A DNA stretch of 64,000 nucleotides from Octopus vulgaris (GCA_951406725.2 OX597818.1:113646001-113710000); one strand, 5' to 3'; counted from the stretch's first letter, positions 1 through 64,000 are shown. Program-made: numbers and translations. The notes: a model not told the origin generated them from the sequence alone.

Positions 1-328
1 ACTCAAAATATGAGTATATGTATATTTTTCAGTTCTATATTTAAGAGATAAGGAATTATGTACATTATTTACATAATTTTACATTTGACGGATATTTGTT
101 CTCATCTTGTTTGTTGTTAACACAATGTTTCAGCTGATATACCCTCCAGCCATCATCAAGTTAAAATAATAGACAGAGAATACCACTGGAAAATACAAAA
201 ACTAAAAGCAACACATATGTTAGGACACAATAACCTCCTAAGCAGACTGAGTGCAGATATGGGAATCGGTATTAAGGATAGGAGGATATTAGATTTATAA
301 GCCTTAAAATTCACTCCTTAGTTGCCCA

Positions 329-560
329 TGGATATATGGCTTAGTGGTTAAGAGCATGGGCTACTAACACTAAGATTCCAAGTTCGATTCCAGACAGTGA
401 CCTGAATAATAATAATAATAATATTGAAAAATACATTAGGAATGAGAACCCAGGTTTGAAATTTCCCCAAGACACCTGATGAAGGCTATATCAGCTGAAA
501 CGTTAACGACAAACAAGATGAGGACAAATATCCGTCAAATGTAAATAATGTATATATTTA
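329..560 (+). mobile_element. tRNA-headed short element ending in a Penelope-type hammerhead-bearing repeat
   Basis: A box TGGCTTAGTGG (337-347), B box GTTCGATTCC (382-391), (AAT)n, then ACAC-CTGATGA...GAAACGTT (472-504). The 3' part recurs inverted at about 27-160 and direct at 8255-8340. Confidence 0.6.
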
Positions 561-1353
561 TTAACATTTAGCAGAAGTAACAGAGTGACTCAAGGTCCGA
601 GAGTTTTGTGCATTGATAGATAAGTGCATGAGAGTCTCAGACCTTGAGTCACTCTGTTACTTCCACTAAATGTTAATAAAACTAAATATGTATATGTATG
701 TATTTATTATACATATATACACACTAAAAAGTTTGATAATACAAACAGGATAGTAGAACTTGAAACATGAATATTTTTTATTTAATCAATAGAAGTTACA
801 AAGTTATTCAATGGCAGAGAGTTTAGTACATTCCCACTTCATTACTTTCTAACTTTTGCCAATTAAATAAATAATATGTACATTTATGCCAGAGCGCTTG
901 ACTGGCACCAATGCCGGTGGCACGTAAATAGTACATTGCCAGTGCCGCCTGACTGGCACCCATAAAAAGCACCCACTACACTCTCGGAGTGATTAGCGTT
1001 AAGAAGGGCATTCAGCTGTAGAAATCTTGTCAAATCAGATTGGAGCCTGGTGCAGCTTCCTGGCTTGCCAGTTCTCAGTCAAACCCATGTCAGCATGGAA
1101 AGCAGATGTTAAACAACGATGATGATGATGATGATGATATATATTATGTAGACAAGCAAAAACTCAGTAGAGTTACATTTCTTAATAAGTTTGACTCAGC
1201 TGCAACATGGTTTCAAATTTTGTGGGTGCATAATGGATTGGAGACAAATTCAAAAGTTTGTTGAAGCAAGATCAGACGAATGCAGCTGAACCTTGGATAT
1301 TTATTAAGCAAATTACATCCATCGTTGCTCGTTGATTGAGAGCCTTCTGGTAT

Positions 1354-2276
1354 TTAGGAATTAAAATTTGGTTTGTTAGTCCAAGAATTAACATTGCCTG
1401 CTTGTTGAGGAGGCCACTGGTTGTTATTGGGAAGAAATCCTTGTGTCTGAGCAAAAGATGATTGTGAATTTTGAGTCCAGTTTGGTGCATTTGGAGGTGG
1501 GTTGTTTGGGATTGTGGAAGATGGTTGGCTTGTGGAATTTGAGGAGGAGCTATTCAAAGTATTTGGTGGGGGAACGCTAAAAGGATTTGAAGACCAATTG
1601 GTAGGCCAATTTGAAGACCAGGCATTAGGATTAATTTGTGATGAGCCCTGAGAGATATTTTGTGCTGAAATGTTTGGAGTATTTTGAGACCAACTATTAG
1701 GATTATTTTGGGTCCAACTATTCAGTGCAGGCCAGTTATTAGGGGTCATTTGAGTTGAACTGTTTGGGGTATTTTGGAATGAAGTGTTAGGATTATTTTG
1801 GGACCAATTGTTTGGAACATTCGAGGACCAGTTATTTGGGGTATTCTGAGACCAGTTATTTGGAGTACTTTGAGACCAACTGTTTAAGGTATTCTGAGAC
1901 CAATTATTTGGGGTATTCTGAGACCAACTATTTGGGGTATTCTGAGACCAACTGTTTGGAGTACCTTGAGGCCAATTGTTTGGAGTATTTGGCCATTTGT
2001 TAGGAGCATTTGTAGAAGGCCAGTTATTGGTCCCAGTTTGGCCCCAACTGTTTGCAGAATTTGAGGGCCACTGGTTAGGCGGATTTGTGGACCAATTGTT
2101 AGATGGATTTAGAGGTCTGTTGCCAAAGGTGTTTGGAAACCTATTGCTAGAGGCTTGAAAAGATTGAGGTTTTGGATCTTTTGGTGGCCAACTGGTATAA
2201 GCACTAGAATGCCAATTGTTGGATTGTTGTGGCCTGGATTTTTGTTCATTTCGGTGGCCTTGATGACTGACACCCT
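1354..2276 (-). CDS. NAF1: NAF1 exon 9 (N/S/P/Q/W-rich repeat C-terminus)
   Basis: Poly-T acceptor tttttcag|AG GGT; about 306 codons open to TAA at 1356-1354; candidate AATAAA at 1305-1300 on the minus strand. Confidence 0.85.
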
Positions 2277-5200
2277 CTGAAAAAAAAACAAAATAATAAT
2301 AATAATGGTACACATTAGTACAAAGCTACAAATCTTTAAAGAGTGGCTTAACTGACTGAACCAACCCCAATACCGGAGCTATTTAATCAATTCCAGCACA
2401 TGTGCTACTGTACTAAATCCAGCTCATAAGTGTTTCATTAACCTGAGAAGAATATAAAGGCAAGAATGCATTAAGGCAGGATTTGTAACCAGAAAATAGA
2501 GGGACACAATTGAAAAGTTAGAGGTTTCATCAGATGTCCTACCATTTGTTCCACTACACACTCGACCTCTTCACTGTCTGTGACCCACTTTTAGAATAGG
2601 TACACCATCACCTTGCATGTCATAAAAGGTGACCAAACGGGCATCAGCTGTAAAGCGTTGCATGAGAAAAACCTGTCAATCACCATGCCAACAAGAAAAG
2701 GCAGATAAAAAAACGATGGTAGGTTATCTCCCCCCACACAGATGCAAACTCTTAACCATCCATCCATCCAGAACTTCTCTTCCTATTCTCTCTTATAATT
2801 TTGTACTTTCAAAACTACGTCCTAATACCGTCTTACCACAATGTTTATCTCACTTTCCAGTTACTCCCATCCACCCTTACATCACACACAGAATACACAG
2901 TAGCCATGCATCGTCTCTACTGCAAGACACCCATTCTAGTCTGTCCCACTCAAAACTTGCCAGTGCTTCCTGACTGGCTCCCGTTCCAGTGGCACATGAA
3001 AAGCACCCACTACATTCTCGGAGTGGTTGGCATTAGGAAGGTCATCCAGCTGTAGAAACATGGCCAGATCAGATTGGAGCCTGGTACGGCCTCCTGGCTT
3101 GCCAGTCCTCCATCAAACTGTCCAACCCATGCCAGCATGGAAAGCAGACATTAAACGATGATGATGATGATGATTACATCCCCCATAATGTAGCGGTTTA
3201 ACAAAAGGGACCAATAAAATAAGTACAATGGAGTCAATTTGCTTGGCTAAAACCTTCAAAGCGGTGCCCTAGTATGGGCACAGTCAAATGACTGAAACAA
3301 TCAAAAGATAATGGATATGTCTAACATGGCTTATAGTCCAAAGAGGATAACAACATACAGATAGCATTTATAAGGACAAAAGAAATAAAATTGTACCAGA
3401 TTTCTTCTTGTAGTTTCTACTATTCTTCTGCGTCACTGGAGATTTATTTCTGCAAAAAAGATTTTTAAAAATATCAATAACTGATTTCAAAGAGAAAAAA
3501 GAAAATATGATGGCTGTGTGGTAAGAAGCTTCTTTTCCAACCACATGGTTCCATGTTCAGTCCCACTGCATGGTACCTTGGGCAAGTGTCTTCTACTACA
3601 GCCCCAGGCCAACCAAAGCCTTGTAAGTGGATCTGATAGATGGAAACTGAAAGAAGCCCATCGTGTGTGTGTATATATATAAAAGTGCACGAGTGGCTGT
3701 GTGGTAAGCCGCTTGCTTACCAACCACATGTTTCCGGGTACAGTCCCACTGTGTGGCACCTTGGGCAAGTGTCTTCTACTATCGCCCCAGGCCAACCAAA
3801 GCCTTGTAAGTGGATACGGTATATGAAAACTGAAAGAAGCCCACACAATCGCTTGTCAACCGATGTTGGTGTGCTTACATCCATGTAACTTGGCAGTTCG
3901 GCAAAAGAGACCAATAGAATAAGTACTAGGCTTACAAAGAATAAGTCCTAGGGTCGGTTTGTTCATATAAAGGTGTTGCTCCAGCATGGTCGCAGTCAAA
4001 AGACTGAAACAAGTAAAAGAGTATACTTTACACAGAACACAGGCCTGGCTGTGTAGTTAAGAGGCTTGCTTTGCAACCTCATAGCTTTGAGTTCAATCCA
4101 GTTGTGTGATATCTAGGGCAAGTATCTTCTACTATATAGCCCTTGGTTGACCGATGCCTTGTGAGTGATTCTGTATACAGAAACTGAATGGAAGACCATC
4201 ATTTGTGTGTGTGCATGTGTGTTTGGTTTGGTTTGGTTTATCTCTCGTCACCATTTAACTGGTGTTTGTTTTGGTCTCCAAAACTTAGTAGAATGGCAAG
4301 GGACTCCGATAAGGGACCACACTTGTACTGGGGCTGATTTGTTTGACTATGCCCTTCGAGGCAGTGCCCCAGCATGGCCGCGGTCCACTGACTGAAGCAA
4401 GAGAAAGATCAAAGCTAAAATACATGTATGTCTTCTAGATTTTAGGATGGTTATATCGCATCCCTATATTGTCATCAGAGGGAATTAAAAACGCTGACAT
4501 CATGAAGAGTATTCAACCAGAAAATACAGCCTCACAAAATCCCATCCTACTCATGCCAGCATAGAAAAGTGGATACAAAAATGATATTTTTTTGTTTCAG
4601 TCATTTGACTGCAACCATGCTGGAGCACCGCCTTTTAATCAAACAAAGCGGTCACCCCACGCCCCGTACTGTTTCTACTTCGCAGATTTTCACCTACCGT
4701 GGCGTGTTTGCAATGTAATACTCGCCACAGTCGAGGGAGTTACTGTACCTCGAGTGTAACCCTCATGGGCATTTAGCGCAAAGGGAGGTAACCCATTACA
4801 TAGAGGGACGTAATTCCAGTTAAACCATTCGACAAATACAGACGAGGACTAGACTAAGTGATATACCGTATTTTAACGTGTATAAGCAACACTCATTTTG
4901 GGGGCTTAAAATTTGGAAAAAAGGTTTTGTAAGGGATTATAATATTATCCATATATAAGAAACTCCCATATTTTTTTAACCTGATTTTTTGACAAAAAAG
5001 GGTTCCTTATGTTAAAATATGGAAATTGTTATGATTAACTAAAAATTCTTAAAACAATGCCCCAGCATGGCCGCAGTCCAATGTCTGAAGTCAATAAATA
5101 GAACAAGAACAAAATAACAAATTCCTTACTTCAAATAGAATGGATTGTTGGAATCTTTCTTTCGGCGTGCCTGGTTTTGATCGTTCTTGTTCGCATCATC

Positions 5201-8200
5201 ACTTCCAGAATTGTCATCATGGGGTTTCTTTTTATTCTTCTTCATCAAACGTTCTTGTTCATCGTCAGAATAATCTAAGAACTAAATGTGAAGCATACAA
5301 AACAAGATTTAAGAGAAAAATAAAAGAGAGAAGAAATGGCAAAGAAATACAAGACCTCATAGAATTAACAAAAGATTACAGATAACATCAGTTGGACCAG
5401 ACACAAGAATCACAAAGTTTGGAAATTCTTAATTTCGTAACAATTTTTACAGGAACCACCGAAAGACAGAGCTTGAATATTACAATAACGAGTAACATTA
5501 AGCACAGGATATTAATCTGAACAATCACCATTCGAGTATGGTCGATGCCAGTGCCGCCAGACTGGTCCTGTGCCAGGACATGTAAAAAGCACCATTCGAA
5601 TGTGGTCACTGCCAGTGCTGCCTGAGTGGCTCCCATGACTGGGGCATGTAAAAAGCACCATTCGAGTGTGGTCGTTGCTAGTGTCGCCTCTCTGGCTCCC
5701 ATGCCGGTGGAACATATAAAGCACCATTCAAGCATGGTCAATGCCAATACCGCCTGACTGGAACCCATGCCTGGGGCACGTAAAAAGCACCCACTATATT
5801 ATCGGAGTGGTTGGTATTAGGAAGAGCATCCAGCTATAGAAACTTAGGCAGATCAGATCGGAGCCTGGTGCAGCCTTCTGGCTTGTCAGTCAAACCATGT
5901 CCTCAGTCAAACCATGTCCTCTTGACGACCATTGTCAGGTACAGGCATGGCTGCGTAATAAAAGGAGCTCATTGAGATGAGCTGCTGGATTACTTTGTCA
6001 AATGTGATGCTTATTTATTCATGTTGTTTGGAATTAATCATGGATTATATCATAGCTTCAAGATTTTGATGATGTAATTGTTAAGTTTTAGAATGACATT
6101 GTAGGGTTGGTGTGAGAGGTTGAATCTGACCAATTTGAAAATAAAACAAATAGAATATTGGGTCAGATATGGCAAAAATGAGTTAGACCTGTATTGTAGT
6201 TCAAAGGGCAAGCCTTGTTACATTTTGTGCAACACTGAATCTCCCTGAGAACTATATTAAGGGTTCACTTATCTGTGGTGTATTCAACCACTGGCACATT
6301 AACTTCATGAACAGGCTTTCCATTGATTGGATCAACTGGAAACCTTGTTGTTATAACTGATGGAGAGCTTTAGCAATTAAACCAGTCATATCCAGCCAAA
6401 ATATTCTGCCTGTTTTATATTCAAACTGGCCAGATCCAACCTCTTGCACCAACCCTTTGATATCATTCTAAATATTAGCAGTTACCTCATCAAAATCTCA
6501 AAGCTACAAAATAATGCAAGCTTAATTGAAGCTATGTGAATAAAGAAGCAATCTATTTGACAGAATAATGTGACCGCTAAAGGGTTAAAGTTATACTTAG
6601 ACCATTTTGAATGTTAGCAGGCCAGAAATGTTAACATGCCACACAAAATGCTTAGACATTTCTTCCGGCTTTACACTTTGAGTTCAAATTCTGCCAAGGT
6701 GAACTTTGCCTTTCATCCTGTCAGAGACGAACAATGGGGTTGATATAATGAACTGGTATGCCTCCTAAAATTCAAACCCTTGGACTACACCAGGTGCAAT
6801 TACTTGGGACCTGAATAAACAGCTTTGTCCGAGTTGATTTAATGGGTTTTAACTGGCCATTTGACCATGGAGTAGAAATACCAGGCATTATGAAACTATT
6901 TAACTAACGAAAGATTTTGAGTGACTCAGCTACAGTAAAATACATTTACAATAATTAACAAAGAGTCTTAATAAGATCTTTTATGACACAATAAAAGGTG
7001 ATTTGCACCAATCAGTTTATATTTAGGCTTAAGGAATAAAGAAAAAAACCAATAACAAGAAAAGCATCTAACCTTTTCTGGAGGTTCCAAGTCATGTTCC
7101 CAGGATGCATCAGAACCCTTTTGTCTAGAGAGAGAGAGGGAAAAAAACAGGGGAGAATCACAAAGTGAATTATTTCTTGAAAGGAAAAAAAAGATATCAG
7201 CCAAACAATTTAAGACTACAATGAATTATTAACTCAAAATTAAAAAGAAAAAAAGCACATTTGAGCGAAGTCATTGCCAGTGCCGCTGGACTGGCTCCTG
7301 TGCAGGTGACATGTAAAAAACACCATTTGAGCGTGGCTGTTGCCAGTAGCGCCTGACTGGCCCTCGTGCTAGTAGGGTGACAAGAGCACCATCGAGCACC
7401 ATCCGAGCGTGATCATTGTCAGAGTGGCTAACTGGCTTCCATGCCGGTGGCACTTAAAAGGGCACCATTCGAGCGTGATCGTTACCAGTGTAGCCTTACT
7501 GGCACCCATGCCGGTGGCATGTGTAAAAAGATTCGAGCGAGATCGTTGCCAGTACCACTCTCGGAGTGGTTGGCATTAGGAAGGGCATCCAGCTGTAGAA
7601 ACTCTGCCAGATCAAGATTGGAGCCTGGTGCAGCCATCTGGTTCGCCAGCCCTCAGTCAAAATCGTTCAGCCCATGCTAGCATGGAAAGCGGACGTTAAA
7701 CGATGATGATGATGATGATGTATGTCTCTTCAGCATCTTGTCCATTTGGCTTTATGCCCGTTCAGCTTGTCCTTCGGCAAAATTGCATTCGGCATCCCAT
7801 CCGTGTACCTATGATTTAGGTGAGGGGCATGGAACCATTTACTGACCCCCTAACAATTCCATTTATTGATCTCTCTCGGTCAACTTCTATTTGGTGTACT
7901 AGACACATTTCAAAACATTCTTTCACGTATATTCCACCTACAGCTTCAGAAACTAGTCTCTTCAGAAAGTTTTCTACTATAAATCAGGACAGTGATTTCT
8001 AAAACTGCAAAATATCCAGTATTTATCCATGTGGAAGATTTTGCTGTTTTGTAAACTTTTCTAATCCATGCCAGCAGGGAAAAGGTGGGCATAAAAGCAA
8101 TCTTGATAACCTCTTAAACCAATCTGTCTACTTCTTACCACGCTGACCACTGCTTCTCTTTGTAGGTATAACATGTAAGATATCTTTTGGAACAACCACT

Positions 8201-11200
8201 TGTCTTTCAGTTCTATATTCAAGCGATGAGGAATTATGTACATTATTTACATTAATGAAGGCTGGAGGGTATATCAGCCGAAACGCTGTGTTAACAACAA
8301 ACAAGATGAGGACAAATATCCATCAAATGTAAATAATGAACCACTTGTCTGAATACCAGAGAATTCCACTCCAATGTCTCCATCTTGACTAATAACAGCA
8401 CCAACCTAACTTACTTCACAAACCTAACACAATGAAACTCCTATTCAACAAGTTTTGGAAAAAATTCCTTTTATTTTGTTACATTCCGAGTCAAAAGTTA
8501 CATAAAAGCAGAAACTTACTTCATTAAGTCCTGTACAAACACATAGTTTGTATACTTTATCTCTTTAGGGGCATAGTAAATTTCTGTGCCAACTTTCAAA
8601 CCCTTTTCTTCGATATCTTGAGTGGTGTTAAACCGAACAGAATACAAAGGGTTCCGTACAGGACCAAATATTTCAAACACCTGTTAGAAATTAGAAAAAA
8701 GAAAAGGTAAAAGAAAATTACAGGTAAACTGCTTAATCAACATTTCACTGCTCCAACATGAAAACCAATTTAGCCCTGCAAGAATGGCAAAAATGGATGG
8801 GAATTCATTTTATTGGTTGCTTAGTTGACACACTTCATTGTATCATCATTTTCATACACTGTATTAAAAGGAAAAAAAGTTTTAACAAGTGAAACAGTGT
8901 AATCCAGAACAAACAGGCAATGTTCTACGTTTACAGATTTCACATGATTTTCCTTCAACAAAGGGCCCAGCCCCAAAACGTCAGACATCATCTCTTCCAC
9001 ATGGCAAACTAACTTTTTTCTGTTTTAACCGTTTATATTCATTTTTTTTTTCATTCTATTTTTCATATTTACACCTATTTCAGTCATTAAACTGCAGCCT
9101 TGCTGAAGAATTTTGGTCAAAAGAATCAACTCCAGAACATATTTTTTTTAAGCCTGGTATTGATTTCATCAGTCTCTTTTCCCAAATTTCTAAGTTAATG
9201 AGGACATAAACACATCAACACCAAATGTCAAGCAGTAGTGGAGAACAAACATACATATATACACAACAGGGTTCTTTCAGTTTCCATCTACCAAATCCAC
9301 TCACAAGGCTTTGATCAGCCTGAGGCTATAGTAGAAGACATTTGCCCAAGTTTCCACGCAGTGGGACTGAACCTGGAACTATGTGGTGGGGAAGCAAACT
9401 TCATACCACACAGCCAAGCCGACACCTATATTCCTTTGTTTCAATCATTTGATTTAATAGTTAAATGAAGGTTACACTGTCATCAAGGGATTCTGAACTA
9501 ACTCAAAGGAAATCAAATTTTGGGATTACAGTGTAACCTTCATTTAACTAAGGTATCTTCAGCCTGATGAGTAGCTAGTGGAATATTCCTCTTTGAGTAA
9601 TTATTATTTTCAAGGTTCTACTAGCTAGGAAACATATGCAGCCTGGATCTTACCGGCTCCATTCCCTCAATTTAGATTGTGTGTGTGCATTTCTACCGAA
9701 TTCACTGTTTGACAAATTGATTAGTTTATTTCCCTATGACTTAGCAGTTTGGCAAAAGTGCCCAATAGGGTAAGTACCTGTCTTAAATAGAAACAATGTA
9801 CTGAAGTTGGTTTGTTTCACTAAGGCTGTGCTCCAGCATGGCTACAGTCCAATGACTGAAACAAGTAGAAAAGATTAATGATATAAAAAAAAACCAAAAA
9901 CCTAAACAACATCCAGAAATTTGTAAAAGAGTCATTTCTAGAATCTTCCTACCTGTCCCAAGGAGGTTCGGTCCTCTAGAAACAATATGCTGTCATCGTT
10001 GAGTGGAGAAGTTTCCGAATCAAGGGACTGGATTACAACTGGAAAACAATTCAAGTAGAAATGAGACACCGAAAGATATACAGAAAAATGGTTCCATACT
10101 CTATATTTTGCCAACCTGTCTTGGCAAAAGGAACCAATAGTATAAGGAGCAGACTTGAAGAGAAACTTAACTGTTGGGGTCAATGTCTTCAACAGAAACC
10201 CTTCAAAGTGGTGCCCCAGCATGGACTCAGTCCAATGATTGAAGGGAACAAAAGATTCTTCCACTTTTCCACAAGAAAAACAGAACCAATCTCTTCAAAA
10301 GTATAAATTTCTTTTTTTTTTTTTGAGATTTAGATATTTTTAAAAAGAACTTCGAATAAAAACACTAATTATTTTTATATTTTTTCAAATTTACTTTATC
10401 CATATTGGTGTTGAAGAATATTGTTAAAATTCATTGGCTAAGTTGAGCACAGTTTAAATAAACCCTTGATTCAGAATGAAATGATTTGTTTTAAGCATCC
10501 TTGATAAGAATCAACTTTGAACTGTGACAAGAGCTAAGAAGGATCCTTTAATGAGACCAATCAATCTGCATGAAATAGGTGGTAAATCTCCTTCAAACCA
10601 CACCTTAGCATCTTACGAAAGAATAGACTGGATATTGTAGTGTCTGACAAAAGTCAGGATGGTCATGGTTTGAATGCTTTTGGTCATAGTTCCACTGAAT
10701 AAGTGCTAAATCACAGCCACCATATTTTCTGACATACAAATCATTGTAATGTAAACATTCGAACATCATTACTGTATCTTTCTAAATCCTGCTGCATTTC
10801 ATGCAGGAATTTTGGTCCTCCAAAGTCATCTTGATGTATAAGTCATCCTACCTGTTTTGGCTGTAAATTTTGGTCTGAAGAATTCCACTTATATGCCAGA
10901 AAATATGGCAAACATTAATAACCTTTATAAAGTAGATAATATCTGTTTACTTTATATGTCTACATAAACCCTTTCATTACCATCCTGGCTGAAACCAGCT
11001 CTGGCTATGAGTACAAATGTCTTGTTTTCATAAGTTCTGAATTAAAATCTTCCACTAAACCTTAGTCACAATTTATGTTCCTAATACTAGCTTAATGATA
11101 ACTAAGTTATTTTACTAAATTCTTTGTTACATTTAAAGTAATTGAAAGAAACACAGAGGATCTCAAAATAAATACAGTAACGAAAGGGTTAACATACATA

Positions 11201-14200
11201 TCTCTCTTGTCCAAATTTTCTTCCAGTGCTTTTCATCTCCAAAAATTTTCTAAGCTGAGTCATGCTCAACTCTTGTTATAATAAATATTACAGAACTCAA
11301 TGAAGCACAAACAAATTTCAAATAATTCTAGGTTTTGCCCGTTCCCCTCCTATGCTGTATCTCATTTATCAAATTTCTGTCAGGCGAAAAGCTCTAATTA
11401 AACCATAATACTTACCAAGTGTGTCTATGATAGTGGAAATCAACCCAACGCATACAAGCTCCACATTGTCATCAGCAGTTATCTTCAGTTCTTCAATAGG
11501 AGGAAGATCCTTTAAAGTAAAAAGTATGTAAGTGATACAGACCCTATATACCAAAAATCTGAACCCTACTCATGGCTACATTCATCATTTGTCATCTGTT
11601 TACCATGCTGGCATGGGTGGGACGGTTTGACAGGAGCTTGTAAGCCAGGGAGCTGCATCCGGTTCCAGTCATGTTTTGGCAAGGGTTTTACTTTACAGAG
11701 TGCCCTGGATACTTTTCACATGGTGCCAGCACATACCAACATTCAATATAACACAGTCAGTAATGCAGCAAACTGGCAGAATTGTTACCAAACTTAGGTA
11801 AAAGCTTAGCAGCATTTTGCCTGTCCTAACGTTCCGAGTTCAAATTTCGCCAAGGTCTACTTTGCTGTTTGTTTCTACAGTTGGATATATTAGCAGTGAA
11901 AATAGTGGGGAGATTCTTTAGCATTTAAGCCAGCCTTAAATGGTCCAGGAATTCTATTGGTTTTATGTTCAAACTGACCAGATCTACTCTTTCACATCTA
12001 CCCTACAATGTCCTTCTAAATATAAACTATCACATTTTTGAAATCCTGAAGTTATGAGATAATGAAGGATTAATTCAAAATAATGTGAATACAGGAGGAA
12101 GAAGTGTGACTGCAATAGTCTACAAGATCTCCAAGATTGTGAGGAAAGCAAAGGCAACCAGACTGGAGGTCTGTTCCATACACTCTTGCAAAGGAGTGGT
12201 CTGCTACAAGCACCAAGTGTCAAATGGTACAAGTAAAAAGCCAAGCAACTGATTAAGTCTGATACCAATTTCTATACCAAATGAATGTGTAGAATGACAA
12301 GCAAATGACACCCATAGCACCACTTTGGTTAATAGCTTAGGAGTGAAACCTGAGAAAGGAAGCTGTACAAAAGCCTCTTCTACGTAAACAAGTATCATCA
12401 TCATCGTTTAACGTCTGTTTTCCATGCTAGCATGAGTTGGACGGTTCGACCGGGGTCTGGGAAGCCAGGAGACTGCACCAGGCTTCAGTTGATCTGGCAG
12501 TGTTTCTACAGCTGGATGCCCTTCCTAATGCCAACCACTCCATGAGTGTAGTGGGTGCTTTTTACGTGCCACCAGCACAGGTGCCAGGGGAGGCTGGCAA
12601 CGGCCATGATCGGTTGGTGCTTTTTATGTGCCACCGGCATGGAAGCCAGTCAAGGCAGCGCTGGCATCGGCCATGTTCAGATGGTGCCTTTTACGTGCCA
12701 CCAGCACAGGTATAAATACAGATATATACTAGAGGTATGGTGTATATCTACACCAGATTATCTTTTGCTGATGTCTTTTGTGGAGGAGAAAGCCAATGTC
12801 ATCATCATTTGACTTCCATGTTCCATGCTAGTCTGGGTGGGATAGTACCACAAGAGCTGGCCAGGCCAAAGCCTGCACCAGACTTCTGTAACTGTTTTGG
12901 CAAGATTTTTACAGCTGGACGCCCTTCCTAACACTAACCACTCAGCAGAGGGACTTAGTGTGTTTTATGTGACACACGCACAGATGAGATGAGTTGTGCT
13001 TTTTACACAGCACTTTTTTTAATGTGTTTAAAACAAAAATCCTTATGGTATTTATTCCACCCTGTGATGCACAGGCATCTTTTATCAACCAATGATTGAC
13101 TAAGAAATCTATAACCAAGTTCACAAAAATCCATCCTGTAGTTGCAGGCATGGCTGCGGGTTTAAGAAGTTCATTTTGCAACCACATGCACCTTGGGCAG
13201 TTGTGTCTTCTATCATAGCCCCAGGTTGACCAATGCCTTGTGAGAGAATTCAGCAGACAGAAAGTGTGTGGAAGTTGTCGTGTGTCACCATTTTAATGTT
13301 CACTTTTTCATGCTTGCACAGGATGGACAGAGTTTACTGAGGCAGAATTTCCGTGTCCATCTTACTGCTGACCCTCACTGGTTTCCAAGCAAATATAAAC
13401 TCCATAACCAGACCAAGTTCATACAGAATATTGGAAATGAAAGAGGAAGCTTGTATAACAGTGTCAATCATGTAACGTATATACAACGGGCTTCTTTCAG
13501 TTTCTGTCTACTAAATCCAGTCAGAAGGCTTTAGTCACTTGCTCAAGGTGTCATGCAGTGGGACTGAACCCAGAACTATGTGGCTGAAAAGCAAACTTAC
13601 CACACAACCACGCCTGCACCTATCATCATCATTTAACGTCCACTTTCCATGCCGGCATGGGTTAGACAGTTTGAGTGACAAGCTGGGGAGCTGCACCAGG
13701 TTCCAGTCTGATTTGGTATGGTTTCAACAGCTGAGTGTCCTTCCTAATGCCAACCACTCCAAGAGTGTAATGGGTGGTTTTCTTACATGCCACCAGCACA
13801 GGTGTCATTCACATAACACTGGCAACGACCACAACTACGATTTCACTGGTGATGTCTGTCTGTAAGTTTGTGTTCCCACCACTACACAAATTGGTTTTTG
13901 TACATCCCCATAATTTAGTGATTCAGCAAAAAAGACTGGTAGAACAAACACCATCATCATCATCGTTTAACGTCTGCTTTCCATGCTGGCATGGGTTGGA
14001 CAGTTTGACTGAGGACTGGCAAGCCAAGAGGCTGTACCAGGCTCAAATCTGATCTGGCAAGATTTCTACAGCTGGATGCCCTTCCTAACTTAAAGGTCCT
14101 GGGTTTGATTTGTTCAACTAAACTGTTCAAGGTGGTGCCCCAGCATGGCTGCAGTCTAAAACAAGTAAAAGTAAAAGAAATTTTGAAATAAATATTTCTA

Positions 14201-16719
14201 GACGAGTCTTACCTCAATACTTAATTCTCCTTTCACTTTAGGCTTTTCAATAGTTTTCTTCTCCCTAAAATGTCAAAGAACAAAATTTTTAAACCATGGT
14301 GAAAATTTCAATTAAACTAGAATTTCAGGAGATAGAATTTCCTACACAAACTTAATAAGACAACTGAGCAAACTTTAACCCTTTTGATACCAACCCTGGG
14401 GAAACCAGCTCTGGCTCTGAGTACAAATGTGTTGTTTTCATAAGTTCTGAATTAAAATCTGCCACCAAACCTTAGTTTCAATCTATGTTCCTAACATGAT
14501 GATGACTAAGTAATTTTACATAATTCTTTGGTATATTTAAAATTAATTGAAGGAAACAGAGCATCTTTAAAGAAATACAACAACAAAAGGGTTAAACAAC
14601 AGATTTTCTTTATACATAAAAATCTTTTCTATCAAAGGTACAAAGCCTGAAATTCAGGTGGGGAAACAAGCCTAGTACTCAACTAGCATTTATTTTATCA
14701 ACCCCGAAAGGATGAGAAGTAAAGTTGACTTTGTTGGAATTTGAACTCAGAATGTAAATTGAGAATAAACGCTGTTAGGCATTTTGTCCAGGAGGAAGGA
14801 AGAGTGGAAGGCCTCAAACCGGAGACTGTGCCTAAATGCTTCAACAAGACCCCTTCAACAAAGTCACCCAATGTGACATGTGGTGGGTTAAGTGAACCAT
14901 CCAAGAAACCCATGGTAGGATTTGAACTCAGTTTGTAGAATTGAATGAACACTACACAGCCTTCATCCTGACGTTCTTAGTTCCACCAATCCACTGCCCC
15001 TATTCATTTTTTTTTATTAACTCCAAAAAGATAAAAAGCAAAGTTAGCCTCAATAGGATTTGAACTTGAAGTGCAGAGAATCAGAAATGCTGCAAAGTAT
15101 TCTGTCTGCTACTCTAATGACTCTGCCAACTTACCTCGTTGGAACAAAAGAGGTCAGTAGCAATCCTAGGATGGACACAGCTGAAGTATTTGTGTCCAGG
15201 CAAATGAAAGACAAGTAATGAAGAGCACTTCCCAACAACCACAGTGCAACCTGCAACCTTTTGTAGCTGAGGGACCCTTTCACAGGAGAGTCTTTTCACA
15301 AATGCAACTTAACCCAATATTTCACAAAGAAAAACAAAATCCGAAGATCATTTTAATGAAATAGAGGTGGTCCTGCAGGGTTTTATTTTACATGGTAATA
15401 TAATCTTAGATACTTTTTTAATAAAAAACAAACATTCGTATATACATTATACATGTATGTGTGCGTGTTCGGTTATATTGAAATCGTTCATCTGAAGGCT
15501 TACACCATACTTTTGTAGAGTTTTAAATTCATCATTCTTTAACAAGAATAGTGATGACAGAGATTTTATGAGGAAGGGAAGAACAGAGAGAGGAAGATAT
15601 ATTCAAACTACAGATCTAACTCAAATACTTGCAATAGAATGGACTCCCCTAAAGGTGCCTCCAAAACCAGACGATAGTGTTAAACCAGTACAGATACATT
15701 TTACACAAATAGTTTTCTGAAAAAAATATGGCCTTCTTCAACGCCTATGACTTTTTTCCTGGTTTTAGTACGGGTATGAAGCTTATCGAAGACCTGGGTA
15801 CCTCGTTATGCAAATGGATACCTACGGGGTGTGATCTTGGAAATAAAGAAAGAAGACATCAAATCGTATAAGATCTTATTGAATATAAACCAGGCCATCA
15901 AGTTCTCTTATTATTATTTTGTAACAGTTACAGACACATAAGGACAAATACTGGTAATAAACTATAAAGTTTATAGATTAACAGTAAAGTAAATATTAAT
16001 TGCATGTCTCTAATTTACGGAGAAAAACGCGGCAAATGGAAGATTTTAAAAAAACTGGAATATTTTACATACAAACTTGAAAATTAAATCAATTAATCTA
16101 CTTACTCTGGGCATTTTTCCGTCACATTTGGTTTCGTTGGTTCCTCCTCGTCGCTTGACGATGAAGAACTAAGAGATGAAGAGGAATCGCTCTCACTGTC
16201 CGAAGTCAATTCGTCATCAACATTACTGGAGCGATAAATTGTGTGATTGGAATCTAAATGAAGGTCAGCGTTAGCTGCATTCTGCTCTGACGTCTCACAT
16301 TTCTTCTCTGCACCCATGGAAACCGGGTTGTCAGTCTTCGAATGGTCAACTTCGTTAGTAGCATTGCTGATAATTCCCTGTTCCTTACCAACATTAAGAG
16401 TATTCTCTTCATTAACAACATGTTCAACAGTATTTTCTTCGTCAGCAACACTTGCTGCAACAGATTCTTCGTTAACAACTACGGGAATCTTCTTCTTGTT
16501 ATCAACATCTTTGTTGGATAAAGGTGTGACAGAGACTTCGTTAACACCGTCGTTTCTCGGATTATCATTACTCTCATTTGCCGTTGTATCATCATCTTCC
16601 AAGCCATAATTTTCTCCGGTGTTACTTGGTACATCCATCGTTGATTCCGCATTAGTATCTCTAACTTCTGTTAATATAACATCTTTAAAAGTAGATTCTG
16701 TCGGATCGTTTACATCCAT
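1354..16719 (-). CDS. NAF1: NAF1, H/ACA ribonucleoprotein complex non-core subunit (whole gene span, 9 coding exons, 728 aa)
   Basis: Join of 16106-16719, 14213-14264, 11416-11509, 9953-10038, 8520-8680, 7073-7124, 5130-5281, 3397-3449, 1354-2276. All introns are GT-AG and the phases close into one 2187-nt ORF. The Gar1/Naf1 domain is recognisable: DLPPIEEL...VFEIFGPVRNPLYSVRF...KGSDASWEHDLEPP..FLDYSDDEQE (human NAF1 has ELPSVEEL...IFEIFGPV.HPFY.LRF...KGSDASWKNDQEPP...DFSDDE). Confidence 0.95.
3397..3449 (-). CDS. NAF1: NAF1 exon 8 (basic 53-nt exon)
   Basis: ttttgcag|A AAT AAA TCT...AAA TCT G|gtacaa, encoding NKSPVTQKNSRNYKKKS. It supplies exactly the phase 2->1 shift needed to join exon 7 to the long last ORF. 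Confidence 0.78.
3511..4022 (+). mobile_element. Tandem tRNA-derived SINEs (CORE-like CCTTGGGCAAGT body), representative
   Basis: Head GGCTGTGTGGTAAG...GGTTCAGTCCC; 3' module CCAGCATGGCCGCAGTCAAATGACTGAAAC. Many copies, e.g. 40200-40565(-), 41280-41725(-), 43232-43565(-), 53062-53460, 55065-55360(-), 58195-58345(-). Confidence 0.85.
5130..5281 (-). CDS. NAF1: NAF1 exon 7
   Basis: FLDYSDDEQERLMKKNKKK...NNPFYL; DYSDDE motif; phase 0 in, phase 2 out. Confidence 0.92.
7073..7124 (-). CDS. NAF1: NAF1 exon 6
   Basis: QKGSDASWEHDLEPPEK, the hallmark KGSDASW motif. Confidence 0.95.
7255..7720 (+). mobile_element. RTE 3'-end repeat with a 66-bp tandem array (representative of about 20 copies)
   Basis: GGAGTGGTTGGCATTAGGAAGGGCATCCAGCTGTAGAAAC...GGACGTTAAACGATGATGATG. 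Other copies include 890-1138, 2958-3173, 5528-5900, 12395-12710(-), 21210-21810(-), 26190-26410(-), 34700-35490(-), 35535-35880, 44037-44557, 45095-45606. Confidence 0.85.
8520..8680 (-). CDS. NAF1: NAF1 exon 5 (Gar1/Naf1 core)
   Basis: VFEIFGPVRNPLYSVRFNTTQDIEEKGLKVGTEIYYAPKEIKYTNYVFVQDLM; not in the ORF track, read manually. Confidence 0.95.
9953..10038 (-). CDS. NAF1: NAF1 exon 4
   Basis: VVIQSLDSETSPLNDDSILFLEDRTSLGQ, ttccag / gtagga borders. Confidence 0.93.
10969..11188. mobile_element. TTAA-flanked piggyBac-like MITE family A
   Basis: CCCTTT...AAAGGG ends; TTAA on the right and TAAA on the left; closely similar copies at 14379-14591, 20512-20733, 49215-49420. Confidence 0.8.
11416..11509 (-). 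CDS. NAF1: NAF1 exon 3
   Basis: DLPPIEELKITADDNVELVCVGLISTIIDTL, AG/GTAAGT borders. Confidence 0.93.
14213..14264 (-). CDS. NAF1: NAF1 exon 2
   Basis: ttttag|G GAG AAG...ATT GAG|gtaaga; encodes EKKTIEKPKVKGELSIE. Confidence 0.88.
14379..14591. mobile_element. piggyBac-like MITE family A copy
   Basis: TTAA-CCCTTTTG...CAAAAGGG-TTAA. Confidence 0.8.
16106..16719 (-). CDS. NAF1: NAF1 exon 1 (acidic/Ser-rich N-terminus)
   Basis: 205-aa ORF MDVNDPTES...SSSSSSDEEE, typical of the NAF1 N-terminus; donor GA|gtaagt, phase 2. Confidence 0.9.
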
Positions 16720-17205
16720 GTTGGGAAAACGCTAACAAAGACTTTTTTAATCAACAAGAGACTTTACAAAGTTAAGAAATATCCATGTGAACCACTAAAC
16801 ACTTGCTTCTCTTTTTCAAGGTAGCAGAATCGTACAAAAATAAGTTTAATTTGAATTTTGTTTATCAAACGTGTCGGTTAAAAATCAAACAAGTATGTCG
16901 TTTCTTAACGTTTTTTTTTTCTTTTTAGCTATCCGGATATATTTCAAAACTGCAATTAAATTTACCTTTTAAGCAGTGATCTTAGAGAGCAGGATAGTAT
17001 AATTACAGAACCATTCCGGGACCCAACGAAACATACGACACGTGCTTCCTCGCGGGGGAATCAATTCCAGTGATAAGGGGGAATAACTCTAATGTTATAT
17101 AATTAACGCATGCGCACTATCCTTTTGACCCCCGCATGGTGACTCTGTGAGGAGATTGTATATTAGCAATAGGGTTTAAGGTCGTCAACGGAATTCTTTA
17201 GGAAA
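16720..17205. promoter_or_regulatory. Bidirectional promoter between NAF1 and TIMM23
   Basis: Divergent ATGs separated by 486 bp; repeat-free and CpG-retaining; E-box CACGTG at 17039-17044; NRF1-like CGCATGCGCA at 17107-17116. Confidence 0.8.
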
Positions 17206-17287
17206 ATGGACAGCGGTGGAGATCCTTCGTCGAAAAGAGCATTCTTCAATCCATATTCCAGTTCTGATCCAACTATGGCAGCTGGAG
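17206..17287 (+). CDS. TIMM23: TIMM23 exon 1
   Basis: aaaATGG start; MDSGGDPSSKRAFFNPYSSSDPTMAAG; G|gtattt donor. Confidence 0.85.
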
Positions 17288-17553
17288 GTATTTATGATTT
17301 ATTATATTCTCTGTTAAACCAATTAGTTACTGTCACGTACTTGATAACTTGACCTTTAATTACTGGAACAATTCTCATAATCGATTATACAAGCGATTTT
17401 CTGTTTTACCTATGAATTTAAATATAACAAATAATGTGACAGAGACACCTAATTTACAAACTTTGCAGTTCTAATTCAACATATTTTAAAAATCGCCTTT
17501 CTATTGGTAATCTATTATGTGTTGTCTGTAGATTAATCGCTTTGTACATTGTG

Positions 17554-17585
<32 letters not shown>

Positions 17586-20500
17586 GAAAGAAAAAGGTGT
17601 TCAGAATGCTGGATGGTTGTAACGATATATATTTATTTACATATCACAATATGAAAAAAATAATATGTGATATGTAAATAAATATATATTTTTACAACCA
17701 TCCAGCATTCTGAACACCTTTTTCTTTCATATGTATTAAATCTGTACATCACCCCCAATACGTCTAACATATATATATATATATACACTCATACAAACAC
17801 ACACACACACATGTTCGGTTGATGTTGTTTTTAATTCTCGAATGTCTTCTGGTTATTAATTTTGTCTGCAATAACAGAGAAACATCCGTTTGTTCGTGCG
17901 CAATATGAGTGTGTGCGAGTTGGTATTAATAACCAAAGTGCTTCTATTATTAAATTAAAGATCTTAGAAGTCATTAACTATGCTCTCAGAGTCTACCTTT
18001 TAGTCAATATTTTGAATAAATAGCTTCATTTGTATGATTTGCTCATATCAAACTGTCCAAAGAATTCCGTTTCCTTGATATGGACGTTGAGCTTGTTGAA
18101 CCATTCTCAGTCTGTCGCTACAGTGATTTCGGTTAACGCCTTTATTCAGCTAGTATGTTACATCATCAAGTTGGGAACCTTTGCTAATTCTATGTATTAA
18201 GTTATGTTTGAATTATACTTCAGTCAAATGTGTACAATCTTACTTATAACTTCCATTTCCTTTCCAGTTTCGGCCGGGGGCATGGGTAGTGTAATGTCAC
18301 CGTACCTAAATTTCGATCCAGCGTACATTGGAGCAGTAAGTTTTGTTATTTGTTTTATTTTGTTCTACAGTATTTTTTTTTCCATAGTAGTTCAAGTGTT
18401 GTGATGATCGACTTTACTTTTCCCTTTCCCGAGATCGATAAGTACAAATCAATTACTACTGATGACTATTTAATCAACTATTTGCTTTTTAGTTGTTATT
18501 CCAGTGTCCGGTTCCGATACTTTATGATATTTAGTTACATCCGTTTTCGTGCCGTTTTTAAATCCTGCGGCATTTTCTTCGTTGGTACCTGTCAGTTATT
18601 GACATTTAAACCAACAGCTCCTCCAAAAATACACAGCCTTGTATTAGAAATCATTTCATTCGATATCTATTCCATGTTTTCTTATTTTCTCATATGTTTT
18701 ATTATTTAATTGCTTCAAACCAGTCAGTATTTTCTACTATTATTGTCGGAAAGTAATTATTTCACACACTAACCATACATCATTTATGGTAACTTCTAAT
18801 GCAGGGTGTCTTTTCTCGTATAACTTAAATCTGACCTCGAATGACCTGAGAAAGTATTTGGGTATTGGAATCGATAGCCAGAGACAATGTTGCATTTGAA
18901 CTCGATAAGGGAAGTGAAAGTACCATGAATAGGTAGTGGATGATCATTAACCAAGTAATTAGAATATTCCTTCCCTTTTTATAATCATAAAGAATATTGT
19001 CTATTACTTTAAATTAATTTCGAAAATAATCAAAAATTTGATAGGTCTTTTATTTATTTATTGCCCACAAGGGGCTAAACAGAGAGGGGACAAACAAGGA
19101 CAGACAAACGGATTAAGTCGATTATATCGACCCCAGTGTGTAACTGGTATTTAATTTATCGACCCCCAAAAGGATGAAAGGCAAAGTCAACCTCGGCGGA
19201 ATTTGAACTCAGAATGTAACAGCAGACAAAATACCACTAAGCATTTCGCCTGGCGTGCTAACGATTGTGTCATACAAATAGGATTTCTTGGCAGTTTTCT
19301 GCCATTGACATTATATCCCAATCTTCATAATCTTCAAGGACAACTAAAAAGAATTTGATTCTGTTAGTCCCAGCAATGATGACAATTATAAGAAACCAAG
19401 GTTTTACGATACAGCTGCCAGAATGCTACAGCTTTTATCATTATACACAAATTTCTGCTAAGAATGAGTAAAAGACCGCGCGATTCTGTTTCGTTAAGAC
19501 TACCTAAAAGATGTTCACAACATACTTAGCAGTGATTTTAAAAAACTCCACTTCAGGACAAAATAGAATGAAAATGTGAGATGCAAATTTCGTAATATAT
19601 CCTGGGTTCTCATATTAAGAGATCCAACCAAACTTCAAACTATGTCAGAACAACTAAACACAGAAATTATTGTAGTAGGACGAAGAATGAATGTTAAAAA
19701 ACAATATTCAACAAAAAATCAGTGAATTCCATCAGACCCATGCATGAAAAAGTGGACATTAACATGTTGATAGACACAGGCAGGGTCAAGAAGTTTTGCT
19801 TCATAGCCTCAATTTAGTATTTATTGTACCTGTGCACTTGACACACGCAAACCTTTTTTTCTAGTTAACCGTCCTCTGATATTACTGCACCTCTTATGCG
19901 TCCATAGCTTGTACTGGGTTCATCTTATGGAATTTCTACCTATCCTTTTTCTACAGGTCAAGCAGGGCCATCTACCTGAAGGCATTTGTGATTTGTCTGC
20001 TTTCCAACTTACTAAGACTTTGGTTTTTGCTAGATTAACTCTAAGGCCCTTTGATTTTAGACCGTGTTTCTACACCTGAAATTTCTTCTCTAGTTCTGAT
20101 AGTGGTTTAAGCCATAAGAACAAGGTCATCAGCATAGAAGAGCAATCAAGGGCAGCCTGTCTTAAATTCCTTTGTTATTACCTGGAGGATTATGATGAAC
20201 AGAAGGGGGCTGATAACTGATGAACAGGAGGGGGTCTGAGGACTGATGATCAGGAGGGGGGGGTCTGAGGACTGATGAATAAGAGGGAGCTGGGTATATT
20301 AACCCTTTAGCATTCAGATTCTTCTGTCAAATGTGATGCTTATTTATTCACATTGTTTTGAATTAAACTTGCATTATCTTGCAGCCTTGAGATTTTGCTG
20401 ATGTGTTCATTTGTATTTAGAAAGAAATTGTTGGGTAGGTTTGAAAGGCCGGATCTGGCCAGTTCAAAATTAAAACATGTAGAACATTTTAGCTAGATAT

Positions 20501-23500
20501 GGCTGGTTTAACCCTTTTGTTACCATATTTCTCCTGAGTTGTTCTGTGTTTCTTTCAATTGATTTTAAATATACCAAAGAATTTAGTAAAATAACTTAGT
20601 TATCATTAAGCTGGTGTTAGGAACATAAATTGTGACTAAGGTTTGGTGGAAGATTTTAATTCAAAACTTATGAAAACAAGACATTTGTACTACAGAGCCA
20701 GAGGCAGTTTCAGGCAGGTTGGTAGCAAAAGGGTTAAATGCTTAAAGACCAATTACTTGCTGGAAGCTGTAAAAGAATGGTAATCCTTATATTTTTATTA
20801 TCTCCTCAAATTTCATAAATATCCTCCATTTCTACCACTGCCATTGTCTTGAATCCTTTCTGTTTGTCTCATTTTGCAGGACAGTGGATCAGACTTCATT
20901 TTCCCAGAAGGTGCAAGTCGACAACGTGGTAGACTTGAACTAGCTTTCTCTCAGATTGGAGGTTCTGTATTTGCAGGTAAAGTTCTTGTTCAGAAATCTT
21001 AGGCACGATTGGTTACAAAATGGACTTCACAACCACATGGTTTCTGTTTTGATCCTATTCTATTGCAATTTGGGTGTCTTCTCCTAAAGCCCTGCGACAA
21101 CAAATACCTTGGGAGAGAAATTCAGCAACTGGAAATCGTGCGAATGTGCATCATGTTTGTTTTCTTATTGTCACCATTTGAGCAAAAATAGTGATTGCTT
21201 ATGTCTCCTATCGTTGTCCATGCTGGCAAGGTTGGACGGTTTGACCAGGGTTGGCAAGCTGAAAGACTGCACCAGACTCCAGTTTGATTTGGCATAGTTT
21301 CTATGGCTGGATGGCCCTTCCTAATGCCAACCACTCCGAGAGTGTAATGGGTGCTTTTATGTGCCACTGGTACAGGTACCATTTGCATGACACTGATATC
21401 TGCCATGACTGCGATTTTGCTGGGCTTGATGGGTTTTCTTCTCAAGCATGACATAATGCCAAAGGTCTCAATTATTGCCTCTGAAGGGCCCAACACTCAA
21501 AAAAAACTCAGCTACTTTGCCTCAGTGGAGCCCAACACCCAAAATGAACTTGCCTTCATGAGGCCCAACATTTGAACTGTACTCTTCATGCACCACTGGC
21601 ATAGGTGCCAGTTATATGACTCCAGCATCAGTCACAACTACGATTTCACTTGGTTTGAGGGGTTTTCACGAGCGCAGCATATTGCAAAGGTCTCGGTCGC
21701 TAGTCATTGCCTCAGTGAGGCCCAAAGTTCAAAGGTCATGCTTCACCACCTCATCCTATGTCTTCCTGGCTCTACCTCTACCACAGGTTCCCTCCACAGT
21801 TAGAGATCTGCACTTTTAGTACATCTCTTAGCTCTACTGTTTTCTCATTCAGGGATCTGAGGAATAAAAAAAAAAACAATTTCCTTGGCAACAGGAGAGA
21901 CATCCAGCTGTAGAAAAGTACATCAGTAAGTCTCATCCAACCCATGCCAGCATGGAAAAACTATTGGTACATGATTATAGGTATTTTTTACAGAACCAAA
22001 AACATGTGAGTTATATATCAACCACTTCATAGATGAAAGAGAGATCCTCCATCAGTCGTTAGGGAGCCTCTACACAGTTACTTAACCTGCGAGATACAGC
22101 ATCAAAGCCTTTCTCGAGTCATATCCTAGTATCTTTAAAACAATGGAAGGATGCATTTGATAATGTAGTTCTTGATAGAAAATGAAATGGATGTGGCTGG
22201 AATACCTTTGATCATAGGGAGTCAGTTATTTGGAATCCGATCCGGGTCTAACAACTAACCACTCCACTCTGATTTGGGTTCCCTCACACAATTGTCATTT
22301 GAGCAGAAAGAAGTAAACGAAGGATTGCATCACCAGTCTGGAATCCCTATTTTGCTCAGGATATTGACTTCTTGGAAACCATTCAGAGACTTGCAACCAA
22401 GTGAATACCCTCCATCAAGCATCCGTCATACTCTGAATGCCTTGCTTTCCTGGGCATAAATACATTGAAGCTCCAACGTCTGGCAACTGACTTGGTAAAC
22501 GCCCACAAAATTATTAACCAGTGCACCAACAACCACTTTGAGCACCTTTTTGAATTCCATGTGTCTAATACATGTGGGCATTACCTACAAAGTCAGAAAA
22601 CAGCACAGCTCCCATGACTTTTGGGAACATTTTTCCACACCCAGAGTTGCTGGAGTATGGAACAAACTGCCTGCATCAGTTGTTAGTTGCTAAGACATTG
22701 CATCCTTTAAAACCTTGCTTCCTGAAATTCCCCAACACTACACTTGATATCCCCACCTCCATACGCATGCACACATGTATATCATGACTCTTACACTGTT
22801 CACCTTCCTGGCTTTCGTACATAATTCTATTTACTGTACATGCACCTGAGCACTATACACAATAATTTCATTATCATTATTAATCATAATTTAGTGAGAT
22901 GAATTTGAACACTTTGGCCCTTTTGAACATAAAACATGTAGAATATTTGGGCTGGATAGGGTTATTTTAAATGCTAAAGGATTAAGGAACACATGGTAAT
23001 TAAAGTATGTAAATTTCTTTTGTTTTTTGTCTTAAACAGGAGCAGCTGTAGGAGGCTTAAATGGTTTATATTCAGGCTTCCGAGAAACAAGCACAGCCCA
23101 GTTGACAGGGGCTGTACGACGAACACAGTAAGTAATTTCAAATTAACATCAGTTAAAAAAAAAAACCAACATTCTAATAATCTCTTTTTTTTTTTTTCAC
23201 CGTTGCTCAGTTGTTGAGATGCTTGGCTTTTGTATGTTTAGAGCTTAAAACTTTAAACCACTTAAATTTTGTTTATTTTTAAGGTGTAACACACCACATG
23301 TACTCTTCTCTCTTTTATCTAAATTTTCCTGTTTTTCTTATAAACATCTCAGTGCTAATGACATGTAAAAAGCACCCAGTCCACTCTGCTGGGTCGTTGG
23401 CATTTGAAAGGGCATCCAGCTGTAAAAACGTTACCAAAATTGACCCGCCTGTGCTTGTGCCACATAAAAAGCACTCAGTCCACTTTGGTGGGTGGTTGAT

Positions 23501-26500
23501 GTTAGGAAGGGCATCCAGCTGTAAAAACTTTGCCAAAACAGACACAGAAGTCTGGTGCAAGCTTCTGCCTTACCAGTTCCTGTCAAACCAGCATGGAAGG
23601 CGGACGTTAAACGATGATGATGAAACAGGTCTATATGCACAAGTATAGCTGGGTGGTTAAGAAGTTTGCTTCCAACCACATGGTCTTGGGTTCAGTCCCA
23701 CTGCATGGCGCATTGAACAACTCTGTTTTATTATAACTCCAGGCCATTCCAAACTGTGTGAGTGGATTTGATTGGCAGAAACTAAAAGGAATCCTTTATT
23801 TATGTGGATACATGTGTTTGTGTGTCCTTGTCTTGACATCATGTAACAGTTATAAATGAACTCTTACCATCCTACAAATGGTTTCATATCCAATCCTCCA
23901 TGAAGATAATAATATCTGACATTGAAGAAATATTGTTTTGCTTAGAAACAGGATCAACAGGAATGGCTAACAGCCTTGAAAAATCCTCCTCAACAAATTC
24001 TGCCTGACCCTTGCATGAACATGGAAAAGTAGACATTAAAACTACAACTGCAGCTGTAGTGTGTGGTTTTGTGTGTGAGAGAGAGAGAATAATTTCCTTT
24101 TATCAATGATTGAATTTTCTTTCCTAAATAGGGCTTTGCTAAAGTTTTTCTAATTCTTCATATCAGATTCTTTTCTAAAGCATATCTCTTTTGATTTTGC
24201 AGGATGTTAAACTTTATCACAAAACAAGGTGCTTCTTCAGCTCAATCTTTAGGTGTTATTGGTAAGTCCACAGTTACATTAGTTCTTGGAGATTGTGTTT
24301 ATTATAATTTTAATGGTTTGTCTTTCCATGTATGTATTCGCTTTTTTTGTGGGGGTAGGGTGCACCATAGCTGTCTATGTACTTATGTCCTCCTGTACAT
24401 TTGCACTTAAAAGTATCAGAGGATCATGTTTGTTCCTTCTCGAGCCATGCCTGGCTCATTAGGGCTGGTTTCCTTGGCATATAGGCTCCCAACCTGGATG
24501 GGACACCAGTCTGTCGCAGGTGAGCTGCAAGATGCAGGAGGAAAGAGTGAGAGAAAGTGGTGGCAAAATAGTCAGCAGAAATTTGCCTTTACCTTCTGCT
24601 GGAGCCGCATGGAGCTTAGGTGTTTCGCTCATAAACACACGCATCACCCGGTCTGAGATTCGATCCCTCAACCGCAAGTCCACTGCTCTAACCACTAGGC
24701 CATGTGCCTCCATGTTATAGATGTAGTCTTTCTCAATTATTCATTAATTAGTAAGAAATACAGTTAAATTCATTGCTGATAATGTTTTTCAAGCAAATCT
24801 AAAATGTGATAATACTAATATATCTTTAATAAGAGCTGAAGCTGCATCAAAGACAACAGCTTGCAGGAAGACTGAAATTTTGTATTCTATTAATTCTTGT
24901 TTAATAAAATAAATAACTTTGAAATTCTTTGGTTTGATTAAATCAAGGCTGTGGAGTCGAAACAAAAAACTTTGACTCCGACTCCTACTCTGACTCCTCT
25001 TTATGTAATAAAGTGATTGTGGTCTACATATCTCATAAAGCAGATGCATACGCTTGTACTTTGAGTAGGCCTATATCTTATAACTGGTTTATATTAAAGA
25101 ATAAAGATATTGTGAGTCAGAGTCGATATAGTTTTACCGACTCTGACTCCAGCAACCACTTAATTGTTTCCGACTCCACAGTCCTGGATTAAATCATTTA
25201 ATTATTCACAAATATAGAATTGTAAATCCATTAACTCGCCCATTCTTGTTTATCTCATTACTTTTTGAGTACAAATATGTTTCCTTTCATCCTTTTAAGG
25301 GTGAGGGCATAAGTACTGGGGCCAATCAAATTCACTCTTCTTCTGACCTCAGAATTTTGGATGTTTTATAAACGTTTATTATTATTATTATTTGATGAAA
25401 ACTTGCAGCTTATTTTGCTGGGCATGATGGAGAGTGTCACTTGTTCATGCTTCAAAAATTTTATTATTATTATTATTGCCTGTTATCCTTTCAGGGTTGA
25501 TAAAATAAGTACCAGTTATGCACTGGGGTCAATGTAAGCGACTTACCCCAACACTCGAACTTGCTGGCTTTGTGCCAAAATTTGAAACCATTCTCGTTAT
25601 TATTATTATTATTATTATTATTTTTGATGATTTGACTCTGGTTCGTTCTTATTCCTGATAGAATTTATGTGAGTAGCAGATTGCTACCTGTAATCTTAGG
25701 TATCCACAAGCTTTCAATAATCTTTCAAGTGCTCAAAACATTCCTGGTAATCTTCCCTATCCCTAAGAGGCAAACTTTCTGTAGAAGATCTACAGGACTT
25801 TCTATTCCAATCTCCTTCAGCCGTTTCTCTATATCTTTACTCACAATTCCCAATGAACCAATTATTTATAAGTGCAACGTTTACGATTCTCATATTCCAA
25901 ATTCTTGCAATTTCAAAAGAATAAACAATTACATTACAGCAATGAACTTTTTCTCGTTTCTTTCCAGCTTTGATGTACAGTGTCATTGGTGTCTTACTGC
26001 AGCTCGGCCGTGGCGTTGATGATGAAATAAATACACTAACGGCAGCCACAAGCACTGGTCTGCTTTACAAATCGTCTGGTAAGAATAATTTGTTTGTACC
26101 ATTGCAGCTCAACCAACTGTGAGGAATCCAGTTAAGGGTCTTCTTTGGGATTTGTTTTTCTAAGGGACATGGAAAGACATACAGACTAGTCATCATCATC
26201 ATCGTTTAACGTCCACTTTCCAAGCTAGCATGGGTTGGACGATTTTGACTGAGGGCTGTTGAACCAGATGGCTGCATCAGGCTCCAATCTTGATCTGGCA
26301 GTTTCTACAGCTAGATGCCCTTCCTAATGCCAACCACTCTGAGAGTGTAGTGGGTGCTTTTTACGTGCCACTAGCACGGGGGCCAGTCAGGCGGTACTGG
26401 CAATGACCTCGCTGAGTTTATTCAAGAAAAGCCACAGTCAACCCTTTAAATAGCTTCCATTATGTGTGAGCATGTAATCACATACAGTACATCATCGTTT

Positions 26501-26875
26501 AACATCCATCTTCCATGCATGAAAAGGTAGGACGGTTGACAGCAGTAGTCTCTGTTCTTCCAAATTAAAAGTTCAGGCAGTCTTGGAAGTCACAGCCTTG
26601 GACATAAATACTTTGGAACCGTTTAATTTATTAAAATTCTAGAAACTAAAATGATTGTAGATTTGTATTATACTTTTTGGAATGGTTTTTGTTTTTTGTG
26701 TCCAAATTTGAAAGATTTTAAAAAATATTTATTTCATCTGTTGTTCTATTTCTATATTTTTCCAGCTGGTTTGAAAAAGTGTGTACGTGCAGGTGGAATT
26801 GGTTTCAGCTTGGCTGCTGCTTATTGCTTATTTTCCAACCGAGACAGGATCAAATCTATGCTAAATTCTGATTAA
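17206..26875 (+). CDS. TIMM23: Mitochondrial inner membrane import translocase subunit Tim23 (whole gene span, 7 exons, 204 aa)
   Basis: Join of 17206-17287, 18268-18335, 20880-20976, 23040-23127, 24203-24261, 25968-26078, 26766-26875 = 615 nt in frame. Motifs SPYLNFDP, RGRLELAFSQIG, GGLNGL, LNFITKQGA and RGVDDEINT...TGLLYKS match the Tim17/22/23 family, Tim23 type. Confidence 0.96.
17582..17732. repeat. Near-perfect 66-bp-arm hairpin in TIMM23 intron 1
   Basis: ATATGAAAGAAAAAGGTGTTCAGAATGCTGGATGGTTGTAA... / ...TTACAACCATCCAGCATTCTGAACACCTTTTTCTTTCATAT. Confidence 0.9.
18268..18335 (+). CDS. TIMM23: TIMM23 exon 2
   Basis: VSAGGMGSVMSPYLNFDPAYIGA; ttccag / gtaagt. Confidence 0.94.
19820..20295 (-). 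mobile_element. RTE LINE reverse transcriptase fragment
   Basis: Minus strand reads SPLLFIIILQVIT...LFYADDLVL...GLRVNLAKTKVL. Confidence 0.8.
20303..20748. mobile_element. piggyBac-like MITE family B with a nested family A copy (20512-20733)
   Basis: The host matches the uninterrupted copy at 46721-46918; the insert is flanked by duplicated TTAA. Confidence 0.8.
20880..20976 (+). CDS. TIMM23: TIMM23 exon 3
   Basis: DSGSDFIFPEGASRQRGRLELAFSQIGGSVFA; ttgcag / gtaaag. Confidence 0.95.
22440..22885 (+). mobile_element. Decayed CR1-type LINE 3' end
   Basis: RVAGVWNKLPASVVSC motif and (TTA/TCA)n tail; same family as 33235-33576. Confidence 0.75.
23040..23127 (+). CDS. TIMM23: TIMM23 exon 4
   Basis: GAAVGGLNGLYSGFRETSTAQLTGAVRRTQ; aacag / gtaagt. 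Confidence 0.95.
24203..24261 (+). CDS. TIMM23: TIMM23 exon 5
   Basis: MLNFITKQGASSAQSLGVI; ttgcag / gtaagt. Confidence 0.95.
24430..24712 (-). mobile_element. Third tRNA-headed SINE family
   Basis: Minus strand begins GGAGGCACATGGCCTAGTGGTTAGAGCAG (A box), followed by a SINE-like body. Confidence 0.6.
24944..25186. mobile_element. hAT-type MITE
   Basis: TIRs CAAGGCTGTGGAGTCG / CGACTCCACAGTCCTG; 8-bp TSD GATTAAAT (24936-24943, 25187-25194); internal GACTCC subrepeats. Confidence 0.85.
25968..26078 (+). CDS. TIMM23: TIMM23 exon 6
   Basis: ALMYSVIGVLLQLGRGVDDEINTLTAATSTGLLYKSS; ttccag / gtaaga. Confidence 0.95.
26766..26875 (+). CDS. TIMM23: TIMM23 exon 7
   Basis: AGLKKCVRAGGIGFSLAAAYCLFSNRDRIKSMLNSD-TAA; candidate AATAAA at 27157-27162. 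Confidence 0.94.
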
Positions 26876-28559
26876 AAGATTTTTTTTTTCCTTTTTTTAA
26901 TTTGTTTTCATGTTTTCTTTTTTAATTAATTTATTTTTTAACATGAATGTAGTTGCTCAGAATTCCACTTTTGTTTACCATTCTTTAAAACTCATCATCG
27001 GACCATTATAAATATAAACTTTGGCATCGATCACGTTAAAATTCTATTGTTCAGTGTCAAATGCCATTTCTGGCCAATTCAATGTTTTCTCACACTATTT
27101 AAAGACAATGTCAGTAAGAACTATTTATCCATTCTCCAGAGATTCCAGAGAAACTAAATAAAAAAAAAAAGATCTAAACAATAACTGCCATTTTACCAAT
27201 TTATAAAAGAATGTTCTGTCTTTCTGACTTCTTTTGAACTTGATTTTTCTTTCTTTCTTTTTTTTTTTTTCTTTGTTTGTGGTTCTTCAGAAATGCAAAA
27301 ATCTATTGGGTGTTTGAACGTGGGAGAAGAGTTGGCACCCAGGTGTAATTGTTACAATTTATACTAGAGTAGTTGGTGTTAGGAAGGGCATCCAGCTGTA
27401 GAAACACTGCCAGATCAGACTGGAGCTTGGTGCAGCCTCCTGGCTTCCTAGACTCCAGTCGAACCGTCCAACCCATGCTAGCACGGACGTTAAATGATGA
27501 TGATGATGATAAGTGTGTTTGCAAATTTGAGCAAGCAAGAATTCCTGTCAAATTAGCAATCAATCATCATCGTCATCTTCGTTTAACACCCGCTTTCCAT
27601 GCTGGCATGAGTTGGACGGTTCGACCAGGGTCTGGGAAGCCAGGGGGCTGCACCAGGCTCCAGTTTGATCTGGCAGTATTTCTACAGCTGGATGCCCTTC
27701 CTAATGCCAACCACTCTGTGAGTGTAGTGGGTGCTTTTTACGTGCCACCAACATGGGACCAGTCAGGTGGCACTGGCATCGACTTTGCTCGAATAGTGCT
27801 TTTTACGTGCCAAAGAACTAATTAAAGTGACTTTGTCATAATTTAGCTGGCGTTTGGAACAAATCAACCTGAAATTTTGATGGAGGGTTATAATTTAGGT
27901 TATTTTAAACAGGAATTTGTGTCATACAACATGAGGTGAACATAGGTGGGTTGGCATCAAAAGGATTAAAGACCATAGAAGGTGGTGTGGCTATTATTGC
28001 TAGCTAGACAAGCAACCATGTAGAGGCTCCGTCTGCCTTGTATAATTCACTTGCTTGCTCTTGGATGCTTTTAGTGAAGTTCATCATCATTTGACATCTT
28101 TTGTCCATGCTGGCGTGGGTTGGATGGTTTGACCAGGGCTGATGGGCTGTACCAGATTCCAGTCTGGTTTAGCATGGTTTCTATGGCTGCATGTCCTTTC
28201 TGACACCAACCACTCCAAGAGTGTAATAGTTGCTTTTGCATGACGCCATTCATTATCTGCCACGATGACGATTTCACTTGGTTTGAGGGTCTTCTATTCA
28301 AGCACAGCAGATTCTTTTCTACAATAGGCACAAGGCCCGAAAGTTTTTTGGCGAGGTGGGGCAGGGGCAGATGATTAGATCAACCCCAGTACACAACTAG
28401 TACCTAATATATTGACCCCAAAAGGATGAAAAGGAAAATTGACCTTGGCAGAATTTGAACTCAGAATATAAAGACAGACGAAATACTGCTAAGCATTTTG
28501 CCCGGTGTGCTAATGTTTCTGCCAGCTCGCCGCCTTTCAAGTACAGCATATTGCGAAAG

Positions 28560-29110
28560 GACTTGGTCATGTGCCATTACCTCCATGAGGCCCAATACTC
28601 AAAAGGTGCTTTTTACATGTCCCCAGCACAGGTGTCAGTCACTAGTCATTGCCTTTGTGAGGCCCAATATTCAAGGATCATGCTTCACCCCCTCGTCCCA
28701 TGTTTTCCTGGGTCTCCCTCTTCCAGAATTCAAGATCAGCACTTCACACAACTGTCCACATCCATATGCATCACATGATCATACCAACACAGTCGTCTCT
28801 CTCTTGCAAACTACATCTTATGCCCAATTTTCCTCACAGGATGCCTGCTCTCAGTTGTACATCCAGCGAAGTACACCAGCTTCATTTCTTTCAAGTTTAC
28901 ACATGTCCTCAGCAGTCAGAGCCCATGTTTTACTGCTATGTAGCATGGCTGTTTGCACACAGGTGTCATACAATCTGCCTTTCACTCGGAACTTTCTCCA
29001 GTCTATTCTTATTCTAGCAGCCAAGCTCTTGGAGCATCAACTTCTGCTACTGACTTTTGGTTGCCTAGGTAACAGAAGCTATCAACTCCTTGTAGATTTC
29101 CATGCTGGCA
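28560..29110 (-). mobile_element. RTE LINE fragment
   Basis: Reverse complement of the same RT C-terminal sequence as at 47035-47590; explains ORF 28498-29115. Confidence 0.7.
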
Positions 29111-29589
29111 TTTGATGCAGACTATTTTCTGTATGTTTTGATGCAAACATTCAGGACCAGATCTTTCGTCATCATTATTTAACGCCTACTTTCCACGCTG
29201 GCATGGGCTGGAATGTTCAACAGGGAACCAGCTATATGCAGGGCAGCATCAAGCTCCAGTAATATCTTTGACATAGCACCAGCCACTTAACAGAGTGTAC
29301 TGGGTGCTTTATTTTTGGGCAACCATTATGAGTGGTGTTGCTATATAACTTGTTAAGGAGTTGGTCACTCCATCAGTGTCAATGATAATCGTTTGGTCAT
29401 CGTTAGGAGTGACCGGCCCCTGCACGATATGTTGTCACACCCTCACTAACACCTGCAGCAGCATTGCCAACCATATGACCAGAAATGGCAACCACGGCTG
29501 AATCATTGCATCATAATGACAACGTCAGCAATGGTGTTGCCAACAGCATCCCCAGGCCTGGAGCCCACCAGAAATATACCAGGAGTACG

Positions 29590-30170
29590 AATATAGCCAC
29601 CTCCCAAGTTTGTAAATATATCGGATCAGCCAGTACATCCTTCAAATAACGCTTCTATAACAACCAGTCATCCTTCAGAGTCACAGAAAAACGTTTTGTC
29701 ACACCCTTAGCCAGCCGTGTATGGCACCTCAAACATCAAGGGACCCCAGGTGGAAAATAACAGAACATCCAGGCTCATATATCAATGGGATTGGTCATTG
29801 CAAAATCTGCATCGCAGAGAGAACCAAAATTCTTAAGGACTAAACCTGGCGCGTTAAATGGTTGTACGTAGAGAAATTTTCTCTAAATGTGTCCATTTCA
29901 AGCGTCACCTACTGGAAAATTGGTTCTCCTCGTGTGCTGGTTGGGCTATTACAAGACTAAATGTTTTTTATCCTCTAGTCCGATGGAGATAAACCATCCT
30001 CATTAACGTTTTTATACGTTAGACATGAAATGTCATTATCCTAGCATTACCTAGAAATATTAAATTTTGTCTTTGTATAGAGTCTGACCAGCTATCCACA
30101 AGGCTGTGGCTTTCGTGGAAACGAAACCATTTGTAACTCTATAACCAGAAATTAACCTCTTGTTTTAATA
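29590..30170 (+). mobile_element. Penelope-like element remnant (GIY-YIG endonuclease C-terminus plus 3' repeat)
   Basis: From 29617 reads YIGSASTSFK*RFYNNQSSFR...LASRVWHLK, later CKICIAE; contains a stop and frameshifts. Confidence 0.8.
30076..30143 (+). ncRNA. Type I hammerhead-ribozyme-like motif (core point-mutated)
   Basis: Stem I TATAGAGT/ACTCTATA, core CTGACCA (G8 altered), stem II with TCCAC/GTGGA, GAAA, stem III AC-cattt-GT, GTA cleavage triplet. Lies 3' of a Penelope GIY-YIG remnant. Confidence 0.7.
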
Positions 30171-30453
30171 TATATACATACATCATCATTTAACGTCCGC
30201 TTTCCATGCTAGCATGGGTTGGACGATTTGACTGAGGACTGGCGAACCAGATGGCTGTGCCAGGCTCCAATCTGCATATATATATATATATATATTGATA
30301 GAAATGGTAAGACAACAAATGAATGAAAGAGACCTCGATATTATGTAAATAGAGGAATTTATCTGTAAATGTAATATGTGACAATTATTCGGTAGCCATG
30401 ATAAAACTCCGACTTTTGGATGGCGATGTGGAAATCCACGCCGCCATCTCTTC

Positions 30454-30512
30454 ATAACTGAAGAGATGGCGGTGTGGATTTCCACCTCAGCATCCGAAAC
30501 TCGGAGTTTTAT
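30454..30512 (+). ncRNA. Type I hammerhead-ribozyme-like motif in a 170-bp foldback
   Basis: ATAA-CTGAAGA-GATG...CATC-C-GAAA-CTC g GAG-T-T-TTAT; stems I-III can all form. Confidence 0.55.
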
Positions 30513-30554
30513 CATGGCTACTGAATAATTGTCACGCATTATATATATATAGAC

Positions 30555-30895
30555 AGATCACTACCAGAACTAGAGACAAAGTTTCAGATATGAAAGCAAG
30601 GTCTAGAACGGAAGGACCTTAGAGTTAACCTAGCAAAAACCAAAGTCTTACTAAGTAGGAAGGCAGGCAAATCACAAATCCCTTCAGTTAGATGGCTCTG
30701 CTCAATCTGTAGAAAAGGCGTAGGTAGATATTCCATAAGATGTACCCAGTGTAAGCTATGAACACATAAGAGGTGCAGCAATATCAAAGGAAAGTTAACA
30801 GGGAAAATAGCTTTTGTGTGTGGAAGATGCACAGGTAGAATAAAACAGAAAATAGACTCCATCAACAACCGGGAGGGTAAGCTAGAGGTTGTAGG
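30555..30895 (+). mobile_element. RTE LINE fragment (end of RT plus Cys-rich insert)
   Basis: LRVNLAKTKVLL...CSICRKGVG..SIRCTQCK..HKRC...FVCGRC, with in-frame stops. Confidence 0.8.
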
Positions 30896-30966
30896 GCAGG
30901 ATTCATGACACACGAACTGGAGACAGAAACTTCGCAGCGGGTCAGCTACGAATGGCAGGATTTCAG

Positions 30967-31725
30967 GGTTAATATCTAGATCCGCACCCGGTGGGAAAAA
31001 TGGAAACGAAACTGTGTAACAGTTGTAAGGCATCGTATATTGACGGAATAAGACGGAAAAAAAGCGCGCTGACAAACGGGGTTGGGGGGAGGGGGGCTCG
31101 GGAAATTCCCAGGATCAACCGTAGAGGATCCACGCCCAGGTGGCAAAAATGGAAAAAAATATGTGTAACAGGTGTAAGGCATCGTATATTGAAGGAATAT
31201 GACGAAAAAAAAGGGGGGGGGGGGCTCGGAAAATTGCCTACGATTTAAAGAAAAATTTACCATCAATTTTCACCATTGTGTTTCTGATTCGCGACCCCAT
31301 GTCGAATTTATCGATTTTTTTCAGAACTGGGGGAACTTTTCAAAATTTTCGCTGCGTTAGTTTTGAATTATGACATTGGGCTATGTGTGTGAAATGCGTT
31401 TAAAATGGTGAAAATTGATGGTAAATTTTTCTTTAAATCGTAGGCAATTTTCCGAGCCCCCCCCCCCCCCCCCGCTTTTTTTTCGTCATATTCCTTCAAT
31501 ATACGATGCCTTACACCTGTTACACATTTTTTTTTCCATTTTTGCCACCTGGGCGTGGATCCTCTACGGTTGATCCTGGGAATTTCCCTCTCCCCCCCCC
31601 CCCCCCCCCCCCCCCGTTTGTCAGCGCGCTTTTTTCCGTCTTATTCCGTCAATATACGATGACTTACAACTGTTACACAGTTTCGTTTCCATTTTTCCCA
31701 CCGGGTGCGGATCTAGATATTAACC
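30967..31725. mobile_element. Foldback / Mutator-like non-autonomous DNA transposon
   Basis: About 310-bp terminal inverted repeats (30967-31277 / 31404-31725) starting GG; 9-bp TSD GGATTTCAG at 30958-30966 and 31726-31734. Confidence 0.88.
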
Positions 31726-32263
31726 GGATTTCAGAAGACTTTCTTCTGAAATTCTGTGTTTGTGTGTCTAATATGTTAAAACAATATTTTCCAAATCTGT
31801 TGCCTGACATCGAGGAATTTCCACGGATCACGCGAATACAGAATTATTTCCCTTAGATTTAAAACTTTTCGAGTAGCTTCCCTTTAATTACCATAAAGTG
31901 TTTAGTGTCGTACTTTTATGAAGTCAATCGAACACATTTGATTTTCTAGAAACTTATTAAAGTGCTACAAATATATAAAAAGTATGGTATCATTAAAATT
32001 AGAAAACTTTCGATAATTAAACTAGATTATATAATTTGCAAACACAAATGTATCTGTGTTTATATTATGTAACTACGGTAATCGGAAATAGGTTTGAAGG
32101 TTGAAGCTTTCTAAGCATGCTGTCGCTTGGAACCGAACCATCGTCGCCTTCCTCATAATCTTGTCTGTAGTTTAGCCTGGGTTATATCCTACTCTAGGGG
32201 AACTTCTGAGTGGTGTCTGGACCTGGTAGAAGTAGCAGTCACAACAACAGAATCGATCTTGAA

Positions 32264-32411
32264 ATGACGAGGCTTACAGAAGTCTTAAGTCGGGGCCGAC
32301 GACCCGGTTATCATGGGAAGTTCACCAATTACAAAGAAGTGTTTCCCTATAAACTGCCTTTGCCTCCGATCCTTAAGAACAGTGTATCGAATAAGAAAGA
32401 CAAATCGAAAG
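32264..32411 (+). CDS. CHCHD1: CHCHD1 exon 1
   Basis: [15 protein letters not shown]...KKDKSK, G|gtaaga; an in-frame TGA upstream fixes this ATG as the start. Confidence 0.87.
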
Positions 32412-35400
32412 GTAAGATCTTTATTTAGACTCTCTCGTCTACTAATTACGTGGAGAATCGCTTCTCTGAGTTCCTTCTTCTCCCAAAAGAGTCATCGTTG
32501 TCCACAGCCAGGAAATAAAATTGTTATTCTTTACTTGTGTCAGTCATTGGACTACGGTCATACTGGGGCACAGTCTTGAAAGGTTGGGTACTACTTGAGA
32601 ACAGTGGTCCCGGTGCGCGCACTCGCGTAGTCGCGCATCCGCGCTAGCTAGTCGTGACTAGTCGATCCTACAACGACTACCTAGCAAAGTAAATAAAGCA
32701 CAAAATAAATAATTTTTTAAACAAAGTAAATAACACGCAAAAACACAAAGTAAGGATCAACTAGTCATGACTAGCTAGCGCGAATACGCGAGTGCGCGCA
32801 CCGGGACCACTGTTCTCAAGTAGTACCAAGGGATTTTAGTTGAACAAATCGACCCCAAGACTTTATTGAAGCCTCTGTTAGTAAATCTTTTGCCGAACCG
32901 CTAAGTTACGGGACATAAACACTTCACCACCAGTTGCCATGTGTTGGTGGGGGATAAACTCAAACACAAAGGAGTTGGGTTACGTCTCCGCCATGTACGC
33001 CGATAGATGCATACACACTACGACCGGCTTCTTTCAGTTTCCGTTTACCAAATTTACTCACAAGGCTTTGATCGACCCGTGTCTATTGTAGTCACTTGCT
33101 AAATACGCAACGCATTTTGATTGTACCCGGAACAACGTTTACTCTCTAAAGAGGAGGTCAATAGTTTGGAATATTATTATAATATATGTGACTCCTCTCA
33201 ATCATTAAATCATATTGGCTAATTATTTAAACACCCGTGTGTCTAATACACGTGGCCATGCCTACAAAGTCAGAAAACAGCACAGCTCAGATAACTTTCG
33301 GAAACATTTTTTTTTTTTTGACACTCAGAGTTGCTGAAGCATGGAACAAACTACCTGTATCTGTTGTTAGCTGCCAAAACATTGCATCCTTTAAAACCTC
33401 CATGCTTCCTGAAATTCACCAACACCACACCTGATATCCCTCCCCTCCAATGCATGTACACCTGTATATCATGACTCTTACACTGTTCACTTTCCTGATT
33501 TTTGTACATAATTCTATGTACTGTACATGCACCTGAGCATGATACACAATAATTTCATTATTATTATTATTATTATCAAAACCTGTTTGGATAGGTAGCC
33601 TTTGACTTTTTCTGTCCAAAATTGATTTTTACTACCCAATATTTGCGTACTATTAATTATAGTTCTATGTGATGTGCTTGAAGAGCTTCTGTTCCAATAA
33701 ATAAATATATATATGTATGTGTGTACGAGGTGGTATCATAAAATTTCAGGCCTAGTTATGTTTAATAAAAAATAACTTATTTATCTAAGTTTTAACATCC
33801 TTTCCTTCGAAATGTTCATCTTGCGCAACAATGCACCGACCCCAGCATTGTTGGAATGTGGCCTGGAAGTTGAGCACTTTCTGTGATGTGTTCTGGATCC
33901 TGACAACAGAGTTAAAATGGTCACCTTTGAGCTACATTTTCATCTTGGGGAAGAGATGAAAGTCTGCAGGCAAATAGGGCAGGTGCAGCAGAGATACCTT
34001 GTTTTTGACAAGAAACTCACAGGTGAGGAGAGCCCTGTGACAGGGGGCATTGCTGTCTTGATGAATCCAATTCTTTGAACCCCACAGAGTCAGTCGCTTT
34101 CACTAAACGTCTCCCCCTCAAACACTTCAAAACATCACAATAGAACTCTCAATTGACAGTCTGGCCCTGGGGGGTTGAATTCTCAATGCACAATGCCACA
34201 GATGTCAGAAAAAAAAATGATGAGCTCTGTCATGCCTTCTTCAGTCTTGGAGATAAAGGTCTCTTCCATCGTCATGACTGTTGCTTCATCACCTGAAGCT
34301 TGCCGAAACATGCTCAATGTCTCTATAGCAGACTTCCCATGTTTAATGCAAAGTTTCATGTTCACTCTTTGATCCAACTTCCTGTCCATGACAAAATCGC
34401 AGACTACAGCATACACACGTGATCCAAAACCATAAATTTCACAACTTGCAAAGTAAACACAGCGATGTCACTCAGCACACTGAATCATGAAGGTCCCTGC
34501 TAGCACTCACTGCACATGCAATCATGTGCTGCCACCTGTTGGCATGCTACAGAACTAGTCCGGGTACTTTTTGATACCACCTCGTATGTGTATGTGTGTG
34601 TGTATTTGTTTGTCCCCGCCATACTGCTTGAAAACAGGTGTTGGTTTGCTTACATCCCTGTAGCTTAGTATTTTGGCCAAAAGAGATCAATAGAATAAAT
34701 CATCATCATTTAACGTCCGCTTTCCATGCTAGCATGGGTAGGACGATTTGACTGAGATCTGGTGAACCAGATGGCTGCACCAGACTCCAATCTGATCTGG
34801 CAGAGTTTCTACAGCTGGATGCCCTTCCTAACGGCAACCACTCCGAGAGTGTAGTGGGTGCTTTTTACGTGCCACTGGCACAGGGGCTAGTCAGGCGGTA
34901 CTGGCAACGGCCACGCTCAAGTGGTGTTTTAATAAATAGTAGACAGAAAAAAAATTAATTAAGTGCTGGGGTTGATTTGTTCAACTAAACACTTCAAGAT
35001 GGTGCCCCAGCATGGCTGTAGTCATCATCAGCATCATCATCGTTTAACGTCTGCTTTCCATGCTGGCATGGGTTGGATGGTTCGACTGGGGTCTGGGAAG
35101 CCAGGAGGCTGCACCAGGCCCCAATCTGATCTGGTAGTGTTTCTACAGCTGGATGCGCTTCCTAACACCAACCACTCTGAGAGTGTAGTGGGTGCTTTTT
35201 ACATGCAACTGGCACAAGGGCCATAGGAGCTGGTATTGACCATGATTGGATGGTGTTTTTTACCTACCACTGGTGCAGAAGCCAGTCAAAGTGGCACTGG
35301 CATTGGCCACGTTCGGATGGTGCTTTTTATGTGCTACCGGCACAGGACTCACAACTACTATTTCGATTTGATTTGATTTTGATATAGCTGATTTTGATGT

Positions 35401-38400
35401 ACTTGACTCAATAGGTCTCCTCAAGTACGGCATGTCGCCCTATGATTCAAGGGTACTTTTGAGTGGGCTGGTTATCTGACATTGGTGTAGGTTACAGCTG
35501 TAGTCCAATGACTGAAACTCGTAAAAGAGATGCATGGAGGCAATGACCAAGACCTTTGGCATTATGTCGTGCTTGAGAAGAAGATCCATCAAGTTGAGCA
35601 AAATTGCTGTTGTGGCAGATACTGGTGTCACACGAATTGGCACCTGTGCTGGTGGCACGTTAATGCACCTCTGTGTCATGCAAATGGCACCTGTGCTAGT
35701 GACATGTAAAAGCACCCATTACGCTCTCAGAGTGGTTGGTGTTAGAAAGGGCATCCGTTTATAGAAAACCATGCCAAATCAGACTGGAGTCTGGTATAGC
35801 CTTCCAGCGTGCCAGCCTGGTCAAACCGTCCAACCCATGCCATCATGGACAACGGACGTTAAATGATCGTAATGATGATGATATATATATAGACACACAT
35901 ACGGAGCGGCAGTGTTAAGCAGTGATGTGTATTAATACAAACTTGTTGTCAGTTCAAATATGCTTGAAGCATATTGAAATCCATAAGAAATCTATTCCTC
36001 ATATTTTGTGATGGAGAAAATTTCTATACGCATCACTGCTTCAACTTTGTTCTGGTATCTTTTGCAATTAAACTGGTATGAAGCTGCATCAGTCCTTACC
36101 CTCCCCTTGGACAATATCAGTGTCTTGGAAAGAGAACACTTGCTACATGGCCCACTGCTCGTCTTCCATACAGTCTTGCTACGGCCTGCACCCTACAGGA
36201 GACCTGCCAGCATCACCTCACCACATTCTCCTTACACAAACGGAAGCAAGACTTCCTTGGTTTGTTGATCCATCGTCTCATGAGAAATACAGATGCCAAA
36301 GACAGAAGATTATATGAGGGGATTATGTACAGTAATGTGCCTTGCTAAGTCACAAGGAAATGCTTGTAGATGATTCCTGGCACTTCTTTGTTATTGCTCT
36401 GTATTTCAAATTGAAATAAAATGAATGAAAAAAGAAAAGATATCTGTATATGTCTAAAATTATCATCATCATTATTTTTACACCCACTTCTCAATATCAT
36501 GTGGGTCAGATAGATTGTTTTTAGGCAAATTTTTCTATGGTTGGATACCCTCCTTGTTGTTTACCTTCACTTGTTTCCATGCAAAGTACTGTCTCCCCTT
36601 GGCTAGATGTTTGTGCATGATATTTGAAATGTATGACAACTCTTGTTTGACTGTGACACTCATTTATAAATATCATGTGGTGACAAGACACACACACACA
36701 TATGTATGTATGTCTTTTTTTTGTCTTGCATGTACTTGGTGACCTTGTCAGTGCACGTGCCACTTAAAAAGCACCCAGTTCACACTAAAGTGGTTGGTGT
36801 TTGGAAGGACATAAAAACCATACCAAAACAGTCACAGAGGTTTGGTGCAGGCTCCTGTCTGGTCAATTTTTTTTTAAATTCTGCTTCTATAAGAAATTAT
36901 TCTTGTTATTAGCAAAGTTTGGATTCGGTCGAGTAACGGAAAAAAGTTGCCTTATATTTAGAAATCAGATACGCCCGAGGTAAAATTTGTGTTTCAGTCT
37001 TCTCTGGTCGGCAAAAGTAATGCACCAAAATTCGACAGATAAATTTGAGGTTTTCTTCCAAAAATCAAAAAGATCGACGAACAAGTGATGAGCTCAAGAG
37101 TTATTTCCCTTGGCCTGAAATTGATTTTTCTTTTTCACCAAAATCCAGATTAATAATTCCGAGTACATTCAATCCATCGTATTTAGCTGCAAAGTTTTGC
37201 CTCGCACTACGCCCCACCCCCCTTTTTCCGTTTTATCCTTTACTGAACCCGTTTTATTTTTAACTTATTTCAATCATTGGACTGCGGCCATGTTGGGGTA
37301 CTGCCTTCGTGTTTTTAGTTAAACGATCGACTCCAGTTCATTTTTTTAAAAAACCTCGTACTTCTTCTATCGATTTCTTTCGCCTGACTACTAGACTCCG
37401 ATTGTCGAGCAGTGTTGAGGGGCAAACGCACAGGTCTATACCATGCTTTATACGATGTTCTTTATACATAAATTTTATCAGTTAACGGTTTGCAGGAATT
37501 GAACAGCTCTGATGAAATCCGACTTTCAAATAATTTTTAATTTTATTAATTAATTTTTTGAAAGGTCTTGAATTGAAAGAGCTGTGTAAGAGATGTTTGT
37601 CAATTTTTTAATGAATAAATAATAATTTATTAATTATCTCTCTATTTTCTTATCTTGTAAAAAGGGGAATCATTGGGAATATAATGAGAATGGATGATAT
37701 TGAGAATGAAGGATGGATTTTAAATGGCAGTAGTTCCAGAAAGAAGGGAAGGTAACAGGTGTCAGAAAGGGAGATGTAATATGTGCATATTCTGCCCTTG
37801 TATAATTACAGCAGCTGAACAACGCTCTAGTTCAGCTGCTGATTGGGTGCAGTGGCAAGGCCCAGTGAAGGTATAGGTCTAAACATAATGCATTTTAAGA
37901 CCTCCCATTTGCTGAGATAGACAGGGCCTCTCAAAAAGGGCAAATCACCTGTCATCTCTTCTGTGAGGCTCAACATCTTGAGATCAGCCTTCACTACACC
38001 ATCCTATGTCTTCCTCGGTTTCCTTCTTTCCCAAGTTCTCCCCATTTTTATTGATTGCTTCTTCTATATACAGGTGTCCTCAACCATATACATTACATGA
38101 CCATACCAGTGTAATCTCTCTTCCACTGCATTTGATTCCCACCTGGTGCCCAATTTTTCTCTTTAATGCATTGCACTTTGTCTTACATGCACACTGATAT
38201 TGCACATGCAATAGAGCACTCTAGCTTCATTCTTTTCCAATTTTTGCATGTCCTCTGCATTCAGGACCCATATCTCTCCACCATGTAGCATTGCTGTTCA
38301 TACACACGTATCACACAATCATCAGTCTTTCACTCTGAATAAAAGAGAGACAGACAGACAGACAGACCTTTTGTTACTAACAGAGGTTATAGCTTTCTAA

Positions 38401-41400
38401 ATTATGACAGTGTGTGTGTGTGTGTGTGTGCATGTTCAACAGTAAGCATCATGAGGGAAAAGCTGGGCATAAGAGGCATCAGATGTGGTGTGCAAGTGAG
38501 ACAACTGCACTGGTATGGTCATGTGTTGTGTATTATGGACAAGGACAGCTGTGTAAAGAAGTGCCAAACTCTAATTGTGGAGGGAAGCTGTGGTAGAGGT
38601 AGACCCAAGAAGACATGGAATGAGGTGATGAAGCATGACCTTTGAACTTTGAGCCTCACAGAGGCAATGGATAGTGATCAAGACCTTTGGTGGTATTCTG
38701 TGCTTGAGAAAACCCATCAAGCCAAGTGAAATTGTAGACATGGCTGTTGTTAGTGTCACTTAACTGGCACCTATGCTGGTGGCATGTAAAAAGCACCTTT
38801 TGTGCATTGGGCATCACGAGGCAAAGTGGCTGAGCTATTTTTGAATGTTCAGCCTCACAGAGGCAATGACCAAGACCTATAACATTATGTTGTGCTTGAG
38901 AAAAAGACCCACCAAGCTGAGCAAAACTGTGACAGATACCAGTGTCATGCAAATGGCACTTGTGCAGGTGGCATGTAAAAGCACCCATTACATTCTCAGG
39001 GTGGTTGGTGTTAGGAAAAGCATCTAGCTGTAGAAACCTTGCCAGATCAGACTGGAGTTTGGTGCAGCCTTCCGGCTTGTCAGCCCTGGTCAAACCATCC
39101 AACCCATGCCAGCATAGACAACAGACATTAAATGATGATGATGGTGATGATGATATATCAGGGTATTAGGAAGGGTATCCAGCCATAAAAATAGACAATG
39201 AAGCCTGGTGCGGCCCTTAACCTTGTCAGTTCCTGTCAAACCATGCCAGCAGGGAAAACAGGCATTAATTGATAACGATGATGATTATGTACACACACAC
39301 ACACACATGTGGCATAATCAACATCATTTTAATGTCCATTTTTGGATGGGATTTTGTTATTACAATTTTCCTATCGCTGGTGCCTGGTCACCAATCCTTA
39401 AGTAAGATAATATATCTCCATGTTAAGGCGGCGAGCTGGCAGAAACTTTAACACGCCAAGTGAAATGCTTAGCAGTATTTCGTCTGCCGCTATGTTCTGA
39501 GTTCAAATTCCGCCGAGGTCGACTTTGCCTTTCATCCTTTCGGGGTCGATAAATTAAGTATCAGTTACGCACAGGGGTCGATATAATCGACTTAATCTGT
39601 TTGTCTGTCCTTGTTTCTCCTCTCTGTGTTTAGCCCCTTGTGGGTAGTAAAGAAATAGGTGTTTTTTCTCTCTTTACGTTCTGAGTTCAAATTCCACCAA
39701 GGTCGACTTTGCCTTCCATCTTTTCAGGGTTGATAAATTAAGTACCAGTTGTGTACAGGGGTTGATCTAATTGACTGGCCTCCTCTCCCAAAATTTTGAG
39801 CCTTGTGCTTAGAGTAGAAAAGATTAAATCTTCATGTGGAGGCATGTTTTTACAGGAAAATGGAAATGGAGTCCCTGCTTGCATGACAAGGACATTCATT
39901 TACCAGAATCACACAAGGAGCCAATAAAACACACACATAAACTCAAAGATACACACACGCACACACACACACAAACTCCAAAGCTATACACATATATACA
40001 TTCAGAAATGGCTCCTTCCATCTTCTTCCAAATTCACTCACAAAACTTTGGTTGTCTTAAGAGTTTAGTAGAAGACACTTCCGCAAGGTGCCACACCATG
40101 GGATTGAACCTAGAACCATGTGGTTCGAAAGTAAACTGCTTAACTACACAGCCATGCCTTCACCTATTTATGTATTTTTTTATCTTTTATTTTTACTTGT
40201 TTCAGTCATTAGAATACGGCCATGCTGGGGCAATTCCTTGAAGATTTATTAGTCGAATAAACTATCCCCCGTACTTGTTTATTTTTTAAAAACCTGGTAC
40301 TTATTCTATCAGTCTCTTTTGCCAAACTGCTAAGTTATGGAGACAAACACACCAAGGCCAGTTATCAGGTGGTGGTAGTGGTGGAGGACAAACACACACA
40401 CACACATATACGATAAGCTTCTTTCGGTTTCCTTTACCAAATCCACTCAAGGCTTTGGCTGAGCTCAGGCTATAGTAGAAGACACTTGCCCAAGGTGCTG
40501 TGCAGTGGGACTGAACCTGGAACCGTTTAGCTGAAAAGCAGACTTCTTACCACAGAGCCACACCTACGCATGTGTGGGTGTGAGTGTTTGTAGGAAAAGG
40601 TTTGTCTGGATGTATTTCATGTGTTTAGGACTCTATAAACGTATGACCATGTGTGAGCATTAGTTTGGCTGTGTTTAAACTCTTATGTATTTTTGTGAGT
40701 ATGTTTATGTGAAGAACACTTGTGTCTGTAGTTATGTACCTATAAAACTCTGTACGTGCGTGTGTGTATGTATGTGTGTGTGTGTGTTTGCTTGCCAGTC
40801 TCAAATCATTCTGCATGTGTCTGTGCAGATTTACGTGTGTGTAAGCGTGTGGAGTGCTCTTTTGCCGATGTTTTGATGGGCGTAGAAGCAAATGTGGGCA
40901 GACAGTGTGACGAGGCTAACTTTTGTCCCCCTTGTGCCCCCATCGCCCCCGCTGCCCTCCCTCCCCCTCCTCCACACAAATAGACACCACCACCTCCTCC
41001 TCCTCTTCCACCCACATTTTACTTAGCTTGTTGATTGTTGTCTGATACTTACTTTGATGAATAATACTAATATTGGATAGAACAACTCCTTTATCACTCT
41101 CCTTCCTTCCCCATCATCTTCACCACACACACACACACACACACACATTCACACACACACACTCTCTCTCTCTCTCTCTCTCTCTCACATTATACACCAG
41201 ACTATATTGTACTGTAAACATCATATACAAAAACAGTCAGTCACTCCTACATGTATATGTTGTACTCACATTCAAATCATTGTTTCAGGCGTTTGACTGT
41301 GGCCATGCTGGAGCACAACCTTTTAGTCGATGAAATCGATCCCAGGACTTGTTCTTTGTAATTCCTAATACTTATTCTATTGTTCTCTTTTAGCGAACTG

Positions 41401-41480
41401 CTAAGTTACGGGGATGTAGACACACAAATATATACCTATGTATGTATATATATATACACACACACACACAAATATATACC

Positions 41481-41524
<44 letters not shown>

Positions 41525-44500
41525 CACACACACACAAATATATACCTATGTAAATATATATACACACACGATGGGCTTCTTTCAGTGTCCATCTACCAAA
41601 TCCACTCACAAGGCTTTGGTTGGCCTGAGGCTATAGTAGAAGACACTTGCCAATGATGCCATGCTGTGGGAATGAACCCAGAACCATGTGATTGGTAAGC
41701 AAGCTTCTTACCACACAGCCACACCTATTCATAATTCCATATAACTACTTATACGCATGCAATTAATGCACTCATTTATAATATATACTTGTGAAGAAGC
41801 ATATATGTAATTACTTTACTTGCTAGAAATAGCAGCCAAATTTCCTTCAAAACACATACACATGTACATCATAATCATTTAACACCAGTTTTCCAGGCTG
41901 GCATGGTTGGATGGTTTGGCAGGAGTTGGCCAACCAGGGAGCTATGCCCGGTTCCATTGTCTGTTTTAGCATAGCTTCTGTGACTCGATGTCCTTCCTAA
42001 AGCCAGTTGGAGTGCACTGAGTGTCTTTTATGCGGTGCCAGCACATCGTGGCGCTGGTGCATACATTCATGACAGGCTCCCACCAAGTTTCTATCTACCA
42101 GACTCCACATAAAAGACACAAAGTGCTACAAAGTGAAATTGAACCTGGAACAATTTTGTTTCGAAGCCAACATCTTAACCCCATAGCTAAGTTCTACACC
42201 CATCACTGAACTTCATTTCTCCTTGCTAAAATGAAATGAGTATCAGCTGGTGTTATTATTGATGTCTATGTGTAGTGTGGAGTAAACTGTGTCATAGTTC
42301 ATCAGCAACTAGGTTTACTGGGTGCTTTTTACATGGCAGCGGCACAGGTGCCTTTTCTGTGGCACCATCACAGGTGCCTTTTCTGTGACAGCATCACAGG
42401 TTCTTTTTCTGTGGCACCATCACGACCGCTTTTTCTGTGGCACCAGCACAACTGCTTTTTCTGTGGCACCAGCATGGGTGCCTTTTCTGTAGCACCATCA
42501 TGACTGCTTTTTCTGTGGCACAAGCACAGGTGCCTTTTCTGTGGCACCATCACGACAGCTTTTTCTGTGGCACCAACACAACTGCTTTTTTTACATGGCA
42601 TCAAAAATAAATTGTCAACTGGTAGGGCTGAATGATATTGACTAAACTGCTCTCCTCAGCATTAATGGCCTTCTGTCTCAATCAAAAAGCCTTCTTAAGG
42701 ATGTAATTTTAATAAAACATAATTCCTTAGTATTTTACATAATGTATGCTGGTGAATACTTTCCTTATCATCATCACCATTGTTTTAGTGACCACCTTTC
42801 CTTGCTTGCATGGGTCAGACAGAATTTGTCGAGGCAGATTTTTATGCAGGTGGATGTTGTTCCTGTCACCAATCCTCACTTGTTTCCAAGTAAGCTAATA
42901 GTTTCCCATGACCTGGCAGGTTTCCACTCTGTATCAGAAATTTAGGGGCAGTGCTTGCAAGATGGCGACACTCGTTGACAACTCTTACATAAAGTCAAAG
43001 CAAGAAGACAGTAATACACACACACAACCCAGAAACACGTCCACAATTAATCGAAGACTGTTTGATTTCGTTAGTTTTCTTTTGCCTATGTGAGTTACAA
43101 ATAATGTTATCTGTCGAGTAATATATGTATTAAAAAAGAATAAGCGGTCTTTGGCTGCTATTTCTAAATTTTTGGTATGTGGTTAAGTAACTTGTTGCTT
43201 AACTCTAATTATATATGTGTGTGTGTGTGTGACAGGCTTCTTTCAGTTTCCATCTACGAAATGCACTGACAAGGCTTTGGTCAGCCCAAGGCTATAGTAG
43301 AAGACACTTGCCCAAGGTGCCACGCAGTGGGACTAAACCCGGAACTATGTGGTTGGGAAGTAAGCTTCGTGTCACATAGCCATGCCTGCACCAATATATA
43401 TATGCAAAGCAGGGTTCTTTCAATCTCCATCTTCCAAATCCACTCACAAGGCTTTGGTCAGCCCATGGCTAAATAGAAGGCACCTAATCAAGGTGCCACG
43501 CAGTGGGACTGAGCCAGGAACCCTGTGGTTGGTAAGCAAGTTTCTTACCACACTGTCACACCTGCACTTTTACTTATAAACATTGTTTTTCTCTTCTGTA
43601 GTGGCACCCTGCCTGGAGGAAATTGGATTGTTGCTGACTTGCTGGAAATCTTCAGATTTTTCCATGAAAGGATGCGAGAAGGAAGTAAAGGCTTTTAACG
43701 AATGCTATGCAGCGTCTCTGGTATGTACTCTCTCCACTAATATCTTTCGATAAAAACTCCGCTATCCATTTTCCTTCTGGAAGATTTTCAAGAAATAACA
43801 TCACTACCACCATCATCACACCCCCATAACCATCATCATCATCTCTTTCATCGTTATTATCCAAACTTTCTTTCTATATTTATCCTACACACTTTACACT
43901 GTACCAACTGTGCAGAAGAACAGCAACTGATGTATGGAACTGGTGCTAAAAAAGCTTCTACAGATAGATACCATTTTCCAAATCTTCTTCATGAAGGCAA
44001 ATAACAAAAAGAAAAATCTAATTAGAATTTTTAACCGTGGCCTATGCCAGTGCAGCATAACCAGCCCATTTAAGAGTACCCTTCAATCATTGGGCAATAA
44101 TCTGCGCTTGCAAAGACCTGTTCAGGCAAGTGAAATCGTTGTGGTTGATAACAGTACTCCCTGATTGGCACCCATGCCAGTGGCACGTAAAATGCACCAT
44201 TCAAGCGTGGTCAATGCCACTGCCACCTGACTGGTCCCGTGCCAATGGCACGTAAAAAGCAACATTCAAGTGTGGTTGTTGCCAGTACCGCCTGACTGGC
44301 TCCCATTCTGGTGGCATGTAAAAAGCACCATTCAAGCGTGGTCGAAGCCAATACTGCCCGACTGGCCCACGTGCCGGTGGCACATAAAAAGCACCCACTA
44401 TACTCTCACAGTAGTTGGCGTTAGGAAGGGCATCCAGCTGTAGAAACATTGCCAGATCAGATTGGAGCCTGGTGCAGCCATCTGGCTTACCAGCCCTCAG

Positions 44501-45937
44501 TCAAACTGTCCAACCCATGCCAGCATGAAAAGCAGACATTAAACAATGATGATGATGTTGTTGTAGTAGAGGAAGAATGCCAAGCTAGTCTTAATCAGTA
44601 AGCCTTTGATGAGAGGTGTTCCAACCATGACCATCCTGTCTTTTATTCCAACAGTGTGTGTTTCTAGGATTCCGTTATGAATTACCATCTTCCTTCTCTC
44701 CAAACAGTGTTTCCATTGATTTCTCTGGTATTTCTAACCTCTTTCATTCACAGTAATTTCATAAGTGTTATTGTTTAACTCCAAGGGAACTCTACTCAGA
44801 TTAATGATCAAAGGCATTCCAACCATGGCCAACCCATCCTCTTAGGAATGTCTCAGATTATACAATATGATGTGGCTGGCATGGCTGTGAGGTAATGGAG
44901 TTCGCTTTGTTACTAAGTGGCTCCAGGTTCAATCCCACTTTGTAGTACCTTGGATGAGTGTCTTCTACCTAAGCCCTGGGCCAACCAAAGCTTTTGAGTG
45001 GATTTCATAGATAGAAACTGAAAGAAGCTTGTTGCAAGCATATGTGTGTGTGTGTGTCTTTCTCTACACTGACAACAAACTTGGGCTGTGCTTGGCCCTC
45101 ACAGGGGCAATGACTGGTGACGGAGGCCTTTGGCAATGTGCTGTGCTTCAGAAGCCCCATCAAGCCAAGTCCACCCATGCTGGTGGCATGTAAAGAACAT
45201 ATTTTGAACATTGGGTTCCTTTCAAGTGTTGGGCCCCATGGAGGCAAAGTGGCTGAGTTCCTTTCGAGCATTGGGCCTCACGGAGGCAATGACCAAGACC
45301 TTTGGGTTTATGTCATGCTTGAGAAGAACCCCCATCAAGCCAAGCAAAATTGCAGTCATGGCAGATACCAGTGTCATGCAAGCTGGCACATAAACACACC
45401 CTGGTGTAACACAAATGGCACCCATGCTGGTGGCACATAAAAGCACCCATTACACTCTTGGAGTGGTTGGCGTTAGGAGTGGCACCCAGCTGTAGAAAAC
45501 CATGCCAAATCAGACTGAAGTCTGGTGCAGCCTTCCAGCGTGCCATCCCAGTCAATCCATCCAACCCATGCTAGCATGGACAATGGACGTTAAATGATGA
45601 TGATGATAAAGCTGATGTCTGGAACATAAATTAGCAAGAAATTTTGATTGAAGGCTTTAGTTTGACCTTTTACTATTTAAACCATATCTGTTGCAAATAT
45701 TCTCCCCATTTTCTACTCCCAAGGGTCTTCTGGTTCTTGGTTGCAAGAAACCACTAACTTCCAGCTTCCTTCACTACTGTTGTTGTTGCTGGTGTTGTTA
45801 CAAACACTTCGAAGTCCCTTCCAAATCTTTTATGTTTCTTACAGAATCAACCTCCTCAAACTGGAAGCAGACTTTCCGCAGCAGAAGTGAACAAATTACT
45901 CAAGAGGTTTCCTCAGCCTCCACACTCATACAAGTAG
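32264..45937 (+). CDS. CHCHD1: CHCHD1 / mitoribosomal small subunit protein mS37 (whole gene span, 3 coding exons, 119 aa)
   Basis: Join of 32264-32411, 43602-43720, 45845-45937 = 360 nt. Basic N-terminus ...LPPILKNSV, twin CX9C motif ([13 protein letters not shown]...[11 protein letters not shown]) and C-terminal VNKLLKRFP (human LNKLLQRFP). Confidence 0.92.
32587..32827. mobile_element. CpG-rich palindromic MITE inserted in a SINE
   Basis: Long TIRs GGTACTACTTGAGAACAGTGGTCCCGGTGCGCGCACTCGCG... / ...CGCGAGTGCGCGCACCGGGACCACTGTTCTCAAGTAGTACC with an A-rich spacer; SINE sequence continues on both sides. Confidence 0.8.
33235..33576 (+). mobile_element. Decayed CR1-type LINE 3' end
   Basis: [18 protein letters not shown]...FK and (TTA)n tail. 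Confidence 0.78.
33726..34584 (-). mobile_element. Internally deleted mariner transposon
   Basis: TIRs CGAGGTGGTATCA..., TA on both sides; transposase N-terminus [36 protein letters not shown]. Confidence 0.88.
38430..39155 (+). mobile_element. RTE LINE 3' fragment
   Basis: [21 protein letters not shown]...[12 protein letters not shown], then the same 3' UTR and tail. Confidence 0.8.
42322..42600 (+). repeat. 26-bp minisatellite, about 10 copies
   Basis: Unit approx. TTTTCTGTGGCACCATCACAGGTGCC. Confidence 0.9.
43602..43720 (+). CDS. CHCHD1: CHCHD1 exon 2 (CHCH domain)
   Basis: ctgtag|TG GCA CCC TGC...TCT CTG|gtatgt; twin CX9C motif. Confidence 0.94.
45845..45937 (+). CDS. CHCHD1: CHCHD1 exon 3
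   Basis: cttacag|[33 protein letters not shown]. Confidence 0.92.
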   Translation, partial: NQPPQTGSRLSAAEVNKLLKRFPQPPHSYK

Positions 45938-46720
45938 AGGGTCCAGTGAAAGGATTTTAACAAAGGGAACAGCATGTGTGTAAGTATGATCTTTGGTCTT
46001 TCAGCTCCTGTTTTGGTCAACTCCTGTTGTTACATTAGAGGCAGGTTCAATTCTAGATCGCTTCTCTTTTCTGGTTTTTTTTTAGCTGTCTGTAAGAATC
46101 ACAACAGCTGCAATGTTAAAGTGTTGTTGTTGTTTTTTTTGTAGGCACAAGCATGGTTGTATTGTCATGATGTTTAGCTTGCGATCATGTGGTTCCCGGC
46201 TCAATCCTAGCACACTCTGTAAAATAGTTTGTGTTAGGGCACATCCCTCCATAGAAACTATTATAAAAAGGGAACATGTGAACAAGACATGCCATCTGCC
46301 CCTAACCTGTTTAGGAGGCCAGTAACTCTGCATAAGAACTAACTCAGGATGTGATGGCCTGACCCACCCAGCAGAGAAAAGTTAATGTAAAATTGTAGAA
46401 ATATTTTTAAAATTCTATTTTTCTTACCATCATGTTTTGTTGAAAAATCCTACATGATTTGATAATTAATTTCTAATTCTTTATTGTTTTGTATGTGTGT
46501 TACTTGATAAGCCAGTGGTGGAAATCCCCTCCTCATTCTAGAAACAATCAAATCTCCTTGAAATTACACTCTCTTAAAAATGGAAATGACATTATGTAGT
46601 CTTAGATACATTGTGTGAATAAAATATATAATCCTTCAATTATAGACCATTGCTGGAATGTCAGGGTCTATGATTCAGGGCTGACCTGGGGCTAAACAAC
46701 AACAACAGCCAAATATTTAA

Positions 46721-46918
46721 CCCTTTAGCACTCATGTTACTCTGTCAGATGCAATGTTTATTTATTTTGAATTAATCATACATTGAGATTTTGATGATCG
46801 GATTCTTTACTTTTAGTATGACATTGAAGGGTAGGTGTGAAAAGCTGAATCTGTCCTGTTTGAACATGAAGCAAAAAGAATATGTGGACCTGATTTGGCT
46901 GGTTTAAATGCTAAAGAG
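46721..46918. mobile_element. piggyBac-like MITE family B copy
   Basis: TTAA-CCCTTTAGCA...TGCTAAAGAG-TTAA. Confidence 0.75.
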
Positions 46919-47034
46919 TTAATAAAGATTATGAGACTGATAAGCTGCTTGGTATATGAACCTTCAAAGGGGCCTCTGTCTGTATGGCTGCTACTTGCCA
47001 TCTGTGCATTGGTAACCTTCTCCTGTTTATCCAA

Positions 47035-48062
47035 GTCAGTAGTGGGAGTGGATGCTCTCTGAGAGTCTAGCTGCTAGAATATGAATAGCCTGGGCAAAGT
47101 TCAGAGAGCTCCCACCGCTGCTGGTGACAAAGAGCCTCTTGCTTAGAGTAAAAGGTAGACTGTGTGATGCATATGTATGAACAGCCGTGCTACATGGCAA
47201 TGAAACATGGACCATGACTGCTGAGGACATGCGTAAGCTTGCAAGGAATGAAGCTAGTATGCACCACTGGGTGTTTAATGTCAGTGTGCATCCATGACAG
47301 AGTGTAAGCACCCTGAGAGAAAAGTTGGACATAAGAGGCATCAGGTGTGGTGTGCAAGAGAGACGAATGTGCTGGTATGGTCATGTGTTGCATATGGATG
47401 AGAACAGCTGTGTGAAAAAGTGTCACACCCTAGCAGTAGAGGGAAATATAGAAGAGGTAGATCCAGGAAGACTTGGGATGAGGTGGTGAAGCACAACCTT
47501 CGGATGTTGGGCCTCAGGGAGGCAATGACAAGTGACCGAGACCTTTGGAGACATGCTGTGCTTGAGAAGACCCGGCAAGCCAAGTGAGACCGTAACCATG
47601 GCCTATGCCAGTGTAGCATAACCAGCCCGTTTAAGAGTACCCTTCAATCATTGGGCAATAAACTGCACTTGCGAAGACCTGTTGAGGCAAGTGAAATTGT
47701 TGTTGTGGCCAATGACAGTACTCCCTGATTGGCACCCATGCTGGTGGGCACATAAAAAGCACCATCTGAGCATGGTTGATGCCAGTGCTGCCTGACTGGT
47801 CCTGTGCCAGTGGCACATAAAAAGCACCATTGAAACGTGGTTGATGCCAGTACTGCGTGACTGGCCTTCATGCCGATGGCACATAAAGAGCACCCACTAC
47901 ACTCTCCAAGTGGTTGGCGTTAGGAAGGGCATCCTGCTGTAAAAACACTTCCAGATCGGATTGAAGCCTGGTGCAGCCTTCTGGCTTGCCAGCCCTCAGT
48001 CAAACTGTCCAACCCATTCCGGCATGGAAAGCAGACGTTAAATGATGATGATAATGATGATT
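47035..48062 (+). mobile_element. 5'-truncated RTE-clade LINE (RT C-terminus plus full 3' UTR)
   Basis: Degenerate AWAKFREL...RVKGRL...ETW...REKL...WYGHV...RGR.RKTW, continuing into the 66-bp-repeat UTR and (GAT)n tail. Confidence 0.85.
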
Positions 48063-49214
48063 GTCCAACCCATGCCAGCATGGAAAGCAGACATTAAACG
48101 ATAATGATGATGATGTAGCAAGTAGCTTTTGTGAACCACTGCATCCAAATAAGTCTTGTGCTTTTTTTGTTAATTCACCAGTTTAATGTCTGTTTCCACA
48201 CTGGCTTGAGTTGGACAGTTTGACAGGGAGATGGCCAGCCACAGTGCTGGACCAGGCTCCAGCTGTTTGCTTTGTCATGGTTTCTATGGCTGGATGCCCT
48301 TCCTCTATGCCATCCACTTTATGGAGTGTTTTGGGTGCTTTTTATGTAGATCTGGCATGTGACTTCTAAATCCATATTGTGTTATCTATTCCTCTTTCCC
48401 TTTGCAACATCTAAGGGCAGCGTGATGCAGTCTGAAGATGTATCTATTAATTAAAATGCCTCCCGTCACTATTAAATATCTTGCAATATATCAGATTAGA
48501 TTAGTCCTTAAGGCAATTAGTCCTGGCAAAACTGTTGGCACATTGGACAGAATGCTCGACAGCATTTTGTTTGTCTTTACGTTCTGAGTTCAAATGCAAC
48601 CTAGGTCAACTCTTGCCTTTTATCCTTTCAGGGTCAATGAAATTAGCACCAGTTATGCACTGGGGTCAATGTAATTGACTTGTCCCCTTCCCCGAAACTA
48701 CTGGCCTTGTGCCAAAATTTGACACCATTATATTAGATTAGCCATTAAGGCAATGGAGAACTGTTAGCTTGTTAGAGAAAAGGCTTCACAGCATTTTGTC
48801 TGTCTTTATGTTCTAAGTTCAAATACCACCATGGTTGACTTTGCTTTTCATCCTTTTGGGGTTGAAATAAGTGTCAGAGCGCTGGGGGTGATGTAATCGA
48901 CTAACCCCCTCCCTCAAAATTTCAGGCCTCATGCCTATGATTAAAAAGTATTAGCCTTGATTCTCATGTAATTATTAAAATTTTTGTTATAAAAACCTAG
49001 TAGTAGTAGTAGTAGTAGTACTAGTAGTCTGGTCTTCCCATTGTTAATTATAAATAACCCCCATAGTAAAAACCTCCAACTTGCTATTACTTGAGGTCTC
49101 AGGGTAAGACTAGGAACAGCTTGTGAAAAACAAAGCAACAACAAATTATTATTTTTATTATTATTATTAGTAGTAGTAGTAAATTATAGTAGAACATTAC
49201 TAATATCATATTAA

Positions 49215-49420
49215 CCCTTTTGATACCAACCTGGCTGAAACCGCCTCTGGCTCTGTACTACAAATGTACTACAAACCTCTGTACTACAAACCTTAGTCAC
49301 AATTTATGTTCCTAACACCAGCTTAATGATAAATAAGTTATTTTACTAAATTCTTTGTTATATTTAAAATTAATTGAAAGAAACACACAACATCTCAAAA
49401 TAAATACAGTAACAAAAGGG
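49215..49420. mobile_element. piggyBac-like MITE family A copy
   Basis: TTAA-CCCTTTTGATACC...CAAAAGGG-TTAA. Confidence 0.8.
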
Positions 49421-50738
49421 TTAAAAGCTAAGTTCATTTTCCTTGAGATTTCTCATAGAGAAAAATAGTCTGTGGTGGTGGTCAGTACCTGCCATGATCT
49501 CTTTTATTTCTTATTCACTTCTCTCACACTTTTTGTTTCTCTTTCTATATGTTTTCCTATTTTCATTTCCTTTAATGTGATTGACAATTTTATTTTTTTG
49601 CAAAATGTTTTTCAGGAAGGGTCCAGTGTTCAATTCACATCAGATGTCTACACAGTGCTTCATGTATCATCATGCCAATGTCAGCAAATTGAAGAATATT
49701 CCAGTTATATATGCTATATTATCCTGGAATTATTGTTAGCAGTAGTATTAAGGTGTCAAGCTGGCAAAATCATTGGAGCATTGGGAAAAAAATGCCTTGT
49801 AGCATTCATTCTGACTTTTCTGGTATCAATTAGCCCCTTCCCTCAAATTTTCTGCCCTTGTGCCAAAATTTGAAACCGTTATTATTATTATTAACATTAT
49901 GCTGTGATGATCTGTTTGAAAGTGCGAAATGACCTGAAAGAAATTTGGAATAAAAGATTGTAAATAAAGCAACTTGTGTCTGTTTATTTAATTTTATTTA
50001 TTTAATGAAAAAATGAAAAAGCCATAGAAACCCAGTGTGATGGTGTGGTTGATCTATCTTCAGTTTCTAACTCTTTTTCACTTCACATAATATATTCAGA
50101 GGTGCATATGCATGCATGTGCATATACACATGCATTTTTGTATATGTTTCTATATAGATAAAACTGTGAATGTGTGCCACACTCAAATGACTGAAACAAG
50201 TAGCAGAGTAAAAGAGTAATATATATATATATATATTTTGTATGTATATATATATATATATTTCACTATCAACAACTACGTAATTTTAGTTTGGTATTTT
50301 AGCATGCCAAAGCGAGGACTTTTGAAAAATAACCTCAAGTATAATAGGTAGAACTATATACATGTCCAACCTCATGTGGACGTCTTGTGTATAGTTCTGC
50401 AAAGTATATCTGTAATGACGATCATACTGAAGATCTACGGACAAATTGCGTAAGTTAAATTATGTAGCTGTTGATAGTGAAACATGTTTATGGTTAATCT
50501 ATATTTTTGTTACTTTTCATTTGTCTTGCTTGCTTACGTTCTGGTGTTTGCTATATTTTCTTGAGAAAATTTCTTAGTGGTAAGACCATAGCGGATCTAC
50601 TTCTAGCATAAGGGTTGTCCACATCCCTCATATGTATGTAATACAATTTTCTGAACTTTCAGATTTTAAAATGCTAGACCACTTGTTTTAAATTGGTGTT
50701 AATCAAATTAATATCCAATTTTTCCCTCATTTTAAATT

Positions 50739-50794
<56 letters not shown>

Positions 50795-50837
50795 TGTATG
50801 TATATACATATTTATACATGTATATACATATTTATAC

Positions 50838-50869
<32 letters not shown>

Positions 50870-51163
50870 GGATATGTGTGTGTGTGTGTGTATCTTCGCC
50901 ATGATTGATCGGTAGCTACTAAACCTTTTTTGTTTTCTCTCCCTGCTTATTTCTGTGTTCCTTTTTGTTGAAGAGCATAGACTCGAAATGTAAAAGACTT
51001 TCTCACTTCCCGAGCCTTAAATTTCATACATCTGTTTCTTGTTTACACACCTGTATTTGTCTTTTGTTTTATTTTTTTGGGGGTTTTTTTTCTTTTGTAA
51101 ATTTCAGCTATGGATATATATACATGTGCGTATATATATATATAGTGATGGTTTGTTGCCAAT

Positions 51164-51485
51164 TTAATGTGGCAATCCCAGGAAAGGGAAGAATGCTATT
51201 GCTATTTAGCCCCAGGAAACACCGTTTCCAGTTGGCTATGTGATACAAGCGTTCTGTGTCCTTAAGTTTTCAAACAGGGAAGATAAGCACCTCCACCCAG
51301 CAAAGCCAGCATCCAGAGACTTGTTTTTGAGTCATTGCTCTTCATCATCTGGAGTAGCTTATCTCCTTCGCCTGTTTGAAAACTTGAGGACACAGAACGC
51401 TTGTGTCACATAGCCAACTGGAAACGGTGTTTCCTGGGGCTAAATATCAGTAGCATTTTCCCCTTTCCTGGGACTGCTACATTAA
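51164..51485. repeat. Inverted repeat (arms about 135 bp) with a hammerhead-like spacer
   Basis: TTAATGTGGCAATCCCAGG...CTCCA / TGGAG...CCTGGGACTGCTACATTAA. Confidence 0.85.
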
Positions 51486-51791
51486 GTCTACTCAGCTGGC
51501 AAAAATGAGTAGTACCTGTATTTCAAAGGGCCAGTCTTCTCACGCTGAATCTCCTTGAGAAATATGTGAAGGAGTACTGTATCTGTGGAGTGCTCAGCCA
51601 CTTGCACGTTAATCTCACGAGCAAGCTGTTCCGTTGATTGGACCAGCTGGAACTCTCGTCGTCGTAAGTGATGGAGTGTCAGTATACACACACACACAAA
51701 TATATAATAACAATAATAGGGAGTATAACTCCAAACTTATAGGGAAAAATTCAATTTAGTATTAAATCAAATTTCACAATATAAATATATA

Positions 51792-52545
51792 AAATATAAA
51801 TTAGAGATAAAACCACTATTATGCAACTCAAACAGTGATAGACATAAACCAAAACATAAATAACAAATAAAATATATAATTTTATAAAACATAACTAGAT
51901 CTCAAAAAGTATAAAAATGAATGATCAATATATAAGTAAAAAACTATGTACGTTTCATGGCTACAATTAAATTAGAATTACAATTATATTTAAATTCAAT
52001 TTAAAATTATAGTCAATCTTCAAGTTAACGATAATAGTTAAATAAATAATCAAATAGAGTTAAACAATATTTATTTAAAAAATAAATAAGATAATAATTT
52101 TTCTTATAGAAAAAACTCCATTAACTAAATTTGAAACTTAAAACATTAGGATTATTTCCTACAACACATTTATTATGTTAAATATTTAATATTTTTTTTT
52201 ACCTTAAATTCAACATAATAAATGTGTTGTAGGAAATAATATAGTTAATGGAGTTTTTTCTATAAGAAAATTATTTTATTTATTTTCAAAATAAATATTG
52301 TTTAACTCTATTTGCTTATTTATTTAACTATTATCATTAACCTGAAGATTGACTATAATTTTAAATTGAATTAAAATTTAAACGTACGTAGTTTTTTTTT
52401 TACTTACATATTGCTCATTCATTTTTATACTTTTTGAGATCTAGTTATATGTTTTATAAAATTATATATTTTATTTGTTATTTATGTTTTGGTTTATGTC
52501 TACCACTGAGTTGCATAATAGTGGTTTTATCTCTAATTTATATTT
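51792..52545. repeat. AT-rich long inverted repeat (arms about 385 and 335 bp), Penelope-type
   Basis: 51792-52178 is the reverse complement of 52212-52545 with indels; each arm carries a hammerhead-like core. Confidence 0.85.
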
Positions 52546-52689
52546 GATACATATATATATATACATACATACATATATATATATGTATATATATATATAA
52601 ACGTATATGTATGTATGTATATACATATGTGTGTGAATGTATGCATGTATGTATGTAAGGCTTTTGAAGGGTCAGACAGGTGAGATTCA

Positions 52690-53015
52690 TGTAATTGGTA
52701 CAAAACCTGGAGATCTGATCTGCAATATAAAAACATGAACATTGAGGAAATGGTTTGAACTCTGCTAAGAGCACCGAGAAGAGTTTTAATATGAAACTGT
52801 GTTGTATCTTGACATAAATATGTGGTTAGGTGACTTGATTTGGGAGAGCCTGGAGGAAAATCTTTGTGGTATTCGTCCACGTCTTGATATCGTGATTTCA
52901 AATCTCACGGAGGTAACTTTGTCTTATTACCTTTCTGGCGTCGTTCAAATGAGAATCGAAATCGATGTCGAATCTTATCGAAAAAGCTGTGTACCAGTAA
53001 TAACGACAGTCTGGA
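52690..53015 (-). mobile_element. Possible degenerate Tc1-like (HTH/DUF4817-type) transposase remnant
   Basis: Frame-shifted pieces QTVVITGTQ / AFSIRFDI / PPGSPKS / LQVLYQLHE resemble the order SV..TQRAFR.RF...PGRPRS...YKIQV..L. Recognised by eye only. Confidence 0.35.
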
Positions 53016-53175
53016 GAATGACGTGAGTAAAATAAAAACAATAAAAAAATATAAACAATAGGCGCAGGAGTGGCTGTGTGGTAAGTAGCTTGCTTACCAA
53101 CCACATAGTTCCGGGTTCAGTTCCACTGCGTGGCACCTTGGGCAAATGTCTTCTACTATAGCTTGTGAGTGGATT

Positions 53176-53216
<41 letters not shown>

Positions 53217-53469
53217 TTTATGTATGTATGTATATGTATGCATGCATGTATGTATGTGTGTGTGTGTGTGTTTGTCTCACCCGACATCGCTTGATAACCG
53301 GTGTGTTTACGTCCCCCATACCATAGCGGTTCGGTAAATGGGTCCGATAGATTAAGTACTAGGCTTACAAAAAATAGGTCCTGGGGTCGATTTGCACGAC
53401 TAAAGGTGGTGCTCCAGCATGGCCGCAGTCAAATGACTGAAACAAGTAAAAGAATAAAAGAATGATATA

Positions 53470-53690
53470 CGAGGTGGGTGCTGGAAAAGTCCTGCCTTTA
53501 AGAGTGTCACGAAATGCCTGGTTAGAGGTTCAAACCTTCCGTGTTCTTTTACAGGGCTTAGAAAAACTGAAGGACCACTGCAATAAGTGTGTGAATCTGA
53601 GGGGGGTGGCTATGTTAGATAAAATCATAATTAAGTGATCATCCTGTGTTTTCTTTTGCACAAAACCAGGACCTTTTCATCATCCCGTCG
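53470..53690 (+). mobile_element. Mariner-derived MITE
   Basis: TA-flanked CGAGG.../...CGTCG imperfect TIRs; internal GLEKLKDHCNKCVNLRG resembles the mariner transposase C-terminus. Confidence 0.7.
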
Positions 53691-53969
53691 TATATGTACA
53701 GTATGTTTATTTATATTATACATAGGCGCAGCCGTGGCTGTGTGGTAAGAAGCTTGCTTCCCAATCAAATGGTTCCCCACCACCACCACCACCATCGCCT
53801 GACAACCGATGTTGGTGTGTTACGTCCCCATTACTTTGCGGTTCGGCAAAAGTGACCGATAGCATAAGTACTAGGCTTACAATGAATAAGTCCTGGGGTC
53901 GATTTGTTCGACTAAAGGTGGTGCTCCAGCATGGCCGCAGTCAAATAACTGAAACAAATAAAAGAATAT

Positions 53970-54485
53970 GTATATATATACATACAAACACACACAGACA
54001 CAAACATACATACATACATACACACACACACATACATACATACATACATACATGCACGCATGCATACATACATACATACATACATACATACATACATACC
54101 TGCATGCATACATACATACATACATACATACATACATGCATGCATGCATGCATACATACATACATACATACACACACACACATATACATACATGCATGCA
54201 TGCATGCATACATACATACATGTATACATACATACATGCAAACATAGATACATACATACATACATACATAGTACATACATACATACATACATACATGCAT
54301 ACATACATGCATACATACATACATACATACATACATACATACATACATACATAGTACATACATACATGCATGCATGCATGCATGCATGCATGCATACATA
54401 CATACATACATACATACATACATACATACATACATACGTACGTACGTACGTACGTACGTACGTACGTAGGTAGGTAGGTAGGTAC
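53970..54485. repeat. Compound tetranucleotide microsatellite (TACA)n/(TGCA)n/(TACG)n/(TAGG)n
   Basis: Direct reading; explains the MYVC/HTYI ORFs. Confidence 0.97.
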
Positions 54486-56500
54486 GTTTGTGTGTGTGTA
54501 AACTGTTCCCATGTAATTTAATCTTTCAGTAAGTATCCTTTAAGATTTTATTTATTTAATGCAAGAAATAAAGCTCCGTGTATGTCTAAGTCCCCTTTTG
54601 TGCTTGGTACATTTAACGAAAGTCGATTCCCGTGCTGAAAGGTGTGAAAACGTTTCTGTATTCACTCGTTTTTACTTCTTTATCCTTTCAGACACATTCA
54701 ATGTTTTGATTCCTTTCAAATCCTCGTCCTCACACTTTGTCAAGCTCAGCCAACGATGATGAGTTAACTTAGTCCACTCCTTTTACCAGTTCTTTTCACC
54801 AGTAAACAACAGTGCCACCTTTTAGACAGTTAAAAGCAGTTGACGTTTTTTCTTCTTTCATTCAGGCTTTCTTTCTTTCCTTCCTTCCCCCGTTTTCTTC
54901 ACCTTTAATATCAATTGTTCCCGTTGTCGTTTCTCCCAGTTCAATCTTGATCTCGTAGACTCAGGATCAAAGGCGTTTCAAATATATTCACAACTACGTT
55001 GTCTAATGTGACGTTTTTTCGTTTTGTTTTGTTTTGGTATTTTTGGAAAAGGGTATTCTTTTATTTGTTTCGTTCATTTGACTGCGGCCATGCTGGAGCA
55101 CCGCCTTTAGTCGAGCAAATCGACCCCAGGACTTATTCTTTGTAAGCCTACTACTTATTCTATCGGGACAAACACACACTCACATACACATATACGATGG
55201 GCTTCTTTCAATTTCTGTCTACCAAATCGACTGACAAGGCTTTGGTCAGCCCGAAGCAATAGTAGAAGATAATTGCTCAAGGTGCCACGCAGTAGGATTG
55301 AACCCGGAACCACATGGTTGGGAAGCAAGCTACTTACCACGCAGCCACTCCTGCGTCTATTGTATTGTATGATTTGAAGGGTATTTTATTGGGGAGTTGA
55401 GTCGTCATGTAAAGCATTCATGGGCAAACTGCGGCCCACGGGACTTTCTTAACAGCACACCTAACAGAAAATTCCCTTGAAACTTTTTTAGTAGTGCGGC
55501 TTGCCTGATTGTAAGTTATGACACATGTGACCCGCTTCTAAAAAACGGTGGCCCATGCCTGAAAATAAAATTTGTTCAATTAAAATAATTTTCTAACATA
55601 GGATCGTCACCGCATGTGTTTTGGGCGTTGATTAAATTGAATGGGTCATTGTTAAAGCCCTTAAGGATCAGTGGTATTGTTGGGGTGTATAGTTGAGGAA
55701 GGCTGGTCTGTGGGGGTGACTGGTTCAGTTAATAAATGAAAATATGTTTCATGGGTTGTGTGAAGAAGTAACTGAACAACATCCGCGAACATTTAACTGT
55801 TGATTTCATTATCGCACACAAAGACAAACTGCGTTGGCCTTTTACAAATAACAACAACAATAATTATATTCTGGGGGAGGGGGATACTACCTGGAATTTA
55901 TGGCAACCTTTTGATGCAACATGTGGCTGCCCCAACATAACTGGAAACAATTGTGCTATATTGGTGGTGATTATTGCCATCAATCTACGCCATCTGTCTT
56001 AGCCGCCTTCTTGGGTTGTCTGGCCGGATAAAATTGTGCGCACAGCGGTTTTTATAGGGGACCGGCAGTTAAATTGTAGAATGTTCGAGAAAACCCGTCC
56101 ACGCCATCCCTACACGTTGATTGGTCGGTCAACAGACCGATCACATGAAATTATGGTGGTTTGCTTGTGATGTCTGACCGCATATTTACGAATTCGGTTT
56201 CGAATCCCCACTACAGTATAATCGTCTCTTGCTGGATTTGAAACTTGGAATGTAAAGGAACGTAACACAATGCCAGAAATGAAAAAGAAACATGAACCAT
56301 GGCTGTGTTAAACACATAGGTCTGCAAGGAGAAAAATTGCATGTAAATAAGTAGATGCTCTTTAGTTCGTTTTAATTTTCGGGGCTAAGGCCATTCTGGA
56401 GCAATGAATATAATACATGAACAAGCAGGCGCTAAAACGAACTCATCCTTTTCTTTTTTCTTCTATTCCGTCTGAATCTCCGTGTGTTTATAGATGCAGT

Positions 56501-56595
56501 TTCTTCTTCTTCTTCTTCTTCTTCTTCTTCTTCTTCTTCTTCTTCTTCTTCTTCTTCTTCTTCTTCTTCTTCTTCTTCTTCTTCTTCTTCTTCTT
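56501..56595. repeat. (TTC)n trinucleotide repeat, about 31 units
   Basis: Direct reading. Confidence 0.97.
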
Positions 56596-57083
56596 TCTTT
56601 TCTTCGAATATATCTATGTGCTAAATTAGCGATATTTACACAATCTCCTGTGTATTTTGTATGACATTAGTAAAATTTATGAAGTTAAGGGTTAAACACG
56701 TTTGAAAAATGCAAGGAGGTAGTCAGTCGGTAGTTTGTGGTGTCGGTAGCGGACGTGAGTGTGAAGAAAGCAAGCTTTCCGTTATGAACTTCCTATAAAG
56801 GCATATGGAATTTAATTGCTGTTGTTTAGTATCAGATCTGTTCTAATTGAAGGAATCTGCTATCAGAGGCATCCCCAACCATTTCATACATTTTGTACAT
56901 GTCGGTCTACGAATTAAGTATTTCTCTAAGGCGGGAGGAGTGGCTGTGTGGTAATAAGTTTGTTTCACTACCACATGGGTCCGGGGTCTGTCCCACTGCG
57001 AGGCACCTTGGTCAAGTATCTTCTGCCGTAGCCTTGGGCCGACTAAAGCCTTGTAAGTGGGTTTGGTTGACAGAAACCGAGAG

Positions 57084-57312
57084 AGGCGGAGAGCTGGCAG
57101 AAACGTTCGCACGTCGGGCGAAATGCTTAGCGGTGTTTCGTCTGCCGCTACGTTCTGAGTTCAATTTCCGCCGAGGTCGACTTTGCCTTTCATCCTTTCG
57201 GGGTCGATTAAATAAATACCAGTTACGCACTGGGGTCGATATAATCGACTTAATCCGTTTGTCTGTCCTTGTTTGTCTCCTCTGTGTAGCCCCTTGTGGG
57301 TAGTAAAGAAAT
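57084..57312 (+). mobile_element. tRNA-derived SINE with Meta/MESC-type core, representative
   Basis: Core GCCTTTCATCCTTTCGGGGTCGAT...TACCAG; near-identical copies at 39426-39660(+) and 19040-19262(-). Confidence 0.8.
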
Positions 57313-57327
57313 AAGAAACTGAGAGAG

Positions 57328-57380
<53 letters not shown>

Positions 57381-57391
57381 TATATATATAT

Positions 57392-57453
<62 letters not shown>

Positions 57454-57977
57454 AATATATGCATATATATATACATATATGTACATACCTACATATATAT
57501 GTATATATTCATGCATGTATGGGTACAGGACATCAAAAAAAAAACGTTGAACACAATGAGAAACGAAAACGTAAAAACAAAAACATAGAAACGAACTTTT
57601 TTTCAAACAACGAAAAAACCCCTGAGAAACGAGACATACAACATAAAGAATATTCCCCTTCTTCAGTTGTCCCTGTTTCATCTATTCCGCGTTGCGAAGG
57701 TAAGGACACGACGCGACTTCTTTGAAACAATCCTTCCCGCAAAGCAAATTAAATAAAATTTGGGTGTTTTTTGCGGAGAGTGAAAGTGGTAACAAGAACA
57801 GGATAGTATGAACAAAACAGTGAAAACGATAAAAAAGTAAAAACAGTAAAAGACGGAACAATGAAAAGAAATAGACAGAGAAGAGATAGTAAAGAAGAAG
57901 AGTGCGCATCATAATTATTCAGATAAAACTTACTTGGAAAAGGATGCATGGCGTTCGATCATATAATATATAATATA

Positions 57978-58059
<82 letters not shown>

Positions 58060-59119
58060 TATATACATACACATGTATATATGCATATATTACATTTCTA
58101 AATATCTCAGAGAGATATGAGCAGAGAGAGAGAGAGCGGTTGTATACTGTCAACATAACGTGACAGTCCCGTAAAAGGAATTACTAGACTGATGACGGGC
58201 TTCTTTCAGTTTCTGTCAATGAAATCCACTCACAAGGCTTTGGTCGGCCCGAGGCTATAATAGAAGACACTGGCCCAAGGTACCACGCAGTGGGACTGAA
58301 CCTGGTACTATGTGGTTGGTGAGCAAGCTTTTTATCACGCAGCCACAAAATATATATAATACATACACACGCCGTTTCGAAGATCGAAATCACGATCTTG
58401 CGATCATGTGGTCGATTTGTTCGACTTAAGCCAGCAAGGTGGTGCCCCTGCATGACCGGAATCATGTGTGTGTGTGTGTGTGTTTCAGTCCATGTGTGAT
58501 TCATCATTACATATTACAATAAATGACCAATTATGTTGTATCTCAATTAACTACAGCTAACTGCGTGAACTCATCAATAAAATATATCAGAATGATGGAC
58601 GTTTCCCATTTGTCTCTCTCCTTTATGTTTTCCCTTTTTCTCTCCTCAATCCAGTATCTCTCTCTCTCTCTGTCTTCCATATGTCTCCGCCTGTGTCTCT
58701 CCCACCGCCTCTGTTGCCTTCTATATGTCTGCCAACCAGTGTCTGACTGTCTCTCCGGATCATTCCTAACTTATCAACAACACTGTAGACATTCAAACAC
58801 TGAGTATCTTATTCTGGCATCATCTATATTGTCCTCTATCAGTTTAGCCGCTCCGCGCTGGAAACAAAACTCTAGACCCAATGACGTCAGCACTTCTCGT
58901 TACTATTTTTGCTATCCTATCTGTGTGCGCCTCACTATATATGTATTGGAGTTTTGTTGTTGTTGTTGTTGTTGTTGTTGATGACGATGGTTTTTTTTGC
59001 TATATTATAATCGAAAATTATATTTGATTTATTACTATTGTCAAAAATATTGTTATTATCAAAAATAATACTATACCTATCATTTCCAGAATTACAATTG
59101 TAATATTGTTGTTCCTGTC

Positions 59120-59150
59120 GGTGTTGTTGTTGTTGTTGTTGTTGTTGTTA

Positions 59151-59187
<37 letters not shown>

Positions 59188-59265
59188 GTTTACTGATGGT
59201 GTTGATGGTGTTGATGGTGTTAGCGGTGGTGGTGGTGGTGGTGGTGGTGGTGGTGGTGGTGGTAG
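59120..59265. repeat. Compound (GTT)n(ATT)n(GGT)n microsatellite
   Basis: Direct reading. Confidence 0.95.
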
Positions 59266-59403
59266 TAATGGCGGTGCGCTGTTGATGACGCTGATCATCT
59301 TATTTAAAACCCATCTTGATTGTTTGATATGCTTTCTCGAAGATTCATTAAACCCATTAGAATGAAATTAACTCTAGCTCCCTAGATGCTTCCCACTCCC
59401 CCC

Positions 59404-59481
<78 letters not shown>

Positions 59482-59654
59482 ATAGCATAAATGATATGTA
59501 TATATATCATAAATAATGATATCATTATTAATAAATAATAATAATATAGGTGGCTAGTTACACTACTGCCTTTTGGTTTGTATATATATACACACATACA
59601 TACGTATGCATGTTTATGTAGATATGCGTGCGTGCGAGCATGTCTGTGTTATAT

Positions 59655-60172
59655 GTACATACATACATACATACGCACACACAAACATACATACATACAT
59701 ACATACATACATACATACACATACATATATATACATACATACATACATACATGCATGCATGCATACATACATACATACATAAACATACATACATACATAC
59801 ATACATACATACATACATACATACATACATACATACATACATACATACATACATACATGGTGGCTGCCCCCTCGTTATCGAGTATGGCCATTGCACGAAG
59901 CTTAATCAATGTTGTTATCGCGCATTGCCTGTGCAAGGAGATTTTTTTTTAAAGTGAGGAAAGGCTGTGCACTGAGTCAATCCCACTCATTAAGCAACAG
60001 CAGACATAATCCGAAAAGAAGAACAAGTCAACATCATCGGTAACCACTGAGCCGCAGGTTTTATGTCGGAGTTATCCCAGTTTCCTGAGTTACCTTCTCC
60101 TAGAAGGATGCCCTAACAAAGGCTAGGAGTCCTTCATACATACATACATACATACATACATACATACATACA

Positions 60173-60200
<28 letters not shown>
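59655..60200. repeat. (TACA)n arrays flanking a short retroposon-like insert
   Basis: Direct reading; the insert at 59858-60135 ends in a (TGTA)n tail on the minus strand. Confidence 0.85.
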
Positions 60201-60208
<8 letters not shown>

Positions 60209-63200
60209 TATGTATGTATGTATTTGTGCGTGCGTGCGTGTGTGTGTGTGTGTGTGCACCATGTACTCATTGATATCTTCGGCTGCCTCTCTCTGTCTCT
60301 GTTTCCCTTCTGTCATACACACACATACACATACACATACACACATACACAAACACACACACACAAACGCACACATATATATGTGTGCGCGTATATGTAT
60401 ACAGTAATAACTCATTTAACGAGGATCCGCTTTAGGAGACCCAGGAGTTACGAGTTTTATTTTCCAAGCACAAGATCCAAATTTTGAACCAAATGTAAAT
60501 GTTTCTACCCCCATAACAAATGCATCTATGTGTTACCGAGAAATTTATGGAGAGCGGAAACTCTAGGCTTGTTTTTATTAAAAAGCAATCTACAAGTCCC
60601 GTCTACGAGTGCTTGTGAATCGGTGATCACGTTCAAAGTTGATGGTGTGCATTAGTCTAGACCGAGTGAAAGTGATTCAGAAAACGATTATAATTAATAA
60701 TAAATCTTTTTTTTTTTTTGTTATATACGATCTTGACACGCTTTTTACTTTACATAAAATATTCTTTACATTCAATTTTTGTTTTATTGCCATTCATTTA
60801 CGAGGATTATAGATTTTGTAGGTACGAATTACGATTTATAACATTGCTACTATGGGAAATTATTGCTCTGCTTTATGAGTTTTTGTTTTACGAGCGATCT
60901 CCGGAAACAAATTAATTCGTATACCGAGGTATATATAATCGTGCGCACACACAGACACACACACCATCGCATGTATGTGTGTATATATGCGTGTGTATAT
61001 GTATAGCCATCTACGTATCATACTTAATGTATACACACTATCGATAGGTCAGTTGCTGCAGTGTTTGTACTGAAATAGTATATCTTATGGACTTGCTGCG
61101 TTAAAAGCTGTCAGCGAGAGGAGCAGATACATTTTGGCAATCCTGGGACCTTTCGAAATGGCGAGCACTCGCAACCAGCCACATGCTCAGACATGTTCCT
61201 GAGTCATAAATCTCATCCTAATTTTGAACAGGAAATTTGAAAAGAAAAATTATTATATTTAAATTCTATCAAATGAAGTTTATGTTTAACAAAACCTTGC
61301 ATTTTATGCCGTAAAAGTATTAATCACTAAACTGCATCCATCGAAAACTATCAGTATTTCCTACACCAGACTCAGAAAAATGAAATGAAGGCAAAAAATA
61401 TCACTTAATAGGTACGAATTACTGAGAGATGATTCGAAGAGCTGCTCGATGAGTTAAAGTGTCAGGCAATGAATTCGAGGATTCTCCGAGGGTTGTTAGG
61501 GAATGTCCATCATTCTTCTCATATGGTGACGCTTCTTACCAATATAAGAACCTTACAGCATGCAAGCGAGAGGAAGTTCAGGGAAAGAGTTATCGAAAGA
61601 GACGATAAGAAACCACAAACACTGAGATCGGAAATACAGGAATATGCCATGCTTGGTGTGTCCGGGTGTTCAGGAATTTCTAACAAGAAGGGCGCTTAGA
61701 TTTTTATCTCTTTTAAAGGATAGGAATAACTGGTACTCCATTGGTTGCGACGATGAATGACGACGATGGTTCCAGGTGAACCGATGAATGGAACAGCCTG
61801 CTCGTGAAATCAACGTGCAAATGGCTGAGCACTCCACAGACACACGTACCCTTAATGTAGTTCTCAGGGAGATTCAACGTAACACTGAATATGACAAGAC
61901 TGGCCCTTTGAAATACAAGTACTACTCATATTTGGCAACTGAGTGGACTGGAGCAACGCGAAATAAAGCGTCTTGCTCAAGGACACAATGTGTCGCCAGG
62001 AATCGAACTCACAACCTTACGATCTTGAATCGAGTGCCCTAACCGTTTCATAAGCAAAAGACGAGAGAAGTTGTATCAACCGAACAGCTTGATATCGTTC
62101 CTGTCATATTTGAAACCTTGGTATTAACCGAATAATAAACGAAATGTATTTTCTATGGCCAATCCAAAACCGATTAGACGAGGACTGACGGAGCAAGCAA
62201 TGTATATCATAGAACAAACAACATCTACGAAGAAGAGGTCGTTAAGAGCTGAACAGTATGGCTGGGTGTTGACGAAATGCAATATTGCATTAGACACATA
62301 GTGTAACACCGGAAGGAAAAGAGAGAGAGAGCGAGGTGGGGAGAGAGGGAGAAAAGCAATAAAGCAACAATTCGGTTCCAATTTGTTGTTAAAGTTTAAC
62401 ATCTGTTTGACATCTGCAATGAAAAACTTTTGACATCTCATAAATCCTCCCCTAAATTAGATTCGAGAGAACAAAATGAAGTGACCCTGAAACCAGTATG
62501 AAATAACAACCAGTAATTTACTGCGAGGCTGTCTCCTTACAACAAATACATTACATTACAATTTACATCAGAACTGGTGTAGATTTTGCCCTTTGCGCAT
62601 GATATAACACTGAAACTTGATAAAACAAATAAATACTGTTTGTTCAACAAGATAGGCCACAATTTGTGAGGATATGTATGTGTGTGATTCTTATCACTTC
62701 TAAATTCACTTGCTTATATCAACACATTACTGATACACATATAATTGACTCCAGAAGTCTGAATGTCTAAATCAATGGCTCTGAACCGGGATCCACATGA
62801 CACTTGGGGGTCCATATAAGATTCTGTTGTCAAAATTTATGTGTAAGAAATTGGCTATCCTTCTAGATTACACAATAGTTTAACAATTTTTTAATAAATT
62901 TCTAACGATATTTAATTATAAAAATATAGGATTTTTAAAAACATTGAATGGCTACGGGGATCCATCTAGGTGAAATAGGAATCAAAGGAGTCAATAGGTG
63001 AAAAATGGTTGAATCTGTGAAATTTTAAGTCCCAGACTCTACCTCTCAAACAAATGCTTTTATCACCGAGTCCAATCTATCAATTGCATTGTCACATTCT
63101 TAAGACTCACTCACCTTCTTGGAGACTGAATTCTTTCCCCCGTTACGCTCCACGCTGTTACTCATCCGTTGTGTATCAAAATGAAAGTAAAGATTAGAAA

Positions 63201-63748
63201 ACGAGGTTTTTAAACAAAATGAACGTTATGAGTGAGAGTTAATACATATATAGAGAGAAGGAGTGTCAAAGAGTATGGTAAATATATATAGAGAGATAGA
63301 ATGATGGTGCTAGATAGAGAGTGGGAGAATTGTCGATCTAAAAGTCGAGTTATTTCTCATAGAAAATTAAATCTTTTTAATATCATTCACGAACGACATT
63401 GTCTGTGAGACTCAGATTTCGAAAATCGAATTGTTTTATTTCGTTCTGGCATGAAGTTAGAGTCTTTGTATGTTTATGAATGTCTAATATGTGTCTTCCA
63501 TGCTGAAATCATTTTAGTTTCAGCACACGATCATAGATCAGTTCATTTGCCTGACAAATACAACCCAGAAATGTATATTGTTGTTCCCAAACCAACTTTG
63601 AACGAACAGACTTATAAATAAAGACCATCCAGTTTTTTTTTTGTTTTTTACCTCGGTTATTGTGTACTCCAGATAACACTCTTCAGTGTCTGACTAATTC
63701 CAAGACGGTAACGGTGCAAATGAAGGAAACTGGACTTCTATTTCTAGT

Positions 63749-64000
63749 ATAAGCGGGAAGTGTAACCTCTCGAAAGAGCTGTTCTTCACTCCTGCTCCGG
63801 AGCGTCGGCTGCGGGGTCATTCCGAAAAGCTCTACCTGCGACGATTTCATCTCAATCGAAGGAGAAGAGCTTTCTCCGTCCGGGTTGCGGATCCGTGGAA
63901 CAAGCTGCCAGACGAGATGGTGAAGATGCCGACGACCGCTTTGTTCAAAGCCTCCCTGGACCTCAAGTGGCCTGAACTCTTTACATGAACACCACCCTGT
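63749..64000 (+). mobile_element. Young 5'-truncated CR1/L2-type LINE (RT ORF C-terminus)
   Basis: Open frame 63749-63988: ...RLRGHSEKLY...RRRAFSVRVADPWNKLPDEMV...FKASLD...TGA; GC/CpG-rich with an abrupt 5' boundary. Confidence 0.88.

Follow-up and report, generated by a model that had tools for sequence, protein, structure and literature searches.

The window analysed here (64,000 nucleotides of the Octopus vulgaris genome, taken as a whole) holds several unrelated repeat contexts in each of which a hammerhead-ribozyme motif can be read, and it raises the question of what these repeats are, how they came to lie there, and whether their motifs would be expected to cut. The sites are very probably decayed, mostly 5′-truncated pLTR insertions of several families of Penelope-like elements (PLEs; the link is presumed for families B, E and F), and each family has a type I hammerhead of its own, for which cutting is predicted solely in dimeric form or with assistance from the element's protein.

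Hammerhead copies in the window

Every hammerhead site that a sequence-only reading had listed was found again where it had been placed, and each of the separate sequence contexts proved to be a different dispersed family with the type I layout in its majority row (seven contexts). The families are labelled by site: A (472), B (9556), C (30076), D (30454), E (51312), F (51940) and G (50961). The features are as follows.

20–160, minus strand: family A inverted partial copy, a hammerhead remnant (119–160; C3 changed, stem I truncated) with 3′ tail extension
157–300, plus strand: C-terminal end of a PLE GIY-YIG ORF with stop codon, 68% identical to the endonuclease end of locus L018; probably Poseidon-type
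330–404, plus strand: tRNA-like segment of the family A end repeat (A-box-like 337–347, B-box-like 382–391), then (AAT)n to about 422
471–552, plus strand: family A minimal hammerhead and tail; core 476–482, GAAA 497–500, predicted cut after 504; 7-nt deletion in loop II, stem I′ damaged
1354–16722, minus strand: NAF1-like gene (Gar1/Naf1 domain, PF04410, E 8e-13); ends taken from open frames
8253–8338, plus strand: family A fragment, 5′-truncated inside the core, U16.1 changed; antisense within an intron of the NAF1-like gene
9458–9672, plus strand: family B fold-back (9458–9550) and hammerhead; core 9564–9570, GAAA 9629–9632, U16.1 changed to C; antisense within an intron of the NAF1-like gene
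17208–26875, plus strand: TIM17/22/23 family gene (PF02466); no hammerhead copy inside
29575–29843, plus strand: degenerate GIY-YIG-type endonuclease end, upstream of family C
30076–30143, plus strand: family C hammerhead; core 30084–30090, G8 changed to C, 8-bp stem I
30366–30547, no single strand: family D fold-back pair; plus copy with core 30458–30464 and predicted cut after 30508, its stem I reduced to 4 bp by the inversion junction
32264–45937, plus strand: CHCH-domain gene (PF06747); no hammerhead copy inside
50895–51060, plus strand: family G copy; core 50965–50971, U6 as the family state, C3 changed in this copy
51164–51485, no single strand: inverted pair of family E, its minus arm with a hammerhead (51312–51353), C3 deleted, G12 changed
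51779–52558, no single strand: family F inverted pair; hammerheads 51940–52030 (minus; C3 changed) and 52339–52393 (plus; deletion through stem II and the GAAA box)

Family profiles identified 11 core-covering copies in the 64-kb window and none in reversed control DNA. A core lesion or truncation was found in 10 of the 11, and every core letter, read from the sequence, is kept only in the plus copy of family D; the window copies are fossils. The earlier statement that nearly all sites lie beside inverted duplications was too broad: it holds at five of the eight sites (A at 472, B, D, E and F) and fails at A at 8255, C and G.

Single-copy searches of the window gave little. The descriptor used for the genome sample (below), at the same threshold, passed only two motifs (30458, plus; 52023, minus); of the stricter descriptors applied to the 64 kb alone, one gave a single chance-like match and another a single match. 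The copies are too decayed for strict single-copy descriptors, and families were therefore needed. Rfam returned no hit at the gathering score, with no hammerhead among the 150 of 181 weaker matches that were listed, and thus misses these motifs entirely in a window that holds 11 copies.

Family sequences and predicted ribozyme architecture

The octopus genome was searched with each site, and 30 loci were aligned per family; they were chosen as those most similar to the window copy and do not form a random sample. The majority rows of families A to F read stem I, CTGANGA, stem II, GAAA, a palindrome, UH and stem I′, so that the intact CTGANGA/GAAA/UH core, lost from most window copies, is restored at the level of the family; family G differs in having CTGTNGA for CTGANGA. 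Copies that agree with the majority at all 11 core letters numbered 12, 19, 15, 27, 27 and 27 of 30 in A to F, respectively.

The stem III strands (4–9 nt) are all self-complementary or nearly so: ACGT in A and G, ACATATGT in B, ACCATTGGT in C, ACTCGGAGT in D, ACTAGT in E and ACGTACGT in F. The calculated energies for stem III strands had a median of -8.9 kcal/mol for homodimers vs -1.4 kcal/mol for heterodimers, and 46 of 253 mixed pairs were as strong as the weaker homodimer; this preference largely follows from self-complementarity and is not evidence of function. Position 10.1-11.1 is a G-C pair in A, C, D and G (CpG-decayed in many A copies) and a mismatch in the majority rows of B, E and F.

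Stem pairing across families is demanded by the descriptor, and covariation within clades was weak: one double change among nine G-clade sequences, a score reached by 63 of 500 shuffles, and one A-U/U-A swap among three related motifs. When all variants were counted, the core varied at 2.0% vs 5.4% elsewhere (the copies are not independent, and edges are included), which suggests that the core was under constraint in the source lineages. Self-cutting of these motifs is predicted from their architecture; those with a 10.1-11.1 mismatch (B, E, F) and the U6 family (G) may cut poorly or not at all.

Family G lacks the A expected at position 6 of a type I hammerhead. U6 was present in 29 of 30 and in 23 of 26 copies, while position 7 varies, and it is also present in a young intact G element (loci L371 and L372); a state common to the copies and to the young element is inherited and not the product of decay. 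A natural A6C variant is known, with activity lowered in Mg2+ (PMC3088659, PMC7151607). No report of a hammerhead A6U was found in the literature searched (mostly open-access main texts); one paper on 'A6U' concerned twister ribozymes.

In another reading, the PLE RNA would retain its hammerhead fold for protein binding or dimerization, and at least G, B, E and F would have no need of cleavage. The U6 state of old and young G copies and the low activity of A6C point this way, as does the anole PLE, core mutants of which are described as leaving insertion in vitro unaffected (PMC11167929); furthermore, the 5′ ends of the octopus copies do not pile up at the predicted cut site, within the few bases by which BLAST end trimming blurs them. 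On the other hand, the exact CTGANGA was found in 44 of 52 genome-sample matches across unrelated families (the descriptor itself demands most of it), and the low core variation described above, with its non-independent copies and edges, also counts against it. We regard dispensable cleavage as a possibility to be held tentatively, and continue with the view of the sites as PLE insertions with family-specific hammerheads.

Coding partners, insertion and decay

The proposal that the motifs derive from PLEs stands for families A, C and G, which have adjacent reverse transcriptase (RT) or GIY-YIG coding sequence, and likely for D; for B, E and F no convincing ORF was found. A GIY-YIG end lies directly upstream of family A in the window and in loci L009, L018, L023, L029 and L262, and L018 also contains an RT domain (RVT_1). 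In 13 of 20 loci with this RT, the family A hammerhead follows on the same strand, and in 10 of the 20 an inverted copy precedes the coding sequence. For family C, a same-strand endonuclease end was found upstream in 15 of 30 loci (the flanks extended to the endonuclease end only). Family G lies downstream of a PLE RT in L192 and in six of 20 RT-bearing loci (flanks end at 1.5 kb), and both young copies fetched (L371 and L372, on different chromosomes; L372 from mid-RT only) carry an unbroken frame for RT, a Cys-rich linker and GIY-YIG, followed by the hammerhead. The position of family D behind a degenerate RT and endonuclease in L283 and L105 makes a tie to PLE coding sequence likely. Clade names (Poseidon-type, Neptune-type) rest on linker motifs, and chaining of upstream homology across copies gave no element lengths, the noise being too high in DNA so rich in repeats.

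The upstream flanks of B, E and F (mostly 1.5 kb, 30 loci each) yielded no convincing PLE ORF; PLE matches comprised one interrupted locus for B, one weak match for E and none for F. Copies of family F share more than 1.5 kb of upstream sequence, AT-rich and with many stops in the three sense frames, in which no ORF in these frames and no match to PLE profiles, antisense frames included, was found. The tie of these three families to PLEs is their PLE-style inverted insertion only: the inverted pairs of B, E and F and the sharp 3′ ends of F fit PLE insertion as described in PMC8557442.

These three families might instead be non-autonomous retrozymes that spread via small circles and borrow PLE enzymes, the window holding monomeric fragments of them. 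Retrozymes had been proposed for this genome from the sequence; no window copy is a tandem retrozyme, and one young tandem retrozyme lies elsewhere in the genome (L211; 359-bp unit, with inverted 5′ copies). Its presence, the ORF-free flanks (mostly 1.5 kb) and the description of monomeric retrozyme copies and a PLE origin for retrozymes (10.64898/2026.07.22.740005) favour this explanation. Same-strand neighbouring copies, however, occurred in only 0–2 of 30 loci per window family, so that tandem units are lacking; for B, E and F, respectively, 0, 1 and 0 of the 30 loci had a second same-strand copy within 1 kb, and the shared upstream of F exceeds 1.5 kb vs the roughly 170–400 nt given for animal retrozymes (PMC7229834). 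A retrozyme origin of B, E and F is therefore considered unlikely, and PLE insertion is retained for them.

Insertion traits are shared more widely. An inverted hammerhead copy was found upstream in 15, 7, 3, 10, 4, 2 and 1 of 30 loci for families A to G, respectively. The PLE-style traits (5′ truncation, an inverted partial copy, fixed 3′ ends or a tail) are present, with hammerhead-containing inverted copies rare in F (2/30) and G (1/30). The 3′ ends are sharp in A, D, F and G, the 5′ ends are scattered, and copies span the predicted cut site; the 3′ ends of family A fall at two points, about +116 and +121 to +125. Inverted 5′ copies, one-sided tails and a microsatellite bias are listed as PLE traits in PMC8557442.

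Family A carries an additional component after its stop codon: an A-/B-box-like tRNA segment, then (AAT)n, and only then the hammerhead. A box-like match (A or B) was found downstream of the RT in 14 of 20 RT-bearing loci, which assigns this head to the autonomous pLTR; a SINE independent of any autonomous element and with no more than a 3′ tail in common with one, considered for the short form of family A, was ruled out on this ground. Among the 68 of 70 copies that could be mapped, 36 reach the head; 25 of these stop within 15 nt around tRNA position 1, and five continue towards the ORF. The short form thus has traits of a tRNA-derived SINE, i.e. A and B boxes and a start at tRNA position 1. 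The Rfam tRNA model scored 14.6 bits on the head in L017, below threshold, and ARAGORN calls on family A loci were weak and inconsistent. No run of four T occurs in the hammerhead and tail part. The clustered starts and the absence of a T4 run would fit initiation by polymerase III that yields SINE-like passengers; alternatively, the clustering may reflect a stop of the RT at a short palindrome by tRNA position 1. No report of a tRNA-headed pLTR was found in the literature searched (mostly open-access main texts).

For the insertion of these elements, the following life cycle is proposed. The RT-GIY-YIG protein would nick AT-rich or microsatellite DNA, and reverse transcription would set off from one or two fixed positions on the 3′ side of the hammerhead. 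Synthesis would usually end early or fold back, so that a short insertion with a hammerhead remains, in many cases paired with an inverted copy and with a tail on just one of the two arms. Uncut RNA is the likely template, since the cut site lies within copies and is not a place where 5′ ends accumulate. Self-complementary stem III strands would pair two RNAs of one family and so favour same-family dimers, and inserted copies would decay neutrally. PLE hammerheads are described as cutting weakly and as dimers (PMC4209133), and the anole PLE as having an internal RT start at two points, a mainly uncut template and a ribozyme that needs the protein (PMC11167929).

The decay itself had been read from the sequence as mutation of cores inside housekeeping-gene introns. 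Three host genes were predicted in the window, of which we take that at 17208–26875 to be TIM23-like and that at 32264–45937 to be, presumably, CHCHD1-like. Only two of the 11 copies (A at 8253, and B) are intronic, both antisense to the NAF1-like gene; the intergenic copies are equally broken (eight of the nine non-intronic copies), and there is no excess of core substitutions: rare substitutions, of the kind that post-insertion decay should produce, affected 1.8% of core vs 2.5% of other positions (p=0.065). The core lesions look like ordinary decay. Host selection that inactivated cores within these introns, for which the change of U16.1 in both intronic copies could be cited, is accordingly very improbable given their antisense orientation, the broken copies elsewhere and the rare-substitution count. 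Nothing in the window pointed to an influence of the hammerhead copies on the genes nearby.

Genome-wide scale and comparison with known systems

An unselected sample of 120 stretches of 10 kb at fixed grid positions (1.2 Mb of the 2.8-Gb genome) contained 52 descriptor matches, against 0–2 in each of eight local shuffles and one in reversed sequence; seven of the 52 came from one tandem array. Chance resemblance in a genome rich in repeats, which the silence of Rfam and the failure of most window copies with strict descriptors might suggest, can practically be dismissed in view of these shuffles, the cores and stems restored in family majority rows, and the fixed position of motifs behind PLE ORFs.

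The density of about 43 motifs per Mb in the sample suggests about 1.2e5 motifs per genome by extrapolation (bootstrap 79,000–170,000). The sample motifs formed 31 clusters, or 26 under looser linking, with 24 different stem III strands among the 26, and a rough estimate of family richness is about 80. The earlier reading of many families at high density is therefore supported, as a property of the genome and not of the window: the window passes only two motifs in 64 kb at the sample threshold and is thus typical. Families A to G have 11 copies in the 64-kb window vs 32 in 600 kb, an excess inflated by the choice of these families from the window.

Taken together, and tentatively, this genome could be among the richest known natural hammerhead reservoirs (about 1e5 motifs, perhaps 80 or more families), in which family-own stem III palindromes would let RNAs pair and cut only within their family, in which an active Neptune-type element would be spreading despite having U6 in its core, and in which the end repeat of a Poseidon-type element would use a captured tRNA-type promoter to spawn SINE-like passengers.

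The published activity of PLE hammerheads is low and was dispensable for insertion in vitro (PMC4209133, PMC11167929), and they may not need to cut at all. Dozens of families in one genome represent a natural series for parallel comparison of cleavage, with contrasts on offer between minimal and long palindromic stem III, paired and mismatched 10.1-11.1, A6 and U6, and young intact and dead copies.

Heterogeneous hammerhead families tied to PLEs have been published genome-wide for other metazoans (Cervera and de la Pena 2014, PMC4209133). In the features given there, the octopus motifs agree in the type I fold, the palindromic stem III including 15.2-16.2, the extra nucleotide after A9 (A and G), the location in pLTRs, the many families per genome, and the occurrence mostly as solo motifs or opposite-strand pairs 100–700 bp apart. 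They differ from the motifs described there in density, about 43 per Mb vs about 9,000 motifs in Xenopus and about 4,000 in coelacanth (the descriptors differ, so the figures are not strictly comparable), in stem III strands of 6–12 nt, or above the 4-nt minimum, in 22 of 26 clusters, in a 1x1 mismatch at 10.1-11.1 in seven of 26 clusters, and in one abundant U6 family. For other genomes, more than 6,000 motifs in 16 families (coral) and up to 120,000 copies of two families (axolotl) are given in PMC7229834 and 10.64898/2026.07.22.740005. No survey of hammerheads in cephalopods was found in the literature searched (mostly open-access main texts), where the giant squid paper lists only 235 Rfam hits (PMC6962438).

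The closest likeness for family A is the green anole Poseidon element PAc (Frangieh et al. 2024, PMC11167929), with RT followed by GIY-YIG, a minimal pLTR hammerhead, AT-rich targets and two neighbouring 3′ end points; unlike PAc as described, family A has the tRNA-like segment and (AAT)n before the hammerhead, and many of its short copies start at the first base of this segment. Schistosoma SINE-like repeats (reviewed in PMC6765202) join a hammerhead to a polymerase III promoter, an arrangement that family A seems to share, but the family A head is part of an autonomous PLE. Family G resembles the Neptune/Nematis PLEs, in the account of PMC8557442, in the Cys-rich linker between RT and GIY-YIG of its partner and in the end-repeat hammerhead, and differs in the U6 core of a young element with unbroken frame (clade assigned by motif). 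Animal non-LTR retrozymes (PMC7229834, 10.64898/2026.07.22.740005) are likewise non-coding, hammerhead-bearing and probably PLE-mobilized, whereas the window copies do not form tandem arrays. The octopus repeats thus belong to an element type already described, here from a new host group and on an unusual scale.

Young elements elsewhere in the genome

Three loci fetched from the same genome, outside the window, carry young elements, as follows.

L211:2100-4750 (G000:C1:20002100-20004750): young tandem retrozyme, five hammerheads forward and two inverted
L371:52-3684 and 4192; also L372: young Neptune-type Penelope-like element (PLE)

The retrozyme comprises near-identical units of ~359 bp each, with the two inverted hammerheads on its 5' side, and its insertion site is (TA)n. 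The PLE has a frame that stays open for 1,211 codons, stop to stop, and an RT search of the genome returned many copies with equal scores, which suggests recent activity of this element.

Inverted repeats and host genes in the window

30960-31730: long MITE-like inverted repeat, arms ~95% complementary
32588-32826: near-perfect MITE-like inverted repeat (~240 bp), first intron of the CHCH-domain gene
42297-42634: 26-nt unit repeated in tandem, within a CHCH-domain gene intron
1354-2325, minus: Trp/Asn-rich octapeptide repeat (24-nt unit), encoded by the C-terminal exon of the NAF1-like gene

The repeat at 30960-31730 is GC-rich and contains G/C runs; no hammerhead was seen in it. The NAF1-like (16722) and TIM23-like (17208) genes lie head-to-head with less than 500 bp between their start codons, and probably use a common promoter.

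Copies and relatives of families A, F and G

Two more imperfect hairpins (566-680 and 771-877) lie shortly 3' of the family A copy. For family F, 9 of the 30 tail fragments share one start point, which lies 88 nt beyond where cleavage is predicted; this may reflect either a short sub-element or an artefact of AT-rich matching.

L230:5999-6045, minus: family G relative with the canonical A6

In this relative, from a further locus outside the window, one stem I pair is swapped from C-G to G-C, and it offers a naturally occurring control for family G's U6 core (CTGTNGA).
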